From positions 256,001-320,000 of the forward strand of contig CAVWLW010000033.1 of NCBI GenBank assembly GCA_963755715.1: a DNA stretch of 64,000 nt, read 5' to 3'. How positions within the stretch are numbered: the first letter of the stretch is position 1; each line of letters starts with the position of its first letter. The stretch comes from an uncultured delta proteobacterium. GTDB taxonomy: Bacteria; Desulfobacterota; Binatia; UBA9968. Of the stretch, positions 1-64,000 are shown piece by piece. Under the pieces are notes generated by a model. That model worked only from the letters and a program-made list of their open reading frames with translations. It was not told the origin of the DNA and made no database searches. The translations under genes were made by a program, and so were the position numbers.

Positions 1-386
1 TGCTATTCATCATCGGGGGAATGGCCGAGCTTTACATCCTGATTAAGATTGGCAGCCATATCGGCGGGTTCAACACCATACTTCTCGTCTTAATGACCGC
101 AGTGTCTGGGCGCTTTGCTGGCGCGTCGGCAAAGTTTGCGCACTTTGCAGCAAATTCAATTAAGCCTGTCGCAAGGCCAAATTCCGGCGGAGGAATTGAT
201 CGACGGCGTGCTGATTCTTTCGGCGGCATTCTGTTCGTCATGCCCGGCGTGCTTACCGATCTATTCGCGCTGGTTTTGCTGCTTCCGCTCACGCGGACAT
301 ACTTCAAACGCTGGCTGCGGCGCCGATTCGACCGCATGGTCGCGGGCAGGGATGTCCGGCTCCAATATCACCGAGGCGGCTTCTGA
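1..386 (+). CDS. fxsA: FxsA family membrane protein (5' partial, frameshifted)
   Basis: ORFs 21..386 and 115..393 join into ELYILIKIG..IGGFNTILLV..LARRQSL..IPAEELIDGVLIL.GGILF.MPGVLTD, the FxsA pattern; two apparent 1-nt indels. Confidence 0.8.
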   Translation, partial: LFIIGGMAELYILIKIGSHIGGFNTILLVLMTAVSGRFAGASAKFAHFAANSIKPVARPNSGGGIDRRRADSFGGILFVMPGVLTDLFALVLLLPLTRTYFKRWLRRRFDRMVAGRDVRLQYHRGGF

Positions 387-443
387 AGTTTAGTATCGCG
401 CCCCGCCCGTTTTTCCCGGGGTGAGGCGGACGGCGTTATTTTA

Positions 444-555
444 GTCGCCATTCCGGGCAAGCTGGCGATACCTGGCGCGACCCGGAATCCAGAAATTTAA
501 GTAGGGGCGCATGGCATGCGATCTTTCTGGATACCGGTTTTCACCGGTATGACGA
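444..555. repeat. Palindromic intergenic element (GTC..ATTCCGG...CCGGAATCCAG / CTGGATACCGG...CCGGTATGAC) with a nested GTAGGGGCG REP-like half
   Basis: Inverted arms CCGGAATCCAGAAA and TTTCTGGATACCGG; lies between convergent genes. Confidence 0.6.
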
Positions 556-621
556 TTCGGTCGCCCGGATTAACGCGCAAACTTTAGTTGCGGTTCACCA
601 GAATCGCGCGGCTCGAAGAAC

Positions 622-1773
622 TTACCGATATGCTTCCTCAGGCATATTGAATTCTGCGCCTTCTTTTGCCAATTGCTCTCGGAACATCTTGCGGATGTAA
701 GGGTCCTCGTCGCGGTACTCGATGGTGTTGCCGCCCTCTTTGATGTCGAGATTCAAACCTCTCCAGTCTATACCAGGCACACCTTTGACGCGCCTGAGGA
801 TAGCCGCCCAGGAAGGCCAGCACACGCAAAGGTTCCTTGGATGCGCCATAGTGACCGTGGAACCAGCCGGCATCGCCCGGGGCGGCGCTCACGATGCCGC
901 CGGCTTTGTAGTCCTGTCGCTGGACCAATTCGCCCTTGCCGTCCTTCCACGGCGTCGTCCCCGCCTCGCCGGGCCAAGTGATGGTGTAGCCCTTGCCGGC
1001 TAACGCAGAGTAGCACCGGCCCGGCTTCATGGGCGTGACATCGCGAGTAGCGGCCAGGCGCATATTGCGCAATGAACCCCTGATAACTATTTCCGGACAG
1101 GCTCCAAAAGAAAGTTCGGTGACCCACGCCGCGCTGGCCATCGAGCGGCAACTCCACGCGGTCCGCGTCCGGGATAATATTGCCGTAGTTGCGCGCGCGG
1201 CCGTGGCGCGGATCTTTTCCGAGCTCGGTATGCGCTTTGAAATAATTTGCACTGCCGTCGTAGCGATCCTTGAACTGGTACGGGTTGTTGAACAGCGCGT
1301 CCTGACTCCGGTACATGATGAAAGATCGGCGGAGCGGTGGTCACGCCAAGCAGCAGGGCAGGGCTGGAGGTTGCGTTGACGATCCGGTGCCAGGTATTCA
1401 GCGGCGGAGAAAAGAGGCTACCCGGCTGCCACTCGAAGGTCTGCTTCTTGTTGGCATCGTCGCCGCTCCAGATCTCCGTCGTGCCGCGCCCCTCGAGCAC
1501 GTAGAAGATTTCCTCGTACATGTGCTTTTCAGGAGTAATGGCGCCTGCGCCGGGCACCTCGATCACGTACATCCCCTGAAGCCCGCCGCAGCCGTTAAGC
1601 TCGATGAACGCGCCTTGAGCGCCCATGCGCTTCCAAGATGCCAAAGTCAGGTCGCGGATGTCGTGGAAGCCCACCGTGCCGCGATGGATGGGGAGATTTT
1701 GCTCCTCCATGTAAACTTCATACGGACTGGCCTGCCGTATCCAGCGCTTGGTACCAACGAAGTCTTGCTCCAT
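622..1773 (-). CDS. Two-domain cupin protein (frameshifted)
   Basis: Pieces 1087..1773, 768..1316, 638..1252 and 622..873 give EKHMYEEIFYVLEGRG..PPLNTWHRI and CHAHEAGPVLL..WFHGHYG cupin motifs; RBS AAAGGAGG. Confidence 0.8.
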
Positions 1774-1852
1774 TCTTAATTGCCTCCTTTGATTATCCAG
1801 TTTGTTGCACTGAGAGCCGACTCAATACAAGCGTTTATATCCTGCGCGCATC
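1750..1852 (-). repeat. Cupin 5' end plus leader, direct repeat copy 1 (partner 3558..3660)
   Basis: CTCCTTTGATT.T.CAGTTTGT.GCACTG.GAGC....AAGCGTT..TATCCTGCGCGCATC is shared with 3558..3660. Confidence 0.75.
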
Positions 1853-1936
1853 GACGGTTCCAGTTGCTACGATTGGGCGCGTGGGTGAAAGCAATGGCTG
1901 CGTTAATCGTTGCGCTCTGACCCTAATTTGACTGGT

Positions 1937-3519
1937 CTAGAAACCTACTGCCTGCCCGTCGCGGCGCGGGTCGCTGGCGGTGAAGTAGCCGCCGTCGAGC
2001 TTCCAGATCATCTGGCCGCAGCCGAACTGGTTGTAGTCGTCCACGGTCACGATGCGATGCCCGCGGCGCTTCAGCTCCTCGAGCGAAGCAGCGGGGAAGC
2101 CGTCCTCGACGCTCACCTCCATGCCCTGCACGACACGGAAGCGCGGGCCGTCGCAGGCCGCCTGCGGGCTCTGCTCGTAGTCGGCGATGCGTACCATCAC
2201 CTGTGTGTGGCCCTGCGGCTGCATGGTGCCGCCCATCACGCCGAAGCTCATCACCGGCCGGCCGTTTTTCGTGACAAAGCCGGGAATGATGGTCTGGTAC
2301 GGGCGCTTGCCGGGTCCGACGCAATTGGGATGGCCCGGCTCGAGCACGAAGTTGCTGCCGCGGTTCTGCAGCGAGATGCCTTCCACCACGACTCCCGAGC
2401 CGAAGCCCATGAAGTTCGACTGGATGAAGGAGACCATCATGCCGGAAGCATCGGCCGCGGTGAGGTACACCGTGCCGCCTTTCGGCGGGTTGCCGTGGCC
2501 GAAATCCTGCGCGCGCTTGGGATCGATGAGCTTCGACCTCGACTTCAGGTATTCCTTGTCGAGCAGCGCCTGCGGGCGCACGTCCATGTGGTCGATGTCG
2601 CCTACGTAGCGCCAGCCATCGGCGAAGGCGAGCTTCACCGCTTCGATCTGCAGGTGCACGCTGTCGGCGCCGTCGACCGGGATGCGAGCGCAAGTCAAAG
2701 TTCTCAAGGATGCCGAGCGCAATCAGCGCCACGATGCCCTGGCCGTTGGGCGGGATCTCGTGCAGCGTGTAGCCGCGATAATCCATCTCGAGCGGCTTCA
2801 CCCAGTCGGGCCGGTGCGCCGCCAGGTCGGAAGCGCGCAGCGCGCCGCCTTGCTTCTTCGCCGCCGCCTCGAGCTTTGCGGCAAGCTCGCCGCGATAGAA
2901 TGCCTTGCCCTTCGTGGCCGCGATTTTTTCCAGGGCCGAGCGCATGTTTCTTGAAAACGAATTTTTCTCCGGCGCGCGGCGCGCGTCCTCCCGGCAGGAA
3001 CGCCTGGGCGAAGCCGGGCTGGTCCTTCAGCTTGTCGACCTGCGCTTGCCACTGTCCCGCGATGGTCGGCGAGACCAGGAAGCCTTCGCGGCCGTAGCGG
3101 ATCGCCGGCTCGAAGAGCTTGCGGAACGGCAGCTTGCCGAATTTGCCGTGCATCTCGACCCATGCCGATACGGCGCCCGGCACGGTCACCGTGTCCCAAC
3201 CGCGCGCCGGCATGGCCTGTTTGTCGCGGAAATAGTCGGGCGTCCACGCGGCCGGCGAGCGTCCCGAAGCGTTCAGGCCATGCAGTTTGCGTCCGTCCCA
3301 GACGAGCGCGTAGGCATCCGAGCCGATACCGTTCGACACCGGTTCGACCAGCGACAGCGTGATCGCAGTGGCGAGGATCGCGTCCACCGCGTTGCCGCCG
3401 GCGGCGAGCATCTGCAGCCCCGCCTGCGCGGCGAGCGGCTGGGAGGTGGCGACGACGTTCTGCGCGAGCAGCGGCTTGCGCGGCCAGGCGTAGGGGTTGT
3501 TCCAGGAAAAGGGAGTCAT
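1937..3519 (-). CDS. ggt: Gamma-glutamyltransferase family protein (frameshifted)
   Basis: VVATSQPLAAQAGL..GGNAVDA..GLNASGRSPAA; nucleophile region GGTVYLTAADASGMMVSFIQSN; FGVMGG.MQPQGH; SDPRRDG; split over three ORFs. Confidence 0.9.
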
Positions 3520-3557
3520 TGCGCTGTTGCCATCCTGCCGGCCTTTAGGCCGTCGCG

Positions 3558-3660
3558 GGTGCCGACAAAGTATTGATTCATATTTAATGCTCTCCTTTGA
3601 TTGTTCAGTTTGTAGCACTGGGAGCGGGCGCAGTGGAAGCGTTCCTATCCTGCGCGCATC
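3558..3660 (-). pseudogene. Stub of a cupin paralogue 5' end (MNQYFVGTR) with leader; direct repeat copy 2
   Basis: ATG at 3581 after AAAGGAG gives MNQYFVGTR versus cupin MEQDFVGTK; leader homologous to 1781..1852. Confidence 0.7.
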
Positions 3661-3816
3661 TCGATTCAAGCTCTTGATCGCTGTTATCAACTACGAACCG
3701 GATAAGATTCGCAAGATTTTTCTGTGAGAGTTTATGTATTGCACGGGCATCACTGCGGGAGTAAAATTTTTACAAAGCGCAAAAAAATCTGGCCACTCAA
3801 TTAGGAGGATCAAGCC

Positions 3817-4575
3817 ATGGCTGAGAATACATCGCTAGACGCGCGCGCAGATGCCCTCGAGCGGAAGATGAGCGATGAGCTTGATGTACTACTTTCGAAA
3901 TCGGCGCTGTTCAATATGGCGGACGGCCAGCTCGGCGCGTCCGGCATGGGATCTGACCTCACGACTAAACACGGCAAGTATTATCTGATGGACGACGACC
4001 CGCGGCTGCCGAAAATGCCGGCGAAGCCGACGCTTCTCGACTATTTCGAGTGCCGCGCCAAGGGCATCAATCATATGCTGCAAAGCGCGACCCATGCACT
4101 GAAGGCCGGCATGCCGGAGAAAACGATTCTCGCCTGCCTGCTGCACGATATCGCCAATGCAATCTTCATCAAAAGCGACCACGGCTACTGGGGGGCGCAG
4201 CTGATCGAGCCCTACGTCGACGAGGAGGTGAGCTGGGCGGTCCGCGCGCATCAAGCGCTGCGTTTCTTCCCTGACGAGTCGGTCGGCTACTCGTATCCGG
4301 AAATGTACGTCAAGAATTTCGGGAGGGACTACGTGCCCGACGACTACATCCAGGACGCATACAAGCGCGCGCGGAACCACAAGTGGTACATGACCGCGCG
4401 CATGATTACCGTCCACGACATCTACTCCTTCGATCCCAACGCGGTGGTGAGCTGGGAACCTTTCGTCGAGATCGTCGGGCGTCACTTCAAGCAGCCGGCG
4501 GAAGGTTTAGGATTCGACAACAGCCCGACCTCGCACATGTGGCGCACCATCCGGCGTCCGACAAAGTATCTCTGA
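3817..4575 (+). CDS. HD-domain metalloprotein (PhnZ/MIOX-like ligand set)
   Basis: NHMLQSAT, CLLHDI, SDHGYWGA, RAHQ and HDIYSFD motifs; RBS AGGAGG. Confidence 0.75.
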   Translation: MAENTSLDARADALERKMSDELDVLLSKSALFNMADGQLGASGMGSDLTTKHGKYYLMDDDPRLPKMPAKPTLLDYFECRAKGINHMLQSATHALKAGMPEKTILACLLHDIANAIFIKSDHGYWGAQLIEPYVDEEVSWAVRAHQALRFFPDESVGYSYPEMYVKNFGRDYVPDDYIQDAYKRARNHKWYMTARMITVHDIYSFDPNAVVSWEPFVEIVGRHFKQPAEGLGFDNSPTSHMWRTIRRPTKYL

Positions 4576-4761
4576 GGCGGGAATCTGAGGGCGCACATTT
4601 CCCGTCTCGACTAAAACGAGTTTCCAGGGCCAGCCAAAGACAAGTCCGAATAGAAAGAGGTCCGAATCTTTCGAGATTGCGATGCGCTGCTCGTCGACCG
4701 AAATCTAATTGAGAACGCCGTCCTTTAACGGAATGGGGTACTGGCTTGCTTTGATTCTACG

Positions 4762-6324
4762 CTAACGTAATCGGGGTTTGAGATCCCAACCGTAGACGTC
4801 CTCTCCGGGATTCGCCTTGAAGTCGAACTTGTTACTGACTCCTTGCAGGCCCTGATATTGGTAGAGCCAGGCCACCGGCGCTTCATCCATCAGCACCGAC
4901 ATCGCCTTCTGCAGCAGCTTTACTCGTTGGGCAGGATCGAAACTTGCCTGTTCCGCTTGAAGCGCGGCATCCACCGCCGGGTTGGAGAATTCCAGCCGCT
5001 TGGTGACTCCCGTGCGGAAGTACTGGTGCAGGTACTCACTGGGGTCGATGACTGCGCCGCGTCCGAAAATATACATGCCGACTTTGCCATTTTGGATCGC
5101 GGCAAATCCGCTATCTTGATCCTGCGTGTGCAGCTTGGCGCGGATGCCAACCTCGTTGAGCATGCCGCCGATCGCCTCTGCCACATCTTTGATCTTGTTG
5201 TATTGCCCAAGGGGAACCAGGAAATCGACCTCAAAGCCGTTGGGATATCCGGCTTGGGCGAGCAACTTCTTCGCCTTCGCCGGGTCATGATTGTATTTGG
5301 GACGGAGCTCGCGGCTGTAGCCGTACTGGTCCGGTCCGACGGGCGCGTCCATGGGATAGGCATTGCCACTGAGCACGCTCTTGGCGAGAGCGTTTCGATC
5401 GATCGCATAGTTGACCGCCTGACGAACGAGTTTGTTACTGAACTGCGGCACCGAGCTGTGCATGCCCAAAAACATAATATTGATCGTGCGAGCGCTTTCG
5501 ATGCGCGCAGCGCCGGTCACCCGCGCGGCGCTCTCGGGCGGAACGTTGGAGATGATGTCCACTTCTCTATTCAACAGCGAGGTGATCGCCACTTCCGATT
5601 CCGCAATATTGCGAAACACGATTTCGTCGACGATCGGCTTGTGATCGCTATGAGCGTAGCTGGGGTTCTTCTCGACGACGAACCACTGACCGCGCACCCA
5701 GTCTTTGAGCTTATACGGCCCCGTGCCGAGCGCGAGCTTATCGGCCGCCGCCGCGCCCAAACGATCGTAGGCAGCTTTGTTGGTGATGAAGCGCTGCGAT
5801 AGGCGAAACAGCAGCGCGGCATCCGGACTCTTGGTGCGCAATCGAACAGTAAGAGGATCGACCGCCTCGATCGCGATCACGTGGGCGATGGAGCTCGCCT
5901 GTTTGCTATCGGGGTCCTTCTGAATACGGGTGAACGAGTGTACGACATCGGCCGACGTGAAATCGCTGCCATCGTGGAACTTGATACCCTTCTTAAGCTT
6001 GAACACCCAAGTGCTGTGGTCCGGATTGCTCCACGACTCGGCGAGAAGTGGAACAATTTGTTTTTTGCTCCAGCTCCATTCGACCAGCGGCTCGATCACA
6101 TGTTTCCAGGTCGGATAGATCTGCGTCGTCGAATGAGCGTAGGGGTTCAAGGTCTCGACCTGCACGCCGGGCAGAGCGATCGTAGCGGTAACCTTCTGCT
6201 CTTTCTTCGCGGCACTCTGCGCCTGCGCGCCCGAGATGGTTAAAGCTGGCGGAACGAATATCTGGTACGCGGCGAGAAACAGCGAAAGTAAAATAGCAAA
6301 AGCAACAACGCGGAACTTTGGCAT
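4762..6324 (-). CDS. ABC transporter substrate-binding protein, family 5 (DppA/OppA-like)
   Basis: Signal peptide; PLLAESWS..WVFKLKKGIKFHDGSDFTSADVVHSF; GTGPYKL; VRQAVNYAIDR. Confidence 0.92.
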   Translation of the reverse strand: MPKFRVVAFAILLSLFLAAYQIFVPPALTISGAQAQSAAKKEQKVTATIALPGVQVETLNPYAHSTTQIYPTWKHVIEPLVEWSWSKKQIVPLLAESWSNPDHSTWVFKLKKGIKFHDGSDFTSADVVHSFTRIQKDPDSKQASSIAHVIAIEAVDPLTVRLRTKSPDAALLFRLSQRFITNKAAYDRLGAAAADKLALGTGPYKLKDWVRGQWFVVEKNPSYAHSDHKPIVDEIVFRNIAESEVAITSLLNREVDIISNVPPESAARVTGAARIESARTINIMFLGMHSSVPQFSNKLVRQAVNYAIDRNALAKSVLSGNAYPMDAPVGPDQYGYSRELRPKYNHDPAKAKKLLAQAGYPNGFEVDFLVPLGQYNKIKDVAEAIGGMLNEVGIRAKLHTQDQDSGFAAIQNGKVGMYIFGRGAVIDPSEYLHQYFRTGVTKRLEFSNPAVDAALQAEQASFDPAQRVKLLQKAMSVLMDEAPVAWLYQYQGLQGVSNKFDFKANPGEDVYGWDLKPRLR

Positions 6325-6378
6325 GTTAGTTGTTCTCCCCCTTTTACGATCAATCCGATAGGGCTGTGCGCGCCCCTA

Positions 6379-7365
6379 TCATCGGGATGAGTGAAGTTTC
6401 CTTAGAATGCTCAGGTCCTCAAGATCGTCCGGCGTAAACGCTTTGGCGACTTGGAGAGTCTCACGATAAATCTCGATTTCTCTTTCCACGGCTTTGCGTG
6501 GCTTGGTGCCATCTCGGCTATAAGCCGTTAACATCGAAGCCAAAGCCTTTTCAGCAACCGACGGTTCCATTTTAAAAGAACCCGCGATGTACTGAACCAT
6601 CTCGTGGCGATTCATCGGGTTCTGCAGGTAAGCCATCGTCTTAAGCAGACCTCGAATTACGGCCTGGACTATGCCGGGATTTTTTGCCAGAGCTTGCATC
6701 GAAGCCACAAGCCCGATGGTGCTAAGCGGTGCGTAGTCCTTGGCCTCCGCCAGGCGGCTATAACCTTTTGCTTCGGCCTCTTCAGCATAGGGCGGCGGTA
6801 GCAAGGTCGCCGCGATTCTCTTGCTAAGCAATGCCTTGTAAGCGTTTTCGGTGACCTGGGTCGAAAGGAAGGTTACCTGAGACGGATCGATACCGTTGCC
6901 TTTTAAGATCATCTTTGCCGACATGCCCATGGCATCGGTAGGCGCATTGACTCCGATGACTTTGCCGGTTAGCTCACGAATCGTCTTGATCTCTGGCTGT
7001 GCCGTGAGAGCGAAGGTCGGGTCCTGCTGGACGTAGAAGACTCGTTTAAGCGAAGATCCCCGCATGATCGCCGCAGTTGCCGCTCCCAGCGTTGTGGAGA
7101 AGTCCAACTCTCCTGCCACCATAGCAGCAATGGCTACTGGCGGTGACATCGCCACAAGCTGCGCATCGATTCCCTCCTCGAAAAAGAAACCTTTATCCTT
7201 GCCGAAATAGAAAACCATGACAGAGAGGCTCTTCCCGGGTATATGGACGGTGATTTTTACAGGAGACGACGCGCCCCAAGCAATCGGAGCAGAGCAAGCA
7301 AGCATGATGGATACAGCGGTCACTCTGCGCAGGAATGTTAGCGGATGAGCAAAAGACATTGACAT
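6379..7365 (-). CDS. ABC substrate-binding protein, NMT1/SsuA/TauA-like
   Basis: Signal peptide; KDKGFFFEEGIDAQLV; AMVAGELDF; IKTIRELTGKVIGV. Confidence 0.88.
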   Translation of the reverse strand: MSMSFAHPLTFLRRVTAVSIMLACSAPIAWGASSPVKITVHIPGKSLSVMVFYFGKDKGFFFEEGIDAQLVAMSPPVAIAAMVAGELDFSTTLGAATAAIMRGSSLKRVFYVQQDPTFALTAQPEIKTIRELTGKVIGVNAPTDAMGMSAKMILKGNGIDPSQVTFLSTQVTENAYKALLSKRIAATLLPPPYAEEAEAKGYSRLAEAKDYAPLSTIGLVASMQALAKNPGIVQAVIRGLLKTMAYLQNPMNRHEMVQYIAGSFKMEPSVAEKALASMLTAYSRDGTKPRKAVEREIEIYRETLQVAKAFTPDDLEDLSILRKLHSSR

Positions 7366-7638
7366 GCAGGCCTCCTTTCAAAATCGCTGATTTAAACAAA
7401 GGGGCGGCTTTCAATGTCAAACAGTGCGTCGACGAGTATCTTCATTGCGGCACCTCTTCGTTCGATTTCTAGAAAGAAAAAATTCCATAAGACAACATGC
7501 CGGGCTCGCCGCGCTTAGGGCGGGAATCTTATCAAGATTCAAGAAGCTGTCAGTAGCTTCTGCGCGCTTCACCAGGGAAACGAAATCCACAACACATTTA
7601 GATTGATCAGAGTGATGTCATACCCCATGGGCGTTCCC

Positions 7639-8715
7639 TTACCTTTGCGGCAACGGGTCGGGGCCGGTGAGCTTTTTGAATAGCTCCACGGCTTCGCGGT
7701 CACGCGGCATGTCTCTGATCGTTTGCTCCAGCTCCTCCGGCATTTGCGGTTCGGCTTTTAGGCCGGTGAGCTTTGTGTATTCCTTGAAAAAGTCGGCGTC
7801 TCTGTAAGTCTTGCGCATCGCTTCCTGCAGAGTCTTCACCCGGTCTTTCGGTGTGCCGGGCGGAAGGATGAACGGATTGCCGCTGCCGACGAAAGTCCGA
7901 TAGAGCGCGACCAGCTTGCGCTCGAGGGCGGTTTTGGCAAAGCTCTCGATGTCGGCGAGCGCGGCAAAGCGGGGATGAGCGTGCTTTCGTCCCTTCGGGA
8001 TCTCGATGATGGCGTGGAAATCCATCAGGTTTTTTTCGACCCATTCCGGTTTCTCGTGGAGCAGAGCGTCCGCCACGGTCGAGCGAGTGTCGATCTCGCC
8101 GGCCTCAATGGCGACGTCCAGTTCGGGCGAGGCATATCCGGTGACGAATCTGGGCTGTCTCAACCCGATCAGGTGCGCAAACATGCGGCCGGAAATGTAG
8201 ATCAGATGCCCCACCGACTGGGAGCCGATTCTCAGACCGGAAGCCGCGCGGAGCTTCTCCAAACTGTCGAGGCCAGCTTCTTTGCGTGTGAAAAAAACAT
8301 GATAGCCGCCGCTATAGCTGGTGCCGAGATAACTCACTTTATCGATGTCGTAGAGAATCCCACTCTCGCCGAGAATCGGTTGCATAACGAATGGCGTCGA
8401 CATGCGGCCAATGGTCAGGCCGTCCGGACGGACCGATTTATATAGGTGGTTTGCCGCCTTCCGCCCTCCGCCGCCGTCCATGTACTGCATCATAATGGTG
8501 GGATTTCCCGGAATATACTTTTGCAGAAAAGGAACGACGGCTTTGGTCCGCATGCTCCCGACTCCGCCGGGCGCGCTACTCTCAAGTATGGTAACGGTTT
8601 TCCCTTGGAAGAAAGAAGTTTGCGGAAAAGCGACGCCGCCTATGAAAAGACCGGGCAGTAGCGCGCCAAGGGAGATTCGGAGAAATACTGCCGACGTGGA
8701 TCTGTCGCGTCTCAT
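7639..8715 (-). CDS. Tripartite tricarboxylate transporter binding protein (TctC/Bug-like)
   Basis: FFQGKTVTI..SAPGG; KYIPGNPTI..MDGGGG..AANHLY..PDGLTIG; PPGTPKDRV. Confidence 0.85.
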   Translation of the reverse strand: MRRDRSTSAVFLRISLGALLPGLFIGGVAFPQTSFFQGKTVTILESSAPGGVGSMRTKAVVPFLQKYIPGNPTIMMQYMDGGGGRKAANHLYKSVRPDGLTIGRMSTPFVMQPILGESGILYDIDKVSYLGTSYSGGYHVFFTRKEAGLDSLEKLRAASGLRIGSQSVGHLIYISGRMFAHLIGLRQPRFVTGYASPELDVAIEAGEIDTRSTVADALLHEKPEWVEKNLMDFHAIIEIPKGRKHAHPRFAALADIESFAKTALERKLVALYRTFVGSGNPFILPPGTPKDRVKTLQEAMRKTYRDADFFKEYTKLTGLKAEPQMPEELEQTIRDMPRDREAVELFKKLTGPDPLPQR

Positions 8716-9030
8716 ATGCACCCCCGTAACATGAGAACTCCGGGTTTCGTCAACTCTCTTCCTGTGATCCTTCCGGTAAACCGCTATGACTCGAAGCCCG
8801 ACTAACACCTCTGAAAAGTCGTGTCAATGAAACAATCTTGGCTTGCCGTGTGAAACGGGCTGGTGCGTGGCCTGGTGGACGTTCCGAATTCGATCCGTGA
8901 AGTAAGCGCATCCGGTCTATCCGGTACAACTGTTTGAAGAGAACATGGCGCGCATTGGGTGGGCGTGATCAGAGATCCGGCGAAGAACGAGTCATGATTA
9001 GGTCGTTCGTCTTGTATCTCGGCACGACCG

Positions 9031-10037
9031 CTATTTTACGCCGTAAGCGCCGTAAAGCTGGTCGATGTAGCCGCTTTTATCGAGCTCCTGGATAAGTTTT
9101 GCGTCGATGAGACTCTCGGCTTTAAGATCGGCCACCGCGGGATTGCGCTTTTCATCAGCCGCTGCACGTTGTTAAGACCTTCCACGGAGGGATAAGGTTT
9201 TCGGTCCGTGGCGCGAAGCAGATCTTGGTAGCCTTGCTCGGCAAGCGCCGGGTTAGATACTTTAAGCCGCCGCGTGATGGTTTCGATCACCGCGGGTTTC
9301 ATCCGCGGGCTCAGCGCGTAGGCGACTCCTTCCAACCACGCCTTCAAGGCGTTTCTCGCCGCGTCCGGTTGCTGGATCAGGTAGCCCGCGCGCACGACAA
9401 TCCCGTTGCTGACGAACGGAATGTTGGTTTTCGAGAGCTCCACCAGGGTCGGAAATCCGCGCTGCTTTAAATCGTTGCTGAAAGCGCTATCGACGACGGT
9501 CGCGTCGATGCTTCCCTTCTCCAACGCTTGGCTGAGCATCGTTTGGTCACCGGCAGCGACGACCTGGATATCGTCGCGACGAGAATCAAGTCCCAGATGT
9601 TCGAGTCCGAGCATCGCCGCCATCCAGATGGTCCCGCCGATCACTTGCACGCCGACACGCTTACCGCGCAAATCTTTGGGATTCTTGATGTTCGGTCTAA
9701 CGACCAGATCGAAAGGGATGCGGCTTGTGAACGTACCGATGACGCGTAGGTCCAAACCGCCGGCCGCCGCGCCTAGAGCCGCAGTGCCGCCGCTGTTGGC
9801 GAGATGAACTTGTCCGCTCGCCATGCTGGCGATCATAACGGGAGAGCCCGGCATGTAGACTTGCTGAACGTTCACGCCAAACTTGGTAAAGAACCCTTTT
9901 TCTTGCGCGATCCAAAGCGGGCTCACCCGGGCGCTGATATTCGCGTAACCGATGACGACTTCCGACGCCGCGAAGAGGAGTGCTGGTGCGAGGACAACGC
10001 CAAGAATGAAAGTTACTGTCAGGTTGAATTTTTTCAT
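9031..10037 (-). CDS. ABC substrate-binding protein, NMT1/SsuA-like (C-terminal frameshift)
   Basis: PLWIAQEKGFFTKFGV; DLRGKRVGV; KPYPSVEG; the real C-terminus QELDKSGYIDQLYG is in another frame ending at 9031. Confidence 0.85.
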
Positions 10038-10167
10038 CGGAAGCAACCCTCATCCGATTTGCTGAGGTTGAAATAGCTGTTGACGATTCGTTTACCACAC
10101 CTTGCGGGCAGGGGAGAAGGCGAATGGAGGAAGAGCGTGGATGCGAGGCGAGAAGTCATAGGTGCCC

Positions 10168-10209
10168 GTCAAACTCAGTTTGACCCGTTATACGCAGACT
10201 CGTTATACG
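10168..10209. promoter_or_regulatory. Candidate operator: perfect 17-bp palindrome plus 2x CGTTATACG
   Basis: GTCAAACT-C-AGTTTGAC at 10168..10184; CGTTATACG at 10186 and 10201; between divergent genes. Confidence 0.4.
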
Positions 10210-10335
10210 TAGCGAAAGAATGTCGAATGTTGGGGTATAGCGGAAAATCTTAAGCAACAACGCTCGCGCGTTCTGCGGGCTGCAATAGACACGTTTCTGC
10301 TGTGAAATTTCCACAAGATCAGTTTGGAGGCGCAG

Positions 10336-11469
10336 ATGATTAAGGCGTGGGACGCGGACGGGCATGTATCGGAATCCGAAGTGACGTTCTCGGACAAATA
10401 CTGGGATCTTAAATTGAAGGATCGCAGACCGAGCATCGTGGAGACCGGACCGGACGGGCCGCTCTACTGGATGATCGATACCCGCTCTTTTCCCGTGAGG
10501 AGCGGGCCCTATCAGCAAGCCGGCTTTCCCCTAAGCAAGAACGGCGTCGCGGCCAAAGTCACGCCGGGAATCAGCCCTCATGATCCCGTCGAAAGCGCGG
10601 AAATGCGCTCGGTCAAGGCTCGCGTCGAACAATTGGACCGGGAGAATACCGCGCTTCAAGTGATCTATCCCACGATGTTTCTCTCCTATCCGATCACCTA
10701 TGATCGGGAATTGGCCGTGGCGATGATGCGCGCCTACAATAGCTGGGTCGCCGATCTCACCAGCCAATATCCGGACCGCCTAAAGTGGGTCACGGTTGTC
10801 GATCCCGTCGATCCGCAGGCATCGGTTCGGGAAATCGAGCGAGGCAAGGAGCGGGGAGCCGTAGCCGTGATGCTTCTCGGCGTCACCGGAGATGTGCGAA
10901 TCGACGACCCGCCCATGGAGCCGATCTGGGCCGCGGCCAACGACACTGGGCTTCCCGTCGCGGTGCATACCGGACACAGCTTTCGCGCCCTCGGCCAGGT
11001 TAACGACACGCACCATGATAAGACGGCGCTATCCTTTTGGCTGACCGTGCAGTTCGCCTTCCACCGTGTGATCTCGAAAGGGATCGCCGACCGCTACCCG
11101 AATTTAAAGATTGCGTTTCTCGAAGCCGGATGTTCCTGGGTCCCGGCTTTGGTGGAGCGGATCGAAGAATACAGCGGCTTTCCCGGAGCGCGGGCGGGAG
11201 TTGATTTTCACAGGGGTTACACCGGCAAGCATTTGCCCAAGGAATACATCGAGCGCGGACAGATTTATTTCGGCTTCGAGGTCGATGAGAAACTTCTCCC
11301 GTTCGCCATCGAAGAGTTCGGCGACCAGTGCTGGGTTTACGGCTCGGATATCCCGCACGGAGACCGCCTCTACGGCGCGGTCGATGTTTTCCTCAAGCGA
11401 GACGATATCAGCGAGGAGAGCAAGCGAAAGCTGCTCGTTGATAACACAGCGCGCTTTTACGGGCTCTAA
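10336..11469 (+). CDS. Amidohydrolase_2 family protein
   Basis: DADGH, RAYNSW, PVAVHTG, AFLEAGCSW, YGSDIPHGD, DNTARFYGL; RBS GGAGG. Confidence 0.9.
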   Translation: MIKAWDADGHVSESEVTFSDKYWDLKLKDRRPSIVETGPDGPLYWMIDTRSFPVRSGPYQQAGFPLSKNGVAAKVTPGISPHDPVESAEMRSVKARVEQLDRENTALQVIYPTMFLSYPITYDRELAVAMMRAYNSWVADLTSQYPDRLKWVTVVDPVDPQASVREIERGKERGAVAVMLLGVTGDVRIDDPPMEPIWAAANDTGLPVAVHTGHSFRALGQVNDTHHDKTALSFWLTVQFAFHRVISKGIADRYPNLKIAFLEAGCSWVPALVERIEEYSGFPGARAGVDFHRGYTGKHLPKEYIERGQIYFGFEVDEKLLPFAIEEFGDQCWVYGSDIPHGDRLYGAVDVFLKRDDISEESKRKLLVDNTARFYGL

Positions 11470-11489
11470 AAGTTGGAAACGTAATCGTC

Positions 11490-11730
11490 TAGGGTTTCGG
11501 AGAGCTCATCAAAAAGCTAGCCACCAAAGCCGGTATCAAGCCCCAGACGTTACGGCGCAAGGGGCGAATGGCAAGGATCGTGGAGGCGCGGGATCGATTT
11601 ATACAGACAGCGGTGTTTGAAGAGGGGTACCTCGGCTCCGAAGGCGCCGGCTTTCTTGCCTGTCATCCATCCAACGTCAGTCGGGCGCTGCAGAAAGACG
11701 ATGGAGTTAATAGACTTAGGCAAGTCTGTC
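11490..11730 (+). mobile_element. 3' stub of a RAYT-like Y1 transposase plus right inverted end
   Basis: HTH-like tail LRRKGRMARIVEARDRFI..FLACHPSNVSRALQK, then AGTTAATAGACTTAGGCAAGTCTG, the reverse complement of the end at 18301..18324. Confidence 0.65.
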
Positions 11731-11744
11731 ATAGGACCAGTCGA

Positions 11745-11860
11745 CCATCCTCGGAATCGTAACACCGATCTGCTTCGTCGCTTTGAGATTGATGATGAAC
11801 TCGAATTTGATCGGCTGCTCGAAGGGAATATTAGCTGGTTTGATGCCGTTGAGATGTTGT
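11745..11860 (-). pseudogene. C-terminal remnant of an ABC_sub_bind-type binding protein
   Basis: LNGIKPANIPFEQPIKFEFIINLKATKQIGVTIP matches the conserved GxKPADLPVEQPTKFELVINLKTAK tail. Confidence 0.75.
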
Positions 11861-12956
11861 TTACTTAGGTAAAGGGCTTGTGCTGCGCAGTACCGGCAGC
11901 CCCATTTGCTGCCACAAAAGCATGCCGCCATGTAGGTTGGCTACCCGAGGAAAACCGGCATCGCGTAGGATCACCGTGGCTTGACCGGAACGCATGCCCG
12001 CGTGGCACACGGGGATCACGGGCTTGTCCTTGGGAATTTCCGCCAGGCGGTCTTTCAGTTCGTTTAACGGAACACATTGAGCCGTGGCGATGTGGCCCAG
12101 CTTGTCCTCCAGTTCTTCGGGTTGGCGCACGTCGAGCACGTGGACTTCAGCGAGATGCTCGGCGACCCACTCCGGGTCGATCTCGAGCAGCCCCGCGTAG
12201 CTCCGCCGCACCGGTCCCCAATCCGCGGGTCGCGGTAACTTCTCATCCTGCGGCTTGCCGCAACGCAGATTAGCCGGCACGGCAATAGCAATCTGCTTGG
12301 GGTGCGGAAGGTTCAGGTTTTCCATGAAGCCGACAAAGTCGCGCTCATCGGCATGACCGCCGATGCGCGGATTGTGCGCACGTTCCTCGCCGACCGAAGA
12401 CATGGTGCGGCCACTGTAATCGTGCCCAGGAAACAACAAGCAATCGTCCGGTAGACTGAAGATCTGCTCGGTGATGGAGCGGTAGAGCGTGCTGGCGTTG
12501 CCGTGCTGGAAATCGCAGCGGCCGGCGCCGCGGATCAGCAGACAGTCGCCGGTGAACGCCATGCGGTGGTCGTCGGTCACGTAGGTGACGCATCCGTCGG
12601 TGTGGCCGGGCGTAGCGCGCACTTCCAGATACCGTTCCCCGAAAACCACCCGGTCGCCATGATCGAAGCGCAGGTCCGCCCCCTGCGTCGCAGCGCAGCG
12701 CTTCGAAATACCGATACGGCAGCCGGTCGCCTGTTGCATCAACCACGCGCCGGTCACGTGGTCGGCGTGGCAGTGCGTGTCGAGCACGGCGAGCAGCTTC
12801 AAGCCGAGTTCTTCCACCAGCGCGCGATCGCGGAAGTGCTGCTCGAAGACTGTGTCGATGATCACGGCCTCAAGGCTTTGCGGGTCGCCCACCACGTAGG
12901 TATAGGTCGACGAAGCAAGCGTCGAACAGTTGGCGAAAAATAATGTTGCCGAACAT
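11861..12956 (-). CDS. Persulfide dioxygenase (ETHE1-like MBL) fused to rhodanese (N-terminal frameshift)
   Basis: IFRQLFD..SSTYTY, DTHCHADHVTG, TPGHTDGC, FTGDCLLIRG.GR.DFQ, PGHDY; rhodanese DVRQPEE..VCHAGMRS. Confidence 0.9.
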
Positions 12957-12983
12957 GGGTAGCTCCTAAAGTGTTCGAGTCCG

Positions 12984-13416
12984 TTATGCGATTCCACTCA
13001 GCTTGGTCAGCAGGATCCCAATCAACCACAGGAAACTGACGATCTGCACGAAAAAGAATCCGAAGCGTACGGATGCCACCGTGTTGGTCTGAACGAAGCA
13101 TACGTGCACCAGCGATTGCATGATGCGGGCAACCAGAACCGCGACTGCCAGCGCATTCACAAAGGCGCTGGCCACGTTGCCAACGTACAGCCCGAAAACA
13201 ATTGCGCCAAAAACCGGAAGGTTTTCGACGCAGTTCGCGTGGGCCCGCATCGCGCGCTATGTACCAATCGGCTCCCTCAATCTGATCAGCCCGGAAGCTG
13301 CGTATCGGCATACGTCCCGTCAGAATCCGACTCCAACGGTATACGCCAACCGTAGCGAGCAACAACAGTACGGTCCAAGCGGCGAATCCCACCAGCATCC
13401 CCACGGGTACCGTCAT
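12984..13416 (-). CDS. MAPEG family membrane protein (frameshifted)
   Basis: Hydrophobic N-terminal helix; RAMRAHANCVENLPVFGAIV; ARIMQSLVH. Confidence 0.85.
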
Positions 13417-13557
13417 GAGGTCGCCTCATCGTGTGACGCATAAGTGTTCAGTCTACTGCCGAATGTCCGGCCGTATTTCACGTTTTTATTTTCGATTCCA
13501 CAAGAACAAACCCGATTGAAATATTCTCCAGTTGCCAAGATCCTGTCAAGGATATTC

Positions 13558-13832
13558 AGCAGGCCGCTGAAAAAGACCCATATGTCGATTGCCCTGAGAA
13601 TCATCGAAGGCTGCGTCAATGGCCTCGAGCGTCAAGGATAAGGGATAAAGGATGAAAAATGGGATTAGTATTATCCTATGGCGTTTTCCTTTATCGTGCG
13701 ACTGTTTACACGCTGTCAAAAAGATCCAGACGCGATCACGGAAAAATCGACGAGCGCAGGCGTACATCGGCAGTACGTTGACTCAGGCGATTGAGCGCAA
13801 CGAAGCATATGGGACTATTTTCAGCAGCTGCT
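13558..13832. mobile_element. MITE-like element with ~27-bp terminal inverted repeats
   Basis: Left AGCAGGCCGCTGAAAAAGACCCATATG; right end reverse complement AGCAGCTGCTGAAAATAGTCCCATATG; no transposase ORF; overlaps the MFS stop. Confidence 0.7.
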
Positions 13833-15119
13833 CATGCGCTTAGCCAACTCGGCGGGCGAGGCCATGGCCAGGGACAGTGGCACCATGAGAGCGCTGATGG
13901 CGATGAGTCCCCAGATGGCGGCGGAGTAGTTCCCGTGCAGGTCGAAGATCAAGCCCATGACCAAGGGACCGACGACTCCCGCCGCAATCGGCCCTCCCTG
14001 CAGAAGGCCCAAGATTCTTCCGATAGCCCGGGTGCCGAACATGATGCTGCCGACGGCGCCGCGCATGGGAACAAGGCAGCCGAAGCCGACGCCGAAACCC
14101 AGCGCGAAAGGCAATGTGGCCCAGACCGTTTTGACTTCTGCAATCTGGAGGTACAACAGCGAAAGGGCCATCATCGCGGCGACGATTGCGAGGACGAGGC
14201 GATAGTCCATCCTGTCCAGCAGAAAGCCGCCGCCGATGCGTCCGATACCGCTGAGGACGAAGACAAAGGACATGACCACGGCCGCCCAGGCCGCGGTGAG
14301 TCCGATGTCTTGCTGGAAGTAGGGAATCATGTGGCCCTGGACGGCGGAGTTTACGGCGAAAGTCCCCGACAAGTAGCTCGTGAATAGCCAGAACTCCTTG
14401 GTACGGAACACTGCGTGGAGCGTCAGCCCGGCGTCCGTTCGGCGGCGCAATGGGCCGCTAAGGTGTTCCGTGGAGGCGCCATCCTCCGGTGGGTCGCCAT
14501 CGGGCCGCAAGCCGTAGGGTTCCGGCCGGTCGCGTACCAGCGTGCTGAGCAGCGTGACACCGACCAAGACCAAGGCACCGTAGCCGAAGAGGACGACGCG
14601 CCAGCCGTACGCCTCCTCGATCTGCGTGTTCAGTATGACGAGGGGCGAGCCGAAGATGGGACCCGTTACCGCAAGCCCCGTGGCCAGGCCGCGGTTGCGA
14701 CGAAACCACCTCGATATGATCACGGGCCAGGTGACCGCGTGGCTGACGCCGGATGCTCCCAGGGAAATGACCACGAAGCAGAGAAAAAACGTGACGATGC
14801 CGGTGATGAAGCCGAGGCCGATGAAGCCGACGCCCGAGATGACGGCGCTCCAGAAAATCAATTTACGCGCGCTGAAGCGATCCAGCAGGAAGCCGACAGC
14901 GGGACTGACAATGCCGGACTCCAACTGGCGCAGCGACATGGCGGCTGAAATAACCCAGCGGTCCCAGCCGAAGGCGCGTTCTATCGGAATGATGAGAACG
15001 CCGAAGCCCTGGAAATAGGCGGCGGAAAAAATCGTGTTGGTCACGACGCTCGCGACGACCATATACCAGCCGAAAAAAATCCGAGGCCTCCCTGATTTCT
15101 CAGTGTGGGTAGCGATCAT
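13821..15119 (-). CDS. MFS transporter (OFA/MCT-like)
   Basis: FFGWYMV start; GFLLDRFSARK and GFLLDRMDYR motif A copies; ISRWFRRNRGLATG; about 12 hydrophobic segments. Confidence 0.92.
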   Translation of the reverse strand: MIATHTEKSGRPRIFFGWYMVVASVVTNTIFSAAYFQGFGVLIIPIERAFGWDRWVISAAMSLRQLESGIVSPAVGFLLDRFSARKLIFWSAVISGVGFIGLGFITGIVTFFLCFVVISLGASGVSHAVTWPVIISRWFRRNRGLATGLAVTGPIFGSPLVILNTQIEEAYGWRVVLFGYGALVLVGVTLLSTLVRDRPEPYGLRPDGDPPEDGASTEHLSGPLRRRTDAGLTLHAVFRTKEFWLFTSYLSGTFAVNSAVQGHMIPYFQQDIGLTAAWAAVVMSFVFVLSGIGRIGGGFLLDRMDYRLVLAIVAAMMALSLLYLQIAEVKTVWATLPFALGFGVGFGCLVPMRGAVGSIMFGTRAIGRILGLLQGGPIAAGVVGPLVMGLIFDLHGNYSAAIWGLIAISALMVPLSLAMASPAELAKRMSSC

Positions 15120-15408
15120 TCCGGGCTTTCTGTGCAGATACGGCGGAGCATATTAATTTATGATAGTCATCGCGGCTGCATTGAACACAGGGGACGGGAG
15201 TGGGGTACGGGTAAGGTCGGACCGCGCTCTGCCTAAGTAACTCGGAAATTTTCCTTCCAGAAAATATGGTTGTTTTCCGATCTTAGCACATACACAGGGC
15301 ATTTCGCTTGCGGCGTATTGAGCTAGGCGAAGCGTCCGAACGCTTGACACGAGCCTCGCTGCCAAACTAACTTCCAGCGACGATAGCCAAACCACGAGGA
15401 GGTGGCGC

Positions 15409-16440
15409 ATGGCGAAAACGCTCGGCGTATTTTTGCTCCTGATCATTATCTCGGTATCGCTGGTCTCGGCGCGTGCTGCCTCGGTCGAGGACTTCTACAA
15501 GGGCAAAACCATCCAGTTCGTCGTCGGCGGCACCGCCGGCGGCGGCTATGATACGTACACCAGGCTGATCGCGCGCCACTTCCCTCAATACGTTCCGGGC
15601 AAACCGTCCACTGTCGTTCAAAATATGCCTGGAGCCGCCATGCTGATCGCGGCGAATTACACTTATAATAGTGCTCCCCGCGACGGCACGGTCATCGGGA
15701 ATTGGTCCGGCCCGCTTATTTTACAGCACATGATGGGCAATCCGGCGGTGCAATTCGAGGGACGCAAGTTTGGTTGGCTCGGTATGCCGACAGCGGATGC
15801 GCTGGTGTGCATAACGACTGAACGCAGCGGGATCAGAACGGCAGAGGATTGGCGCAAGGCTAAAACCCGCGTCAAGCTCGGCGCGATTGGCCCCGGCACC
15901 AGCGGAACCGACGACACCAAGATTCTCGCCGCCGCCACGGATTTCCCGCTGCAGCTGATCGAGGGCTACAAGGGCACCGCCGACATCAGGATTGCCGCGG
16001 AAACCGGGGAAGTCGACGGCACCTGCGCCTTTGGCTGGCAATCGGCGAAGGTGACGTGGGCCAACGCGCTGAAGGCCAAACAGGTGCATGTCGTGCTCCA
16101 GACGATGCTCGAGCCCCATCCTGAGCTGAAGGGTGTTCCTCTCGCCGTCGATTACGCCAAGACGGACGAGGGGAAAAAACTCCTGCGCATCGCCAGCGAG
16201 CTTTACGGCAAGCAGAGACTCTATTCTCTCCCGCCCCAAGTGCCCGAGCAGCGTCTGCGAACACTGCAAAAAGCTTTCATCAGTGTTCTGAAAGATCCTC
16301 AGCTTCTGGCCGAGGCGGAAAAGGCGAAACTCGAGATCGACCCGATCGACGGACCCGGCGTGGAAAAGATGGTCAACGGCTTGTATGAAATCGAGCCTGC
16401 CATCGTGAGTCGAGTGAAACAGATACTCGAGTCAAAGTAG
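15409..16440 (+). CDS. TctC/Bug-like solute-binding protein
   Basis: FYKGKTIQFVVGGTAGGGYDTYTRLIARH..VPGKPSTVVQNMPGA; GYKGTADI..AETGEVDG; RBS GAGGAGG. Confidence 0.9.
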   Translation: MAKTLGVFLLLIIISVSLVSARAASVEDFYKGKTIQFVVGGTAGGGYDTYTRLIARHFPQYVPGKPSTVVQNMPGAAMLIAANYTYNSAPRDGTVIGNWSGPLILQHMMGNPAVQFEGRKFGWLGMPTADALVCITTERSGIRTAEDWRKAKTRVKLGAIGPGTSGTDDTKILAAATDFPLQLIEGYKGTADIRIAAETGEVDGTCAFGWQSAKVTWANALKAKQVHVVLQTMLEPHPELKGVPLAVDYAKTDEGKKLLRIASELYGKQRLYSLPPQVPEQRLRTLQKAFISVLKDPQLLAEAEKAKLEIDPIDGPGVEKMVNGLYEIEPAIVSRVKQILESK

Positions 16441-16460
16441 GACGATAGCCAGCAGGCAAA

Positions 16461-16686
16461 GGCAAGCATCTGCCCAAGGAAAATACATCGAGCGCGGACA
16501 GATTTATTTCGGCTTCGAGGTCGATGAGAAACTTCTCCCGTTCGCAATCGAAGAGAGGCGAAGTGCTGGGTTTATGGCTCCGATATCCCGCAAGGAGACT
16601 GCATCTACGGCGCGGTCGATGTCTTCCTGAAGCGAGACGCGATGTCAGCGAGGAGAGCAAGCGAAAGCTGCTCATTGACAACACGC
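16461..16686 (+). pseudogene. Degenerate copy of the 3' end of amidohydrolase 10336..11469 (matches 11224..11450)
   Basis: Long identical stretch TACATCGAGCGCGGACAGATTTATTTCGGCTTCGAGGTCGATGAGAAACTTCTCCCGTTCGC; otherwise mostly synonymous changes plus indels. Confidence 0.92.
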
Positions 16687-16738
16687 TGACTCATCAATGG
16701 GGCTCAGGCCAACGTCAAACTTTTAAGAGGAGGGTATC

Positions 16739-17530
16739 ATGTGTATTGTCAGTACAGTCGGGCTCGGGGGGCGAAACGATTTGACCGATGTGACGGTATT
16801 TCAGATCCTTTTCAATCTAAATGTTCCTCGTTTCCCCGATCCAAAGCCCGAGAAGCTCGCTACCGATGGACGGATCGGTTCTAAGACGATTGACGCCATC
16901 AAGAACTTCGAGACTAAGGTCATGCGGCTCGCGAGCTCAGATTCCATTGTGGCGCCGGGCGATGCAACCGTGGCGGCCCTTCTGAATGGTCTGGTGCCGG
17001 GTCCATCGAGAGAAAAGCTCTCGGTTGTGATGCCGCGCGCGTTGCTGGACAAGATCGATCGTTATTACGATCCGCTCGTCGCAAGCATGAAGAAGTATCA
17101 CATCACGACCGACCTTCGAATGGCTCACTTTATTGCCCAGATCGGTCACGAAACCGCTTCTTTCCTCTGGGCCGAAGAGCTTGCCGATGGGTCTGCATAC
17201 GAAGGGAGACGGGATCTTGGAAATACGGATCCCGGTGACGGTAAACGTTTCAAGGGGCGCGGCCTGATCCAGCTGACCGGACGCGCGAATTACACGGAGT
17301 ACAAGAAAGTCGCGGGGTTTGACTGCGTGGCCGAACCAGGACGAGTCGCTTCGGACGCGTCCGTTGCTGTCGACGTTGCCTGCTGGTATTGGGACAGGCA
17401 CAAGCTAAATGATCTTGCCGACAGAGACGACGTGAAAGCGATAACCAAAGCGATTAACGGTGGTTTCAACGGACTCGATGATCGCGTCCAGTATCTCTTC
17501 AGAGCCAAGGCCGTGCTCGGCATCAAGTAG
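16739..17530 (+). CDS. Glycoside hydrolase family 19 (lysozyme/endolysin-like) with N-terminal peptidoglycan-binding-like domain
   Basis: STVGLGGRND..DV..FQILFN..DGRIG..TIDAI..F; AHFIAQIGHET..EELADGSAYEGRRDLGN..GDGKRFKGRGLIQLTGRANY; ITKAINGG.NGL.DR. Confidence 0.9.
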   Translation: MCIVSTVGLGGRNDLTDVTVFQILFNLNVPRFPDPKPEKLATDGRIGSKTIDAIKNFETKVMRLASSDSIVAPGDATVAALLNGLVPGPSREKLSVVMPRALLDKIDRYYDPLVASMKKYHITTDLRMAHFIAQIGHETASFLWAEELADGSAYEGRRDLGNTDPGDGKRFKGRGLIQLTGRANYTEYKKVAGFDCVAEPGRVASDASVAVDVACWYWDRHKLNDLADRDDVKAITKAINGGFNGLDDRVQYLFRAKAVLGIK

Positions 17531-17531
17531 A

Positions 17532-18230
17532 ATGTACCGGCCCTGGGTAGCGCTTGCCGCCGCGACATGCTGCCTCCTTCTTGGCGCATGCCGCGGCAAA
17601 GAAGACAGTGTTTCGAGCTCTTCGCCGTCCAGCCAGGCGGCAGGGACCAAAACAAAAGCGGCAAACGCCACGACGTTCCGCCTTCGCATCCATCCCACGC
17701 TCCCCGAATATTCATTCACGTTGGTGAGTGACCGATCCAGCGACAACAGCCAAACGTTGCAGGTGAAAAGAATCGAGATCCGGCGCGGAGGGGAAACTGA
17801 ACCTTTTCAGATCATTGAAGGACTTGACGCCGCCACGCCACTACAGCTGGTCCCGCCGCTTTCTATGGTCGATATGAATTTTGATGGTTACGGCGACATA
17901 CGTCTGATCGAGCTGCAGCCCGCCGGACCGAATGTTCCCTACCTCAACTGGTTGTTTGACCCAGCATCGGGCCGCTTTGTTGAAAGTCGCGCGCTCAACG
18001 AGATCACCTCGCCGCAATTCGATGCCGCTACCCGAGAGATTCGATCGGAATGGCGTGACGGCCCCACGCGCTACGGAACCGACATATACGTTTATAAGCA
18101 GGGCGAGCCGGTACTCGTGCGCAAGGAATCAAAAGAATACCGACAACCGGGCGTCTACACCTTGCGAGTCTCACAGTTGGTTGATGGCGCCTGGAAAACC
18201 GTCGAGCAACGCGAAGTGCGGGAGCCTTGA
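17532..18230 (+). CDS. Lipoprotein, XAC2610-like putative hydrolase-immunity protein
   Basis: Starts 1 nt after the GH19 stop; lipobox LLGAC; DMNFDGYGDI Ca-loop-like motif; GPNVPY..WLFDP..GRF. Confidence 0.7.
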   Translation: MYRPWVALAAATCCLLLGACRGKEDSVSSSSPSSQAAGTKTKAANATTFRLRIHPTLPEYSFTLVSDRSSDNSQTLQVKRIEIRRGGETEPFQIIEGLDAATPLQLVPPLSMVDMNFDGYGDIRLIELQPAGPNVPYLNWLFDPASGRFVESRALNEITSPQFDAATREIRSEWRDGPTRYGTDIYVYKQGEPVLVRKESKEYRQPGVYTLRVSQLVDGAWKTVEQREVREP

Positions 18231-18290
18231 GGCGCTGCGACCGACGTAGCAGCGCATTATCCCGCCAGATGGTCAAGATTCATGTCGGAT

Positions 18291-18490
18291 AAATCGGTGT
18301 CAGACTTGCCTAAGTCTATTAACTTCTGGGGAAGACGATGCCGCGTCACCCGCGAGTTCATGCCGAAGGACTGATCTATCACGTGATGGCGCGGGGCAAT
18401 GACGGGCAGAAGATTTTTCTCAGCCAAAGCGACTATCAGGCATTAATCGAAGCCCTTCGGACCGTGCGTCGTCCTCGGGACAAGACGTAA
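18291..18490 (+). mobile_element. Left inverted end plus 5' stub of a RAYT-like Y1 transposase (copy 1)
   Basis: AAATCGGTGTCAGACTTGCCTAAGTCTATTAACT, then ATG 18338 MPRHPRVHAEGLIYHVMARGNDGQKIF..DY, a Y1_Tnp N-terminus truncated before the HUH motif. Confidence 0.85.
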
Positions 18491-18492
18491 AC

Positions 18493-18551
18493 GGGTCAAG
18501 TCCGCTGTTGCTAAAAACGTTAGGACAGAAAGCAAAAAGCGGACTTGCCCC
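18493..18551. repeat. REP-like long hairpin
   Basis: GGGTCAAGTCCGCTGTTGCT ... AGCAAAAAGCGGACTTGCCCC inverted arms. Confidence 0.65.
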
Positions 18552-18579
18552 CATTTCTGCCGCCTTTTCCCAACGGGCA

Positions 18580-21500
18580 CTAAAGAGATTGATCCGCGAA
18601 TTGGGGCTGTGCCGGCGGCGTGGTGCTGGAACCGATCAATTGCGCGCCGACGAGCTGTGAGTAGAGCCCGTTTTGGGCAAGAAGGAGAGTGTGGGAACCC
18701 TGTTCGGCGACGCGACCTTGGTCGAGAACAACGATATGGTCGGCGTCGCGAATCGTCGAGAGACGGTGAGCGATCACCAGAGTGGTGCGCCCTTTGGCGA
18801 GATGGGCAAGCGCCTGATGGATCAATTGTTCGTTGACGGCGTCGAGATGCGATGTGGCCTCGTCAAGGATGAGGACGGGAGCATTTTTGAGCAGGGCCCT
18901 GGCGATGGCGAGTCTCTGCCGTTGTCCGCCGGAAAGCTGAATGCCACGCTCGCCGACCACGGTATCGTAGGAAAGCGGCAGCTCGGTGATGAACTGGTGC
19001 GCGTTAGCGCGCTGCGCGGCTTCCTCGATGGCTTCGTCGGTGGCTTGCGGCTGGGCCAAGCGCAGGTTTTGCCGAATGGTGGTGTTGAAAAGGTAGGTCT
19101 CCTGGGAGACCAGAGCAATTCTTGTTCGCAGGTCATCGAGAGTGAACGCCCGCAAATCGTTTCCTTCCAACAAAATTTTGCCATGGGTGGGGTCCCAGAA
19201 GCGCAGCAGCAGCTGCGCACAGGTGGTTTTACCGGCTCCGGAAGGACCGACGAGAGCAACGGTTTGTCCGGGCTCGATGCGAAATGAAACATCTTGCAGC
19301 ACCGGCGACTCGTGCGGACCGTACGTAAAGCTCGTGTTGTCGAAAATCACTGACGGAGGCCGGTCGGGGGTGGTCGGCAGCGAAACCATCCCAGCACCGT
19401 CCGTCACGGGGATCGGTTCATCCTTGATGGCAAAGATCCGCCGCGCGGAAGCCAGAGTCTCCATGAGTTCTTTGAACGTGCGGGTTATCTCACTCACCGG
19501 GCCGAAAGCCGCCATAGCCAAGACCGTTGCCAGTGGCAGGACCGCGCGGGTCATTTCCCCCTGAGACACGAGCCAAACGCCGGTTACCAGCACCGCCAAC
19601 GCGCCGATGCCCGTGAGGGTCTCGTTCAAGCTTGCTTGCCGAGCCTGTTCCGTATGAAACCGAACTTGCGCCGTGGCGACGCGCCAACTGTTGCGCGACA
19701 GCTCAGCGGTGAACCGCTTCTCACAGCCTAAGCCCACCACTTCTCGCAGGCCCTGAATGCCGTCGACCAAGTGAGCGTTGAGCTGCCCCATGGTTTCTCG
19801 TACCTGGGTTCCAAGCTGTCCGGAACGCTTCTGAAAAAACAGCGGCGACACGGCGACCAGCAAGAGGAAGGGAAGCAGAGCGGCGGCCAAAGGCCAGCCC
19901 ATCCAGCCGAGGAAAAAGAGAACCACACCAGGGACCAGAACGGCGACGAAAGCGGGCGCAATGGTGTGGGCAAAAAAGATTTCGATCAATTCGATATCAC
20001 TGCTGATGATGCTTACCAGGTCTCCTGAGCGGCGCTGCAACAGATAACCTGGGGCCAACGGATCCAAGGTCTGGTACATATCGATGCGCATCTCGGCGAG
20101 CAGCTGATAGGCCAGATCATGGGAGATCCAGAGTTCGACCCAGGACAGTAGCGATGTGGCCACAACCGCCAGCGCGAGCAACAGAACCGGCCAAAAAATC
20201 TCGCCGTGCCGGATCACCTGTCCGACCACGAGCGCGCCCGCAACACCGACGCCGATCAAAGCCGCCTGGTATAGAACTCCACTCGAAAATGCCAACGTCG
20301 TCTTCACCGCAAAGGGACGCACCAGCCCGAGCAAGCGCTGCAAGGTCGTACGAATCGATAGCGGTCGTACCGTGTTGAAAGTTTTATCCGTCGTGCTTTG
20401 AGCGGCGCTTCCGACCGGCCCCAGCCCATGACCATTATCAAAACCATTGGCAACGGAAGCCGCCTGCGCGGCGATTTCTCCGTCGGATGCGTTTTGTTGG
20501 CCGGCCATAAGGTCAGCGTAAACACCATTGGCTTGAAGCAGCTCGGCATGAGAGCCCGACTCGACGATCTCACCTTGCTCGATCACCAAAATGCGGTGCG
20601 CGTCGATCACGCTCGACAGACGGTGGGCGATAATCAATGTTGTCCGGCCTTCCATCAGCCGGTTCAGAGCCTCCTGTATAATCGCCTCGTTCTGCGCATC
20701 AACGCTGGAGAGCGCTTCGTCGAGCACCAGAATCGACGCATCCTTGAGCAGAGCGCGAGCGATGGCGACACGCTGCCGCTGACCGCCGGAGAGTCGGGCG
20801 CCGCGCTCGCCGACGAGAGTTTCGTAGCCCTTGGGCAACGCACTAATAAAATCGTGCGCGTTGGCGGCGCGGGCGGCGGCTTCGATTTCCTGCTGCGTCG
20901 CCTCGGGTTGGGCAAGGCGCAGGTTCTCCGCCACGGTGCCGTAGAAAAGATAAGTGTCTTGAGCGACCACTGCGACATGACGGCGCAGAAAACTGAGGGA
21001 CAGATGGCGCAGGTCTCGATTGCCAAGAAAGATACGGCCCTTTTGCGGATCGACGAAACGGAGCATCAGTGACACGACAGTCGATTTGCCGGCTCCGCTC
21101 GGCCCGACAATCCCGAGTTTCTCGCCCTTGCGCAGCGTGAAGGAAATATCGCGGAGCGCCGGGCGTAGGCCGTTCTGATAGCCGAAGGTCACATTCTCGA
21201 AGCGTATCTCGGGCTCAAGGAGACCCGGCGTGACACCATTGGTTTCATGATAGTTCCCGTCTTGAACCTCAATCGGCGTAGCCAGCAGCGTGAAAATCCC
21301 TTCGGCCGACGCCGTGGCCAAGAAGCCTTGGTGGTAGAGGATGATCATCTCGCGCATCGGGCGAAAAACTTCCGCGCCCAGAAGCAAAAGAACCACGAGG
21401 GCGCGCAGGTCGAGCTCGCCGTTGGTTACCTTGAATGCGCCCCAAGCCAGGGCCGCAGCGCTACCTGCCGTAATGCCGAAGGTACCTACCCCACTAGACA

Positions 21501-22221
21501 TGAGATTGACGGCGAGCACCCCCATGGTGGCGCGGTAAACCTGATGCGCCCTGTCCGCGAGGATGTTACCCCAATTACGGCTCTGGCCGAAAATCTTGAG
21601 CGTCGAGATGCCCTGCATGCTGTCGAGGAAATCCGCGCTCAAAGCGCCGTAGGCGGCGCGGCGTCGACGGCTGCTCTCTCGACTCGTCCAAAAAAAGATG
21701 GCCGGAGCCACCAAAGTGAAGACAGCGAAGCACAGGAAAATAAAACCTATGGAGAGATCGATGGAGGCCATGAGAAAGAAAATAATGATCGGAGCCAATC
21801 CGGCGACCATCATCTGCGGAAGAAACTGGCCAAAAAAAACCTGCAACCGTTCGACACCTTCGCCCAATATGGTCAGCACGTCACCGGTTCGGCTTTGGTC
21901 GAACTGTCCCGGTCCCATGGCAAGGGAATGCGCATAAAGTTGTCGTCTGATTTCGACTTTGACCCGCGCCGCGGTTTCCTGGCTGATCCCATCCCGGAGA
22001 AACTGCAGGAGCCCGCGCAACACGGTGCAACCGATGATTCCGCCGATCGGCAAGATCAGGGAGGAAAATGGTTTGCCTAAGAGAACGCCCGCAATGACCA
22101 GGCCCGAAAGGGTCAACCGACCCAACCCCGCGAATACAGCGCATAGACCGACAAACGCAGTGGCGACAATGCGGCTTCTGACACCCTGAGTCAGGCGAAG
22201 TAGGCGTTTATCGAGATACAT
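18580..22221 (-). CDS. Fused ABC exporter (TMD-NBD-TMD-NBD), CydDC/YbtPQ-like
   Basis: Two complete NBD motif sets (GPSGAGKS/T, LSGGQRQR, L.LDEA, IAHRLS) each after a TM domain; start MYLDKRLL. Confidence 0.9.
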   Translation of the reverse strand: MYLDKRLLRLTQGVRSRIVATAFVGLCAVFAGLGRLTLSGLVIAGVLLGKPFSSLILPIGGIIGCTVLRGLLQFLRDGISQETAARVKVEIRRQLYAHSLAMGPGQFDQSRTGDVLTILGEGVERLQVFFGQFLPQMMVAGLAPIIIFFLMASIDLSIGFIFLCFAVFTLVAPAIFFWTSRESSRRRRAAYGALSADFLDSMQGISTLKIFGQSRNWGNILADRAHQVYRATMGVLAVNLMSSGVGTFGITAGSAAALAWGAFKVTNGELDLRALVVLLLLGAEVFRPMREMIILYHQGFLATASAEGIFTLLATPIEVQDGNYHETNGVTPGLLEPEIRFENVTFGYQNGLRPALRDISFTLRKGEKLGIVGPSGAGKSTVVSLMLRFVDPQKGRIFLGNRDLRHLSLSFLRRHVAVVAQDTYLFYGTVAENLRLAQPEATQQEIEAAARAANAHDFISALPKGYETLVGERGARLSGGQRQRVAIARALLKDASILVLDEALSSVDAQNEAIIQEALNRLMEGRTTLIIAHRLSSVIDAHRILVIEQGEIVESGSHAELLQANGVYADLMAGQQNASDGEIAAQAASVANGFDNGHGLGPVGSAAQSTTDKTFNTVRPLSIRTTLQRLLGLVRPFAVKTTLAFSSGVLYQAALIGVGVAGALVVGQVIRHGEIFWPVLLLALAVVATSLLSWVELWISHDLAYQLLAEMRIDMYQTLDPLAPGYLLQRRSGDLVSIISSDIELIEIFFAHTIAPAFVAVLVPGVVLFFLGWMGWPLAAALLPFLLLVAVSPLFFQKRSGQLGTQVRETMGQLNAHLVDGIQGLREVVGLGCEKRFTAELSRNSWRVATAQVRFHTEQARQASLNETLTGIGALAVLVTGVWLVSQGEMTRAVLPLATVLAMAAFGPVSEITRTFKELMETLASARRIFAIKDEPIPVTDGAGMVSLPTTPDRPPSVIFDNTSFTYGPHESPVLQDVSFRIEPGQTVALVGPSGAGKTTCAQLLLRFWDPTHGKILLEGNDLRAFTLDDLRTRIALVSQETYLFNTTIRQNLRLAQPQATDEAIEEAAQRANAHQFITELPLSYDTVVGERGIQLSGGQRQRLAIARALLKNAPVLILDEATSHLDAVNEQLIHQALAHLAKGRTTLVIAHRLSTIRDADHIVVLDQGRVAEQGSHTLLLAQNGLYSQLVGAQLIGSSTTPPAQPQFADQSL

Positions 22222-22299
22222 GACGCAAAGACGACATTCGTAATACCAATTGAAGATTCGTAACACCGCAGCCGTTTTGCTGTCAAAGCCCGCTTGAAT

Positions 22300-22435
22300 C
22301 TAGGTTACGGCAGGAGCTTCAGGCAGGTAGACCTGTGGGACCAGATTCAACCAGTCCAAACTGCTCGCCAGCAATTCATACGAGCGATGACGCGAGGCCG
22401 GATTGTAAGTGCATGCGACGACGGCTAGCGCGTCG
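22300..22435 (-). pseudogene. 3' remnant of an LLM-class oxidoreductase (homologous to 53002..53090)
   Basis: DALAVVACTYNPASRHRSYELLA versus DELVVVTWTYDPAPRHRSYELLA. Confidence 0.75.
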
Positions 22436-22456
22436 CGACCTGACAAACTCGCGCTT

Positions 22457-23482
22457 TCACTGGCGCACCGAAAAGATTTCCCTGAATTCGGTGGCGTAGC
22501 GGCCGTAGTTCTTCACGACCTGATCGTAGTCCATGGTCATCAGACGAATTTTCGCGGCTCGAGGAACCGGCTGGGGGACATCGGTCCGGCTTGGATTGCG
22601 GTTGAGCTGAGAAATGATCATCTGTCCTTCGCGTGAAAGAACATAGTCTGTGAAAAGCTTCGCAGCATTCGGGCGCGAGGCGTTTTTCGGTATGCTCGCC
22701 GAAATAGGTGGGTTAGGAGCTAGCGGCTCAATGGCAGTCCATTCGATGGGTGCTCCCTTGAGCCTCATCGTCTCGGCCTGGTGAATACGAATGGTCGGAG
22801 CAATAGCAAATTCTCCGGCACCGATGAGTTGCGCGAGCAAAGTATGGCCAGTGCGGATTTGCGGCTGCTGCGCTGCCAATCGGCGCATAAAAACTTTCCC
22901 TTTTTCTTCGCCCATGAGCTGGAGCATCGCCGTGTACCAATCGACGTCTTCCTCCTCCAAAGCGATTTGGGATTTCCAACGTGGAGCGAGAAGATCCTCC
23001 CAGGTTTTGGGAGCTTCAGGGCCGCGTACCATTCTAGTGTTATAGGTAAGGACTTCCAGGTTCCAATATACCCCGGTCCAATAGCCATCGGAATCCTTCA
23101 GCGCCGCAAGAACCTTCTCTCGTTCTGGCGATGCGTAGGGTAAGAGCAGTCCCATGGCTTTGAGAAGCCAGGTCTGAAATCCGCTGAGCAGATAGGCATC
23201 GGAGAGATTCTTCCCCGCGCGCGCCTCCATGGTGATTTTTTGCAGCAACTTTTCGCCGCTGGCGCGATAGGTCTCGACCTCGATGAATGGATACTTCTTA
23301 CGAAAACCGGTCAAGATGTTTTGGGTGTCCGGAACATTCGGCGAATGGTAAAGTACGAGTTTCTTTTCAATCTGAGCATTTGCCAACCAATCTTGCGCAT
23401 GGATCTGGTCGACAAAAACTAACGCGGTTAGCATTGTTGATAAAATCAAGAGCATCATGGAGAAGCTGTTGCGCCTCCTCAT
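22457..23482 (-). CDS. Extracellular solute-binding protein (AfuA/FbpA-like cluster)
   Basis: Signal peptide; FRKKYPFIEVE..RASGEKLLQKI..EARAG; APKTWEDLL.PRWK; PNAAKLFTDYVLS.EGQ. Confidence 0.88.
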   Translation of the reverse strand: MRRRNSFSMMLLILSTMLTALVFVDQIHAQDWLANAQIEKKLVLYHSPNVPDTQNILTGFRKKYPFIEVETYRASGEKLLQKITMEARAGKNLSDAYLLSGFQTWLLKAMGLLLPYASPEREKVLAALKDSDGYWTGVYWNLEVLTYNTRMVRGPEAPKTWEDLLAPRWKSQIALEEEDVDWYTAMLQLMGEEKGKVFMRRLAAQQPQIRTGHTLLAQLIGAGEFAIAPTIRIHQAETMRLKGAPIEWTAIEPLAPNPPISASIPKNASRPNAAKLFTDYVLSREGQMIISQLNRNPSRTDVPQPVPRAAKIRLMTMDYDQVVKNYGRYATEFREIFSVRQ

Positions 23483-23531
23483 ATTTCCAACTTCCTTCTC
23501 CATATCAAATCTCTGATTTTTCGTGAACCAT

Positions 23532-24710
23532 TCACAGCACGAGTCTTTGACCGTAGAGCTTGACCGCGTTGTCCCAAAGGATCTTTCGCTTGGCTTCATC
23601 CGAGATGGGTTGAGCATTGAACTCGGGCAGTGCTTTCGCTGGTTCTATGCCGTCAAGATGGGGATAGTCGGTGTTCCAAACGATGCAGTCGCCTTTAAGA
23701 TGGTCGACCGCATACGCCAAAGCGGTCTCGTCACTGTCGCAAGCCACTGTGCATTGGCGCAGGAAATACTCGCTCGGCAGCATGGATATTTTCTTGGGCT
23801 TGCCCATAATGCTGTAACGACCGTGCGAATGCACGTCCATCCGTCCAAGCCAAAATGGCAACCAGCCGGCGTTGGATTCGAGAATCGCCAGACGCAGTTT
23901 GGGAAATCGCTCCAGGATCCCGGTAAAAATAAAATGGCCCATGGTCGCCATGTTATCGCAAGGAAAGCCGATCGCATGATCGACCCCCCGGAGCGCTTGG
24001 AAGTCGTGAATCTCGTCGCTGCTCGAGCCGCTTTGCTCGACCACGCGAAAGCCGCGAAAGGGTTGGACCCGATAGCGGTATTCACCGTGGACGGCTATGG
24101 GAAAATCCAACTCACAAGCGAGCTGCCAGAGGGCGTCATACTCCTTCTCGTGCAACCATTTGCCCTCCGGCAACAACGGATTTCGGATCGAGACGGCGCC
24201 GAGTTCCGCCACCGCCCGTCGTGCTTCCTTGACGATCTCGTCGATGTTTGCACCCGGCACAACGGCGATAAACTTAAGTCTCTTGGAGTCAACACTGCAG
24301 TAGTCATGCGCCCAGTTGTTATAAGCCCGGCACAGTGCGGCGCCTAAATCAGCATGCTTCAGCGCGACGGAACATCCGAAGTTTCCGTTGCTGCCGGTAG
24401 GCAAAAGCACCTGGATATCCCATCCGTGCCGGTCCATGTCGCTGATGCGTGTTTGCGGCGCCCACCAGGTTTGGAAAGCTTCGCCGTACTTTTCCTCCAT
24501 AATTTTGAATGATTCCTTCGGGGGTCCCTTAACCTGCTTTTCGTCTTTCGGAATGATCTTTCCGTCCGCCTCGTAGACCATGAATGTGCCGTTCATATAA
24601 GCCACTTTGGGAGCCTGCGCCCGGTACTTGGGCTCCACGTACTTCTCCCACATGTCCTGAGGCTCGTGCATGTGAGCGTCGGCGTCGACGACCTTGTATC
24701 CATTCCACAT
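23532..24710 (-). CDS. Amidohydrolase_2 family protein
   Basis: VVDADAH.HEP, CRAYNNW, PIAVHG, GILERFPKLRLAILESNAGWLPFW, WNTDYPH.D, ILWDNA. Confidence 0.92.
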   Translation of the reverse strand: MWNGYKVVDADAHMHEPQDMWEKYVEPKYRAQAPKVAYMNGTFMVYEADGKIIPKDEKQVKGPPKESFKIMEEKYGEAFQTWWAPQTRISDMDRHGWDIQVLLPTGSNGNFGCSVALKHADLGAALCRAYNNWAHDYCSVDSKRLKFIAVVPGANIDEIVKEARRAVAELGAVSIRNPLLPEGKWLHEKEYDALWQLACELDFPIAVHGEYRYRVQPFRGFRVVEQSGSSSDEIHDFQALRGVDHAIGFPCDNMATMGHFIFTGILERFPKLRLAILESNAGWLPFWLGRMDVHSHGRYSIMGKPKKISMLPSEYFLRQCTVACDSDETALAYAVDHLKGDCIVWNTDYPHLDGIEPAKALPEFNAQPISDEAKRKILWDNAVKLYGQRLVL

Positions 24711-25284
24711 AGATTTTCCCCTTCACCGGCCCTATATCCTATTCAGAAATTAGACACTGCAAAATCATCTGGTTTATAATCCGCAAGATGTCACACGTCC
24801 AATGTTTTTTTGGTGATATCATTCATAGATGTTTGACAAGACCTTCGAGGGAACAGGCTACTTTGTAATTGAAAGGCGGACGCGTACGCATAGGAGAAGC
24901 GGCTCTTGCCGAGAGCGCGTTGCCTTTTAGGAGCGTAGTTCATGAAGATCCACATTTCTCCACCGCAAGTTGCCATGCGGGTACCACTGCACGCAACATC
25001 TTCACAAGGTGCTGTAGACATGGAGCCGCGTCGCCAAGACTATGACCGGCTCGATCTGACCCGCCAGCGGAAGTTCCGCACGATCGGTCGGGGGAAAAGT
25101 GAGTCCGAGGTGGACGAAGCAGCAATCGCTCTAGTCGAGCTAAGCGTGCTGGTCTATGACGATATCGGCACTATCGGAAAGACGGCCGCAAAGCTCCGCG
25201 ATCCCCGCCTGGGATTGTTTGGAAAGAAAGGAAACCGCGACGCGGACCTGCAGTGGCTGGAAGCCGAGCGCGAAATCGGTGTCG

Positions 25285-25477
25285 AAATCGGTGTCAGACT
25301 TGCCTAAGTCTATTAACTTCTGGTAGGGAGAGACGATGCCGCGTCACCCGCGAGTTCATGCCGAAGGACTGCTCTATCACGTGAAGGCCCGTGGCAATGA
25401 CGGGCAGAAGATTTTTCTCAGCCAAAGCGACTATCAGGCCTTAATCGAAGCGCTTCGGACCGTGCGTCGTCCGCGGG
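25285..25477 (+). mobile_element. Left inverted end plus 5' stub of a RAYT-like Y1 transposase (copy 2)
   Basis: Near-identical to 18291..18479; homology ends at the same point (CGTCGTCC.CGGG). Confidence 0.85.
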
Positions 25478-25649
25478 TGATCCATGTAACTGGGTTCTGC
25501 CGGGCGTGCGGCATTTAGCTTCTTCTCACCGGTATCAAATGAGCAGATCCGTTGAATTTGACAGCGAGCAGACCAACGAATACGTTTGCGGAGAATGGTG
25601 ATGTTCAGCACGGCAAACGTGGCTTCGCCAAATTTCGGCGCGAAAATTT

Positions 25650-26699
25650 ATGACCATCTCTCGCCTTGGACTGCATCTCCCTCGGCTGCCGCAGCGTTTT
25701 GACGGATTACTGCTTGCGGCGTTTGTCCTTCTTTTTCTTTGGGTCAAAATGCCGAGCGCGCTGGCGGGCCAGGCCAAGACGCTCGTTAAAGTCGTCATCG
25801 GCTATGGTTCTACGGATGGCGGCGTTGCGGTATTGGGGTTTGCCCAGGAAACTAAACTATTCGAGAAGCACGGTCTCGATGTGGTGCTGGTCGGCATGGG
25901 GACCGGATCGGTGTCCTTGCGGGCGCTGATCGCCAAAGATCTGCAAATTTCCTCTCTTTCGGGCTCCGGTTTGGTGCAAGCCGCATTGCAGGGCGCCGAC
26001 ACCGTCCTCATTGCTGCTCTCATCAACGGATTTGTTTTCAAGGTTTTCAGCGCGCCAGAAATCTCCAGCCCGGCGCAGCTTAAGGGTAAGAAATTAGGCG
26101 TCAGCCGCTACGGGGCGACATCCGATTTCGCGGTCCGGCTGGCGCTTAAAAAATGGGGCCTGAATCCTGAGCGCGACGTCAATATTCTCCAAATCGGCAC
26201 ATCGCAGGACACAGTCCGCGCGATGCAGACCAAAATGCTCGACGCTGGGGTGACGACTGGCACCTCGTCGCTGATCGCGCGCAAAGCGGGCTTTCGTGAG
26301 CTCGGGGACCTCGCCGACTTGGGGCTGGATTATCCGACGTCGGCGATCGGCACGACCAAATCTTATCTGCAAAAAAACGAAGCGACCGTGAAAGGATTCA
26401 TGCTCGCCTACATCGAAGCGATCCATGACTTCAAGCGCAATAAAGAAGTCGCTCTGGCGGTACTGAAAAAATATACCCGCAACGACGACCGCGAGGTGTT
26501 GGAGCATAACTATGACGATATCGCGAGCAGATATCTGGCGATGCCGATTCCGACTCTGGAGGGGATTCGTACCATTCTGACGGAGCTTTCAAGCACCACG
26601 CCCGCGGCGAAGAACGCCGATCCGGAGCAATTCGTCTCGTACAAGATCGCGCGGGAAATCGAAGCGAGCGGCTTCGTCAAACGGCTGTACGAGAAGTAG
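25650..26699 (+). CDS. ABC substrate-binding protein, NMT1/SsuA-like
   Basis: LFEKHGLDVVLV; QLKGKKLGVSRYGATSDF; PIPTLEGI; EIEASGFVKRLY. Confidence 0.88.
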   Translation: MTISRLGLHLPRLPQRFDGLLLAAFVLLFLWVKMPSALAGQAKTLVKVVIGYGSTDGGVAVLGFAQETKLFEKHGLDVVLVGMGTGSVSLRALIAKDLQISSLSGSGLVQAALQGADTVLIAALINGFVFKVFSAPEISSPAQLKGKKLGVSRYGATSDFAVRLALKKWGLNPERDVNILQIGTSQDTVRAMQTKMLDAGVTTGTSSLIARKAGFRELGDLADLGLDYPTSAIGTTKSYLQKNEATVKGFMLAYIEAIHDFKRNKEVALAVLKKYTRNDDREVLEHNYDDIASRYLAMPIPTLEGIRTILTELSSTTPAAKNADPEQFVSYKIAREIEASGFVKRLYEK

Positions 26700-26839
26700 G
26701 GAGAAAGCCTCAGGAGCGGGATGTATCCAATGTTGCATCAATGCACAGATCCATACGGCTTGATGCCCGCGTACTAGGATCGACCTTAAGAGAAATCTTT
26801 TCGGTTCTGTAAGCCGATGATTTCAAGGAGCTGCTCGTT

Positions 26840-27601
26840 ATGACCGACTACGTGAAAAAACTTCTGCCGCGTTTTCGTTACGGAGTGATCCAGCCTCGCG
26901 CCCATGAAGAAGTCCAGCGCGCGCGAAGCTATCAGCTATACCGGCTCCTCCCGCTCGACTTCATGGAAATCTCCACGGGACTCGGGCTCGAAAATTATAC
27001 GAAGGAAGGCGTCGAGAAAGCGATTAACAATTACTGGGCCTGTGTCGAGCGCCTGGCCAAAGAGAAGGTCGATCATATTATTTTTAGTGGCGCGCCGATC
27101 TCCGCAATGCTGACCCGCCCGCGGGTTCTCGAATTGCTGCGCGAAACGAAAGAGAAAACCGGAATATCCGCGGACGCTCCGCTCGAGGCGCTGATTGCCG
27201 CGATGAAACATCTCGGATTGACGAAGCTCGCGATCGGCAGCCGCTGGGCGGACCCGGTCAACGATGCAATCAAACGCTACCTCGAGGCTGGCGGCATCGA
27301 CGTCGTCGGCATCACGAAGCGCAACCAGTGGGCATCGGACTCCTTCGCCATGACTTTGGAACAAGGCTTGGAAATGGCCCTCGATGTCGGTCGGGAGGCG
27401 GCAAGAACCTGGCCCGAGGCCGAAGCGATCTCGGTGCCCGGCGGTGCGGCAATGTCACTGCACGTCATCCCGGCTATAGAGGAAGAATATGGCAAACCAA
27501 CTTTCACCAACATGAGCGCTGAAGTATGGAATGATCTCGTGCGCCCCGGCATCATCCCGCCCGTGCAAGGTTGGGGAAGGCTCCTCGCGGGCATGAAATG
27601 A
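26840..27601 (+). CDS. Maleate isomerase/arylmalonate decarboxylase-like (Asp/Glu racemase superfamily) protein
   Basis: GVIQP; LAKEKVDHIIFSGAP; ALIAAMKHLG..KLAI; YLEAGGIDV; PEAEAISVPGG; IEEEYGKP; GWGRLL. Confidence 0.8.
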   Translation: MTDYVKKLLPRFRYGVIQPRAHEEVQRARSYQLYRLLPLDFMEISTGLGLENYTKEGVEKAINNYWACVERLAKEKVDHIIFSGAPISAMLTRPRVLELLRETKEKTGISADAPLEALIAAMKHLGLTKLAIGSRWADPVNDAIKRYLEAGGIDVVGITKRNQWASDSFAMTLEQGLEMALDVGREAARTWPEAEAISVPGGAAMSLHVIPAIEEEYGKPTFTNMSAEVWNDLVRPGIIPPVQGWGRLLAGMK

Positions 27602-27693
27602 TTGTTCTGATCCGCGCGTCACGAAGGAGATGAACAACATGAGCAGGAAGAGGTTGTCTCTCACCGGCATTACGCAGGTGGAGTTTACATAAA

Positions 27694-28644
27694 ATGAAGC
27701 TCATCACTTATGACTGCGGGGACGGACCGCGCGCTGGCGTCGTTGTTGACGAGCGAGTGCTCGATGTGGCGACGTTGCTTGGCGAGGGAAGGAGACTGCG
27801 CGATGTCCGTGCCCTGCTCGAACTGACGAATGATCCGCTAACGAGGCTGAAGTCAGTCCTGGGCTCCGCTGCGGGCGTGCCACTGACGAGCGTCCGCTTG
27901 CGCGCGCCGATCTTGCAGCCGCCGACGGTACGCGACTTCATGGTGTACGAGGGACATGCCAGCGCGGGCAACTCACGGAAACTCTCCGACGCATGGTATC
28001 GGTTGCCGATTTTTTATTTTTCAAATCCGCTCTGCATCTTCGGCCCGGACGACGCGGTGCCTTACCCGTCCGCTTCGGAACAACTGGATTACGAGCTGGA
28101 GCTTGCGGCGGTCATCGGCCGGGAAGGCAGCAATATCGCCGAGGCGGACGCGTTCTCCTATATTGCCGGCTTCACGATTTTTAATGACTGGAGCTGCCGC
28201 GACCTCCAGCGCGACGAGATGGCAGCGCGCCTCGGGCCCGCCAAAGGAAAAGACTCGGCCAGCTCGCTTGGCCCCTGGATCGTGACGACCGATGAGCTTG
28301 CGCCGTTTATCCGCGACGGCCGGCTGCACGCGCACTGCTCGCTCAAGGTGAACGGCGCAACGTGGATGGACAACGACGCGAGCCTCATGTATCACACCTG
28401 GGGAGCGATGATCGAGCGCGCCTCGCGGGACAGCCGCATCGTTCCCGGCGACGTCATCGGGAGCGGTACGGTCACCGGTGGATCGATCGGCGAGGCGATA
28501 CGCAACGGCTTCCCGGCCCGGTATCTCGAACCAGGTGACATCGTGGAGATCGCCGTCGAACGGATTGGTATTCTACGCAACACCATCGCGCCGAAGCTGA
28601 ACCCGGACCCCAACTATCGTTTCAAAGCTCCTCGCCCGAGATAG
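27694..28644 (+). CDS. Fumarylacetoacetate hydrolase family protein
   Basis: VRDFMVYEGH, PIFYFSN, LDYELELAAVIG, FNDWSCRDLQ, GPAKGKD, PGDVIGSGT. Confidence 0.93.
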   Translation: MKLITYDCGDGPRAGVVVDERVLDVATLLGEGRRLRDVRALLELTNDPLTRLKSVLGSAAGVPLTSVRLRAPILQPPTVRDFMVYEGHASAGNSRKLSDAWYRLPIFYFSNPLCIFGPDDAVPYPSASEQLDYELELAAVIGREGSNIAEADAFSYIAGFTIFNDWSCRDLQRDEMAARLGPAKGKDSASSLGPWIVTTDELAPFIRDGRLHAHCSLKVNGATWMDNDASLMYHTWGAMIERASRDSRIVPGDVIGSGTVTGGSIGEAIRNGFPARYLEPGDIVEIAVERIGILRNTIAPKLNPDPNYRFKAPRPR

Positions 28645-28661
28645 ACAGGCGGAAGAATCCG

Positions 28662-28760
28662 GTTCAAGGCGTTCAAAATAGCCTGCCCTGAGTTAATCGA
28701 AGGGTTCAGCCGCTTCGCGGAGCCAGTCCTGAGCGAAGCCGAGCGGTTCAAATCGTTCAA
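28662..28760 (+). repeat. GTTCAA-periodic intergenic element with two nested CCTGAG..CGAAG REP-like insertions
   Basis: GTTCAAGGCGTTCAAAAT [GCCTGCCCTGAGTTAATCGAAGG] GTTCAGCCGCTTCGC [GCCAGTCCTGAGCGAAGCCGAGC] GGTTCAAATCGTTCAA. Confidence 0.65.
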
Positions 28761-28853
28761 CGAGGGTGAAGCCTTTTCTTCTCCGCCCTCTATCGCTATA
28801 GTTTGCCGAAATGCACCAGGAGCGCCGGACTTCACCTTTCACGGAGGAAAAGC

Positions 28854-29996
28854 ATGAAGCGAAGCACTCATCACATCCTCACCACGCACACCGGAAGCTT
28901 GCCTCGTCCCTCGGACTTGGTCGACATAGTGCTCCGCCAGGAGGCAAAGCAGCCGGTGGATGAAGAGGTTCTTGCCATGCGTGTCCGCTCTGCGGTCGCG
29001 GAAGTGGTGCTAAAACAGGCCGAGATCGGGATCACCTTCCTCAACGACGGCGAACAGGGCAAACCCGGTTACTCCACTTATATGAAAGACCGCCTCACCG
29101 GCTTTGAGGGTGAAAGTACGGCTGCCGCCGTGTCAGGCGAAGCCAAGGACTTTCCGGAGTACAGCGCGCGGCGCGCAGGAAGAGCCTCCCCCATGCGCCC
29201 AGCGTGCACCGGCCCCATCGCTTGGAAAAACCGGGACGCGGTGCGCAAAGACATTGAAAATCTTAAGGACGCCATCAAAGCAGTCAAAGCCGAAGAGGTA
29301 TTCATGACCGCCGCCTCGCCGGGCGTGGTGCCGCACTTCATGAAAGATCAATACTACGGCAGTGAAGAGAAATATTTATACGCCCTGGCGGACGCCTTGA
29401 AAGAAGAATATGACGCCATCCATCGCGCCGGCTTCGTGCTCCAGCTAGACTGCCCCGACTTGTGCATGAGCCGCCACAACCGATTTTCCGATCTGAGCAC
29501 AACGGAGTTCAAGAAGATCGCCGAGCTTCACGTGGCGGCCCTCAACCACGCCTTGCGAGACATTCCGGCTGATCGGGTGCGCCTGCACATGTGCTGGGGC
29601 AACTACGAAGGTCCACACCATCTGGATATCCCGCTTAGGGAAATCATCGACGTGGCGCTAAAGGCCAAAGTCGGCGCTCTCTCCTTCGAGGGCGCCAACC
29701 CCAGGCACGAGCACGAGTGGGTCGTCTTCAAGGAGGTTCACCTCCCTGATGGCATGGCCATCATTCCAGGTGTGATCGACTCCACGACCCATTTTATCGA
29801 GCATCCGGAACTTGTCGCGCAGCGTATTGTCCGCTACGCCGAGGTGGTGGGCCGCGAGAACGTCATCGCGGGCACAGACTGCGGCTTCGGCACCTTCGTG
29901 CGCGCAGAACCGACCATCGACCCGCGCATCGCGTGGGCCAAACTCAAGTCGCTGGCTGACGGCGCAGCCATCGCCTCAAAGCGACTTTGGAATTAG
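28854..29996 (+). CDS. Cobalamin-independent methionine synthase II-like (Meth_synt_2) Zn enzyme
   Basis: ILTTHTGSLPRP, NDGEQGK, LQLDCPDL, RLHMCWGNYEGPH, EGANPRHEHE, GTDCGF. Confidence 0.92.
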   Translation: MKRSTHHILTTHTGSLPRPSDLVDIVLRQEAKQPVDEEVLAMRVRSAVAEVVLKQAEIGITFLNDGEQGKPGYSTYMKDRLTGFEGESTAAAVSGEAKDFPEYSARRAGRASPMRPACTGPIAWKNRDAVRKDIENLKDAIKAVKAEEVFMTAASPGVVPHFMKDQYYGSEEKYLYALADALKEEYDAIHRAGFVLQLDCPDLCMSRHNRFSDLSTTEFKKIAELHVAALNHALRDIPADRVRLHMCWGNYEGPHHLDIPLREIIDVALKAKVGALSFEGANPRHEHEWVVFKEVHLPDGMAIIPGVIDSTTHFIEHPELVAQRIVRYAEVVGRENVIAGTDCGFGTFVRAEPTIDPRIAWAKLKSLADGAAIASKRLWN

Positions 29997-30021
29997 CGGT
30001 AATTCCGCCCGCGTGAATCAG

Positions 30022-30110
30022 GTTCAAAACCGTTCAAACTGTTCAACCGCTGTGCTCCGTTCAAAACGTTACATGAACATCGGTTCCAAAGGTTCCGTTG
30101 GTTCCAATCG
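30022..30110 (+). repeat. GTTCAA-periodic intergenic element
   Basis: GTTCAAAACCGTTCAAACTGTTCAACCGCTGTGCTCCGTTCAAAACGTT ... GTTCCAAAGGTTCCGTTGGTTCCAATCG. Confidence 0.7.
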
Positions 30111-30174
30111 CAACTGCTATGACGCCCGGAACGTGTGGCATTGCTCGCCTCGCCGCACGTGCTAAAGTCCGAGC

Positions 30175-30480
30175 GTGAACGCGCCCCGCGCGATCGTTTA
30201 TCGCGCGCTTCTCGATGCGCGCGCGGTCGTGAAGTGGAAGGTGCCGAGCGGCATGACCTGCCACGTGCATGCGTTCGACGCCCGCGAGGGCGGCTCGTTC
30301 CGGATCTCGCTTACGTACGCCGCGCCAACCGGGACCGGCAAAACGACTGCGCACACCGACACGTACCATGGCCGCTTTGTGAAGCTTGTGACGAACGAGC
30401 AGGTCGTCGAAGTGGTCGAGTTCGAGACGACAGATCCCGCGTTGCGTGGCGAGATGACGATCACGATCTCGCTGGCCGAT
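30175..30480 (+). pseudogene. SRPBCC (START-like) protein fragment
   Basis: VNAPRAIVYRALLD..W.VP.GM..FDAREGGSFRISLTY..YHGRFV.LV.NEQVVEV.EF; truncated where it meets the hydrolase remnant. Confidence 0.75.
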
Positions 30481-31110
30481 CTGCTTCCGTTCGATCTCCT
30501 CATAGGGCGGATAGCCCGGCGCGAGGCCTAGACCATGACGATAGGAATGGATCACCACGTCGACATAATCGGGGTTGTCGAACGCCATCGCCGGGCGCTC
30601 GAATGTCGGCCTCATCCGGGCGACGCCGCGCCGATCGGCCGCCAGTCCTACCTGGCCGCGCTCTGTCTGAAAATAGTACTGGTACCAAAGGCCGGAGTCG
30701 ATCTTCGCCGGGATTGGCGTCATCGCATGGGCAAATATCCTGGATGAGTTAGCTGTTGACGGAAATCAAGCCGTGCAGCGCTCCGGCCACAGCGCCGCCG
30801 CGACGCAGGCCGCGCGCCCGCCCCAATTGAAACCGGCTAACACAGCGATCGGGATTTTAAGGGCATACATCAAGGCGATCACGTCCGCGCCGATCGCGCC
30901 ATGCTGACCCGCTCGCGGTATAGCGGCGTCGAGAAAGCCTGATCCTGCCTGTCTTATCGAATCCATCCCGATCACGACGCTTGGTGAGACGGGCTGATTC
31001 GGCATTGCGGCCGTCTTAGCCTTCGCGCGTTCAAAGAGTCCGACCCCGTCGCCGTTAGCCCGGTCGTGCCGACGAAGGCATTCTGCAGGAAGCGCCTGCG
31101 TTTCGCATCC
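30481..31110 (-). pseudogene. Alpha/beta (epoxide-hydrolase-like) hydrolase remnant with a Tat-like N-terminus
   Basis: Fragments RRRFLQ; AIGADVIALM.AL.IP.AVLAGFNWGGRAACVAAALWPERC; LWYQYYFQTERG; FDNPDYVDVVIHSYRH; with deletions. Confidence 0.75.
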
Positions 31111-31182
31111 GTAAGGTCGGAAATTAGATTCTGCTAGTGCAGTCCGTTGGCGGCGATTTTCAGATGCAGTGAATCCGACGCT

Positions 31183-31449
31183 CTAGGCATCGCCTGCGGA
31201 GGAACGAGCGGCCAGCGCTGGCTTTTCGCCGCGGCCCTTTCGGGGATCACGAATTCGACTTGCACCACGTCGGTGAGGCTCTTTCCACCGCCGAGCCATG
31301 TATCGGGCGTATTCCTCCGCCATTGCCATATTAGGGCATGACATTGTTGTCCTAAAAAACCTCATTGCCCCATTTTTCAGAATGATTTCGACTATGGGTG
31401 ATGATTCGTGCCTGACTGTGATCTCAATATTGGATTCTCGATACGTCAT
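31183..31449 (-). CDS. Small hypothetical protein
   Basis: ATG preceded by GGAGG; AT-richer than surroundings; no recognisable motif. Confidence 0.4.
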   Translation of the reverse strand: MTYRESNIEITVRHESSPIVEIILKNGAMRFFRTTMSCPNMAMAEEYARYMARRWKEPHRRGASRIRDPRKGRGEKPALAARSSAGDA

Positions 31450-31778
31450 TGTCTAATGCCTCCGGGCGTACTGTTGGTGACACCTTTAACGTGCACCTAT
31501 ACCAAGCGGGCCGCTATTTGCCGTTCAATATTAGACAGTGTTGAAAAATAAATTTGGGCAGAAACCTCACACCGTCCGCACCGTTGTTGTGGAGCGAGCG
31601 GCCAGCAAAGACAAGAAAATTTTTGAGCAGATCAACCCCATCGACACGACCCATTTCCAGTTTTAACTGAGTCCTTCTCGATGCAAGGATTTTCTATCCG
31701 CGCGGGCGTTTGACAGGAGTTAGAATGTTAGCCATCTTATAGGAGATAACTTACCTAACGCCCCATGGAGAGGAATCT

Positions 31779-32684
31779 ATGAAGACACTGCGATTGGAAA
31801 CCACTGCGCCGTTTCAAGGCTTGGCCGAGCTCGTGGCCTATGACGAGGGTCTGTTCGAGAAGGAAGGCATCCAGATCGAGTGGATGGATCGTGAGAAGGG
31901 CGTCGACAAAAGTCCGCAGCTGCATATCACGGATCATAAGGAAGCATCGCGCTACACAAGCCACGGTAAGATGATGGAGCAAGGTCAGGCGGATCTCTAC
32001 AACGCTTGTGAATGGGGTAATTTCTCGCGGGTCGAAACCACCAACGTCGGCAGCCGGCAGGTCGGCCGTCGTTCCATGGTGAATTTTGCCGGGATCGTCG
32101 TCCGCGCAGATTCACCGGTGCAGGTGCCTCAGCAATTCGCCAACGTGCAGATCGGCGTCCCTTTTTATAGCGGTACGCACTATCTGTGCCTGCAGATGCT
32201 GGAAGGCTTCGTGCCGCGCGAGCTGATCAAGATCGGCCGCGTGCCGAACGGCTCCAATTACCGTTTCAAGATGCTCATGGATAAGACGATCGAAGCGACG
32301 ACCCTGACCGAACCGTATATTTCGTTGGCTGAGAAAATGGGCTGTCGTGTCGTCATCTCGGCTTTCCACCACGGCACCGACGTGGCGTCCGATCGCGTGG
32401 ATGGCGAAACTTACGAGGCCTTCAACCGTGCGATTCGCGAAGCCGTCCGGCGCATCATGGCGAACAAGCGCGCCTATATGCACTACTTCATCGACTACTA
32501 TCGCGATCGCGATCCGCAGATCAGTCAGCTCACCATCGACGATCTGCGCGAGAGCCGCCTCTATCTGGTCGATCCGGCGCCGATCCCGGCCGATGAACTC
32601 CAACGCACCTACGACTGGATGAAGAGCTGGGATTTCCTCGAGACCGCCCCCTGCGCGGCCAATCTCGTCAACATGAGCGCGTAG
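31779..32684 (+). CDS. Periplasmic-binding-fold (NMT1-like) protein with no signal peptide
   Basis: LVAYDEGLFEKEGIQIEW; IGVPFYSGTHY; TLTEPYISLAEK.G; hydrophilic N-terminus. Confidence 0.8.
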   Translation: MKTLRLETTAPFQGLAELVAYDEGLFEKEGIQIEWMDREKGVDKSPQLHITDHKEASRYTSHGKMMEQGQADLYNACEWGNFSRVETTNVGSRQVGRRSMVNFAGIVVRADSPVQVPQQFANVQIGVPFYSGTHYLCLQMLEGFVPRELIKIGRVPNGSNYRFKMLMDKTIEATTLTEPYISLAEKMGCRVVISAFHHGTDVASDRVDGETYEAFNRAIREAVRRIMANKRAYMHYFIDYYRDRDPQISQLTIDDLRESRLYLVDPAPIPADELQRTYDWMKSWDFLETAPCAANLVNMSA

Positions 32685-32832
32685 AAGCACAGCTGCGAAT
32701 GGACGCCTGGAAGCAGGCTTCCCACGTAATGGAGGTGTTGGAGCACAACATCAGAATTCGGTGTCTGGATTAGACTACAGGGTCATGATCAAAATTCATG
32801 AATTTACAAGCTTCATACCATTACTTTTCGTC

Positions 32833-32848
32833 TGGCACATCGTTTGTC
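32833..32848 (+). promoter_or_regulatory. Possible sigma-54 promoter (imperfect -12)
   Basis: TGGCACA-TCGT-TTGT upstream of 32890. Confidence 0.4.
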
Positions 32849-32889
32849 TCCTCGGAGAATCCGCGATCTGACTCAAAAAAGGAGATCCT

Positions 32890-33171
32890 ATGATCACCCG
32901 TAAACTTGTAAATTTTACCGCCATAATCACTCTGGCTGCACTAATTGGAAGTTGTAGCCTTTGGAGGAAGGAAACCAAAGTGACTATGGCTGATCTGCCG
33001 GCTCCAGTCAGGACTGCTGTGCAAAAGACAACGGCCGGTTCGACAGTTACACAAATTGAAAAAATCGAGTCCGGCGGAAAAGTGACCTATGAAGTTGAAT
33101 ATCGTAAGGACGGCCAGGATCACGAAACCTACTTCGCCGAAGACGGCACAATCGTCAAAGGTGTGGAGTAA
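32890..33171 (+). CDS. Small PepSY-like/BLIP-like lipoprotein
   Basis: RBS AAAGGAG; lipobox LIGSC; DLPAPVRTAV..IEK..GKVTYEVEY.KDG..E.YFAEDG. Confidence 0.8.
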   Translation: MITRKLVNFTAIITLAALIGSCSLWRKETKVTMADLPAPVRTAVQKTTAGSTVTQIEKIESGGKVTYEVEYRKDGQDHETYFAEDGTIVKGVE

Positions 33172-33190
33172 GCCTCTCGGCGAACACCCA

Positions 33191-33273
33191 GTCGAGCCTG
33201 GTCCGATCCCGGCCGATGAACTCCAGCGCACCTACGACTGGATGAAGAGCTGGGATTTCCTCGAGACTGCCCC
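33191..33273 (+). pseudogene. Copy of the 3' end of gene 31779..32684 (matches 32568..32650)
   Basis: CCGATCCCGGCCGATGAACTCCA.CGCACCTACGACTGGATGAAGAGCTGGGATTTCCTCGAGAC.GCCCC. Confidence 0.92.
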
Positions 33274-33712
33274 AGGCTTTCTATATCAGTGAGCCGGCTG
33301 TCATTGAACGCTGGCGCTTCGCCTTATTATTTGAAACCGTTCTTAACGGTACGCCCGACTGGCGGCCACGGCATACGTGTGCGGAAGCTATCCTCCTGGA
33401 TCAAGTTGGCAAGGCCGTGGAATCGACTTGATATTTGCGGAGTGTGCCGGCGCTGCCTCAAACGAAGTCGCGGAAACGAGGTAAGGCGAGCATGATGTCC
33501 ACATGACCGTGCCAGTCCCCCGGCACAGCACTTGTCGCGACCATGAAAAAGCACCCCTTTGACTCACGTGCGCCATTCCAACTTTAAAATGATATGTGAT
33601 GAGCGCTGTCAGACGTTGCTTATTGCTTGTCACCTCTGGCAAACATCCGAAGAGCACTGCAAATCGAAACGCCAAAGTGAAACTATTTTCACTTGAAAAC
33701 CCCTGCCTAATT

Positions 33713-34750
33713 ATGCGCAGGTGTTACTCGGGCGTCTTTTTTTTGATCTTGCTCATCGCCTGTGCGGGTGTAGGAAACGAGCCGATCCCCGGGCAACCCG
33801 CGCATCACGTGGTGGGCGGTTTTCGCAATACCAATTCGGATTTCCGCCGACCTTCCGCATGGACGCGCTGGAGCTTTGTTGTGCGCCGACTGTGGACGAC
33901 TTCCGTCTCACCGCGGACCTTCGATGTGCCGCGCGTCTCCAATGACGGCGCCCTCCTCCGTGCCGGCAGTGTGAATCCGAGTATTACCTGGATTGGCCAC
34001 TCGACGCTGTTGGTACAGATCAACGGCGTGAATATTCTAACCGACCCGCAGTGGAGCGAACGAGCAAGTCCGGTGTCTTGGGCCGGCCCGCGCCGTCTAA
34101 GCCCTCCCGGGCTCGCATTCGAAGATTTGCCGCGGATCGATGTTGTCTTGATCTCTCACGATCACTACGATCATCTGGATCTAAACACCGTAAAGCGCCT
34201 TGCCGCGGCGCGCGATCCGCTCTTTTTGGTTCCGCTCGGTCTCAAGGCGTGGTTTGCCGAGAACGGAATGACACGGGTCGAAGAGATGGACTGGTGGCAG
34301 GAGCGCGAATATGGCGCCGTGAAATTCGTCTGCGCGCCGGCTCAGCATTTTTCCCAACGAACATTGGCGGACGCGAATGAACGACTCTGGGCATCGTGGG
34401 CGGTGTTGAGCCCCGAGCGACGGCTTTATTTCTCGGGTGATACCGGTTACTTCGCGGGCTTCGTGGAAGCCGGCCAGCGGCTCGGTCCGTTCGACGTCGC
34501 GGCGCTCGCCATCGGCGCCTATCTACCTCCAGAAATCATGAAAGCCGTGCACCTCACACCGGAAGAAGCGGTGCAGGCGTTCATCGACCTCAATGCCCGT
34601 GTGATCCTCGGTATCCACTGGGGCACCTTCGATCTCGCGGAGGAGCCGCTCGACGAGCCACCCCGACGTTTACTAGCCGATATCCGCCGCCGCAACATCG
34701 ATTCGTCACGCGCCTGGATCTTCAAGCTCGGCGAAACGCGCCCCTGGTAA
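33713..34750 (+). CDS. MBL-fold hydrolase, NAPE-PLD/RomA-like, probable lipoprotein
   Basis: TWIGHST, LTDPQWSERAS, ISHDHYDHLD, PAQHFS.R, FSGDTGY, IGAY.P, IHWGTF.L; LLIAC. Confidence 0.9.
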   Translation: MRRCYSGVFFLILLIACAGVGNEPIPGQPAHHVVGGFRNTNSDFRRPSAWTRWSFVVRRLWTTSVSPRTFDVPRVSNDGALLRAGSVNPSITWIGHSTLLVQINGVNILTDPQWSERASPVSWAGPRRLSPPGLAFEDLPRIDVVLISHDHYDHLDLNTVKRLAAARDPLFLVPLGLKAWFAENGMTRVEEMDWWQEREYGAVKFVCAPAQHFSQRTLADANERLWASWAVLSPERRLYFSGDTGYFAGFVEAGQRLGPFDVAALAIGAYLPPEIMKAVHLTPEEAVQAFIDLNARVILGIHWGTFDLAEEPLDEPPRRLLADIRRRNIDSSRAWIFKLGETRPW

Positions 34751-34860
34751 AATCAATTCAGAAAGTTCAACGAACAGCTGACCTGCTGGCCGGAAAGCGA
34801 ATGCCGATTACACGAATTGACCCGAGACGATAACGCCTCAGTGCGGCGCTTTCCTGCAAC

Positions 34861-36086
34861 TCAATTCCACAGCTCGCGGCTCGCCAATCGGGCGCCCTCC
34901 GCCAGCGCGTAGAGTTTTGCAAAGGCGAGACTGGCATCGGGAAGGTGGCGCAAACCGCAATCGGTGCAGGCAATGACGTTTTCTTTGCCGACGAGTTTGG
35001 CAAAGCGGACGATGCGTTCGGCCACCAGCTCTGGATGTTCGATGAAATAGGTGGTGTCGTCGATCAGCCCCGGGAAGAGAATTTTTCCGTCCGGGAAGTT
35101 TTCATCTCTTGCCAAATCTTCCATTCATGGCCATGACGCGGATTGGCCGACTCGATAGTGATTCCCGTGACGTTGGCTTTAAGCACGATATCGATGATAT
35201 CATTCAGCGCAATATCGCGGTGGTGCGGTCCTTCGTAATTGCCCCAGCAAATATGGATGCGCACTTGTTCGGGCGGAATCGTCTTGAGCGCATAATTGAG
35301 AGATTCGACATGCTGTTCGATGACTTTGCGAAATTGTTTGACGCTCAGGTCGGCGTAATCCGTGTTGGCGCCGGAAGCTAGGTCCGGGCAATCGAGTTGC
35401 AAGACGAAACCCGCTGCGACGATCATTTGATATTCCCGGCGCATGACATCGGCGACTGCCTGCAGATAAGTTTCTTCGTCGGAATAATATTCGTTCCTGA
35501 AAAAACGCGCGAAACAACCTGGTGACAAGGCCGACATGAAAACCTCGTGCGGATGCTCCGTTGCTGCCGCAGCCGCAAGCCGGGCAATGTCGGTTTCCAC
35601 GGCGGCGAAGTCCCGCCAGTTTAAGGGACCAGCGCAGACGTAAGCCATGCCGCCGTTGTCGTGAGCGTCGCTCTGGCTGCGGGCAAGGTCATGAAACTCG
35701 GCAATGTCGGTGCGGAAGTGCCGTGGCGCGCCTTCGATATCGCTCCGCGCTAATCCGGTTTCGCGCGGACGAATAATTCCATGAGCAACGCTCCAGGGCG
35801 CGGCGCCGTGTGCCCGGGAGCGAGCCATCCTTTCGAGACCGCCAACGCGGTGCACGACATAGTCATTCCACGAGGTTTTACTGAGCTCGCCGTCGTCGAC
35901 GATATCGACGCCGACTTCGATTTGCTGCCGCACCACTGCGCCGATCCCGCTTGTCAGTGCCGCGTTATGCGCCGCCTGATCGTAGGTTTCGCCGTGGCGC
36001 TTTGCCGCGAGACCGCGACGAACCAACTCCGGTAATGGCAGGCTGCCTGTGTGGGTGGTGAGAATGCGGTCGGTGCTGCGCTTCAA
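34861..36086 (-). CDS. Meth_synt_2-like Zn enzyme (frameshift near 35100)
   Basis: ILTTHTGSLP, RIHICWGNYEGPHH, ESANPRHGHEW; C-terminus ENVIACTDCGL lies in ORF 34861..35124. Confidence 0.88.
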
Positions 36087-36134
36087 TGTAACTTTCTCCT
36101 CGACGCTCTTGCCGGCTTCGCGCGCTCTTTCAGA

Positions 36135-37322
36135 TCAACGCCACAGCTCGCGGGTCGCCAATCGGGCGCCTTCCGCCAACGCGGCAAACTTGAGCCAGGC
36201 GACGCTGGGATGAGTGTCGTTGAACCGCAGGGCGGAGGCGGCAAAGCCGCAGTCGGCTCCGGCGATGACGTTCTCGCGCCCGACGAGTTTTGCGAATCGC
36301 ACGATCCGTTCGGCGACCAACTCCGGGTGCTCCACCAAATTCGTCGTGTGGCTGATCACGCCGGGTATGAGAATCTTTCCGGCGGGAAGCTTGACCCGCT
36401 CGAAGACATGGTATTCGTGTTCGTGCCGCGGGTTCGCCGCTTCGAATGAATAGGCGCCGGCGTTGATCTTCAACATGATGTCGACGATGTCCTTCAAATC
36501 CATTTCGTGGATGCGCGGACCGACATCGATGCTGTAGCAGGTGTGGAAGCGGATTTTCTCGGGCGGGATGCCGCGGATCGAGTCATTGATCGCGTCGACG
36601 CGCTCGGCTGCCCATTTCCTGCAGTCGGTAACGCTGAGCTCCGGGTGCATCATGTAATAGGTGACCAGGCGCGGATCGTCGATCTGGAGAATAAACCCGG
36701 CGTCGACAATCGCCTTGTACTCTTCGCGCATGGCATTCGATATCGCCTGCTCGTATTCCTCGTGGGTCCGGTAGTATTCGTTGGCAAAAGTAGCCGCGAC
36801 GTAAGAGGACGCGATCGCGGGAATGAAGACGTCTTCGTGGGTCAAGCCTTTAGTTGCCGCCTTGAGGTTGGCAATATCCGCCTGGACCGCCTCGTGACCT
36901 CTATAGCTGACCGGTCCGGTGCAAGTATCAACGCTGTGACCCCGCCCTCCGCTTCGACCGCCAAACGGTTCGGCGATACGCTCGGACCATGCATAGTACT
37001 CGGGGAAGGAGAGATACTCTCGACCGGCTGCGCGCGGTCTCACGGTCCCCGGAGCGGCGGGCTTGCGCTCGAAGCCGTTGAATCGTTCGATAATGTAGCT
37101 GAAGAAGCCCGATTTGCCCTGCTCGCCATCGGTGATGATATCGATGCCTGTTTCGACCTGTTTCCGAACAACCTCCGCAACAGACTCGCGCACAACCCGT
37201 GCGAGTTCGTCGCGGTCGTAGGGTTGTCCTTCCTCTCTCAGTCGAAGAAGCGGTGTCAAGGAATCGGACCTGGCCAAGCTGCCCACATGGGTCGTGAGGA
37301 TTCTTTCCGTGCTTTGCTTCAT
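36135..37322 (-). CDS. Meth_synt_2-like Zn enzyme
   Basis: ILTTHVGSLAR, TDGEQGK, LQIDDP, RFHTCY, EAANPRHEHE, GADCGF. Confidence 0.92.
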   Translation of the reverse strand: MKQSTERILTTHVGSLARSDSLTPLLRLREEGQPYDRDELARVVRESVAEVVRKQVETGIDIITDGEQGKSGFFSYIIERFNGFERKPAAPGTVRPRAAGREYLSFPEYYAWSERIAEPFGGRSGGRGHSVDTCTGPVSYRGHEAVQADIANLKAATKGLTHEDVFIPAIASSYVAATFANEYYRTHEEYEQAISNAMREEYKAIVDAGFILQIDDPRLVTYYMMHPELSVTDCRKWAAERVDAINDSIRGIPPEKIRFHTCYSIDVGPRIHEMDLKDIVDIMLKINAGAYSFEAANPRHEHEYHVFERVKLPAGKILIPGVISHTTNLVEHPELVAERIVRFAKLVGRENVIAGADCGFAASALRFNDTHPSVAWLKFAALAEGARLATRELWR

Positions 37323-37439
37323 AATATCCTTCTATTGATGAATTTTTTGCCTTTGGCGGCTCCGGCCGGCGGAAATTTAAAACCCCTTTGCCAAGCGACG
37401 TTCGAGACTTTCCCCAAGCAAGAGCTCAGGGAATACGTA

Positions 37440-37525
37440 AATTGACCCGGCACCGTAACCCTTGAGCGCGGCGCGCTCCAGCAACTCAATTCCACAGCTC
37501 GTCAGTCGCCAATCGGGCGCCTTCC
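37440..37525 (-). pseudogene. Copy of the Meth_synt_2 3' end plus 3' flank (matches 34815..34900)
   Basis: AATTGACCCG...GCGGCGC..TCC.GCAACTCAATTCCACAGCTCG....TCGCCAATCGGGCGCC.TCC. Confidence 0.85.
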
Positions 37526-37527
37526 AT

Positions 37528-37585
37528 TCAAATGTAAGCCGGGCGCTGCAGAAGAGTTAGTAGACTTAGGCAAGTCCGGCGCCGA
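37528..37585 (+). mobile_element. Last codons of the RAYT-like transposase plus right inverted end
   Basis: SNVSRALQKS* then TAGACTTAGGCAAGTCCGGCGCCGA, same tail as 11670..11730. Confidence 0.75.
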
Positions 37586-37599
37586 CTGACGCCGTCGCG

Positions 37600-38547
37600 C
37601 TATTTCGACTGGCTGCCGATGAAGTCGAGCACGGCGCGATTGAAAATCTCCGGCTGCTCCCAGTACGACGAGTGCCCGGCTTCGGGCATCAATACAACCC
37701 GGCTGTTCGGAATCTCGGCCGCGATCATCCGCGAGATCGACGGCGGCGTCGACATGTCCGCAGTGCCGGCGATCAGCAGCGTCGGCAGCTTGAGCTGCTT
37801 GAGCTTCGCCTGCGTGATCTCATTCTTGAGCGTTTGCCGATATTCGCGGCCGATCAGCGCCTTGTGCTCAAGCTCCATCCACGCCTTCACGCCGGCGGGG
37901 TTCGCCGCTCGGTATGATGGACCGAGCTCGCGAAATTCGGCCGGCATTTTCTCCCAGCCCTCCGGGCGAATAAACGCCGCCGCCTTCGCGATCTCGCCGT
38001 CGCGCACCCCGAAGGAATTGCTGGAAATGGTCAGGCCCAGGAGCCGGTCCTGGTAGGAGAATGCGAAGTCCGACGCGATGCTGCCGCCGGCCGCCGACGC
38101 CACCACATGAAATCGTCCAAGGCCCAGGACATCCGCGAGGTGCCGAAGGTCCTCAGAGCCGATACCAGGATTGTTCGGGTCGAAGGGCGCGGAGTTGTAG
38201 TAGCCGCGCCGCGAAAAGGCGATGACGCGGTAGCCGGCCTTTGCTAGCACGGGCTGCTGGTAACCCCAGATCAGCGCGCTGCCGGTCGCCGGATGCAGAA
38301 GCACGATCGGCACGCCCTGGCCGCCCGTGTCCCAGTACCAGAGACGGCTGTCGGGAATCTGCGCCACGCCGTCCTTGGCTGAAACCTGCGCGGGGATGGG
38401 GATGGCTCTCATCGGATTGGCGACGGTTTGGCCGTGTGCCGTGTCGATAGGGCCTGTGCCGAGCGCTGCCAAGCCGACAGCGAGCCCGATGGTGCGGAGG
38501 AACGCGCCCGCTGGCCGGGCGCGGCTGGAGGAATGGCTCTTGCCCAT
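37600..38547 (-). CDS. Exported alpha/beta hydrolase
   Basis: N-terminal signal; LWYWDTGG.G.PIVLLHP; nucleophile elbow VASAAGG; LPTLLIAGTAD; EAGHSSYWEQPE.FN. Confidence 0.88.
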   Translation of the reverse strand: MGKSHSSSRARPAGAFLRTIGLAVGLAALGTGPIDTAHGQTVANPMRAIPIPAQVSAKDGVAQIPDSRLWYWDTGGQGVPIVLLHPATGSALIWGYQQPVLAKAGYRVIAFSRRGYYNSAPFDPNNPGIGSEDLRHLADVLGLGRFHVVASAAGGSIASDFAFSYQDRLLGLTISSNSFGVRDGEIAKAAAFIRPEGWEKMPAEFRELGPSYRAANPAGVKAWMELEHKALIGREYRQTLKNEITQAKLKQLKLPTLLIAGTADMSTPPSISRMIAAEIPNSRVVLMPEAGHSSYWEQPEIFNRAVLDFIGSQSK

Positions 38548-38574
38548 CGTCGCAATGCTCCCTTCAGTATACCA

Positions 38575-38934
38575 ATTTTTTTGAAAGACATGCGCGAAGA
38601 GTTCAATTCCTTAAATGCAAGCAATCATTTTGCTGGATGCAACGAGCGGATTTCAACAAAGCGTCTGGAGAGCGAGCGTTGCCAAATTGCGCGCCGAATC
38701 AGATCCCGCTCGTGAACGAATAAACGCAAAAAACCTCATCCGCTGTAGCTGTGCTTTATGCCCATTTTTTTGAAAGCATGCGCGGAGAGTTCAATTCCTT
38801 GAATGCAAGCAATCATTTTGTTGGATGCAACGAGCGGATTTCAACAAAGTGTTTGGAGAGCGAGCGTTGACAAATTGCGCGCCGAATCAGGTCCCGCTCC
38901 TGAACGAATAAACGAAAAAAAATCATCGCTGTAG
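38575..38934. repeat. Diverged tandem duplication (38575..38748 and 38764..38934) of the hydrolase upstream region
   Basis: Shared GAGTTCAATTCCTT.AATGCAAGCAATCATTTTG.TGGATGCAACGAGCGGATTTCAACAAAG..GGAGAGCGAGCGTTG.CAAATTGCGCGCCGAATCAG. Confidence 0.95.
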
Positions 38935-38967
38935 ATAGCCTTTAGATATGGGAACAGAAGGACATAT

Positions 38968-39120
38968 GTCAAGAAGGTTTTCACGCTGTGTAGTAGCAAG
39001 GTGAATCTGACAGGGGTTGATAGCAGCGTGATTATGTCAGGGTGGGGAAATGACAACCGGACGATGAAGGCTGAGAAGCGCATAGAGATTATTCAAAGAG
39101 TGTTGCGAGGAGAGCTGACT
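38968..39120 (+). mobile_element. Probable IS left-end and transposase N-terminal remnant (ISNCY/IS481-like)
   Basis: Degenerate MTT.TMKAEKRIEIIQRVLRGELT resembles transposase N-terminal HTH starts; truncated. Confidence 0.45.
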
Positions 39121-39185
39121 GACGGTCATCGAGGCGGCGATGATGGTGGGTTCACGACAGCACGCAACTGCGATCTACCGATTCA

Positions 39186-39981
39186 CTATCGGCTCGCATC
39201 TTTCCCTCCCTCGATCCGTCGCCGATTTTCGGTCCCGGAGTCGGCTGCCGCCACCAAACTACCGGCAAGCAGGTGGGCGATACAGCTATAGCTCACGTCG
39301 TTCATGTGCAGGCCGTCGCTCGAAATGATGTCCTCTATCTTGTATTGGCCGCTCGATATCAGTGCCGCATCACCGCAAAGCGCGGGAATACGGCCACGTT
39401 CATGTCGTCGGCCACCGCAGCGATGGAATCCACGACCGTCAGGTGCATGGGTCGCGCGAGCAGGCGTGGCGCGAACTGCGGATCCATCAACACCATGTCC
39501 GCTTCTACCGCCTTGAGACGATTGATCCCCGTGCGAAGCGTTTCGGTATATCCCTCGATGTTCTCGCTTTTCAGCAGCTGGTTGCTGCCTGTCTGCCAGA
39601 TGACGAGCTGCGGATGGTAAGGCAGCACGTCGCGGTCAAAGCGCGCCAGCATCTGGGAGGACAAGTCGCCGCCGACGCCCTTGTTGATCACGGTAACCGC
39701 GATCTGCGGCCAACGATGCCGCAGTTCTTCGGCGAGCAGAGCGGGATAGGTGTGCGCTGGATCAGAGGCGCCCACTCCCGCTGTCGAGGAAGAACCGATC
39801 GCAACGATGACCAGGGGCTTGCGCGAGCGCACCGCGCGGGCGGTGTTGGATAAGCTTCACCCTGAAGCGTGTCAGTTCCGGAGGCGCGCTGCAACCCAAA
39901 GCCCTGTGGCGCGGCTCCAGCGGACGCCGCGAGAAGCAGGAGCGTGACGCAGGAGGATGCCGCCCATCGGGGCATACTCAT
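39186..39981 (-). CDS. SGNH/GDSL hydrolase (two frameshifts)
   Basis: AIGSSST, INKGVGG, WQTGSN and, after a 1-nt deletion at ~39360, SDGLHMND. Confidence 0.85.
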
Positions 39982-40760
39982 CGATCGCCGCCGGCGCCGT
40001 TCGCGCGTTTCGCGGCGGGGATGCCGTGCGTCACCAAGTCGGCCATCGCGCGGCCGATGCAGCCATACAGGTTCGCAGCAAGCTCGCGGCCCTTCTCACC
40101 CTCTCCGGCCCGCAGATCCAGCGCGCCGCTCTCGGCCCAATGGCGCATGATGGCATGGCGGCGGAACAGCGGCACGTCGTTGATATCCGCCAGCTCTCGC
40201 ATCGCGGCGAGATAGGGCTCGAAATGGATCACCGCGTCGCTGGCGCGCGAAAACTGCATGTTCATCAATAGCACGTCGGCCCCGGCGGCGCGAAGTTTGT
40301 CGATGCCGGTTTGCATGGTTTGCCGGAACTCGTCGACGTCGGTGCCGCGAACAGCCTCCATCGTGCCGGTCTCCCAGATCACAAGCGTCGGCTTCAACGG
40401 GAGGACCTCGTGTTCCAGGCGCTCAACAGCCCGCTTCGCCGTCTGCCGTCCTACGGCGAGGTTGATCACCTTGACGCGCTTAGACGGAAATCTCTCGGCG
40501 AGCGCCGAGGCGAGACGCGCGGGCCACGCGAATTCGAGTCCGCCCGCCGCGACTCCCATGGTCGAAGCTCCGCCGAGCGCGACGATGACGACCTCCCGGC
40601 GGCCGGCGAGCGCCTTGGCTGTCTTGGTCAGAGGCGGCTCGAATTCGTAGAAGCGCTCGGGCACAGGGCACTCCCGCTCCTCGGCGAAGGCGCCTACGAC
40701 TGTGATCAAAAGCCCAACGGCCATAGTCGCGATCGAATAGCGGAAAAAGACAGAGATCAT
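39978..40760 (-). CDS. SGNH-like protein, possibly non-catalytic
   Basis: Paralogous layout (VALGGAST, VINLAVG, IWETGT) but no DxxH; ATGA overlaps with both neighbours. Confidence 0.8.
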   Translation of the reverse strand: MISVFFRYSIATMAVGLLITVVGAFAEERECPVPERFYEFEPPLTKTAKALAGRREVVIVALGGASTMGVAAGGLEFAWPARLASALAERFPSKRVKVINLAVGRQTAKRAVERLEHEVLPLKPTLVIWETGTMEAVRGTDVDEFRQTMQTGIDKLRAAGADVLLMNMQFSRASDAVIHFEPYLAAMRELADINDVPLFRRHAIMRHWAESGALDLRAGEGEKGRELAANLYGCIGRAMADLVTHGIPAAKRANGAGGDR

Positions 40761-41941
40761 CCTCGCACTCCTTTGCTTGCCGTCGGCGCCCCAACGGCGC
40801 CACCACCGGGTGTGCCCTGCGCGGCGACGAACCACTCCAACAGCGCGGCGACGGCGATCATGATGACGACGCCGGCCACCGATACGGCCAACTGCATGGC
40901 GACTCCGCCGAAAAATTCATTGAGCACCAGGTGCCCCAGGACTGAGAGCAGGATGCCGAGGCAGAAGATATAGAGGGAGTTGCGCCCGCAGATGAGAAAG
41001 GGCCATGCGGCGGGGCTAGCTAAAAACCGCGCCTGGAGCGGGATCAGGCTTGCGACGAGCAGCGCGACCGCGAGTACGTTCACCAAACGAAGAATTCCCA
41101 GGTCCGTTTTACTCAAGAACGGCCACAACAGCTTGGCGCTGACCAAGACCGGAATCGGATCATAGAAGCCGTGCAGTGTCCAGTTGAACCGGATCAGGAA
41201 CCCCGCCAGTGAGAGCGCCGCTGCCAACCAGAACAGCCAGCGACGGCCAAGCCAGGAAACTCCACCGTGGATGTTGCGCCAGCCAAACCATGCGCCGAGC
41301 AGGAAGAGCGCCTGCCAGGCGAACGGATTCAAAAACCACACCCGGTCCGGGCCCGGATAGGCCGCCAGCGCGATCCGATTGTCGAACTGGACCGCCAGCC
41401 AGAGCGCGAACGAGGCCAAAGATACCACTCCCGGCCAGGACCGGAACCCGACCAGCACGAGAGGCAGAACCGCCAGCAGCACGATGTAGAGCGGCAGGAT
41501 GTCCATGAAAGCGGGCTGGAACTGCAGCATCAATGCCTGGACCAGCGCCAGGCCGGGCTCGCTGAGAAAATTGGTGGCGCCAAACTCCTCGGCGTAGAGC
41601 GATTTGTTGAGGGCACCCTGGGTGTAGGCCACCATCGCCAGGAATATCATGAACAGAAATATGTGGGCGACGTAGAGCTGCCACAATCGGTGGTACACGC
41701 GGATCCCAGCAACAAGGAAACCCTGACGCTCCATGGCGCGACCGTACACCATGCCGGCGGTATAGCCGGAGATCAGGATGAAGACCTCGGCAGCATCGGC
41801 GAACATCACCGATTGAAACGTAAACTCCGCCAGGATGTTGTTCGGGAGGTGATCGAGGAAGATGCAGAAGAGGGCAAGACCGCGGAAGAAATCAAGCCGG
41901 AGATCGCGCTCCACAGCCGAAGGATAACTTGCGACGGCCAT
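40757..41941 (-). CDS. opgC: OpgC-family glucan acyltransferase
   Basis: RDLRLDFFRGLAL..IFLDH, DAAEVF.LISGY, LWQLYVAH, DILPLY, NPFAWQ.LF, GRNSL.IFC. Confidence 0.9.
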   Translation of the reverse strand: MAVASYPSAVERDLRLDFFRGLALFCIFLDHLPNNILAEFTFQSVMFADAAEVFILISGYTAGMVYGRAMERQGFLVAGIRVYHRLWQLYVAHIFLFMIFLAMVAYTQGALNKSLYAEEFGATNFLSEPGLALVQALMLQFQPAFMDILPLYIVLLAVLPLVLVGFRSWPGVVSLASFALWLAVQFDNRIALAAYPGPDRVWFLNPFAWQALFLLGAWFGWRNIHGGVSWLGRRWLFWLAAALSLAGFLIRFNWTLHGFYDPIPVLVSAKLLWPFLSKTDLGILRLVNVLAVALLVASLIPLQARFLASPAAWPFLICGRNSLYIFCLGILLSVLGHLVLNEFFGGVAMQLAVSVAGVVIMIAVAALLEWFVAAQGTPGGGAVGAPTASKGVRG

Positions 41942-42082
41942 CAGATAACTCCGGAAGGACCCTCCGCGGGTCTTCAAAACATCTTCGTCTGGCTTGCTAA
42001 AAGCCGGACAACCTAGGGGTGAAGGATCTACGCGACCCCTCTCTTCATACAACAACACAGCGGTCTGAAATTTAGCCTCTCG

Positions 42083-42098
42083 ACAAAATTCGTGCCGG
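42083..42098 (-). promoter_or_regulatory. Possible sigma-54 promoter for opgC (imperfect)
   Basis: Minus strand CGGCACG-AATT-TTGT. Confidence 0.3.
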
Positions 42099-42326
42099 CT
42101 ATCGGCGTCAATTCGAACTCAATCCACGACATGAGATTAAGGGTAGCGCGCCAAGTACGCTTGGGAAAGGGGGGAAAAGAAAAGACCACGGGCGTCTGGC
42201 ATAAACGGTCTTATCAAACTAGCGAATGGCTTTTGTGATCGGCATCTGAGCGGCCATGAAAGGTCGGAAGAAGTCGTAGACACTGTATTTCGGCTTTACG
42301 TGAGCGCGGAAGCCCGGCGATAGCCG

Positions 42327-43160
42327 CTACTGCATGCCTTCGGTGATGTATTGAATTACATATCCCGCCGGATCATCCATGTAGGTTCCTTGGTTTCCGC
42401 CGGGCGTTCGACCTTTGGCCTCTTCGCCGCGGTCTCCATTGGGAATGCCTAGCCGGTCGAGCTGGGCAAGCGCATCCTTCCATTGCGCGGGAGCGACGTA
42501 GAAACCCAAATGCGGCCCGGGAATCAGCCGGCTCATCGGATAGCCCTTGGGGCCGAATGGCGTTTCCGTCAAGATCAAATACTGGCCGCTCGCCATCCGC
42601 ATGGTCGCCTGCGGTTTATTGGATTGCGCATCGCGACCGCGTTCGAGAATATTGAAGCCCAGCACCTGCTCGTAGAATTTTATCGACGCGTCGAGGTTGG
42701 GCGCTTCCAATTCCAAATAGCCGACACCGGTCAGGCGTTCCGTCGTTCCGTTGTTTTCCTCGACGGTGGGCACATAGACCGCAAAATTGTTGCCCGCCGG
42801 ATCAGCGAAGAAAATCGTCGACGCGGCAAATGAATGGGTACTCTTAACCGGCCCGGCAAACTTGATTTTCCACTCCTCCAGCGCCCGAATGACATCCTGC
42901 AAGCCTTGCGCCGTGGTTGTAAACGAATAAGTCGGCGTGCCTTGCGGCGTGATCGGCGTGCCGCGCTCTTCTTTTTGTAAATAAACGCCGATGCGTTTTC
43001 CCGCGACAGTGATGAACGTATGCGGTCCCAGGCTCCGCGAGCGGACAGTGAGACCATGGCGCTTGACGACTTTGCCGCCAAAAACCTGCGAATAAAAATC
43101 TTCAGCGACAACGATGTCGTTGACCGGTACCACGAAATGATCGAAGCCTTGAACTAACAT
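42327..43160 (-). CDS. Two-domain VOC (glyoxalase/extradiol-dioxygenase-like) protein
   Basis: FDHFVVPVND..AEDFYSQVFG..FFADPAGN; second repeat LDASIKFYEQVLG..HLGF..YMDDPAGYVIQ. Confidence 0.85.
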   Translation of the reverse strand: MLVQGFDHFVVPVNDIVVAEDFYSQVFGGKVVKRHGLTVRSRSLGPHTFITVAGKRIGVYLQKEERGTPITPQGTPTYSFTTTAQGLQDVIRALEEWKIKFAGPVKSTHSFAASTIFFADPAGNNFAVYVPTVEENNGTTERLTGVGYLELEAPNLDASIKFYEQVLGFNILERGRDAQSNKPQATMRMASGQYLILTETPFGPKGYPMSRLIPGPHLGFYVAPAQWKDALAQLDRLGIPNGDRGEEAKGRTPGGNQGTYMDDPAGYVIQYITEGMQ

Positions 43161-43206
43161 TTCGCTCTCCTTTGTAAACTGGTTTTAATTGCGGTCATTT
43201 ATATCT

Positions 43207-43303
43207 CACCACGAAGCACACGAAGGCACGAAGGTTTCGGTCGTATATCTATGTGACCCAAATCCGAAATCCTTTATTTGGTGCCCCTTGGGCTCTTTGT
43301 GGT
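43207..43303. repeat. Imperfect palindromic CACGAAG-type intergenic repeat
   Basis: CACCACGAAGCACACGAAGGCACGAAGG ... GTGCCCCTTGGGCTCTTTGTGGT. Confidence 0.6.
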
Positions 43304-43337
43304 TAATTCTTCTTAAGTGCGTCTCTCGGCTGTCAAT

Positions 43338-44348
43338 TTATTTTTTTCCGATTTCCGCCAGCGCCTGATTGAGATAACTCTGATCGATGTACTTCGAAGG
43401 TTCGGGCAGGGGCTCTTTGAGAATCCCTTGCTCGGCGACGACTTTGATCAGCGTGCGTACGCCTTCCAAATTCAAATCGGCGTTGCGGTCCCAGATGCGG
43501 CTTTTCCAGTTGTAATCCGCCGCGTAGCGGCAGTGTTCGATGCTGATCGCCATTTCCTTCGATAAATAGCCGCAGGCGGCCGCGCGATTGTCCATCATCC
43601 AGCGCATCGTCGAAGCCATCGCTTTCATGAAACGCACGACCAGCGTCCGGTTTTTCTCGGCCCAAGAGCGCTTGACGAAGTAGCCGTTGAACTGAAAGTT
43701 CGGCTGGTCATCGGCGAAATAGCCGATGATGTTGAAGCCCTGTTGTTTGGCCACGAGGTCGAGAGGCACACCCACCGGAGCCGACGAAATTTGCCCCGAC
43801 GTCAACGCTTGAAAGCGCTCGGAAGCGCCGCCGATGTTGAGCAGCTTATAATCGCGCGGATATTCCAGACCGTGCGCCTTGAGCACCAGTCGCAAGGCAA
43901 AGCCGGTGCCTGAAGTGATCGTTTGCGAGCCGATCGTGGTGCCGCGCAGATCGGCGTAGGTTTTGTACGGTTTGCCGCCGATCAAACTCAAACCGAGACC
44001 GTTGATCAGGCCGCCGATCATGGTGATATCGGCGCCTCGCTCATGGGCGCTGATGAGGGTGTCGACTCCCGCGCTGGCCACATAGATGGAATCGGCGGTC
44101 AGAGCTTGAATGGTCAGCGGGGAGCCGCGCATGGTAATGATCGGCACGTCCAAGCTTTCTCGTTCAAAGAAACCCATCTTCGCCGCAACCCAGAGCGGAC
44201 CGTAGCTCAAAGTTTTCGACGACTCGCCGACGAGAAAGCGAAACTTCTCCTGGGCCGCACAAGGAAGGGCAAACATTAACGCAAAGACAAGGAGCGCAAT
44301 CGCGTGCGCGATCCTCGTTCCTCGATCATCAATCGTCATGGCCACCAT
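43338..44348 (-). CDS. ABC substrate-binding protein, NMT1/SsuA-like
   Basis: Signal peptide; PLWVAAKMGFFERESLDV; DLRGTTIG; KYIDQSYL. Confidence 0.88.
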   Translation of the reverse strand: MVAMTIDDRGTRIAHAIALLVFALMFALPCAAQEKFRFLVGESSKTLSYGPLWVAAKMGFFERESLDVPIITMRGSPLTIQALTADSIYVASAGVDTLISAHERGADITMIGGLINGLGLSLIGGKPYKTYADLRGTTIGSQTITSGTGFALRLVLKAHGLEYPRDYKLLNIGGASERFQALTSGQISSAPVGVPLDLVAKQQGFNIIGYFADDQPNFQFNGYFVKRSWAEKNRTLVVRFMKAMASTMRWMMDNRAAACGYLSKEMAISIEHCRYAADYNWKSRIWDRNADLNLEGVRTLIKVVAEQGILKEPLPEPSKYIDQSYLNQALAEIGKK

Positions 44349-44802
44349 TACTCCAATCCAGCCATTTACCGTACCGCCTTATCACCGACAATGCATTCCG
44401 CCGCTTCTACATCTGGAGTTAGTCAGGACACCGTGTGAAGCTCGCGTTATTTGCTTAACTGCTTTTGGCTGCGCATTGCAATGCGCGGCTCACGTTACCG
44501 CGGGCGCATGTGCCGGCGCTGACCTAGGTCGGCCGGTAGCAACCTTTGTAGACAGTTCTGTATCCAACAGTTCACAGCTCCTCACGCCCTGCGGCAGCTT
44601 CAACGCGGGCTTTTGCGGACAAATCATAAATTGCTCCATCCGTAAGTACTAAGATGCCACTGGCATCACCTTTGCGCCTCGCTGTCGCAGTACCCACTTT
44701 ACCCCGTGTTTGCCAGCGCGCTGGAGTTAAAAGGAAGCGATCATCGACCCCAGCGGTGCGTCGCGGGATTTTCTTAGAACCTACGTCCAGGAGGAAAAAG
44801 AA

Positions 44803-45405
44803 ATGCGACAACCTGATGCCATGGTGATGAGAGGGCAGGCGACACGATCAAACTCGACACCGGGTTGGCGTGTCGCCGCGCGACTTCGGGTGATTACGTA
44901 TATAGCGGCCGCATCGTCGCTTCTGCTGATGCTTGTTCTGGCGAGGCTCTATCCCGATCTAAACCGAACAGAGATTCCTGATTGGAGACCGCTCATCTCT
45001 CTCGCAGACGAAGCAGCAAATAGAGGCGATTGGTATGGAGCGAGACACTTATATTTGCAGGTTGACCGAGTCGCTTATTGGCGACAGGATTGGGAAGGCC
45101 TTGTTGCGGCCGCCTGCCGTATCCACCAACTGGACGGAGTCAACCGGCCCTATTCTAGAGCTCTTTCCATTTTGTTCCGGGCGTCGATGACGGCGGAACG
45201 TGCCGAAAGTCGTCGGGGGGTTGTCACCGTGGCAAAATCTCTCTCACTGCTCGGCTCGGACGAAGCTGCATCTGCAGTCCTGGTCCGGATCCAACCCAGT
45301 TGGCCAGAGGAAGCGATAAGCTTTGATAATCTCACCTTGTTGGGAGGGTGCTCTCGATCACAACATCCAGATAGGGGATCAACAGCCTCTGCTTCTTTAC
45401 AGTGA
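44803..45405 (+). CDS. Hypothetical single-TM protein with a helical, TPR-like region
   Basis: RBS AGGAGG; TM segment YIAAASSLLLMLVLA; LADEAANRGDWYGARHLY. Confidence 0.55.
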   Translation: MRQPDAMVMRGQATRSNSTPGWRVAARLRVITYIAAASSLLLMLVLARLYPDLNRTEIPDWRPLISLADEAANRGDWYGARHLYLQVDRVAYWRQDWEGLVAAACRIHQLDGVNRPYSRALSILFRASMTAERAESRRGVVTVAKSLSLLGSDEAASAVLVRIQPSWPEEAISFDNLTLLGGCSRSQHPDRGSTASASLQ

Positions 45406-45490
45406 AGGCGATCGCCAGCAACTCGGAGGAGCGATGGCGTGGGGGCGGGACCGTTAGTCCATGTGGACACGACCAGCTCGTCGAGTTCGA
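45404..45490 (-). pseudogene. 3' remnant of the LLM oxidoreductase (copy of 53002..53090)
   Basis: LELDELVVSTWT..PRHRSSELLAIAF versus LDLDELVVVTWTYDPAPRHRSYELLAQAF; shared AGGAGCGATGGCG and AGTCCATGTG. Confidence 0.85.
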
Positions 45491-45521
45491 GCAACCCCAG
45501 GCTGGCGCAGAGTGACCCTCG

Positions 45522-45597
45522 TTCGCTGAGCGCTTCCGAATTTTCATCTAACACTCGTGCGACCGATAGCGATTGACGGCTCCCCGGCTTAGCGATA
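45522..45597 (+). repeat. Promoter-region direct repeat copy 1 (partner 46886..46962)
   Basis: TTCGCTGA..CGCTTCC.AATTTTCATC.AA..CT.GTGCGA.CGAT.G.GATTGACG.CTC.CCGGCTT.GCG.TA. Confidence 0.8.
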
Positions 45598-45683
45598 GCG
45601 TGAGCGCAAACGCAAATTTAATTCGCGAGAGATTTTCGTCGCAACCGCGCCAGACCTGAAACTTATCCCGGAAGAGGAGAACA

Positions 45684-46796
45684 ATGACGCAATCCAATCC
45701 ATTACGCGTAGGCCTCATCGGAGCGGGCGGCAGATGGGGGCCGCGGGCGCATGTGCCGGCGCTGAAGGGCGTGTCCGAGGCAGAGCTCTATGCCGTGTGC
45801 ACAGCGCATGCGGATACCGCGCAGGCAGCGGCCGATAAGTTCGGCGTGGAATGCGCGTATGGCAGTGACAAAACATTGAACGCCAACCCGCAGGTCGAAG
45901 CCGTGGCGGTCGCGGTGCGCGTGCCGGCGCACTATGAGCTTAGCAAAAACGCCATTGAAGCGGGCAAGCACGTCTTCTGCGAATGGCCGCTCGGCGCGAA
46001 TACGAAAGAGGCGGAAGAACTCGCGGCGCTGGCGCGCAAGAAAAACGTGCGCACGATGGTCGGCTTGCAGCGTCGCGCGTCGCCCGCCTATCTGTACATG
46101 CGCGAGCTCATCCAGCAAGGTTACGTCGGACAGGTGCTATCGGTGAATCTGATGCTGATGAACAGCGGCGTGTTGACCCGCCCCTCGGATCGCACCTGGC
46201 AGCGCGATGTGACCTTGGGCGCGAACACACTGACGATTACGTTCGCGCACGTGCTTGACGCCATGTGCATGGTGGTCGGCGAGCTGACCGAAGTGTCCGC
46301 GATCGTCGCCACGCAGGTGCCGCAGTGGTTCGAGACCGACACGAAAAAATATGTGGACGTCACCTCGCCCGACAACATCGTGGTTCAGGGCCGGCTCGAA
46401 AACGGCGCGATCGTCAATGCCTACTGCGGCGTGCATCCGTACCACGGCAGCGGCCACCGCTTCGAGATTTACGGCAGGGACGGCACGCTGTCGATGATCG
46501 GCGGCGGCGAGGGCGGCGAGGAGCGCCGGCGCAAGATCATGGGTGGACACAAAGACGACAAGGCGCTGCAAGAGTTGCCTGTGCCGGAGCGATTCACCTG
46601 GGTGCCGGAAGCCGTGCGCAACGATGGTCCCGCATACGACGTGGGCCAGATGTGGGTCAAGTTTGCCGAAGGGATACGCAGCGGCTCGAACGCCGATCCC
46701 AACTTGCCCGACTTCGATCACGCGGTGCGCCGCCACCGAACGTTGGATGCCATCGTGCGCGCTTCAGAGACGGGGCAGCGGCAGAAAGTTGCCTAA
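45684..46796 (+). CDS. Gfo/Idh/MocA oxidoreductase
   Basis: LRVGLIGAG, RAHVPAL, AGKHVFCEWPLG, VGLQRR, FAHVLD. Confidence 0.92.
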   Translation: MTQSNPLRVGLIGAGGRWGPRAHVPALKGVSEAELYAVCTAHADTAQAAADKFGVECAYGSDKTLNANPQVEAVAVAVRVPAHYELSKNAIEAGKHVFCEWPLGANTKEAEELAALARKKNVRTMVGLQRRASPAYLYMRELIQQGYVGQVLSVNLMLMNSGVLTRPSDRTWQRDVTLGANTLTITFAHVLDAMCMVVGELTEVSAIVATQVPQWFETDTKKYVDVTSPDNIVVQGRLENGAIVNAYCGVHPYHGSGHRFEIYGRDGTLSMIGGGEGGEERRRKIMGGHKDDKALQELPVPERFTWVPEAVRNDGPAYDVGQMWVKFAEGIRSGSNADPNLPDFDHAVRRHRTLDAIVRASETGQRQKVA

Positions 46797-46801
46797 CGGC
46801 G

Positions 46802-46880
46802 GTTCAAAGGTTCAAGGTTCAAAAGTTCAAAGTCGGAATCGCTGGCCTCGGTTCTAGAAGTTCCAAGGGTTCCAGCCGTT
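46802..46880 (+). repeat. GTTCAA-periodic element
   Basis: GTTCAAAGGTTCAAGGTTCAAAAGTTCAAAGT ... GTTCTAGAAGTTCCAAGGGTTCCAGCCGTT. Confidence 0.65.
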
Positions 46881-46885
46881 CCCCC

Positions 46886-46962
46886 TTCGCTGACCCGCTT
46901 CCCAATTTTCATCAAAGGCTAGTGCGATCGATTGGGATTGACGACTCGCCGGCTTCGCGGTA
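46886..46962 (+). repeat. Promoter-region direct repeat copy 2
   Basis: Homologous to 45522..45597; contains TTGACG. Confidence 0.8.
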
Positions 46963-46991
46963 ACAGAGAAAATAGATTAGCGAAAGGAGCG

Positions 46992-48458
46992 ATGACCATG
47001 GAACATCGAGCGGCGGAAATACACGACGGACTGAAGCACCCGGTGATCGACGGCGACGGCCACTGGATGGAGCCGATACCGATCTTCCTTGAGTATTTAA
47101 GCGAAGTGGGCGGCGCGAAATCGGTCGATCAGATCAGAGCGCTGTGGCGTGGAAGGGACGTGTGGTACCGGGCCACACCAGAGGAGCGCCAGCACAGCCG
47201 CCTACGTCGCGCCATCTGGTGGGGTGTGACGAGCAATACCTACGACAAGGCCTCGGCGCTGCTGCCGGCCTTGTTGAACGAGCGCCTGCCCGAGTTGGGC
47301 ATCGACTTCGCGCTGATCTATCCGAGCTTCGGTCTCACCATCAACGGCATACCCCATCCCGATCTGCACCGGGCCGCAGTCCGCGCCTACAACATGATGA
47401 CGGCCGACATGTTCGCGCCGTATGCGAAAAGATTTGCGCCCGTAGCGATTCTCCCTTGTCAAACGCCGGACGAAGCCCTTGAGGAGCTGGAATACGCGGT
47501 CAAGCAGCGTGGTTTCAAGGCGATCATGCTGCGCGGAAACCAGGAGCGACCGATTCCAAGCGCAGCGGAAGGAATCGATCGGCAGAAGGCCGCCTGGTAT
47601 TGTGATACTATCGCCCTCGACAGCCCCTATAACTATGAGCCGCTGTGGCAGCGCTGCGTCGAGCTCGGCGTGGCGGTGACCCAACACTCAGGCAGCGGGC
47701 GCTGGCAGGATCGCTCGTCGATCAACAACTTCACTTACAACCACGTCGGCCACTTCGCTGAATCGAACCACGCTTTCGCGCGTGGTGTTTTCCTCGGCGG
47801 TCTCGTGCACCGTTACCCAAGCCTCAATTTTGGCTTCATGGAAGGCGGTGTGAGCTGGGCCTGTCAGATGTGCCTCGACTTGATCGAACACTGGGAGAAG
47901 CGCCGGCGCGCCGGGTTGCAGTATCCAAACGCAACCAGTGTCGCCGAGATGCACCAGCTCATCGACCGGTATGGCGATCAAAAACTTAAAGCCAACGCCG
48001 ACGCGATCATGAACAGCCTGGATGTATTTCGTCCGGAATGCAGTCTCGAAGAACTCGCGCGGCCCGAGCATGTCGTAGACGATTTTGAAGCGGCGGGAAT
48101 CAACTCAAAAGAGGATGTCCGGGCAGTCTTCTCCGGCAACTTCTACTTTGGCTGCGAGGCCGACGACCGCGCGACGATATGGGCCTTCGATCCCCGTATG
48201 GGCGTCCGGCTTCGGCCGATCTTCAGCTCCGACTTCACGCATTTCGACGTGCCTGATTTCAGGGAGGTGATTCCTGAAGCGTTTGAATTGGTGGAGAAGG
48301 GCTTCGTGACGGAGCAGGATTTCCGGGAGTTCACGTTCACCAACGCCGCGCGTCTGCACACGCGCAACAACCCGGACTTCTTCAAGGACACCGTCGTCGA
48401 GCAAGCGGTGGCCGATGAGCTGGGACTGAAGGCGGCGTTGTCGGCAGCGAATGCCTAA
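46992..48458 (+). CDS. Long amidohydrolase_2 family protein
   Basis: PVIDGDGH, RAYN, FMEGGVSWA, FYFGCEADD, FSSDFTHFDV; RBS AAAGGAG. Confidence 0.9.
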   Translation: MTMEHRAAEIHDGLKHPVIDGDGHWMEPIPIFLEYLSEVGGAKSVDQIRALWRGRDVWYRATPEERQHSRLRRAIWWGVTSNTYDKASALLPALLNERLPELGIDFALIYPSFGLTINGIPHPDLHRAAVRAYNMMTADMFAPYAKRFAPVAILPCQTPDEALEELEYAVKQRGFKAIMLRGNQERPIPSAAEGIDRQKAAWYCDTIALDSPYNYEPLWQRCVELGVAVTQHSGSGRWQDRSSINNFTYNHVGHFAESNHAFARGVFLGGLVHRYPSLNFGFMEGGVSWACQMCLDLIEHWEKRRRAGLQYPNATSVAEMHQLIDRYGDQKLKANADAIMNSLDVFRPECSLEELARPEHVVDDFEAAGINSKEDVRAVFSGNFYFGCEADDRATIWAFDPRMGVRLRPIFSSDFTHFDVPDFREVIPEAFELVEKGFVTEQDFREFTFTNAARLHTRNNPDFFKDTVVEQAVADELGLKAALSAANA

Positions 48459-48477
48459 GCGACTGAACGAGATCAAG

Positions 48478-48597
48478 CGTTCAAATCGTTCAAGCCGTTC
48501 CATCGCTTCGCTCCGTTCCAGTCGTTTTACGGCCGTGTCCGTGGGGCGTGTTCGTGCTCGTGTGGATTTCACGGTCACGATCCACGGACACGATCAC
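48478..48597 (+). repeat. GTTCAA-periodic element followed by a CGTGnn/CACGnn hairpin repeat
   Basis: CGTTCAAATCGTTCAAGCCGTTCCATCGCTTCGCTCCGTTCCAGTCGTT; CGTGTCCGTGG..CGTG..CGTG / CACG..CACG..CCACGGACACG. Confidence 0.65.
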
Positions 48598-48608
48598 AGT
48601 TCATCAGT

Positions 48609-49871
48609 CTAACCATTCCGTTCGGCTTTCCTGCTGTCCAATATCGGGCTGTACTTCTTTGATGCTCCTGTTCGCCGGTCTGATGTATAGGCACGACCAG
48701 CGAGAAAGTTCTTTTCCGTTGGCAGGTGCAGGTAGATGTTTTTCGTCGGGTCGCGAAAAACGTTCATCGGATCTCTGCCACTTTCTATGATTCCTACCTG
48801 CTCCTCCAACAGGTGACGGTAGAGTATGATCCCCTTGTCTGAGCGGCTCAGCGCTTCCGTCGAACGGTCGGCAATCGGTCCCTGAGTCATCCATGCGGCG
48901 ATGTCCTGGCCGCTGTTATTATCCAGGAACTGCCATTGCGGTTGTCCGTTATCGGCCAGTTGCGGTACCGGCACGTCATAAAAGGGGATCTCCTCGGCTG
49001 GCTGCGCTCCTTCGCTTCCGACCTTGCTATAGCAGCGATACCACCAATGGGCCGTGTGCGTGTCGTCGATCGGAACTCGGATTTGAAAGCCGGCGCCGTT
49101 TTTCTTATCGACCACTCCCTGTCTCAACATATTAGGGAAGACGACCGGATGCCCGACTTTCCAGTCGTCATCCTCTTCGGTCTCGCCCTCCACAATACGC
49201 CGCTTCACGATCCCGTACTCGAATCGATCAAAGCCGATCTTCGCGTGCTTCTGGCGCGAGCGCTGAAGATCTCCGTTTCCCATCTGCTCGACCACGTAAT
49301 TGTAGAAGTTCTGATGGAGCCACTCGACATGCACCGGGTCCAGCGAATTCTCCATGATCTGGAGCCAGTTGCAGGGAATGACTGCGTACCCGACGTCGCG
49401 TAGAACATCTTCCATCACGTACAGGTCCCAGCGCGGCAGCAGCGGTTCGGGCAGGGGGCCCAGGTACGCGAGCAGGAGACCGCCCAGTTCCTGGATAGGG
49501 TAGGACTGGATTTTTATTTTCTGCTTAAAGCGGCCTTCCGCATCTTCGGTATCGTCGTAAGGCTGCTCGGTGCAGCGCCCTTGTTTGTCAAACCGCCAAC
49601 CGTGATACGCGCATCTTATGCCGTCGTCATCGGGGATGCCGTACATCATGGACATCTTCCGATGCGGGCAGCGCGGTTCGACCAGCCCATAGTGTCCGGA
49701 GCGATCCTTATAGAGCACCAGATCTTCCCCTAGGATTTTTACTTGGAACGTGTTCCGCTCCTTCATCTGGGAGACCGCCGCTACAGGATGCCAATAACGG
49801 CGAAACAGCTCTCCCATAGGCGTTCCGGGTCCCACTCGAGTCAACTGCTCGTTTTGTTTCTCGGTCAGCAT
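48609..49871 (-). CDS. Rieske non-heme iron oxygenase alpha subunit (phthalate dioxygenase/LigX-like)
   Basis: LTRVGPGTPMGELFRRYW; CPHR..CAYHGWRFD..G.C; CNWLQIMENSLDPVH.EWLH; QD..AW.TQG.IADR.E.L..SD. Confidence 0.93.
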   Translation of the reverse strand: MLTEKQNEQLTRVGPGTPMGELFRRYWHPVAAVSQMKERNTFQVKILGEDLVLYKDRSGHYGLVEPRCPHRKMSMMYGIPDDDGIRCAYHGWRFDKQGRCTEQPYDDTEDAEGRFKQKIKIQSYPIQELGGLLLAYLGPLPEPLLPRWDLYVMEDVLRDVGYAVIPCNWLQIMENSLDPVHVEWLHQNFYNYVVEQMGNGDLQRSRQKHAKIGFDRFEYGIVKRRIVEGETEEDDDWKVGHPVVFPNMLRQGVVDKKNGAGFQIRVPIDDTHTAHWWYRCYSKVGSEGAQPAEEIPFYDVPVPQLADNGQPQWQFLDNNSGQDIAAWMTQGPIADRSTEALSRSDKGIILYRHLLEEQVGIIESGRDPMNVFRDPTKNIYLHLPTEKNFLAGRAYTSDRRTGASKKYSPILDSRKAERNG

Positions 49872-50199
49872 GGCTTCCTCGCTTTGTGTTTAGTTATCCT
49901 TAAGATGTTTTCACGGCTTGGGCAAATTTCTTGCGAATCCTAAATTGAATCAGACTTACCGCGGAGGCGGTGGCAAAGGCGCTGGTTCAAGCCGTTCAAA
50001 TCGATTCCTCAACGTCTTGAACCATGGGAACGTTCTGTTTAAAGCCAGGTCAATCTTAGATCAGCAGGCCTGCCCGCAACAAGAGTATACCCGTCGCCCA
50101 CGCCGAGTTCCCGTCAGACCTGGACAATTTCTTCGAGCTTGGATAGTCATCGAAAACACAGAGTGCCAGGCGCAGCCGTTGCGCGATAGGAGGGAATAG

Positions 50200-51399
50200 A
50201 TGGCAGCAAGCGAACGGGTTTTAGGTGTCGGCGTGATCGGTCTCGGCGGGGCGTCCCTCGCCATGATTCCAAAGTTTGTCCAGAATCCCAACTTTCGCAT
50301 CGCCGCGGCGGCGGATATCGATGCCGAGATCATGGAGCGGTTCCGCAAGGACTTTCCGGATGCGGTGTCCTATGACGATGCGGCCAGGCTGTGCGCGAGC
50401 CGTAACGTTGACCTCGTCTACATTGCGACGCCGAACCGGTTCCACGCCGAACACGCGGCCATGGCCTTGGAGAACAAGAAACACGTTCTCATCGAGAAGC
50501 CGATGACGATCGATATCGCGGGAGCCGAGCAGATGATCGCCACTGCCAAGCGCAACAACGTGTTGTTGGGCGTCAACGTGAAACACAGCTTCGAGCCGCG
50601 CGTGCTGCGCTTGCGCGAGATGACGCGCACCGCCGAACTTGGCAGGCTCCGCATGATCAACAGCTGGCGTTTCGTCGACTGGCTCTACCGCCCGCGCACC
50701 GCCGAAGAGCTGACGCCCGAATTCGGCGGCGGTATCTTGTGGCGCCAGGGAGCACATCACTTTGACTTCATCAGAACGATCGCCGGCGGAATGGTGCGCA
50801 GCCTGCGCGGCACTGTTGACGTCTGGGACCCGAACCGGCGCGTCTCCGGCTGCTACACCGCGTACCTCGACTTCAAAGACGGGACAGTGGCCACCGCGAT
50901 CAATAGCGGGTACGACCACTTTGACTCCAGGGAGTTTGTGCAACGGGGATTTTCGGTGGATCCCGCAAATCATGCCAAGGCGCGGCGCGAATTGCGCGCG
51001 GCGCCCGACGCTGCATGGGAGGAGCGCGCCGCGCGCGAGGAACGCTACGGCGGCGCGCGCACGAGGAGCAACGAACCCCGGCCAGCACAGCCATCCTTGG
51101 GATGGATTATGGGCGGACCGTTGATCGCAAGCTTCGATAAGGGAGACGTGCGCATGACTCCCGGCGGTCTCACCGTATATGGCGACGACGAGTTACGCGA
51201 GATCAAGCTCGGCGTCAAAGGAGAAGACGGCCGCGACGGTCGAATCAACACATTCTACGATGCGATCGTGCGCGGCCGACCGCTGCCCGCCGACGGCGCT
51301 TGGGGAATGGCAACCCTGGAAGTAATCCTAGCGATTGAAGAATCCGCCAGGACGCGTAAGGAAGCCCTTCTCCGGCACCAGATACCGACGATCGATTAG
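50200..51399 (+). CDS. Gfo/Idh/MocA dehydrogenase, phthalate cis-dihydrodiol dehydrogenase-like
   Basis: GVIGLG, YIATP..FH, KHVLIEKPM, DWLYRPR..EEL....GGG....QG.H.FD, GYDHFDS, WGMATLEV. Confidence 0.85.
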   Translation: MAASERVLGVGVIGLGGASLAMIPKFVQNPNFRIAAAADIDAEIMERFRKDFPDAVSYDDAARLCASRNVDLVYIATPNRFHAEHAAMALENKKHVLIEKPMTIDIAGAEQMIATAKRNNVLLGVNVKHSFEPRVLRLREMTRTAELGRLRMINSWRFVDWLYRPRTAEELTPEFGGGILWRQGAHHFDFIRTIAGGMVRSLRGTVDVWDPNRRVSGCYTAYLDFKDGTVATAINSGYDHFDSREFVQRGFSVDPANHAKARRELRAAPDAAWEERAAREERYGGARTRSNEPRPAQPSLGWIMGGPLIASFDKGDVRMTPGGLTVYGDDELREIKLGVKGEDGRDGRINTFYDAIVRGRPLPADGAWGMATLEVILAIEESARTRKEALLRHQIPTID

Positions 51400-51431
51400 C
51401 GAACACGCATCCTCGCGGGCAAACGAAATCC

Positions 51432-51482
51432 CGTTCCAGGCGTTCCAAACGTTCAATCGCTTCGCTCCGTTCAAATCGTTTA
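51432..51482 (+). repeat. GTTCAA-periodic element
   Basis: CGTTCCAGGCGTTCCAAACGTTCAATCGCTTCGCTCCGTTCAAATCGTTTA. Confidence 0.7.
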
Positions 51483-51897
51483 AAGAAACAAAACGTGGAA
51501 CTTCGAAATTCAGGAATTCTCGGAATGAAGGCTAAACGGGTCCTAAACGTTGTCGGCTACCGCGATTCTGTCCCCGGGCCGCCTTTCCATGGGCCGACGA
51601 TTCCGTCGGTGATCCAACCGCCATAGAAATAACCTGGCTGCGGGCGCACGCGCTCGCTGTCGACGAAGCACTCGACGCGACCGGGATAGAAGAAAAGAGT
51701 AGTCTGAAAACCGGGACCGTATATTTACTTTTGAAAGTCAGCATTGGCGTCGCGAAGATTTTTCAAATGCACGCCATTGAATTGTAAAAGTCCAAGCGTT
51801 GCTTGTTGTTTAGGCAACGTCTGATTGCAAACAAAGCATCCGAAATGACCTAGAGATAGTAATCCTTGTTTTTTCAATCGATTTTCAGTTGATGTCT

Positions 51898-51913
51898 TGG
51901 CATACCGCTTGCT
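51898..51913 (+). promoter_or_regulatory. Sigma-54 (-24/-12) promoter
   Basis: TGGCATA-CCGC-TTGCT with correct GG-N10-GC spacing, preceded by an AT-rich tract. Confidence 0.7.
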
Positions 51914-52132
51914 GCCTCACTTTAACGAGTCTCGCGAAAGCGACTGCGGGTAGGACGAAATCGTCTTGCTTCTTCGCTACGCCTGTCGTTAACCGGTACA
52001 TAAACTAATCACTAGCAGGTTACTGAAGATACGAAACGCGTCGATAAACTCGGCATGAACGAGAGAGTTTTTCGCAGCCTGTTATTTACTATGGTGAACG
52101 GATCTAACTTTTCTTGAGGAAGTACGAGAATA

Positions 52133-52832
52133 ATGGACAAAAAAGGGATTATTGTTTCAGCGACGCTTGCGTTATTGACCAGCGGTTGTGCCAATATGAC
52201 CTACAAGCAGCAGGCTGCCCTGAGAGGTGCCGCCGCGGGTACGCTTGTCGGCGGCGGTATCGGGGGCGGCACCGCGGCTCTGACGGGCGATAAAAACCGT
52301 TTCGTAATAGGCGGCGTCGCCGGTGCCACGACAGGTGCCATAATCGGTGGCTTGTTGGGATACTTACTGGCTGAGGAGCCGAAACCCCCGCCCCCCCGCC
52401 TCCTCCTCCCCGCCCCCACCACCGCCGCCGGCAAAGCCAACTCCACCGCCACCGCCACCGCCGCCTCCACCCCCACCACCAGCACCGAAGGTAGAAAGGA
52501 CGATTATTCTGGATGATGTTCTTTTCGACTTTGACAAGAGCACCGTTAAGCCGGAAGCTGCCGCGATCTTGGATCGACTGGTTGGATTCATGAACGAGAA
52601 CAAAAACGCGAAAGTGAGTCTGTCAGGGTACACGGACAACGTTGGAACCGAGGCGTACAACTTAAAACTGTCTGAGAGCCGTTGGATGTCCAGCAAGGAT
52701 TATCTTGTCAAGAAGGGCGTCGACAGCGGCCGTGTCTCGGGTCAAGGGTTCGGTGAAACCAAACCCATAGCTGATAACAAGACGAAGGAAGGTCGCGCGA
52801 AGAATCGACGGGTTGAAATCAAAGTTGAGTAG
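52133..52832 (+). CDS. OmpA-family lipoprotein with glycine zipper and poly-Pro linker (frameshift in C-rich tract)
   Basis: Lipobox LTSGC; GAAAGTLVGGGIG; VLFDFDKS; GYTD.VG..YN.KLSE.R; GFGETKP.ADN.T.EGRAKNRRVEI. Confidence 0.9.
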
Positions 52833-52974
52833 GGAAACCGGTTGGGGCTGACTTCTATGTCTCGACCTTGATTAGCGGCCCAGTCTTTCGGTGCAAGTGT
52901 TCGTCCGAGCTCTTCGGTGTGACAACCGCGAATGAATCGACCACACTTCCGCGGCGCCGATTGTTGTAGATCAT

Positions 52975-53991
52975 TTAACGCGCCGCAGTTTTTTCCAATT
53001 CAAAGGCTTGCGCCAGCAGCTCATAGGAGCGATGGCGCGGAGCGGGATCGTAAGTCCATGTGACCACCACCAACTCGTCGAGGTCTAAACTTTTCGCGAG
53101 TTCTTTCAGGCGCGCGGTCACCTGCGCTGTAGCTCCGACGATCGCTTTGCGGTGCAGCTTCTCGGCAGTCGCCAACTCCGCAGGGGAATACGGGCGGTCG
53201 GCTTCCTCGGGCGGCATGAGTGGCAGGCGGATACCTTGTCGACGATCGATGATTGCGCGTTCGCGAGATTTGAACTGGAACAGCGCTTCTTCTTCCGTAT
53301 CGGCGGCCAGCGCCCAGACGCAAATCGTGGCGATGGGCTTCGGATTATTTTCGCTGGGGCGATAGTTTTTGCGGTAAAGCTCCAGCGCCTGTTCCACGCC
53401 GGTGCCTTCGCTGAAAAAATACGCAAACGCGTAGGGCAAGCCAAAATAGGCGGCGAGTTGAGCGCCGTAGTCTGAACTTCCGAGAATCCACATCTCTGGG
53501 CTTGTCGGCCCCGTGGGCTGAGCAACGACTGTCCTGAAGGGATGGCCCTCAGGCAGCGGAGTTCCCGAAACCCAGTGTTGCAGCTCCTGTACTTGCCGGG
53601 GAAATTGGTCAAGGACGTTCTCAGGATTCGGATTGAGGGCATACGATGTCATCTGGTCCGAGCCGGGGGCGCGTCCGATTCCAAGGTCGATGCGGCCCGG
53701 GGCGATGGCCTCCAAGACGCGGAACTGCTCGGCAACTTTCAACGCGGAATAGTGCGGCAGCATGACGCCCGCGCTGCCTATACGGATACGCGGCGTGGTC
53801 GCCGCGATCGCCGACATGAGTATCTCGGGCGCCGTGCCGACGATACTACCGGAGTTATGGTGCTCCGAGACCCAGTAACGATGATAACCAAGAGCGTCGC
53901 AATGTCGCGCAAGTTCGAGCGTCTCACGGATGGCGATGTCCTGCGCTCTTCCTTTGGACGCCGTCGATTGATCGAGTACTGACAATCGCAT
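52975..53991 (-). CDS. LLM-class (luciferase-like, YhbW-type) flavin monooxygenase
   Basis: MRLSVLDQS, RYWVSEHH, IRIGSAGVMLPHYSALKVAEQF, PGRIDLGIGRAPG, WILGSS. Confidence 0.93.
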   Translation of the reverse strand: MRLSVLDQSTASKGRAQDIAIRETLELARHCDALGYHRYWVSEHHNSGSIVGTAPEILMSAIAATTPRIRIGSAGVMLPHYSALKVAEQFRVLEAIAPGRIDLGIGRAPGSDQMTSYALNPNPENVLDQFPRQVQELQHWVSGTPLPEGHPFRTVVAQPTGPTSPEMWILGSSDYGAQLAAYFGLPYAFAYFFSEGTGVEQALELYRKNYRPSENNPKPIATICVWALAADTEEEALFQFKSRERAIIDRRQGIRLPLMPPEEADRPYSPAELATAEKLHRKAIVGATAQVTARLKELAKSLDLDELVVVTWTYDPAPRHRSYELLAQAFELEKTAAR

Positions 53992-54090
53992 GGGTGTCTG
54001 CTTTCAGAGGGTTCAGTCCCTGAGGGTCAATTCCTTGCAGCTTGCTGAACTTATCCGATTTCCTTAACGAAGTCCGTCATTCAGATTGGT

Positions 54091-55005
54091 TCAGCCAAGC
54101 CGATCGCCGACTTTCAAATTCGCTTGTTTGGCGAATTCCGCGCCGCTCATTTTGGCTCCTTCGCCCCGTAATCTCTTTGCCGTAAGCGTGCTTCCGTGGA
54201 GCGCGATGGTGATTTCTTCGGTGCCGATTGCAGTCACTTGTCCGGCTGGTGTTGAATTACTTCCTGACTGCATTCGCGCGTCGAAAACACGGACCATTTT
54301 CCCTTGCCAAGTTGTGTGCGCACCCGGCTGCGGGTCGCAGCCGCGAATTAAATTATAAACTTGTTGCGCTGGTTTCGACCAATCGATCTTGGCATGCTCA
54401 TCGGCGCAGGGCGGATCGTAGGTCGCTCGTGATTCATCCTGCGCGATGCGCGGCGGGTTGCCTGCGTTGATTAAATCGACAGCTTCAGCGATGGCCTCGA
54501 TGCCGAGTGGAAAGATTCTATTGAAATAGAGCGAGCCCGTGGTGTCGTCGGGTGCGACCTTCACTTCTTTTTGCAGCAAGACGGGACCAGTATCGATGCC
54601 TCGATCGACCCAGAAAAGACTTAGCCCCGTGACGGTCTCGCCCTTGATCAAAGCCCAATTGATCGCGCTGGCGCCGCGATATTTAGGCAGGAGCGACGGA
54701 TGAAAACAAATGCTGCCTAAGCGCGGGACGCTGAACACTTCGGGGGGAACGATAAAGCTTACGAAAGCGAGAATCGCCAGGTCGGCCTCGAGCGCAACAA
54801 ATTCTTCCCTAACTTCCGGGGCTTTGAATGATTTGTGTTGACGAACGGGAATGCCGAGTTGAAGCGCCTTCTGCTTGACCGGATCGAGTTTGCCGCCGGG
54901 CACATCGGGTGGACAGTACACCGCGACGACCTCTTCGCCTTTGCCGAGAAGTTTCTCCAAAGTCTTTTCCGCGAATGCGGCTTGTCCGATGAGAATGATG
55001 CGCAT
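54091..55005 (-). CDS. Formyltransferase-family protein resembling the 10-formyl-THF dehydrogenase N-terminal domain
   Basis: MRIILIGQ..F; FHPSLLPKYRGASAINW; FWVD.GIDTG..LLQKE..V.PDDT..SLY; IRGCDP.PGA. Confidence 0.85.
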   Translation of the reverse strand: MRIILIGQAAFAEKTLEKLLGKGEEVVAVYCPPDVPGGKLDPVKQKALQLGIPVRQHKSFKAPEVREEFVALEADLAILAFVSFIVPPEVFSVPRLGSICFHPSLLPKYRGASAINWALIKGETVTGLSLFWVDRGIDTGPVLLQKEVKVAPDDTTGSLYFNRIFPLGIEAIAEAVDLINAGNPPRIAQDESRATYDPPCADEHAKIDWSKPAQQVYNLIRGCDPQPGAHTTWQGKMVRVFDARMQSGSNSTPAGQVTAIGTEEITIALHGSTLTAKRLRGEGAKMSGAEFAKQANLKVGDRLG

Positions 55006-55040
55006 AGGTTGCTTCTCCTGTTTCTGAATTCTCCACGGAC

Positions 55041-55568
55041 TCATCCGATGATTTTGAAATCGCCACCCAGGTAGCTTTTGCAGAGATTGACATACGTCGA
55101 CGAACCCATTTTGATCCAGTGCAGAGCTTCTCCGGCTAATTCCTTTTTGACTTTCGCCGGCGCGCCGGCGGCAAGCACTCGCGGCGGTATTTTGGTGTGG
55201 GGCACGACGACGCTTCCCGCGGCGATCAGTGCTTCTTCGCCGATCTCGACGTTTTCCAAGAGAGTTACGTTCATGCCGATGATCGCGCCGCGTTTGATCA
55301 GCGGGCCTTCCATGATGGCGCCGTGGCCGATGGTGCAATCGTCCTCGATGATCGTCGGCGCTTCGCCCGAATGCAGCACGCAATTGTCCTGAATGCTGGT
55401 GCGCGCGCCGATGACAATCGGGTTTTGATTTTGGTCCGATCGAAGCACGGCGCCCCACCAGATGCTCGCTTCGTCGCCGACCGTGACGTCGCCGATGATC
55501 ACGGCGGTCGGCGCAATAAAAGCGCTGGGCGAAATCTTCGGTTTCTTGCCTTTGTATTCAATAATCAT
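55041..55568 (-). CDS. Gamma-carbonic-anhydrase-like hexapeptide repeat protein
   Basis: AFIAPTAVIIGDVTVG.EASIW.GAVLR.D..I.IG..TSIQDNCVLH..TIGH; AGAPAK. Confidence 0.9.
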   Translation of the reverse strand: MIIEYKGKKPKISPSAFIAPTAVIIGDVTVGDEASIWWGAVLRSDQNQNPIVIGARTSIQDNCVLHSGEAPTIIEDDCTIGHGAIMEGPLIKRGAIIGMNVTLLENVEIGEEALIAAGSVVVPHTKIPPRVLAAGAPAKVKKELAGEALHWIKMGSSTYVNLCKSYLGGDFKIIG

Positions 55569-55766
55569 CCGGAGAGCCTCCGTTTATTTGAGTCACGATA
55601 TTTGACGGGAGTCAGGAAATCAATAATGGCACGCCTCCGGTGGAATGATTGACACGACAAATCAAAGCCGGTATTGGTTTCCCCGCATTGACAACCCTCA
55701 CCTCATCTCTCTCCGCAAGCGGGCGGGGGAGTCAGATTCGAGCTTTATGGAAGGTTGGTATTTAAA

Positions 55767-56831
55767 ATGAATCGTGCGTTTTTAGCGATGGTCTCCTTCA
55801 TTACGCTTGGCATGGCAGCGCCCGCGCCGGCGCAGAATCGTGACGCGGCGCTTGCGGCGCTCATGAAGTTGCCGGCAGCCGAGCGGCATGCGCGGCTAGT
55901 GGAAGGCGCAAAAAAAGAAAGTGGTTTGGTTTGGTATTCGAGCACGACGGCGGAAGACGCGCTGGCGTTGAGCAAGAAGTTCAACGAGCAACATCCGTCG
56001 ATCCAGATCCAACACCTGCGCTCGTCGAGTGAAAAATTGCTTGAACGGATTCTCGCCGAATCGCGCGCCAACGCGTTCAAGGCGGATATCGTCACGCTGC
56101 CAGAGCTCGAGCTATCGATCATGATCAAGCGCAAGCTCTTGGTACGATATGAAGGCGTGGAAAATTCTCTCTACCCGCCGGAAAGCAAAGATCCGCACAA
56201 CTATTGGACCGGACTGTACACTTCAGCTTGGGTGCCGGCGCACAATACCAAGATGGTTTCCAAAGACGCCGCGCCGAAATCGTACAAAGATTTGCTCAAT
56301 CCCAAATGGAAGGGCGGGATCGCCATGGACACCGAGCCGTACAATTGGTTCGTGGTTTCGCTGCGCTATTTGGAGCGGCGCGACGGCAAAGAAGCGGCGC
56401 TGGATTTCATGAAAAAACTCGCGGCGCAGCAAATGCAATGGCGCAAAGGGCATTCGTTAATTGGACAACTGATGGCCGCTGGTGAATTTCCGCTCGCGGC
56501 GGAATTGCAGGTGCACACGGTGGAGCGCGCGAAAGCGCAGGGCGCGCCGGTGGAATGGTCGGTGTTGGACGGCGTAATTCCGATTTCCAAAGTCGCCGCC
56601 GCGGTTACGAGCACCGGCGCGAATATTTACACCGCGGCATTGTTTTACGATTTTCTGCTGTCACGGCCCGGCATGGAGACGATCCGCGCGAGCCGGCGAA
56701 TTCCGACGCGTCCCGACGTCACCGCGCCTTATTTGAAACCCTACAAGCTTTTGCCGTTCGAGCAGTCGGTGATGGATGACTTCGACAAGTACGTGGCGTT
56801 GTTTCGCGAGACGTTTAAACCGGCTCAGTGA
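55767..56831 (+). CDS. Extracellular solute-binding protein (AfuA/FbpA-like cluster)
   Basis: Signal peptide; LVEGAKKE..LVWYSS; APKSYKDLLNPKWKG; GHSL..QLMAAGEF. Confidence 0.88.
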   Translation: MNRAFLAMVSFITLGMAAPAPAQNRDAALAALMKLPAAERHARLVEGAKKESGLVWYSSTTAEDALALSKKFNEQHPSIQIQHLRSSSEKLLERILAESRANAFKADIVTLPELELSIMIKRKLLVRYEGVENSLYPPESKDPHNYWTGLYTSAWVPAHNTKMVSKDAAPKSYKDLLNPKWKGGIAMDTEPYNWFVVSLRYLERRDGKEAALDFMKKLAAQQMQWRKGHSLIGQLMAAGEFPLAAELQVHTVERAKAQGAPVEWSVLDGVIPISKVAAAVTSTGANIYTAALFYDFLLSRPGMETIRASRRIPTRPDVTAPYLKPYKLLPFEQSVMDDFDKYVALFRETFKPAQ

Positions 56832-56836
56832 AAAAT

Positions 56837-56860
56837 AGGGGGCGCAGCATGCTGCGCCCT
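56837..56860. repeat. GTAG-type REP-like hairpin or bidirectional terminator
   Basis: TAGGGGGCGCAGCATGCTGCGCCCT between convergent genes. Confidence 0.6.
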
Positions 56861-56874
56861 CGGAATCATTCGGA

Positions 56875-58101
56875 TTAGCTTCGCAGTTCGAAATTCTTCT
56901 CTGCCATCTCACAGATTTGCTGGCCGATGGCAAGCGACGCCGTGGCGCCGGGCGATGGGGCGTTGAGGACGTGAATGCTTTTGCGACTTTGTTTGATGAC
57001 AAAATCGTCCACCAGCGCGCCGCTGGCGGATACGGCTTGCGCGCGCACGCCGGCGCCGCCGGGAACGAGGTCGCTTTCGCGGATTTCCGGCAGGAGTTTT
57101 TGCAGCGCGCGCACAAAAGCTGATTTGCTGAGCGAACGGTAGAGCTCACCGAAGCCGGTCTGCCAATATTTGCCCGTGATCGCCCAAAAACCCTTGAATG
57201 AAATCGTGCGCCACAGATCGCTGAGATTGATGTCGGTGTGGCGGTAGCCCTCGCGCGCGTAGGCGAACACGGCGTTGGGACCGGCTTCGACCCCGCCGCG
57301 AGCCATGCGCGTGAAGTGAACCCCCAAGAACGGAAAAGTCGGATCGGGCACGGGGTAGATCAAGTTTCGCACCAAGAATTGCCGCTCCGGCGCGATCTTG
57401 TAGTATTCGCCGCGGAATGGAATGATGCGGTGCTCTTCTTCGCTATTGTTACCGCCGCCCATCATCTGCGCGACGATGTCCGATTGCAGGCCGCAGCAGT
57501 TGATCAAATGTTTGGTGCGATAATCGCCGCCGGAGGTTTGCAGGACAATTTCCTCGGGACGATCGAGGATGCCCACCACCCGTTGGGACAGACGAATGTC
57601 GCCGCCCGCGTCACGAATTTTCTCGGCGTAAGCCGCGGCGACTTTTTTGTAATCGATGATGCCGGTTTCGGGAACATGGAGACCTTTGATGCCTGTGGCG
57701 TGCGGTTCGAGTTCTTTCAGCCTTTCAGGCCCGATAATTTGCAGATCTTTGAGGCCATTCGCTATCCCTCGCCGATGCAGTTCCTCTAGGCGCGGCAGCT
57801 CTTCTTCACTGGTGGCGACGACGACCTTGCCGCAGATCTCGTACGGCACGGCATTTTCATCGCAGAACGCCATCAGCTCTTTGCGGCCGGCGACGCAGGA
57901 GCGCGCTTTTAGAGATCCGGGACGGTAATAAAGTCCGGAGTGGATTACGCCGCTGTTGTTGCCGGTTTGATGGCGCGCGAGCTCGGCTTCTTTTTCCAGG
58001 ATCAACAGACGTAAACTTGGATGCGCACGGATGAGCTTCAGAGCGGTGGCGAGACCGAGGATGCCACCGCCGATGATCGTGAGGTCATACTGTGAAGCCA
58101 T
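56875..58101 (-). CDS. lhgO: L-2-hydroxyglutarate oxidase
   Basis: IIGGGILGLA, HQTGNNSGVIHSGLYY.PGSLKA, IPFRGEY, IYPVPDP.FPFLGVHFT, GVRAQA, HVLNAPSP.ATASL.IG. Confidence 0.93.
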   Translation of the reverse strand: MASQYDLTIIGGGILGLATALKLIRAHPSLRLLILEKEAELARHQTGNNSGVIHSGLYYRPGSLKARSCVAGRKELMAFCDENAVPYEICGKVVVATSEEELPRLEELHRRGIANGLKDLQIIGPERLKELEPHATGIKGLHVPETGIIDYKKVAAAYAEKIRDAGGDIRLSQRVVGILDRPEEIVLQTSGGDYRTKHLINCCGLQSDIVAQMMGGGNNSEEEHRIIPFRGEYYKIAPERQFLVRNLIYPVPDPTFPFLGVHFTRMARGGVEAGPNAVFAYAREGYRHTDINLSDLWRTISFKGFWAITGKYWQTGFGELYRSLSKSAFVRALQKLLPEIRESDLVPGGAGVRAQAVSASGALVDDFVIKQSRKSIHVLNAPSPGATASLAIGQQICEMAEKNFELRS

Positions 58102-58119
58102 GAATTCGTGAAAGTGAAT

Positions 58120-59056
58120 TTATAAATCGAGCAGTTGCCGAGAATTTCTTTCCATGAAACCTTTCACATGCTCGGGATTGGACTGCGCCAAGATGGCGTT
58201 AAAGCTTCTGTTTAGCCGATCGAGCCCGCCGCAATAGTCGGATCCGAACACCATGTTGCTGCTCGCCCATCTTGTCGATGAGAAACGACAGCGTCCGGGC
58301 ATCGGAGCTGGCGCAGTCGATAAGAAAGTGTTCGAGGAAAATTTCCGAATAACGCCGCTCGCCGTTAGGCCCTTTGTGCTTCCAGAAAAAACGGTGGAGC
58401 AAGAGCGGCAAGCCGCCGCCCGAGCTGCGTATGACAATTCTCAGGTTCGGGTAGCGATCGAACAAGCCGCTCGCGATCATGCGCAAGCAACACTCGGCGA
58501 CTTCGCCGTCCGACAGCACGGCGTACGCGACGCCTGCGCCGCCGTCTTCGAGACGGGCGAGGGTCGGATCTTGCGCGGTGCCGGCGCCGTGCATAAAGAT
58601 CGGCAAGTTGAGCTCGGAGATCTTTGCGAAGATGGGATCCATCTCGGGCGTGTCGACCAGCATCTTGCCGTCGACGTGCGGGTAGAGCAGCACGGCGCGA
58701 AAACCTTGTTTCGCCGTCCGGTCGATCTCCGCCACCGAGGCGGCGATGTTCTTGAGCGATAGCGCGGTGACGCCCAGCAAGCGGTCTTTATGGCCCTCGA
58801 GGCGCTCGGCGAGCACGTTGTTCGACATGCGCACGATGTCGAGCGCTTGATCCGGCGGCAATTGATCCGCATAGACGCCGGCCCCCTGACAAATGAGCTG
58901 CACATCGATTCCCGCTTCATCCATTTCCCTGATGCGCTTGGAAAAATCCGGCGAATCCAAGGCATCGATGTGCGGCCGCTTGCCGGTGAGATCCTTGATT
59001 CGATCGGAAATTTCGGGAGCCGTATGGTGCGAGTGCCAATCGATATTGGTTGCCAT
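58120..59056 (-). CDS. Amidohydrolase_2 (ACMSD-like) protein (C-terminal frameshift)
   Basis: IDWHSH, MDEAGIDVQL, LPIFMHG, SGLFDRYPNL; VFGSDY in the next frame. Confidence 0.85.
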
Positions 59057-59234
59057 GGTGGATCTCCTTTTATCGGATATGCACAAGTTCGGAATACTGC
59101 GGGCCTGAGAGGGAGTCAAGGGAGGATTGGCAATCGCCGGGAGCGCCATTTTCATTGGCCCATGCGGCGACCGCTCGGATCGCATGGCAGCGCTCGTGAT
59201 GATCAAAAAACGCACCCCGAGAATAGCGCGAAGC

Positions 59235-59867
59235 CTATTTTGGCGTTTCTTCTTTCGTCGCGACGAAATCGGTCTTGTTTCTGAGCCGGCTGATCAGCTC
59301 TTCGTAAGATGAGTGGGAAATAACCCGGTTGAATTGCGAACGGTAGTTGTTGACCAGGCTGATATTCTCGGCAACGACGTCGTATACCTTCCATTCATTG
59401 CTGACCAAATGAGCTTTGTAGTTAATCGAATACTCTTCGCCTTTGGCGGTCACAATTTTGCTGGCGATATCGGCATAGGTGCCGTCGACGCGCTCGCTGA
59501 CGTAGCTGATTTTTTCGTCGGTGTAGGACTCGATGATACCGGCATAGGCGCGCTCGAGCACGTCGGTAAAGAGCCGGACGAACTCGTCTTGCTCCTGGGG
59601 CGTGCGCCGGCGCCAATTGGCGCCGAGGGCGCGTCTCGCCATCTCGGTGAAATCGAAGCGCGCAAACAGAATTTGTCTCAGTTGATCACGGCGATCGTTG
59701 AGCTTGGCCGGCGGCTTAAAACGCGGGTCGCGCAAAACCGTGAGCGCTTTGTCGACGGTACCTTTAATCTGATCGGTGGGCATGCCCGCGCCGGCCTCGC
59801 CGGCGCCGAGCAGCAAAATCAAGAGCAGAAATCCGGTTTGGATAAATTGTTTACTTCTGCGCATCAT
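59235..59867 (-). CDS. mlaC: MlaC/Ttg2D phospholipid-binding protein
   Basis: FDFTEMARRALG.NW...T..EQ.EF..LF; WKVYDV..ENISLVNNYRSQF. Confidence 0.92.
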   Translation of the reverse strand: MMRRSKQFIQTGFLLLILLLGAGEAGAGMPTDQIKGTVDKALTVLRDPRFKPPAKLNDRRDQLRQILFARFDFTEMARRALGANWRRRTPQEQDEFVRLFTDVLERAYAGIIESYTDEKISYVSERVDGTYADIASKIVTAKGEEYSINYKAHLVSNEWKVYDVVAENISLVNNYRSQFNRVISHSSYEELISRLRNKTDFVATKEETPK

Positions 59868-60330
59868 CTTTCTTCTCGCCCTTCGACGTAAGATCGCCGC
59901 CGACTATTTTGCCGATCAAATCCGGTATATCCGGCGGCGACTCGGTCTCCCTGATTTTGCCGCCGGGCGGAATGATCTTGTCGGAGGCGCCGGGAGTAAT
60001 GAGAACAAACTTATCACCGATCAGGCCGCGGGCGCGCACCGAAGCAATCACGTCTTCTTGCAGTTTCACGCCCTCGTTGAGCCGCAGCGTCAGCCGCGCT
60101 CGATCGTCTTCTGATAAGCCCAACGCGTCCACCCGGCCGACCTTCACTCCGGCTATCTCCACCGGATCGCCGGCCTTTAAACCGGCTACCGAGGGAAAAT
60201 CGGCCACGATAGTATAACCGCTCGCGCCGAACACTTCCAGCTTGCCGAGCTTGATGGCGAGATAGCCCAAGCACGCGATGCCCACCAACACAAACAGGCC
60301 GACGATCATTTCTGTGCGCGTGTGATTCAC
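59851..60330 (-). CDS. mlaD: MlaD MCE-domain protein
   Basis: E..VGLFVL.G; F.SV.GLK.G.PVEIAGVKVGRV; GLIGDKFV.ITPG. Confidence 0.93.
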   Translation of the reverse strand: MNHTRTEMIVGLFVLVGIACLGYLAIKLGKLEVFGASGYTIVADFPSVAGLKAGDPVEIAGVKVGRVDALGLSEDDRARLTLRLNEGVKLQEDVIASVRARGLIGDKFVLITPGASDKIIPPGGKIRETESPPDIPDLIGKIVGGDLTSKGEKKDDAQK

Positions 60331-60343
60331 GAGTCAAGGTCTC

Positions 60344-61090
60344 CTATAGCACGGTGATCGGTCCTTCGGTTTCTACTTGCAGGAATTGCCGCACCACGGG
60401 ATTTTTCGAAGCGATAAATTCCTCTGTACTTCCGGCCGCGATAATCGCGCCGTTGGCGAGCATGGCGACCCGGTCGGAGATCCTGAATACCTCCGGGATA
60501 TCGTGGCTGACGATCGCTCCGGTAAAATTAAACTTAGCGTGCATTTTACGGATCAATTGATGAATGCTTTTTCCAAGCAGTGGGTCCAGTCCCGTGGTCG
60601 GCTCATCGAATAACATGATTTCGGGTTCGGTCACCAACGCGCGCGCCAAGCCGGCGCGTTTCTTCATGCCGCCGCTGACTTCGGCGGGAAATTTATAGCC
60701 CATGCCGTCGAGACCGACCTGCGCCAGGCTTTCGTTAACTTTTTTTTCAATTGCTGCCTCACTAAGCTTTAGATGTTCCCGCACGGGAAAGGCGACGTTG
60801 TCAAAGATCGTCATCGAATCGAGCAGCGCCGCTCCTTGAAACAGCACGCCAAACTTTCGCCGCATTTCATTGAGCTCGGTCTCGCCGAGTTTCGTGATAT
60901 CTTGTCCATCGACCAGGACGCCGCCGCGATCGGGCAGCAACAGTGCATTTAAGTGCTTCAATAAAACCGTCTTGCCCGAGCCGCTGCCGCCGATGATCGT
61001 CGTAATCTTGCCGGTTTCGAGCTCAAGGTTGACGCCTTTCAGCACCTCTTGGCGACCGAAGGTTTTGTGCAGGTCGACGACGCGAATCAT
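60344..61090 (-). CDS. mlaF: MlaF ABC ATPase
   Basis: GGSGSGKT, GVLFQGAALLDSM, SGGMKKRAGLARAL, FDEPTTGLDP, NPVVRQFL. Confidence 0.93.
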   Translation of the reverse strand: MIRVVDLHKTFGRQEVLKGVNLELETGKITTIIGGSGSGKTVLLKHLNALLLPDRGGVLVDGQDITKLGETELNEMRRKFGVLFQGAALLDSMTIFDNVAFPVREHLKLSEAAIEKKVNESLAQVGLDGMGYKFPAEVSGGMKKRAGLARALVTEPEIMLFDEPTTGLDPLLGKSIHQLIRKMHAKFNFTGAIVSHDIPEVFRISDRVAMLANGAIIAAGSTEEFIASKNPVVRQFLQVETEGPITVL

Positions 61091-61094
61091 GAAG

Positions 61095-61865
61095 TTAGAG
61101 CATGATCGATGTCATGAAATAATTCCAAACCAGGATCATGACGAAGCAAAGCACGACCGATTCGGTCGTTGCCTGACCGACTCCCGTGGCCATCGGCGGA
61201 GCGTTAAAACCTTTGTAACAGCAAATCCAGGTGATGATGAGGCCGAAACTCACCGATTTCAAAAACCCGCTCAGCACGTCTTTAAAAACCACGCTCAGCT
61301 CCATGCCGGCGAAATAGCTGCCGGAGCTGACGCCGAGCAGTTGGACACCGACGACGAAAGCCCCGTAAATCGCCACGACATCGAAGATCGCCGTCAAGAG
61401 CGGCATGGAAATCAAACCGGCCAGGATGCGCGGCGAGACGAGGTATTGGATCGGATTGATCGCCATCGAATAAAGCGCGTCGATCTGCTCGGTGACTTTC
61501 ATGCTGGCGATTTCCGCGGCCATGGCCGAGCCGGTCCGGCCCGTGACCATGAAAGCCGAGAGCACCGGGCCGAGCTCACGGAGGATGCCGAGGGCGACCG
61601 CCGAGCCGAGAAAATTTTCCGCGTTGAATTTTCTAAGACTGTAATAGCCTTGCAGACCCATGACCATGCCGGTAAAGACGCCCGACAGAATCACCACCGA
61701 GAGCGACTCCACGCCGATCGTGCGAATATGGTGAATGATCAAACGGACCCGCGACGGCGGCCGGAAAGCCCAGGCAAAGGCCGAGAGCAGGAACAAAAAG
61801 GTTCGTCCCGTGGCGGCCGTGTACTCGATCGTGTAACGGCCGATTTGACCGATCAGAGAAAACAT
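61095..61865 (-). CDS. mlaE: MlaE permease
   Basis: FTGMVMGLQ, LRELGPVL...GRTGSAMAAEI..MKVTEQIDAL..M..NP..YLV.PR, GVGQATT..VV. Confidence 0.94.
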   Translation of the reverse strand: MFSLIGQIGRYTIEYTAATGRTFLFLLSAFAWAFRPPSRVRLIIHHIRTIGVESLSVVILSGVFTGMVMGLQGYYSLRKFNAENFLGSAVALGILRELGPVLSAFMVTGRTGSAMAAEIASMKVTEQIDALYSMAINPIQYLVSPRILAGLISMPLLTAIFDVVAIYGAFVVGVQLLGVSSGSYFAGMELSVVFKDVLSGFLKSVSFGLIITWICCYKGFNAPPMATGVGQATTESVVLCFVMILVWNYFMTSIML

Positions 61866-61976
61866 AATTTGTGTTGGAATAGTCTATACTACCAGACCCA
61901 GGCTATTACAGAATAGTCAGCGCTTTTTCAAGAATCGGCGCCTCTTGGCGCCGGCCGAGCTTATCGAGGACGTTTC

Positions 61977-62714
61977 GTGAACTCATCGAATGAAACATTG
62001 GACGCGCTTTTTAACGGGCGATTGACCCTCTATCAAAGTCGCGCCGGCTATCGGTTTTCCCTTGACGCTTTGCTCTTGGCGCACTTTGTCACGATCAAAC
62101 GGGACGATAAAATCATCGATTTGGGAACAGGAAGCGGCGTGGTCCCATTGGTTCTCGCCGATTTGTATCCGTCGATCCATGTGACCGGTGTCGAGCTCCA
62201 AGCAACGCTGCTCGAGCGCGCCCGTCGCAACGTTCAAGCTAATCGACTCGAAAGCCGAATTCAAATTATCCCCGGCGACGTACGCTGCTCTGGCAAGATG
62301 GCTAGTCCCGCCAGTTTCGATGTCGCCGTTTGCAATCCACCCTATCGCAAGCCGGGCAGCGGCCGCCTCAGCGTTGACGTTGAACGTCAGGTCGCGCGCC
62401 ACGAGATGAAGGGCGGGTTGAAAGATTTTCTTGCTGCCGGGGCTTTCCTGCTGCGCGCGAAAGGTTGCATGGCACTGGTTTATCCGGCGCTGCGCTGTGT
62501 CGATCTGCTAGCCGCGATGCGTGCAGCCGGACTCGAGCCTAAGCGATTGCGCATGGTTCACTCATTCGCTCCGGCACGAGCCTCGTTGGTTTTGGCGGAA
62601 GGGGTCAAAGGCGGTCGCAGCGGCCTGGAGGTGTTGGCGCCGCTGGCCATTTATCGGCGCGGCAAAGATTATACCGACGAAGTCGCCGCAATGATTGCCG
62701 GCGCGCGCGGATGA
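61977..62714 (+). CDS. trmN6: tRNA1(Val) A37 N6-methyltransferase (TrmN6/YfiC-like)
   Basis: Q...GYRFSLDALLL, DLGTGSG, CNPPY, ARHE, LEPKRLRMVH. Confidence 0.85.
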   Translation: MNSSNETLDALFNGRLTLYQSRAGYRFSLDALLLAHFVTIKRDDKIIDLGTGSGVVPLVLADLYPSIHVTGVELQATLLERARRNVQANRLESRIQIIPGDVRCSGKMASPASFDVAVCNPPYRKPGSGRLSVDVERQVARHEMKGGLKDFLAAGAFLLRAKGCMALVYPALRCVDLLAAMRAAGLEPKRLRMVHSFAPARASLVLAEGVKGGRSGLEVLAPLAIYRRGKDYTDEVAAMIAGARG

Positions 62715-62755
62715 CGACTGGTTTCTATCGTTAGAGCACTCACTGATCCCAGACG

Positions 62756-63230
62756 CTAAATTTTTGGCTGGCGCCGCGCGTAGCTTTTTAGGAGCTTCTT
62801 AAACGCGGCGCGAATCTCGGGGTCTTCGATGGACTGCAAAAATTCCTCATTGACCGGATGATCAAAATTTTCTTCCGCTTCGCATGACTCGGGGGAATTG
62901 GCCGCGTCTCGACTCCGCTTCGTCAATCCGCCCCACCATGAAGAAAATATTTTTGACGATCTCGCCGTTGAGGCGCTGATTTAGCTTGCCGGCGATCATC
63001 TCTTTCATGAATTGCAGCTCTTGCATCCACACGGGGCTCGACACCTTTACGAACAAAGTGCCGTTACGAATCTTTTCAGGCTGGGCATTGCGCGCGATCA
63101 TCTTGCCGACAACCTCGCGCCAAATCGGCCAGACGCCGTACTCATCTAAGCGCGGCGCCAGGTCGAAACGCTTCAACGATTGCTCAAGCACGGCGCCGAT
63201 GCTTTCTATTTGTGGGGTCTTTTTGGTCAT
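62756..63230 (-). CDS. dciA: DUF721/DciA helicase-loader-like protein (C-terminal frameshift)
   Basis: W.EVVG..IARNAQP..IRNG.L.V.VSS.VWMQELQFMK..I..KLN; tail IEDPEIRAAF in another frame. Confidence 0.8.
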
Positions 63231-63388
63231 TTTTCCGCCCAAAAAACGTTAACAGAAGTGAACGAGCGACACCAGGGCGCTAACCAGACTTCCCGTGAAG
63301 TTCCAGAAGTCGCCAAAGCCGGCGAAAAAACACGATAAATTCCGACCATGAAAATTATCATTGACAAAACTTGGATTTATTTTTACAA

Positions 63389-63435
63389 CTACAAAATCTA
63401 GTGCATTTCTAAATTGACCACACAACATATTGGGG
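63389..63435 (+). promoter_or_regulatory. Tandem NrdR boxes
   Basis: CTACAAAATCTAGTGC (63389) and ACACAACATATTGGGG (63420) fit acaCwAtATaTwGtg, 31 bp apart; TTGACA at 63361. Confidence 0.8.
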
Positions 63436-63464
63436 AATTTAAAGCGGAAGGGAGAACGCGAACG

Positions 63465-64000
63465 ATGGCTACGGGGACTTCTCAGGCGGCCGAAACGGGC
63501 GTCTCGAAAGGGACGGCGGCGAAGGCAAAAACCGGATTGAAAATAACGCGCTATTTTAGCCGGGCTGGGGTAAGCCCGTACGACGAAATTGACTGGGAGC
63601 TGCGCACCGCTTCGATTATCAATGAAAAGGGCAAGGTCGTCTTCGAGCAAGCCAATGTCGAGATTCCCAAAGCCTGGTCGCTGATGGCGACGCAAGTGGT
63701 GGTTTCGAAATATTTTCGCGGCCCGTTGGGCACACCCCAAAGAGAGCATAGCGTACGCCAGATGATCGGCCGCGTCGTGGAAACAATCGCCGGCTGGGGT
63801 AAAAAAGACGGTTATTTTGCCACGGACGAAGATGCGCGCACTTTCGCCGACGAACTCACGCACATTCTGTTGCATCAAAAGGCCTGCTTTAACAGCCCAG
63901 TCTGGTTTAACTGCGGCATCGAAGAGAAGCCCCAGTGCTCCGCTTGCTTCATCCTTGCCGTCGAAGACACGATGGACTCGATCCTCGACTGGTACCGCAA
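63465..64000 (+). CDS. nrdJ: Vitamin B12-dependent (class II) ribonucleotide reductase, runs off the window
   Basis: Open frame absent from the ORF track: RYFS..G.SPYDEI.WE.R.A.I....G.VVFEQ..VE.P..WS..ATQVV.SKYFRG; FNSPVWFN; PQCSACFI. Confidence 0.93.
   Translation, partial: MATGTSQAAETGVSKGTAAKAKTGLKITRYFSRAGVSPYDEIDWELRTASIINEKGKVVFEQANVEIPKAWSLMATQVVVSKYFRGPLGTPQREHSVRQMIGRVVETIAGWGKKDGYFATDEDARTFADELTHILLHQKACFNSPVWFNCGIEEKPQCSACFILAVEDTMDSILDWYR

What the first reader, a model, noticed from the sequence alone, without database searches (positions are those of the whole stretch)
11490..37585. Split RAYT-like (HUH Y1) element: hairpin inverted ends with transposase stubs enclosing kilobases of cargo
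Seen: the left end AATCGGTGTCAGACTTGCCTAAGTCTATTAACT plus the first ~46 codons (MPRHPRVHAEG..YHV.ARGN) occurs at 18291 and 25285, both diverging at the same position. The reverse-complement right end preceded by the last codons (SNVSRALQK) occurs at 11705 and 37555. Each end contains the hairpin AGACTT-GCCT-AAGTCT. Established: RAYT genes are flanked by inverted REPs and are generally regarded as domesticated. Inference: left stub 25285 (or 18291) and right stub 37585 could delimit a 12.3 (or 19.3) kb non-autonomous cargo element mobilised in trans, which would be an unusual role for this family.
Basis: partly seen in the sequence, partly recalled or inferred. Interest (0 to 1): 0.75.

Follow-up and report, generated by a model that had tools for sequence, protein, structure and literature searches.

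The report
Scattered ends of a tyrosine transposon
The four repeats are broken, unpaired ends of a small jumping gene of an already named but untested kind; they do not bracket one large cargo element, but single ends often mark places where neighbouring DNA was duplicated, swapped or copied.

Summary
The four ends and stubs are real. They are pieces of one 930-bp element: a 287-aa HUH/Y1 transposase gene between 28-bp terminal inverted repeats (TIRs). Eight full-length copies were found elsewhere, five of them 92-97% identical and all in unrelated flanks. This is a TIRtron (TIRYT, TnpA-Y1 subclass 2.1), not a REP-associated domesticated RAYT.

The proposed 12.3 or 19.3 kb cargo element is not supported. 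A congener keeps the right end with both flanks but has no left end. The interval is a mosaic with other neighbours in relatives. No skipping joint was seen in four metagenomes. Inward-facing ends over 1.1 kb apart are 3 of 27 neighbour pairs.

The data show one-ended activity instead. The outer edge carries short tandem duplications at 47 of 177 sites (0.4% expected). Ends that share inner non-transposase DNA sit on unrelated outer flanks in 14 of 18 groups, always breaking within 19 nt of the TIR. Nick, extend and rejoin by an enzyme acting in trans fits this; host recombination between repeats is not excluded.

This scan had already noted TIRtron debris in this genome and stuttered ends in other genomes.

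The parts
11496..11704 (+). R1 stub: last ~67 codons of a TIRYT transposase gene (C-terminal HTH-like part), joined on its inner side about 29 nt after an amidohydrolase stop codon
   Evidence: tblastn aa 217-283 of P0001, 67%; alignment; closest to copy L089, at most 76% nt to any full-length copy
11705..11732 (-). R1 terminal inverted repeat (28 bp); its outer 10 nt (11733-11742) are shared with a copy that has a different outer flank in G017 and L240
18291..18296 (+). 6-nt flank shared with L2 and with other ends of this sub-lineage
18297..18324 (+). L1 terminal inverted repeat
18338..18479 (+). L1 stub: codons 1-45 of the transposase plus ~9 nt of non-transposase DNA shared with L2; lacks the HuH and Y motifs
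18493..18551 (.). 59-bp two-ended mini-element of a second TIR family, directly inside L1
   Evidence: the same repeat flanks the Y1 gene remnant at G000:C51:110049-111068
25272..25290 (+). Stutter at L2: a 12-nt unit (7 nt flank plus 5 nt TIR prefix) followed by the 7-nt flank again; the 12 nt are absent from a contig of run X1
25291..25318 (+). L2 terminal inverted repeat
25336..25477 (+). L2 stub: codons 1-45 of the transposase; 25273-25744 (end, stub and ~270 nt of host DNA) recurs at 95% in L229 with other DNA on both sides
37431..37521 (-). 3' remnant of a third MetE-like (Meth_synt_2) paralogue, cut off by the R2 stub
   Evidence: repeat families D4 and D7; translation; Pfam on the paralogues; junction
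37522..37554 (+). R2 stub: last ~12 codons (HSNVSRALQKS; stop codon inside the TIR)
   Evidence: 92% over 49 nt to L192 and L094
37555..37582 (-). R2 terminal inverted repeat; present at the same site, with both flanks, in congener G027 (96%)

Best explanation
The four repeats are unpaired remnants of a 930-bp TIRtron, lying in a shuffled accessory-gene island. R1, R2 and one left-end ancestor (later copied to give L1 and L2) are separate relics, not the two ends of one cargo unit. How it works, step by step. (1) SHOWN by comparison: the full element occurs as a near-identical unit at unrelated sites, without target duplication. (2) SHOWN: the outer edge of the TIR, 0-19 nt into the flank, is where DNA is gained, lost and exchanged. 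(3) INFERRED from HUH chemistry: the enzyme nicks one strand near the TIR edge and holds the 5' end on its tyrosine. If host polymerase extends the free 3'-OH a few bases and the end is rejoined, a 7-21 nt tandem unit (flank plus TIR prefix) is added: the stutter. If the held end is joined to a 3'-OH elsewhere, the end and whatever lies inside it get a new outer flank, or a short copy is laid down. (4) INFERRED: incomplete copying or deletion leaves stubs of many lengths. Stubs have no catalytic core, so any later change needs an enzyme in trans or host recombination between the repeats.
For: Family: NCBIfam REP_Tyr_transpos above cut-off; NHFH and YIHLNP motifs; 39% over 271 aa to G000:C23, which hits Bac_DnaA_C at E 6.8e-7. 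Mobility: 8 full-length copies with both ends, 0 of 28 flank pairs alike, five copies 91.6-97.4% identical, immediate direct repeat 0-1 nt. Scattering: 15 motif matches in G000, only one short two-ended copy and no intact gene of this subfamily; 190 distinct ends, 40 left, 68 right, 82 TIR-only or unassigned, with stubs of many lengths. Not one unit: G027 has R2 with both flanks and no left end in the 29 kb to its contig end. In G027, window 18565-24835 is collinear backbone on another contig with no motif. Stutter: 47 of 177 sites, against 0.36% of 5000 random genome positions, 0.11% of shuffled flanks and 2 of 166 inner-side controls; 29 of 177 are perfect adjacent tandem units. Edge exchange: of 65 pairs sharing at least 40 nt of inner DNA beyond the stub, 53 have unrelated outer flanks, all breaking within 19 nt of the TIR; 1 differs by a local indel; 11 are the same site; 14 of 18 groups contain a swap. 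A nick-extend-rejoin model is published for TnpA-REP and BIMEs (PMC3333891, passages).
Against: No biochemistry exists for this subclass in the papers I found. No clean filled/empty allele pair was found for a full-length copy in 3 tries: for L033, host homology stops 14 nt outside one end and does not resume on the other side. Crossover between dispersed TIR and stub copies would also swap outer flanks at the TIR. Several groups (0, 2, 4, 6, 14) share only 50-100 nt, which may be ends of unsampled subfamilies or mini-elements rather than host DNA, and pairs within a group are not independent. The stutter did not reveal which strand is nicked (p = 0.58). The 12-nt difference in run X1 may be loss by slippage rather than gain. 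L1, L2 and R2 are all compatible with one sub-lineage (L192 type), so common origin from one copy is not excluded by sequence alone.
Confidence: 0.72

Rival explanations
1. One reading: L2 (or L1) and R2 bound a 12.3 (or 19.3) kb non-autonomous cargo element moved in trans as one piece.
For: L2 and R2 face inward and carry the start and end of one gene type. Both fit the L192-type sub-lineage (85-87% and 92%). Two-ended derivatives exist, but only of 76-400 nt. The ORF outside L2 has no match in 30 congeners, so an empty site could not be examined there.
Against: R2 sits at the same site with the same inner and outer neighbours in G027, with no left end in the 29 kb inside it. Interval blocks have other neighbours in relatives: in G019, 25538-27576 is on contig C16, while 31694-37322 is on C27 among genes that lie outside the interval here. 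In 4 runs from 4 studies all 30 of 30 bins are covered, and none of the 15 joints shown (7 not shown) links a left end to R2 (contigs show presence, not absence). Inward pairs over 1.1 kb are 3 of 27, co-oriented 18, outward 6. A second inward pair (G018, 3.6 kb) fell apart on testing: its left end plus 1.45 kb recurs in G003 and G004, and the 1.45 kb without the end in G020, none with the right end. ssDNA gaps at the fork average 1.5-2 kb (PMC5027513, passage).
Confidence: 0.05
2. Inert debris: independent insertions decayed by host deletions. The ends are dead, and later flank swaps and local copies come from RecA-type or slippage recombination between the 28-240 nt repeats, with the stutter made only at the time of insertion.
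For: No intact gene of this subfamily was found in G000 (genome 93.6% complete). R2 predates the split from G027. Repeat-mediated crossover predicts breaks at the TIR. The island is shuffled at many junctions that have no end.
Against: Copies with new DNA on both sides need two crossovers each: G000:C36:104000 vs C54:38408 (-10 to +200 nt, with ~125 nt of host DNA), L1 vs L2, and the tandem copies in L199 and L212. Small gains and losses directly outside an end at otherwise identical sites fit edge activity better: 173 nt at C41:4330 vs L079, about 20 nt at L1 vs L272, 12 nt at L2 vs run X1.
Confidence: 0.2
3. The ends act as integron-like sites that stack gene cassettes in co-oriented arrays.
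For: Co-oriented neighbours are the commonest class, 18 of 27, mostly 0.2-8 kb apart. In G027:C39 an extra end plus 505 nt lies directly outside an older end.
Against: 18 of 27 does not differ from one half (p = 0.12). The DNA between L1 and L2 is collinear backbone in G027. Junctions cut genes rather than frame them.
Confidence: 0.03

Closest known systems
TIRYT / TIRtron (Di Nocera et al. 2013, PMC3733652) = TnpA-Y1 subclass 2.1 (Quentin et al. 2018, PMC6006769) = RAYT group 1 (Bertels et al. 2017, PMC5581495)
   Same: Y1 core with NH[VYF]H and Y[IV]HLNP, long C-terminal extension, gene framed by TIRs close to its ends, dispersed TIR copies, no canonical REP family.
   Different: The TIR starts GTGTCAGA rather than GGGGWSAS. 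The passages I read do not describe near-identical copies at unrelated sites, stuttered ends or one-ended flank exchange. Figure 9 and the supplements of PMC3733652 were not seen and may list this TIR type.
REPtron: TnpA-REP (RAYT groups 2 and 3) with REP/BIME (PMC3333891, PMC8266576)
   Same: HUH nick and strand transfer. A published model has the 3'-OH extended and rejoined to add repeat units, and proposes capture of flanking DNA. On the opposite strand the TIR has GTAG at its inner foot in 140 of 190 ends.
   Different: REPtrons are described as not moving as units and REPs number in the hundreds. Here the gene plus its ends occurs as a unit at unrelated sites, ends number 15 in this genome, and the hairpin is dispensable.
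IS91 / ISCR one-ended transposition (PMC13181058)
   Same: HUH enzyme, no target duplication, DNA next to a single end is carried along.
   Different: IS91 has two unlike ends (oriIS, terIS) and a different transposase. Here the two ends are inverted copies and both show the stutter (20 right, 13 left, 14 unassigned).
IS200/IS605 (subclass 1.1) and their non-autonomous derivatives
   Same: Y1_Tnp core, no target duplication, short two-ended derivatives.
   Different: Y-motif is YxxxNP not YxxxQ; ends are inverted repeats rather than unlike subterminal hairpins; no fixed target tetranucleotide in the outer flank; no tnpB in the 930-bp unit.

Membership tests
TIRYT / TnpA-Y1 subclass 2.1 | Y1 core with HuH motif NH[VYF]H and Y motif Y[IV]HLNP | tested here: met
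   NHFH and YIHLNP in the full-length relatives; PF01797 and NF047646 above cut-off. The window stubs themselves lack both motifs.
TIRYT / TnpA-Y1 subclass 2.1 | C-terminal extension with a helix-turn-helix (Bac_DnaA_C, HTH_23 or HTH_28 type) | tested here: inconclusive
   A ~150-aa extension is present. Direct Pfam HTH hits are weak (E 0.02-0.2). It aligns along its length with G000:C23, which hits Bac_DnaA_C at E 6.8e-7, just under the cut-off. No structure was predicted.
TIRtron | Gene flanked by terminal inverted repeats close to the coding sequence | tested here: met
   8 full-length copies of 922-931 bp with a 28-bp TIR at both ends.
TIRtron | GGGGWSAS motif (reported for the majority of TIRs, not all) | tested here: not met
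   The consensus starts GTGTCAGA. PMC3733652 states that other TIRs are unrelated to this motif, so it is not required for membership.
REPtron (RAYT groups 2 and 3) | Abundant genome-wide REP family with GTAG foot and conserved hairpin | tested here: not met
   15 copies in 7.4 Mb; hairpin broken in 79 of 190 ends (for metagenome hits the partner base was fixed by my search pattern, so compensation could not show there); GTAG is ATAG in 3 of 4 window ends.
REPtron (RAYT groups 2 and 3) | Single-copy gene that does not move as a unit | tested here: not met
   Five copies at 91.6-97.4% in unrelated flanks; several broken copies in one genome.
Two-ended non-autonomous cargo transposon | End-bounded interval present or absent, or relocated, as one unit | tested here: not met
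IS200/IS605 | YxxxQ motif, unlike ends, fixed target tetranucleotide | tested here: not met
   YIHLNP; inverted ends; no fixed flank bases apart from 60% C at -2.
HUH transposases in general | ssDNA nicking and strand transfer at the element ends | not testable with these tools
   Needs purified protein.

The most novel reading that the evidence does not exclude
TIRYT enzymes are mobile, and their orphaned ends stay usable in trans as one-ended nick-and-rejoin sites. They add stutters, trim or swap the outer flank, and copy or carry 0.1-1.4 kb of inner host DNA (gene pieces, sometimes a whole gene) to new places. This widespread, biochemically unstudied group of RAYT-like proteins would then be a gene-shuffling engine of accessory islands, not a domesticated housekeeping-like nuclease.
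Probability: 0.4. Interest if true: 0.65.

Novelty: new member of a known kind. Interest (0 to 1): 0.4.

Why it matters
The window itself is transposon debris of a named kind. The comparative set bears on an open question, though. Group 1 RAYTs have been drawn as single-copy genes unable to duplicate (10.1101/2021.07.10.451892, figure legend), although they were also noted as the most IS-like RAYT group (PMC5581495). Here a family has near-identical full-length copies at unrelated sites, a sharp 28-bp end, and footprints that place the active edge within about 20 nt. That gives a defined protein and substrate for a first biochemical test. It may also bear on the unexplained link between subclass 2.1 fragments and diversified prochlorosin genes (10.1101/2020.03.09.984088).

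Tried and rejected
Viral contigs: 0 matches to the end pattern.

Empty-site search for full-length copies: L089 flank, 0 of 31 genomes; L088 flank gave only paralogue-level hits that start about 30 nt out, and I did not inspect them further; L033 flank matched in G014, G022 and G009 on one side only. Empty site for L2: the outer ORF has no match in 30 congeners.

Target-site duplication: none, 0-1 nt in 8 of 8 copies.

Nick polarity from stutter arrays: flank-length and TIR-prefix-length ranges do not differ (11 greater, 4 equal, 10 less of 25 arrays; p = 0.58), so the strand is not assigned.

Orientation bias: 18 of 27 co-oriented, p = 0.12. 13 of 40 rows were dropped first: 2 pairs under 100 nt apart and 11 inward pairs under 1.1 kb that are single elements or mini-elements.

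the joint 18284-25294 (run X1, 26-nt side) is read as mis-mapping between the L1 and L2 repeats, and 30814-37732 (run X8, 21-nt side) as too short to trust. X6 and X15 are uninformative for the stutter.

Moved cassette reading of R1 plus the amidohydrolase piece: the duplicate 3' piece exists without a stub in other relatives (G014, G015, G025, G029), and sequence identity did not tell donor from recipient (92.7 vs 93.1%).

C41:4330 vs L079 first looked like a relocation but is the same site with a local 173-nt difference.

PDB sequence search gave only a weak hit to E. coli TnpA-REP (4ER8, E 0.07). No structure, complex or large protein-database search was run.
Full report
Observation. The 16-nt core occurs four times in the window: 11712-, 18302+, 25296+ and 37562-. 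Shuffles give a mean of 0.17, and 0 of 100 reach four. I call the ends R1, L1, L2 and R2. L1 and L2 are 94% identical over 193 nt and encode codons 1-45 of a Y1 transposase. R1 carries about 67 final codons and R2 about 12. The genes around them are accessory metabolism genes: amidohydrolases, NMT1-type binding proteins, MetE-like paralogues, metallo-hydrolase folds and transporters (35 ORFs scanned). Records that hold the closest transposases are titled Candidatus Binatia or deltaproteobacterial MAGs, and the stretch is held by soil and rhizosphere runs, so a soil Binatia-like host is an inference.

One gene, one element. G007:C182 (L033) holds an intact 287-aa gene whose start matches L1 and L2 and whose end matches R1 and R2, between inverted 28-bp repeats. 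The own genome has a 400-bp internally deleted copy with both ends at C50:3721-4117. The protein passes PF01797 and NCBIfam REP_Tyr_transpos and has NHFH and YIHLNP. It aligns at 39% over 271 aa with G000:C23, which carries a Bac_DnaA_C-like tail. These are the marks of subclass 2.1 in PMC6006769 (abstract and sections 11, 12, 15 part 1 of 2, and 31 read). That paper equates the subclass with the TIRYT/TIRtrons of PMC3733652 (passages read, figure not seen) and says it has no REPs. The TIR here starts GTGTCAGA, not GGGGWSAS. The hairpin is weak and is broken in 79 of 190 ends. In the five most alike full-length copies the left end has it and the right end does not.

The full element appears mobile. 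Eight full-length copies with both ends were found (L033, L087-L090, L092, L192, L235). None of 28 pairs shares flanking DNA, five are 91.6-97.4% identical, and there is no target duplication. I found no clean filled/empty pair in three tries, so mobility rests on near-identical copies at unrelated sites. In print, tnpA-REP genes are said to show no evidence of mobility (PMC8266576, passage) and group 1 is drawn as unable to duplicate (10.1101/2021.07.10.451892, legend). PMC5581495 does note that group 1 has the highest duplicate share among true RAYT groups, 6.3% (passages).

Ends are scattered and mostly single. G000 has 15 motif matches at up to 2 mismatches and no intact gene of this subfamily (genome 93.6% complete). 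16 of 61 related genomes have the end, and the reversed control pattern has none. Pooled and deduplicated, there are 190 ends: 40 left, 68 right and 82 TIR-only or unassigned, with stubs from about 40 nt to full length. Among 27 neighbour pairs (13 of 40 dropped as single elements or under 100 nt apart), 18 are co-oriented, 6 face outward and 3 face inward.

The 12.3 and 19.3 kb intervals are not units. Congener G027 has R2 at the same site, with 37428-38758 at 96% and inner blocks back to 31633. It has no left end in the 29 kb from R2 to its contig end; the only other motif there is a second right end. In the same genome, 18565-24835 lies on another contig, collinear with window 4745-10148 and 44499-58462, with no motif and no transposase trace. 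In G019 the 25538-27576 block is on C16, while 31694-37322 lies on C27 mixed with genes from 10327-15187 and 39188-41953. Contigs of four runs from four studies cover 30 of 30 bins of 18001-38000. None of the 15 listed joints (7 not shown) links a left end to R2; contigs cannot show absence. A second inward pair, 3.6 kb in G018, also failed: its left end plus 1.45 kb recurs in G003 and G004, and the 1.45 kb without the end in G020, none with the right end. For a single-strand pathway, fork gaps of 1.5-2 kb (PMC5027513, passage) also make 12-19 kb unlikely; that step is inference. Against this reading: L1, L2 and R2 all fit one sub-lineage, and no empty site for L2 could be examined.

Footprint 1, stutter. 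The flank next to the TIR often recurs just outside it, followed by a piece of the TIR start. With a combined match of at least 9 nt this holds at 47 of 177 distinct sites. Controls give 0.36% of 5000 random genome positions, 0.11% of shuffled flanks and 2 of 166 inner-side positions. 29 of 177 are perfect adjacent tandem units of 7-21 nt, L2 among them. A contig of run X1, 99.8% identical apart from the gap, lacks the 12-nt unit at L2. The stutter thus differs between close strains at a stub that has no catalytic core; gain or loss cannot be told.

Footprint 2, exchange at the outer edge. Of 65 pairs of ends that share at least 40 nt of inner DNA beyond the stub, 53 have unrelated outer flanks, and in all 53 the match stops within 19 nt of the TIR. 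One pair differs by a local indel and 11 are the same site. 14 of 18 groups contain a swap (pairs within a group are not independent, and five groups share only 50-100 nt that may not be host DNA). Cases with host genes follow. Window 25273-25744 (L2, stub and the start of an NMT1 gene) recurs in L229 between other DNA. Window 11253-11742 (amidohydrolase 3' piece, R1 and 10 nt) lies next to 15315 in G017. G000:C36:104000 and C54:38408 share -10 to +200 nt, including an NMT1 gene end. C41:4330 and L237 share at least 718 nt, and C59:49098 and G027:C39 share kilobases inside and break at -7. Where only the outer side differs, a moved module cannot be told from a replaced flank.

Mechanism. HUH enzymes leave a 5'-phosphotyrosine and a free 3'-OH that can prime synthesis or attack the link (PMC8266576). 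PMC3333891 proposes nick, extension and rejoining to add BIME units, and capture of flanking DNA (passages). Applied here, a nick near the TIR edge, a short extension and rejoining gives the stutter. Rejoining to a distant 3'-OH gives a new outer flank or a one-ended copy, as in IS91 one-ended transposition (PMC13181058, passages). These steps are inferred. The nicked strand could not be assigned. A possible trans source in G000 is the intact C23 enzyme, whose TIR shares GTCAGACTT and CTAC; this is untested. Host recombination between the repeats explains the flank swaps equally well but fits two-sided copies and local trims less well.

Novelty. TIRYT appears in 2 listed papers (3 counting versions). 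Searches found no report of TIRtron transposition, stuttered ends or one-ended exchange; the library lacks most subscription journals, and I read no supplements. 10.1101/2020.03.09.984088 (part 1 of 2 read) reports subclass 2.1 genes and C-terminal fragments beside diversified peptide genes, with causation left open. Earlier notes of this scan had already called TIRtron debris in this genome and stuttered ends in others. One of them led me to PMC3333891; my nick-extend-rejoin idea was noted before I read that paper, though the same reading stands in that note.

Verdict. Observation confirmed. Interpretation partly supported: one gene family, but the wrong subfamily and no paired cargo unit. 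New member of a known kind, interest 0.4.

Noticed in passing
window 18493-18551; G000:C51:110049-111068; G000:C62:2725-3053; G000:C41:100974-101033: A second TIR family (GGGTCAAGTCCGCT; 15 matches in G000) with its own Y1 gene remnant, an internally deleted copy and 59-bp mini-elements. One sits just inside L1, and another lies about 30 nt after the point where L229 leaves the L2 sequence, so different TIRYT families land next to each other.
   Followed up: partly
L049 and L050 (G012:C197, G025:C36), at the position of window 37587: Downstream of the same alpha/beta hydrolase gene where R2 sits, these genomes carry GGGGACAC-type repeats that look like ends of a third TIR family (family assignment by eye): repeated landing at one spot.
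   Followed up: no
window 34806-37525: Three tandem 3' ends of MetE-like (Meth_synt_2) paralogues. The middle gene is split into two frames (35064-36086 and 34861-35124), and a 2-nt indel at 35102 varies in runs X1 and X6.
   Followed up: partly
window 16461-16684: Duplicate of the 3' end of the amidohydrolase at 10324-11469. A similar orphan piece lies beside the MFS gene or its neighbour in G014, G015, G017, G025 and G029, so it predates the stub.
   Followed up: partly
window 24942-25307: 121-aa ORF whose last codons come from the stutter and the TIR. No Pfam hit and no DNA match in 30 congeners. Its tail recalls DUF2934 proteins (recalled, not tested).
   Followed up: partly
window 11743-11850: Short fragment resembling the C-terminus of ABC substrate-binding proteins (recalled motif, not tested), cut by the outer edge of R1. 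G029 has it continuing, without an end.
   Followed up: partly
window 38577-38921 and 32568-33273: A 157-nt tandem duplicate (92%) upstream of the hydrolase gene, and an 83-nt duplicate of a gene end (93%).
   Followed up: no
window 30022-30071, 48478-48527, 51432-51481: A separate dispersed repeat rich in GTTC units, also seen in congener loci.
   Followed up: no
window 16739-17530: GH19-family (chitinase/lysozyme-like) gene. The only congener match listed over it is 68% in G008 (63 matches not listed).
   Followed up: no
L186, L046, L256, G000:C50:3721-4117: Two-ended mini-derivatives of 76-400 nt (MITE-like) of the same element.
   Followed up: partly
L220:374-1008 and about 5387-6011: An inverted duplication of about 620 nt that includes the TIR, 4.4 kb apart. 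Real inversion or assembly artefact is not resolved.
   Followed up: no
G000:C23:58587-59584: Intact 308-aa TIRYT with a GGGGTCAG-type TIR that shares a core with the window's TIR. On the opposite strand both families can read GTAG at the inner foot, the REP guide tetranucleotide.
   Followed up: partly
G000:C36:113686-113978: A 5' gene fragment (aa 1-85, no left TIR match) closed directly by an inward-facing TIR.
   Followed up: no

Follow-up and report, generated by a model that had tools for sequence, protein, structure and literature searches.

The window, by which we mean the whole 64,000-nucleotide stretch of DNA that was analysed, carries on its forward strand a compact pair of genes. 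The upstream gene (16739..17530, + strand) encodes a signal-less GH19 peptidoglycan hydrolase of 263 aa (P0001), which combines a PG_binding_1-like domain with a GH19 muramidase domain; the downstream gene (17532..18230, + strand) encodes a lipoprotein of 232 aa belonging to the XAC2610 family (P0002), a predicted inhibitor according to its family model, its fold and a complex prediction. A ribosome-binding site read from the sequence (GAGGAGG, 16727..16733, + strand) precedes the hydrolase gene, with the ATG 5 nt further on, and the stop codon of that gene (TAG, 17528-17530) is followed by a single base and then by the ATG of the lipoprotein gene at 17532. A GTG start at 17460 was considered for the lipoprotein and rejected, because homologues start at the position equivalent to the ATG. 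The two genes, their coordinates, the 1-nt gap and the sequence features had all been described in a first-pass annotation of this DNA, and all are present as it described them.

The pair lies at a break in synteny, between two gene remnants. On its left, the non-syntenic stretch is bounded by a copied 3' end of an Amidohydro_2 gene (16461..16684), 91% identical to the amidohydrolase gene's own 3' end (window 11224-11447); in a relative from the same genus (G014), synteny stops at about position 16459 and a similar remnant is present too. The right edge is a repeated element (18291..18479) that includes a 5' fragment of an IS200-like/RAYT gene (ORF 18338-18490, 50 aa, downstream of the lipoprotein gene). 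Further copies of this element lie on contigs C33 (window 25285-25477), C41, C50 and C36, a full-length relative of the RAYT fragment, consisting of Y1_Tnp and DnaA_C, is found on contig C23, and synteny with another genome (G027) picks up again at 18565. These two edges correspond to the gene-end scar and the RAYT left end between which the pair had originally been placed.

When 52 of the 63 greedy ORFs in the window were scanned with Pfam, no holin, spanin, phage, VgrG/PAAR or VirB genes were found among them, in agreement with the initial impression of a pair lacking such neighbours, and PADLOC matched neither protein to a known defence family. A defence-island reading of the surroundings, for which a patatin-like phospholipase and a second neighbour common to two loci (L005 and L041) were the sole grounds, was dropped. 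A promoter and terminator scan of 16300-18700 returned no promoter-like signal and one terminator-like signal on the wrong strand, numbers no higher than in shuffled sequences, and has no weight either way. Contigs from RNA libraries of four studies are at least 99% identical to the DNA within both genes, a weak hint that both are expressed, as DNA carry-over is possible; the stretches of either gene that these contigs leave uncovered carry no evidential weight.

An endolysin-type enzyme

The sole Pfam family in P0001 is GH19 (PF00182, 39.2 bits against a cut-off of 25.5). The catalytic domain (residues 91-263, 17009..17527, + strand), recognised by its cleft residues and its PDB matches, finds its best solved relatives among phage endolysins (9ms7, E 6.8e-35; 9eoi, E 3.3e-26), with plant chitinases at E 1e-8 or weaker, and in PHROGs P0001 matches the endolysin family phrog_181 (E 3.1e-58). 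Residues 1-90 (16739..17008, + strand) have no Pfam match at E values up to 1, but they are modelled as a three-helix domain (pLDDT >90) that Foldseek aligns to the peptidoglycan-binding domain of 1lbu (76 columns, probability 0.96), and the homologous stretch of a distant relative (L010) matches PG_binding_1 (PF01471, E 2.1e-7). A hydrophobic segment is absent, the maximum Kyte-Doolittle mean over 19 residues being 1.24; a SAR or signal-anchor N-terminus was rejected on this value and on the N-terminal sequence itself (MCIVSTVGLGG followed by charged residues).

The enzyme family has a length of 262-266 aa throughout and is strongly conserved: across 49 sequences its mean column identity is 81%, and the N-terminus MCI(V/A)xSVG is conserved. 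The catalytic glutamate pair, E138 and E147, is spaced nine residues apart, and in the same 49 sequences all of the cleft residues (this pair, I239, H137, Y154, Q178, T180, N240 and R249) are invariant or at least 90% conserved, the last six being invariant. This cleft was matched by motif, by eye, to that of PaGH19Lys, an enzyme reported as a proven muramidase that is inactive on chitin (PMC12329726). By analogy with its closest solved relatives, and in view of its peptidoglycan-binding domain, P0001 would cleave the MurNAc-GlcNAc bond and not chitin. In the model the chain stops three residues past the last GH19 helix. The sequence thus supports a GH19 peptidoglycan hydrolase of endolysin type that has no XVIPCD-like tail, and both the signal-less two-domain layout and the lack of a tail had been correctly recognised at first pass.

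A lipoprotein of the XAC2610 family

P0002 begins with a signal peptide that runs to the lipobox LLGAC (17532..17591, + strand; read by eye), with an Arg at position +2 and a lipobox cysteine, C20, conserved at 90% or more in 56 lipoprotein sequences. A linker modelled at low confidence follows, to about residue 44 (pLDDT <50 for residues 21-43), in a model whose overall pLDDT is 83.9. Residues 111-197 match the NCBIfam model NF047539 (XAC2610_fam) with 82.4 bits against a cut-off of 35, and P0002 is the only gene of this family in the genome. Searching the PDB by sequence returned XAC2610 only (4QTQ, E 0.002; one entry, one chain), so that a solved complex of such a pair is absent there, and the same structure is the sole Foldseek match of the model with E <0.001 (E 1.6e-8, TM 0.59/0.65, 213 columns, 17% identity). 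A loop of the calcium-binding type, DMNFDGYGD (residues 114-122, 17871..17897, + strand), aligns to residues 151-159 of XAC2610, and its residues D114, N116, F117, D118 and D122 are invariant in the 56 sequences. Judged by family model and fold, P0002 truly belongs to the XAC2610 family, and the likeness first noticed by eye holds up in both the HMM and the Foldseek comparison. No PHROG family corresponds to P0002; phage and plasmid collections yielded three weak matches of chromosomal type (Salmonella STM0050-like) and one Burkholderia match, and give no support for carriage of the pair by phages or plasmids.

The predicted complex

A complex prediction had been suggested at first pass as a check on the pair, and the model that resulted argues for binding: P0001 and P0002 together score 0.91, a value that 116 of 157 solved complexes and 2 of 215 mismatched pairs attain, and the best of three controls scores 0.01. 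The runs share at least 94% of contacts, with a partner pLDDT of at least 89. Predicted contacts on the enzyme side are H137-E138, E146-E147, Y154, Q178-T180 and I239-N240. On the lipoprotein side, the loop LQPAGPNVPY (residues 128-137, 17913..17942, + strand) is predicted to enter the enzyme cleft, making its contacts through its own residues 128-136 and showing its lowest predicted errors at 131-134, and R175 touches E147, so that the conserved PAGPNVP loop and R175 sit on the catalytic cleft. Within the loop, conservation is 90% or higher at A131, G132, P133, N134, P136 and Y137; over the whole interface, conserved lipoprotein positions are weakly and not significantly enriched (11 of 33, against 43 of 187 overall; p about 0.09).

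The loop aligns with the inhibitory loop of XAC2610 (residues 165-173; PMC10933484), in which a conserved tyrosine, Y170, makes contact with the catalytic Glu of the enzyme. Because Y170 of XAC2610 aligns to P133 of P0002, the contact chemistry would differ from that of XAC2610; Y137 of P0002 is conserved and lies outside the confident contacts. On this model P0002 is predicted to bind P0001 via the active site, and most likely plugs it.

Distribution and mobility of the pair

The sample comprises eight non-redundant paired loci (L027-L031 and the window being counted as one), against some five to six unpaired ones. In all eight the same two genes stand side by side, and their pairing is not a matter of chance. 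Over seven co-located pairs, the pairwise identities of the two proteins co-vary (Spearman 0.77, from 21 non-independent comparisons). The distribution is sporadic: the XAC2610 family occurs in 2 of 61 relatives, the DNA of the pair in 2 of 31 searched genomes of the genus, at different loci, and close relatives of the pair are found in Burkholderiales and Woeseiaceae, including one cultured carrier, Pseudorhodoferax sp. Leaf267. All genomes except that of Leaf267 are metagenome bins, and absences are therefore provisional. Together with the synteny break, this pattern bears out the earlier description of the pair as mobile and supports, at the level of sequence comparison, its horizontal spread as a unit.

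The enzyme also occurs alone. Full-length relatives at 63-77% identity (L006, L036, L039, L040, L041 and L042) have no lipoprotein gene beside them, yet match P0001 in architecture and catalytic residues; in the one whole genome searched among these loci, no gene of the XAC2610 family was found, and in the tree the unpaired enzymes fall among the paired ones. That such close relatives live without the lipoprotein implies that the enzyme need not endanger its maker and that the inhibitor is dispensable in some lineages. Co-occurrence, on which the first-pass annotation had made its proposal depend, consequently holds as adjacency in the eight loci but not as an obligatory association, given the six loci with an enzyme by itself. 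Its other suggestion, that the lipoprotein is captured immunity, is at odds with the presence, right beside it, of the cognate enzyme, whose active site is intact.

In more distant relatives (45-50% identity; L010-L012) the enzyme carries a fused M15 peptidase, and its gene stands downstream of one for a membrane protein that we call holin-like by its position and two hydrophobic segments only; these enzymes look like those of lysis cassettes. The name 'GTA-type holin' for this upstream ORF was discarded, as Pfam returned nothing and PHROGs only phrog_1544, a family of unknown function.

Secretion and delivery systems

VirB4 and TssC were searched for in six enzyme-bearing genomes, five of which carry the pair and one (G064) the enzyme alone, and an eCIS marker in the five pair carriers. 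VirB4 (PF03135) was found in none of the six and hence in none of the five pair carriers, including the present genome, which is 93.6% complete; TssC was found in two of the six, both of them pair carriers; and the eCIS marker Pvc16_N occurs in three of the five pair carriers, being absent from G008 and G062. In G008, at 99% completeness, VirB4, TssC and Pvc16_N are all absent. Neither TssC nor Phage_GPD was found in the present genome, which does have an eCIS-like locus on another contig, where the 21 ORFs scanned hold no lysis genes. Within the genus, the eCIS marker is present in 12 of 31 genomes, against 2 for the pair. No T4SS, T6SS or eCIS tracks the pair: the genome-wide search proposed at first pass was negative for VirB4 and TssC and positive for an eCIS-like locus that does not follow it.

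Elsewhere, GH19-type enzymes and the inhibitor family do occur in such settings. In a T6SS cluster (L085), an XAC2610-family lipoprotein follows a VgrG-linked, GH19-like effector of 797 aa; fusions of GH19 domains to Phage_base_V or DUF4280 occur; and the T6SS effector TseP (8xcl) is among the structural matches of P0001. Orphan immunity genes resembling XAC2610, as well as T6SS-linked homologues, have been reported (PMC7400221).

Comparison with known systems

The closest parallel is the X-Tfe/X-Tfi pair XAC2609/XAC2610 of Xanthomonas citri, in which a signal-less GH19 hydrolase is likewise followed by an NF047539 lipoprotein of the same fold, with a calcium-type loop in both and, in P0002, a loop at the place of the inhibitory one that is predicted to act likewise. 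The two pairs differ in several respects: P0001 has no XVIPCD tail and VirB4 was not found in its host genome; its peptidoglycan-binding domain precedes the GH19 domain, whereas in XAC2609 it follows; its GH19 domain is nearer to the endolysin 9ms7 than to the T4SS effector of S. maltophilia (7r6s, E 8.8e-13); P0002 shares only the low identity with 4QTQ given above and has a proline in place of Y170; and the hosts of the present pair are soil bacteria outside Xanthomonadales. Oka et al. (2024, PMC10933484) showed that the protection which XAC2610 affords against cis-intoxication does not depend on the T4SS, and that where XAC2610 is missing the signal-less XAC2609 damages its own cell with neither T4SS nor XVIPCD; such a role of the inhibitor suits a pair with no T4SS.

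With the GH19 endolysins encoded by phages and in tailocin clusters (PWe2, 9ms7; PaGH19Lys, 9eoi; SPN1S, 4ok7), P0001 shares a catalytic domain at up to 39% identity, the glutamate pair and cleft residues, the lack of a signal peptide, and a modular build with a cell-wall-binding domain. Unlike them, it has no adjoining holin, spanin or phage genes, an inhibitor gene being its neighbour instead, and its family is a fixed two-domain protein in the chromosomes of several bacterial classes. T6SS effectors of GH19 type (TseP and the effector of L085) resemble the pair in having a lysozyme-like domain of this type and a downstream periplasmic immunity protein, which in L085 is of the XAC2610 family as well, but they are long and stand beside VgrG and the T6SS core, and P0001 has no such domain or neighbour.

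The inhibitors PliI/PliC/MliC and Tsi1 are, like P0002 as modelled, periplasmic proteins or lipoproteins that put a loop into the active site of a peptidoglycan hydrolase, although a sequence relation to P0002 is undetectable. Pli/Mli proteins guard against foreign (host) lysozymes and are not known to be encoded with their target. The topology of XAC2610 is described as common to PliI and Tsi1 (PMC10933484).

A probable enzyme-inhibitor operon

The computed results, namely family membership, an intact active site, the predicted binding mode, mobility and no linked machinery, are accommodated by an operon that encodes an enzyme and its dedicated inhibitor and that probably serves, independently of any machine, to protect the producer's own wall. 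A GH19 muramidase of endolysin origin, with its peptidoglycan-binding domain at the N-terminus, would be made in the cytoplasm with no export signal, and the lipoprotein, given the stop, single base and start between the genes, would be translationally coupled to it. The lipoprotein would be exported and tethered via a flexible linker of about 25 residues, most likely to the outer membrane on its periplasmic side, where the lipoprotein's calcium-stabilised, beta-propeller-like body may block the muramidase by placing the PAGPNVP loop and W174-R175 in the cleft, over E138/E147. Its job would be to shield the producer's cell wall from enzyme arriving in the periplasm, whether leaked across the inner membrane from the cell's own cytoplasm, as in XAC2609/XAC2610, or coming from neighbouring cells. 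The pair would spread horizontally as a unit and need no T4SS, T6SS or eCIS. That the enzyme also leaves the cell and acts against other bacteria, as the label 'antibacterial module' given at first pass implies, may be so.

A bolder version of this reading, which we regard as possible but doubtful, makes the pair a self-contained, machine-free module: the muramidase would enter the periplasm by an intrinsic route like that of XAC2609 and be titrated there by the calcium-dependent lipoprotein, and the whole would be a mobile lysis switch or an addiction or kin-selection element, not secretion cargo. If true, this would be the XAC2609/XAC2610 puzzle in its smallest natural form, free of a T4SS signal, and the cultured carrier Leaf267 would make the passage of signal-less wall hydrolases across the inner membrane directly testable.

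Four other explanations have to be weighed against that of an operon for wall protection. The likeness to lysis-cassette enzymes in L010-L012, with their M15 fusions and holin-like neighbours, suggests a domesticated lysis enzyme kept as a controlled autolysin, with the lipoprotein as its safety catch: on failure of the envelope, titration of the inhibitor or its loss of calcium, the cell would lyse and release contents such as eCIS particles, DNA or vesicles. PaGH19Lys of P. aeruginosa is said to act in native cell lysis (PMC12329726), and this genome has an eCIS-like locus whose scanned ORFs offer no lysis genes of their own. Yet a holin stands beside the pair in no locus, tblastn of the L010/L011 holin-like proteins against this genome finds nothing, and the eCIS marker is both missing from two carriers and far more widespread in the genus than the pair, which leaves the autolysin unlikely. 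Somewhat less likely still is a diffusible bacteriocin of the pesticin type, a muramidase freed by lysis or leakage of some producer cells that enters related bacteria through their outer membrane, with the lipoprotein serving as the producer's immunity. The immunity protein of pesticin, Pim, resides in the periplasm. Pesticin of Yersinia does combine a muramidase toxin derived from a phage lysozyme with an immunity protein and needs no secretion machine (PMC3390615), and a stand-alone muramidase with a periplasmic immunity gene, a sporadic mobile distribution and a conserved enzyme N-terminus would be in keeping with it. Pesticin, however, brings dedicated domains for receptor binding and translocation, and its fold is like that of T4 lysozyme (PMC3390615), whereas P0001 consists of GH19 and a peptidoglycan-binding domain: residues 1-90 form one small PG_binding_1-type domain that is also found inside lysis-type enzymes (L010), the N-terminus is ordered (pLDDT 92-97), and there is no room for the other domains. 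The strong conservation of the enzyme is unlike that of arms-race bacteriocins, and some lineages have kept the enzyme and lost the immunity gene.

An ordinary effector-immunity pair, delivered by a contact-dependent or contractile system whose genes lie elsewhere (a T6SS, an eCIS or another), would account for the T6SS cluster of L085, the orphan and T6SS-linked XAC2610 homologues (PMC7400221), the TseP match, the fusions to Phage_base_V or DUF4280, and the eCIS-like locus of this genome; we consider it improbable, as carrier, adaptor and signal domains are all missing from the enzyme, its family keeps a fixed length, no machine is common to the carriers, and the nearly complete G008 lacks all three markers. 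The best enzyme families are phage endolysins and gene remnants lie on both flanks, which might point to the decaying remnant of a prophage lysis cassette, in which the lipoprotein would be spanin-like or unrelated and the pairing without function. This is very improbable: both genes are intact, conserved across classes and adjacent in all eight loci, the lipoprotein belongs to no PHROG family and passes the XAC2610 model, the predicted complex far outscores its controls, and other phage genes are absent among the ORFs scanned.

Implications

We regard the pair as a new stand-alone variant of the GH19 effector/XAC2610 immunity pair. Immunity proteins are usually taken as markers of a weapon. 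The protection that XAC2610 gives in cis, independently of the T4SS (PMC10933484), means that an immunity gene does not imply one, and a pair that no machine tracks fits an XAC2610 that guards the cell from its own enzyme and not from attacking neighbours. No description of stand-alone GH19/XAC2610 pairs was found in the literature searched; Dataset EV1 of Oka et al. (PMC10933484), with 429 XAC2610 homologues, may already include the present subfamily.

A GH19 muramidase and an XAC2610-type inhibitor, then, travel jointly through soil bacteria of several classes with no T4SS, T6SS or eCIS tracking them. The XAC2610 fold would accordingly be a general inhibitor of GH19 wall hydrolases that is found in three settings: with a T4SS effector, as known from the literature, with a T6SS effector, as in L085, and standing alone, as here. 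If the predicted complex is correct, P0002 would be a natural protein inhibitor of GH19 endolysins, and the pair may offer a minimal system for learning how signal-less peptidoglycan hydrolases reach the periplasm.

The gene pair

The layout reported in the first-pass annotation is confirmed: a 263-aa ORF (P0001, 16739-17530, + strand), preceded by the ribosome-binding site GAGGAGG (16727-16733, +), is separated by 1 nt from a 232-aa ORF (P0002, 17532-18230, +) that starts one base past its stop. P0001 was also correctly described as a signal-less protein with a GH19 part and a part resembling a peptidoglycan (PG)-binding domain. A sequence scan found no hydrophobic stretch, and GH19 is the sole Pfam family (39.2 bits vs a cut-off of 25.5). 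Residues 1-90, which Pfam does not recognise, form a small helical domain in the AlphaFold model (pLDDT 89.4) that Foldseek aligns over 76 columns with the PG-binding domain of 1lbu; Pfam does recognise PG_binding_1 in the corresponding part of a relative, L010. By sequence, the nearest solved phage endolysins (9ms7, E 6.8e-35; 9eoi, 3.3e-26; 4ok7, 2.5e-18) lie far ahead of plant and Streptomyces chitinases (1e-8 or weaker), and in PHROGs P0001 matches the endolysin family phrog_181 (E 3.1e-58); the model's fold matches are the same endolysins plus the T6SS effector TseP. Residues H137, E138, E147, Y154, Q178, T180, N240 and R249 are invariant across 49 relatives, and I239 nearly so; by motif they match the cleft residues given for PaGH19Lys, a demonstrated muramidase that is inactive on chitin and chitosan (PMC12329726).

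The assignment of P0002 as an XAC2610-like lipoprotein is likewise borne out. Its N-terminus is a lipoprotein-type signal (LLGAC), followed in the model by a low-confidence linker and an all-beta body. It passes the NCBIfam XAC2610 model NF047539 (82.4 bits, cut-off 35), matches XAC2610 by sequence at E 0.002, and has the solved XAC2610 structure (4QTQ) as its sole clear fold match (E 1.6e-8, TM 0.59/0.65). In the alignment the nearly invariant loop DMNFDGYGD, the DxNxDGxxD motif of the annotation, falls on the Ca-binding loop of XAC2610 (151-159), and the next loop, LQPAGPNVPY, on the inhibitory loop (165-173), whose key residue Tyr170 (Oka et al., PMC10933484) is aligned with P133.

Structure prediction of the two proteins together, as the annotation had proposed, gave a score of 0.91, against 0.01 for the best of three controls. 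Among solved complexes 116 of 157 attain this mark, and among mismatched pairs 2 of 215; the counts are only rough because our own alignments were used. At least 94% of contacts are common to the runs, with partner pLDDT of at least 89. A PDB sequence search with P0002 returned 4QTQ alone, a single chain, so no solved complex of this kind that the prediction could have copied came up there; the published complex of XAC2610 with XAC2609, its GH19 T4SS effector in Xanthomonas citri, is itself a prediction. Confident contacts involve P0002 residues 128-136 and 173-181 and P0001 residues 137-140, 146-149, 153-154, 177-184 and 237-242, and as predicted span the whole catalytic cleft. Conserved P0002 positions are only weakly enriched at the predicted interface (11/33 vs 43/187, p about 0.09). 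The model supports binding, and does not show it.

Distribution of the two genes

The genes are adjacent in the window and in a same-genus genome (G008, locus L004), a Woeseiaceae bin (L005), a Burkholderiales bin (L007), Pseudorhodoferax sp. Leaf267 (L008), metagenome contigs L032, L033 and L043, and five near-identical contigs (L027-L031). The expectation that they co-occur holds only in part: downstream of full-length enzyme relatives (63-77% identity) the lipoprotein gene is missing at L006, L036, L039, L040, L041 and L042, while at L034, L035, L037, L038 and L044 the sequence stops too early to judge. NF047539 was found in none of five further genomes with lone or fused enzyme relatives. 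Over seven co-located pairs, P0001 and P0002 identities co-vary (Spearman 0.77, 21 non-independent comparisons) and the lipoprotein evolves faster than the enzyme. Mean column identity is 50% for the lipoprotein and 81% for the enzyme. In a tree of 22 enzymes, restricted to loci with a full or near-full gene (L028-L031, L037 and L042-L044 omitted as duplicates or fragments), the 263-aa enzymes group in a well-defined clade (support 98/96); inside it L006 and L041, both unpaired, form the sister group of L007 and L008, both paired (99/100), and the lipoprotein has therefore been lost or gained more than once. Length is fixed in the closest family: of the best 120 matches, 113 measure 262-266 aa, and among the remaining seven, three fall below this range (239-247 aa) and two above it (285 and 287 aa).

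At L007 (890-2176), a 428-aa PG_binding_1 protein ends 7 nt past the start of the GH19 gene, suggesting a three-gene operon. Near the GH19 gene, L005 (6697-9518, with lipoprotein) and L041 (6316-9845, without) have two proteins in common, one of them a patatin-like phospholipase of a PADLOC effector family. A 903-aa protein whose start is TIR-like is also encoded at L005, and the surroundings may be a defence island.

The XAC2610 family itself is rare: NF047539 exceeds its cut-off in 4 of the 401 genomes sampled in the window's phylum, and in 7 of the 400 sampled in the Pseudorhodoferax class. At most of seven NF047539 loci inspected a GH19 neighbour is missing. One (L072/L085, G692:C26:34000-43698) lies inside a T6SS cluster, in the order TssM, PppA (PP2C phosphatase), PpkA (Ser/Thr kinase), VgrG, a protein of 797 aa whose C-terminal part weakly matches GH19, a 184-aa XAC2610-family lipoprotein, and an ORF of 181 aa whose N-terminus is signal-like; the inhibitor family is thereby tied to a T6SS effector. 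Barretto and Fowler (PMC7400221) also describe an orphan immunity gene resembling XAC2610, as well as homologues linked to T6SSs. A region ~35% identical to P0002 residues 71-206 occurs in the Salmonella enterica counterpart of STM0050 (AFYI01000001.1, L084, 5530-6753), a hypothetical protein that is conserved in enterobacteria and encoded between ispH and rihC.

Genomic setting and mobility

Among 31 genomes of the genus searched (the genus tallies count G005, flagged unpublished), pair DNA (~16727-18228) occurs only in the window's genome and G008, at unrelated loci and with 68% nucleotide identity. Synteny with G014 runs up to 16459 and resumes with G027 from 18565; the interval contains, in this order, 224 nt copied from the end of an amidohydrolase gene, the pair, and the 5' part of an IS200-like/RAYT gene, which is a repeated element. 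The scar and RAYT piece that had been annotated as flanks are both real: the Amidohydro_2 3' end (16461-16684) is 91% identical to 11224-11447, and the ~180-nt RAYT start (18291-18479) recurs at 25285-25477 and on contigs C41, C50 and C36, with a full-length relative (Y1_Tnp plus DnaA_C HTH) at C23:58643-59545. The RAYT-start copies are scattered over the genome, their frames mostly broken. Many genomes of the genus have pieces like 16461-16684 beside genes for solute-binding proteins, suggesting cassette-like shuffling of these transporter and amidohydrolase genes. Directly downstream, a fused double ABC exporter of 1228 aa (18580-22266, - strand; two ABC_membrane plus ABC_tran halves) is syntenic with G027 and so lies outside the inserted stretch.

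GC is not distinctive (pair 0.55-0.58, window 0.57). Close relatives come from records named 'Deltaproteobacteria bacterium', 'Candidatus Binatia', 'Betaproteobacteria' and 'Rhodoferax', and the stretch is present in many soil metagenome runs. Four studies have RNA libraries with contigs that match parts of both genes at 99% identity or more, only a weak hint of transcription since DNA carry-over is possible.

Possible roles of the pair

That no delivery machinery lies near the pair, as first annotated, stands for the 52 of 63 ORFs scanned in the 64-kb window, which holds transport, metabolic and envelope genes only. In the genome at large (7.4 Mb, 93.6% complete) the T4SS marker VirB4, the T6SS marker TssC and Phage_GPD were not found; an eCIS-like locus is present on contig C67 (~42,600-69,500; L087, L088). 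Across the five pair-bearing genomes, own included, VirB4 occurs in none, TssC in two and the eCIS marker Pvc16_N in three; in five further genomes with the enzyme, of which four carry the pair and one (G064) only the enzyme, the counts are 0/5, 2/5 and 2/5. All three are not found in G008 (99% complete), and within the genus Pvc16_N occurs in 12/31 genomes vs pair DNA in 2/31. These absences mean not found in the genomes searched, most of which are bins. The C67 locus comprises Pvc16_N, a sheath, two gp19-like tube proteins, CIS_tube plus LysM, a Phage_base_V spike, Tail_P2_I (baseplate), a CIS tape measure and an AAA ATPase, with a sigma-54 activator upstream; downstream is a protein of 739 aa that matches an APOBEC-like deaminase and is possibly a payload.

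The enzyme relatives at L010-L012 (45-50% identical) combine an M15 peptidase with the same kind of PG-binding domain and GH19 in one protein, preceded by a membrane protein of phage family phrog_1544; others, such as L015, lie in phage surroundings. The triple-domain hydrolase (Peptidase_M15_4, PG_binding_1, GH19; L010, 9545-10783, also L011 and L012) occurs in Plasticicumulans acidivorans and two gammaproteobacterial bins; the membrane protein directly ahead of it (212-235 aa) is holin-like by position, and P. acidivorans has a second, unfused enzyme copy (L009). Longer proteins with this GH19 type (at most 57% identity) add partners including M23, NlpC/P60, GH25, amidase, LysM, C39-like plus DUF4231, a Phage_base_V spike domain and DUF4280. 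Rival readings of the pair, each less likely than the one below, are a pesticin-like bacteriocin, a controlled autolysin, cargo of a distant machine and, least likely, a prophage remnant.

The best-supported reading is a stand-alone, cognate muramidase-inhibitor operon built on an endolysin-type enzyme. The toxin-immunity proposal is partly supported, by an XAC2610-family lipoprotein beside a GH19 enzyme and by predicted binding, but the pairing is not universal. Relative to XAC2609/XAC2610 the inhibitor is homologous and the logic analogous; unlike that system, the window pair stands alone and its enzyme is of endolysin type. According to Oka et al. (PMC10933484), XAC2610 guards against the cell's own signal-less enzyme, independently of the T4SS and XVIPCD, and an immunity gene without a weapon therefore has a ready rationale.
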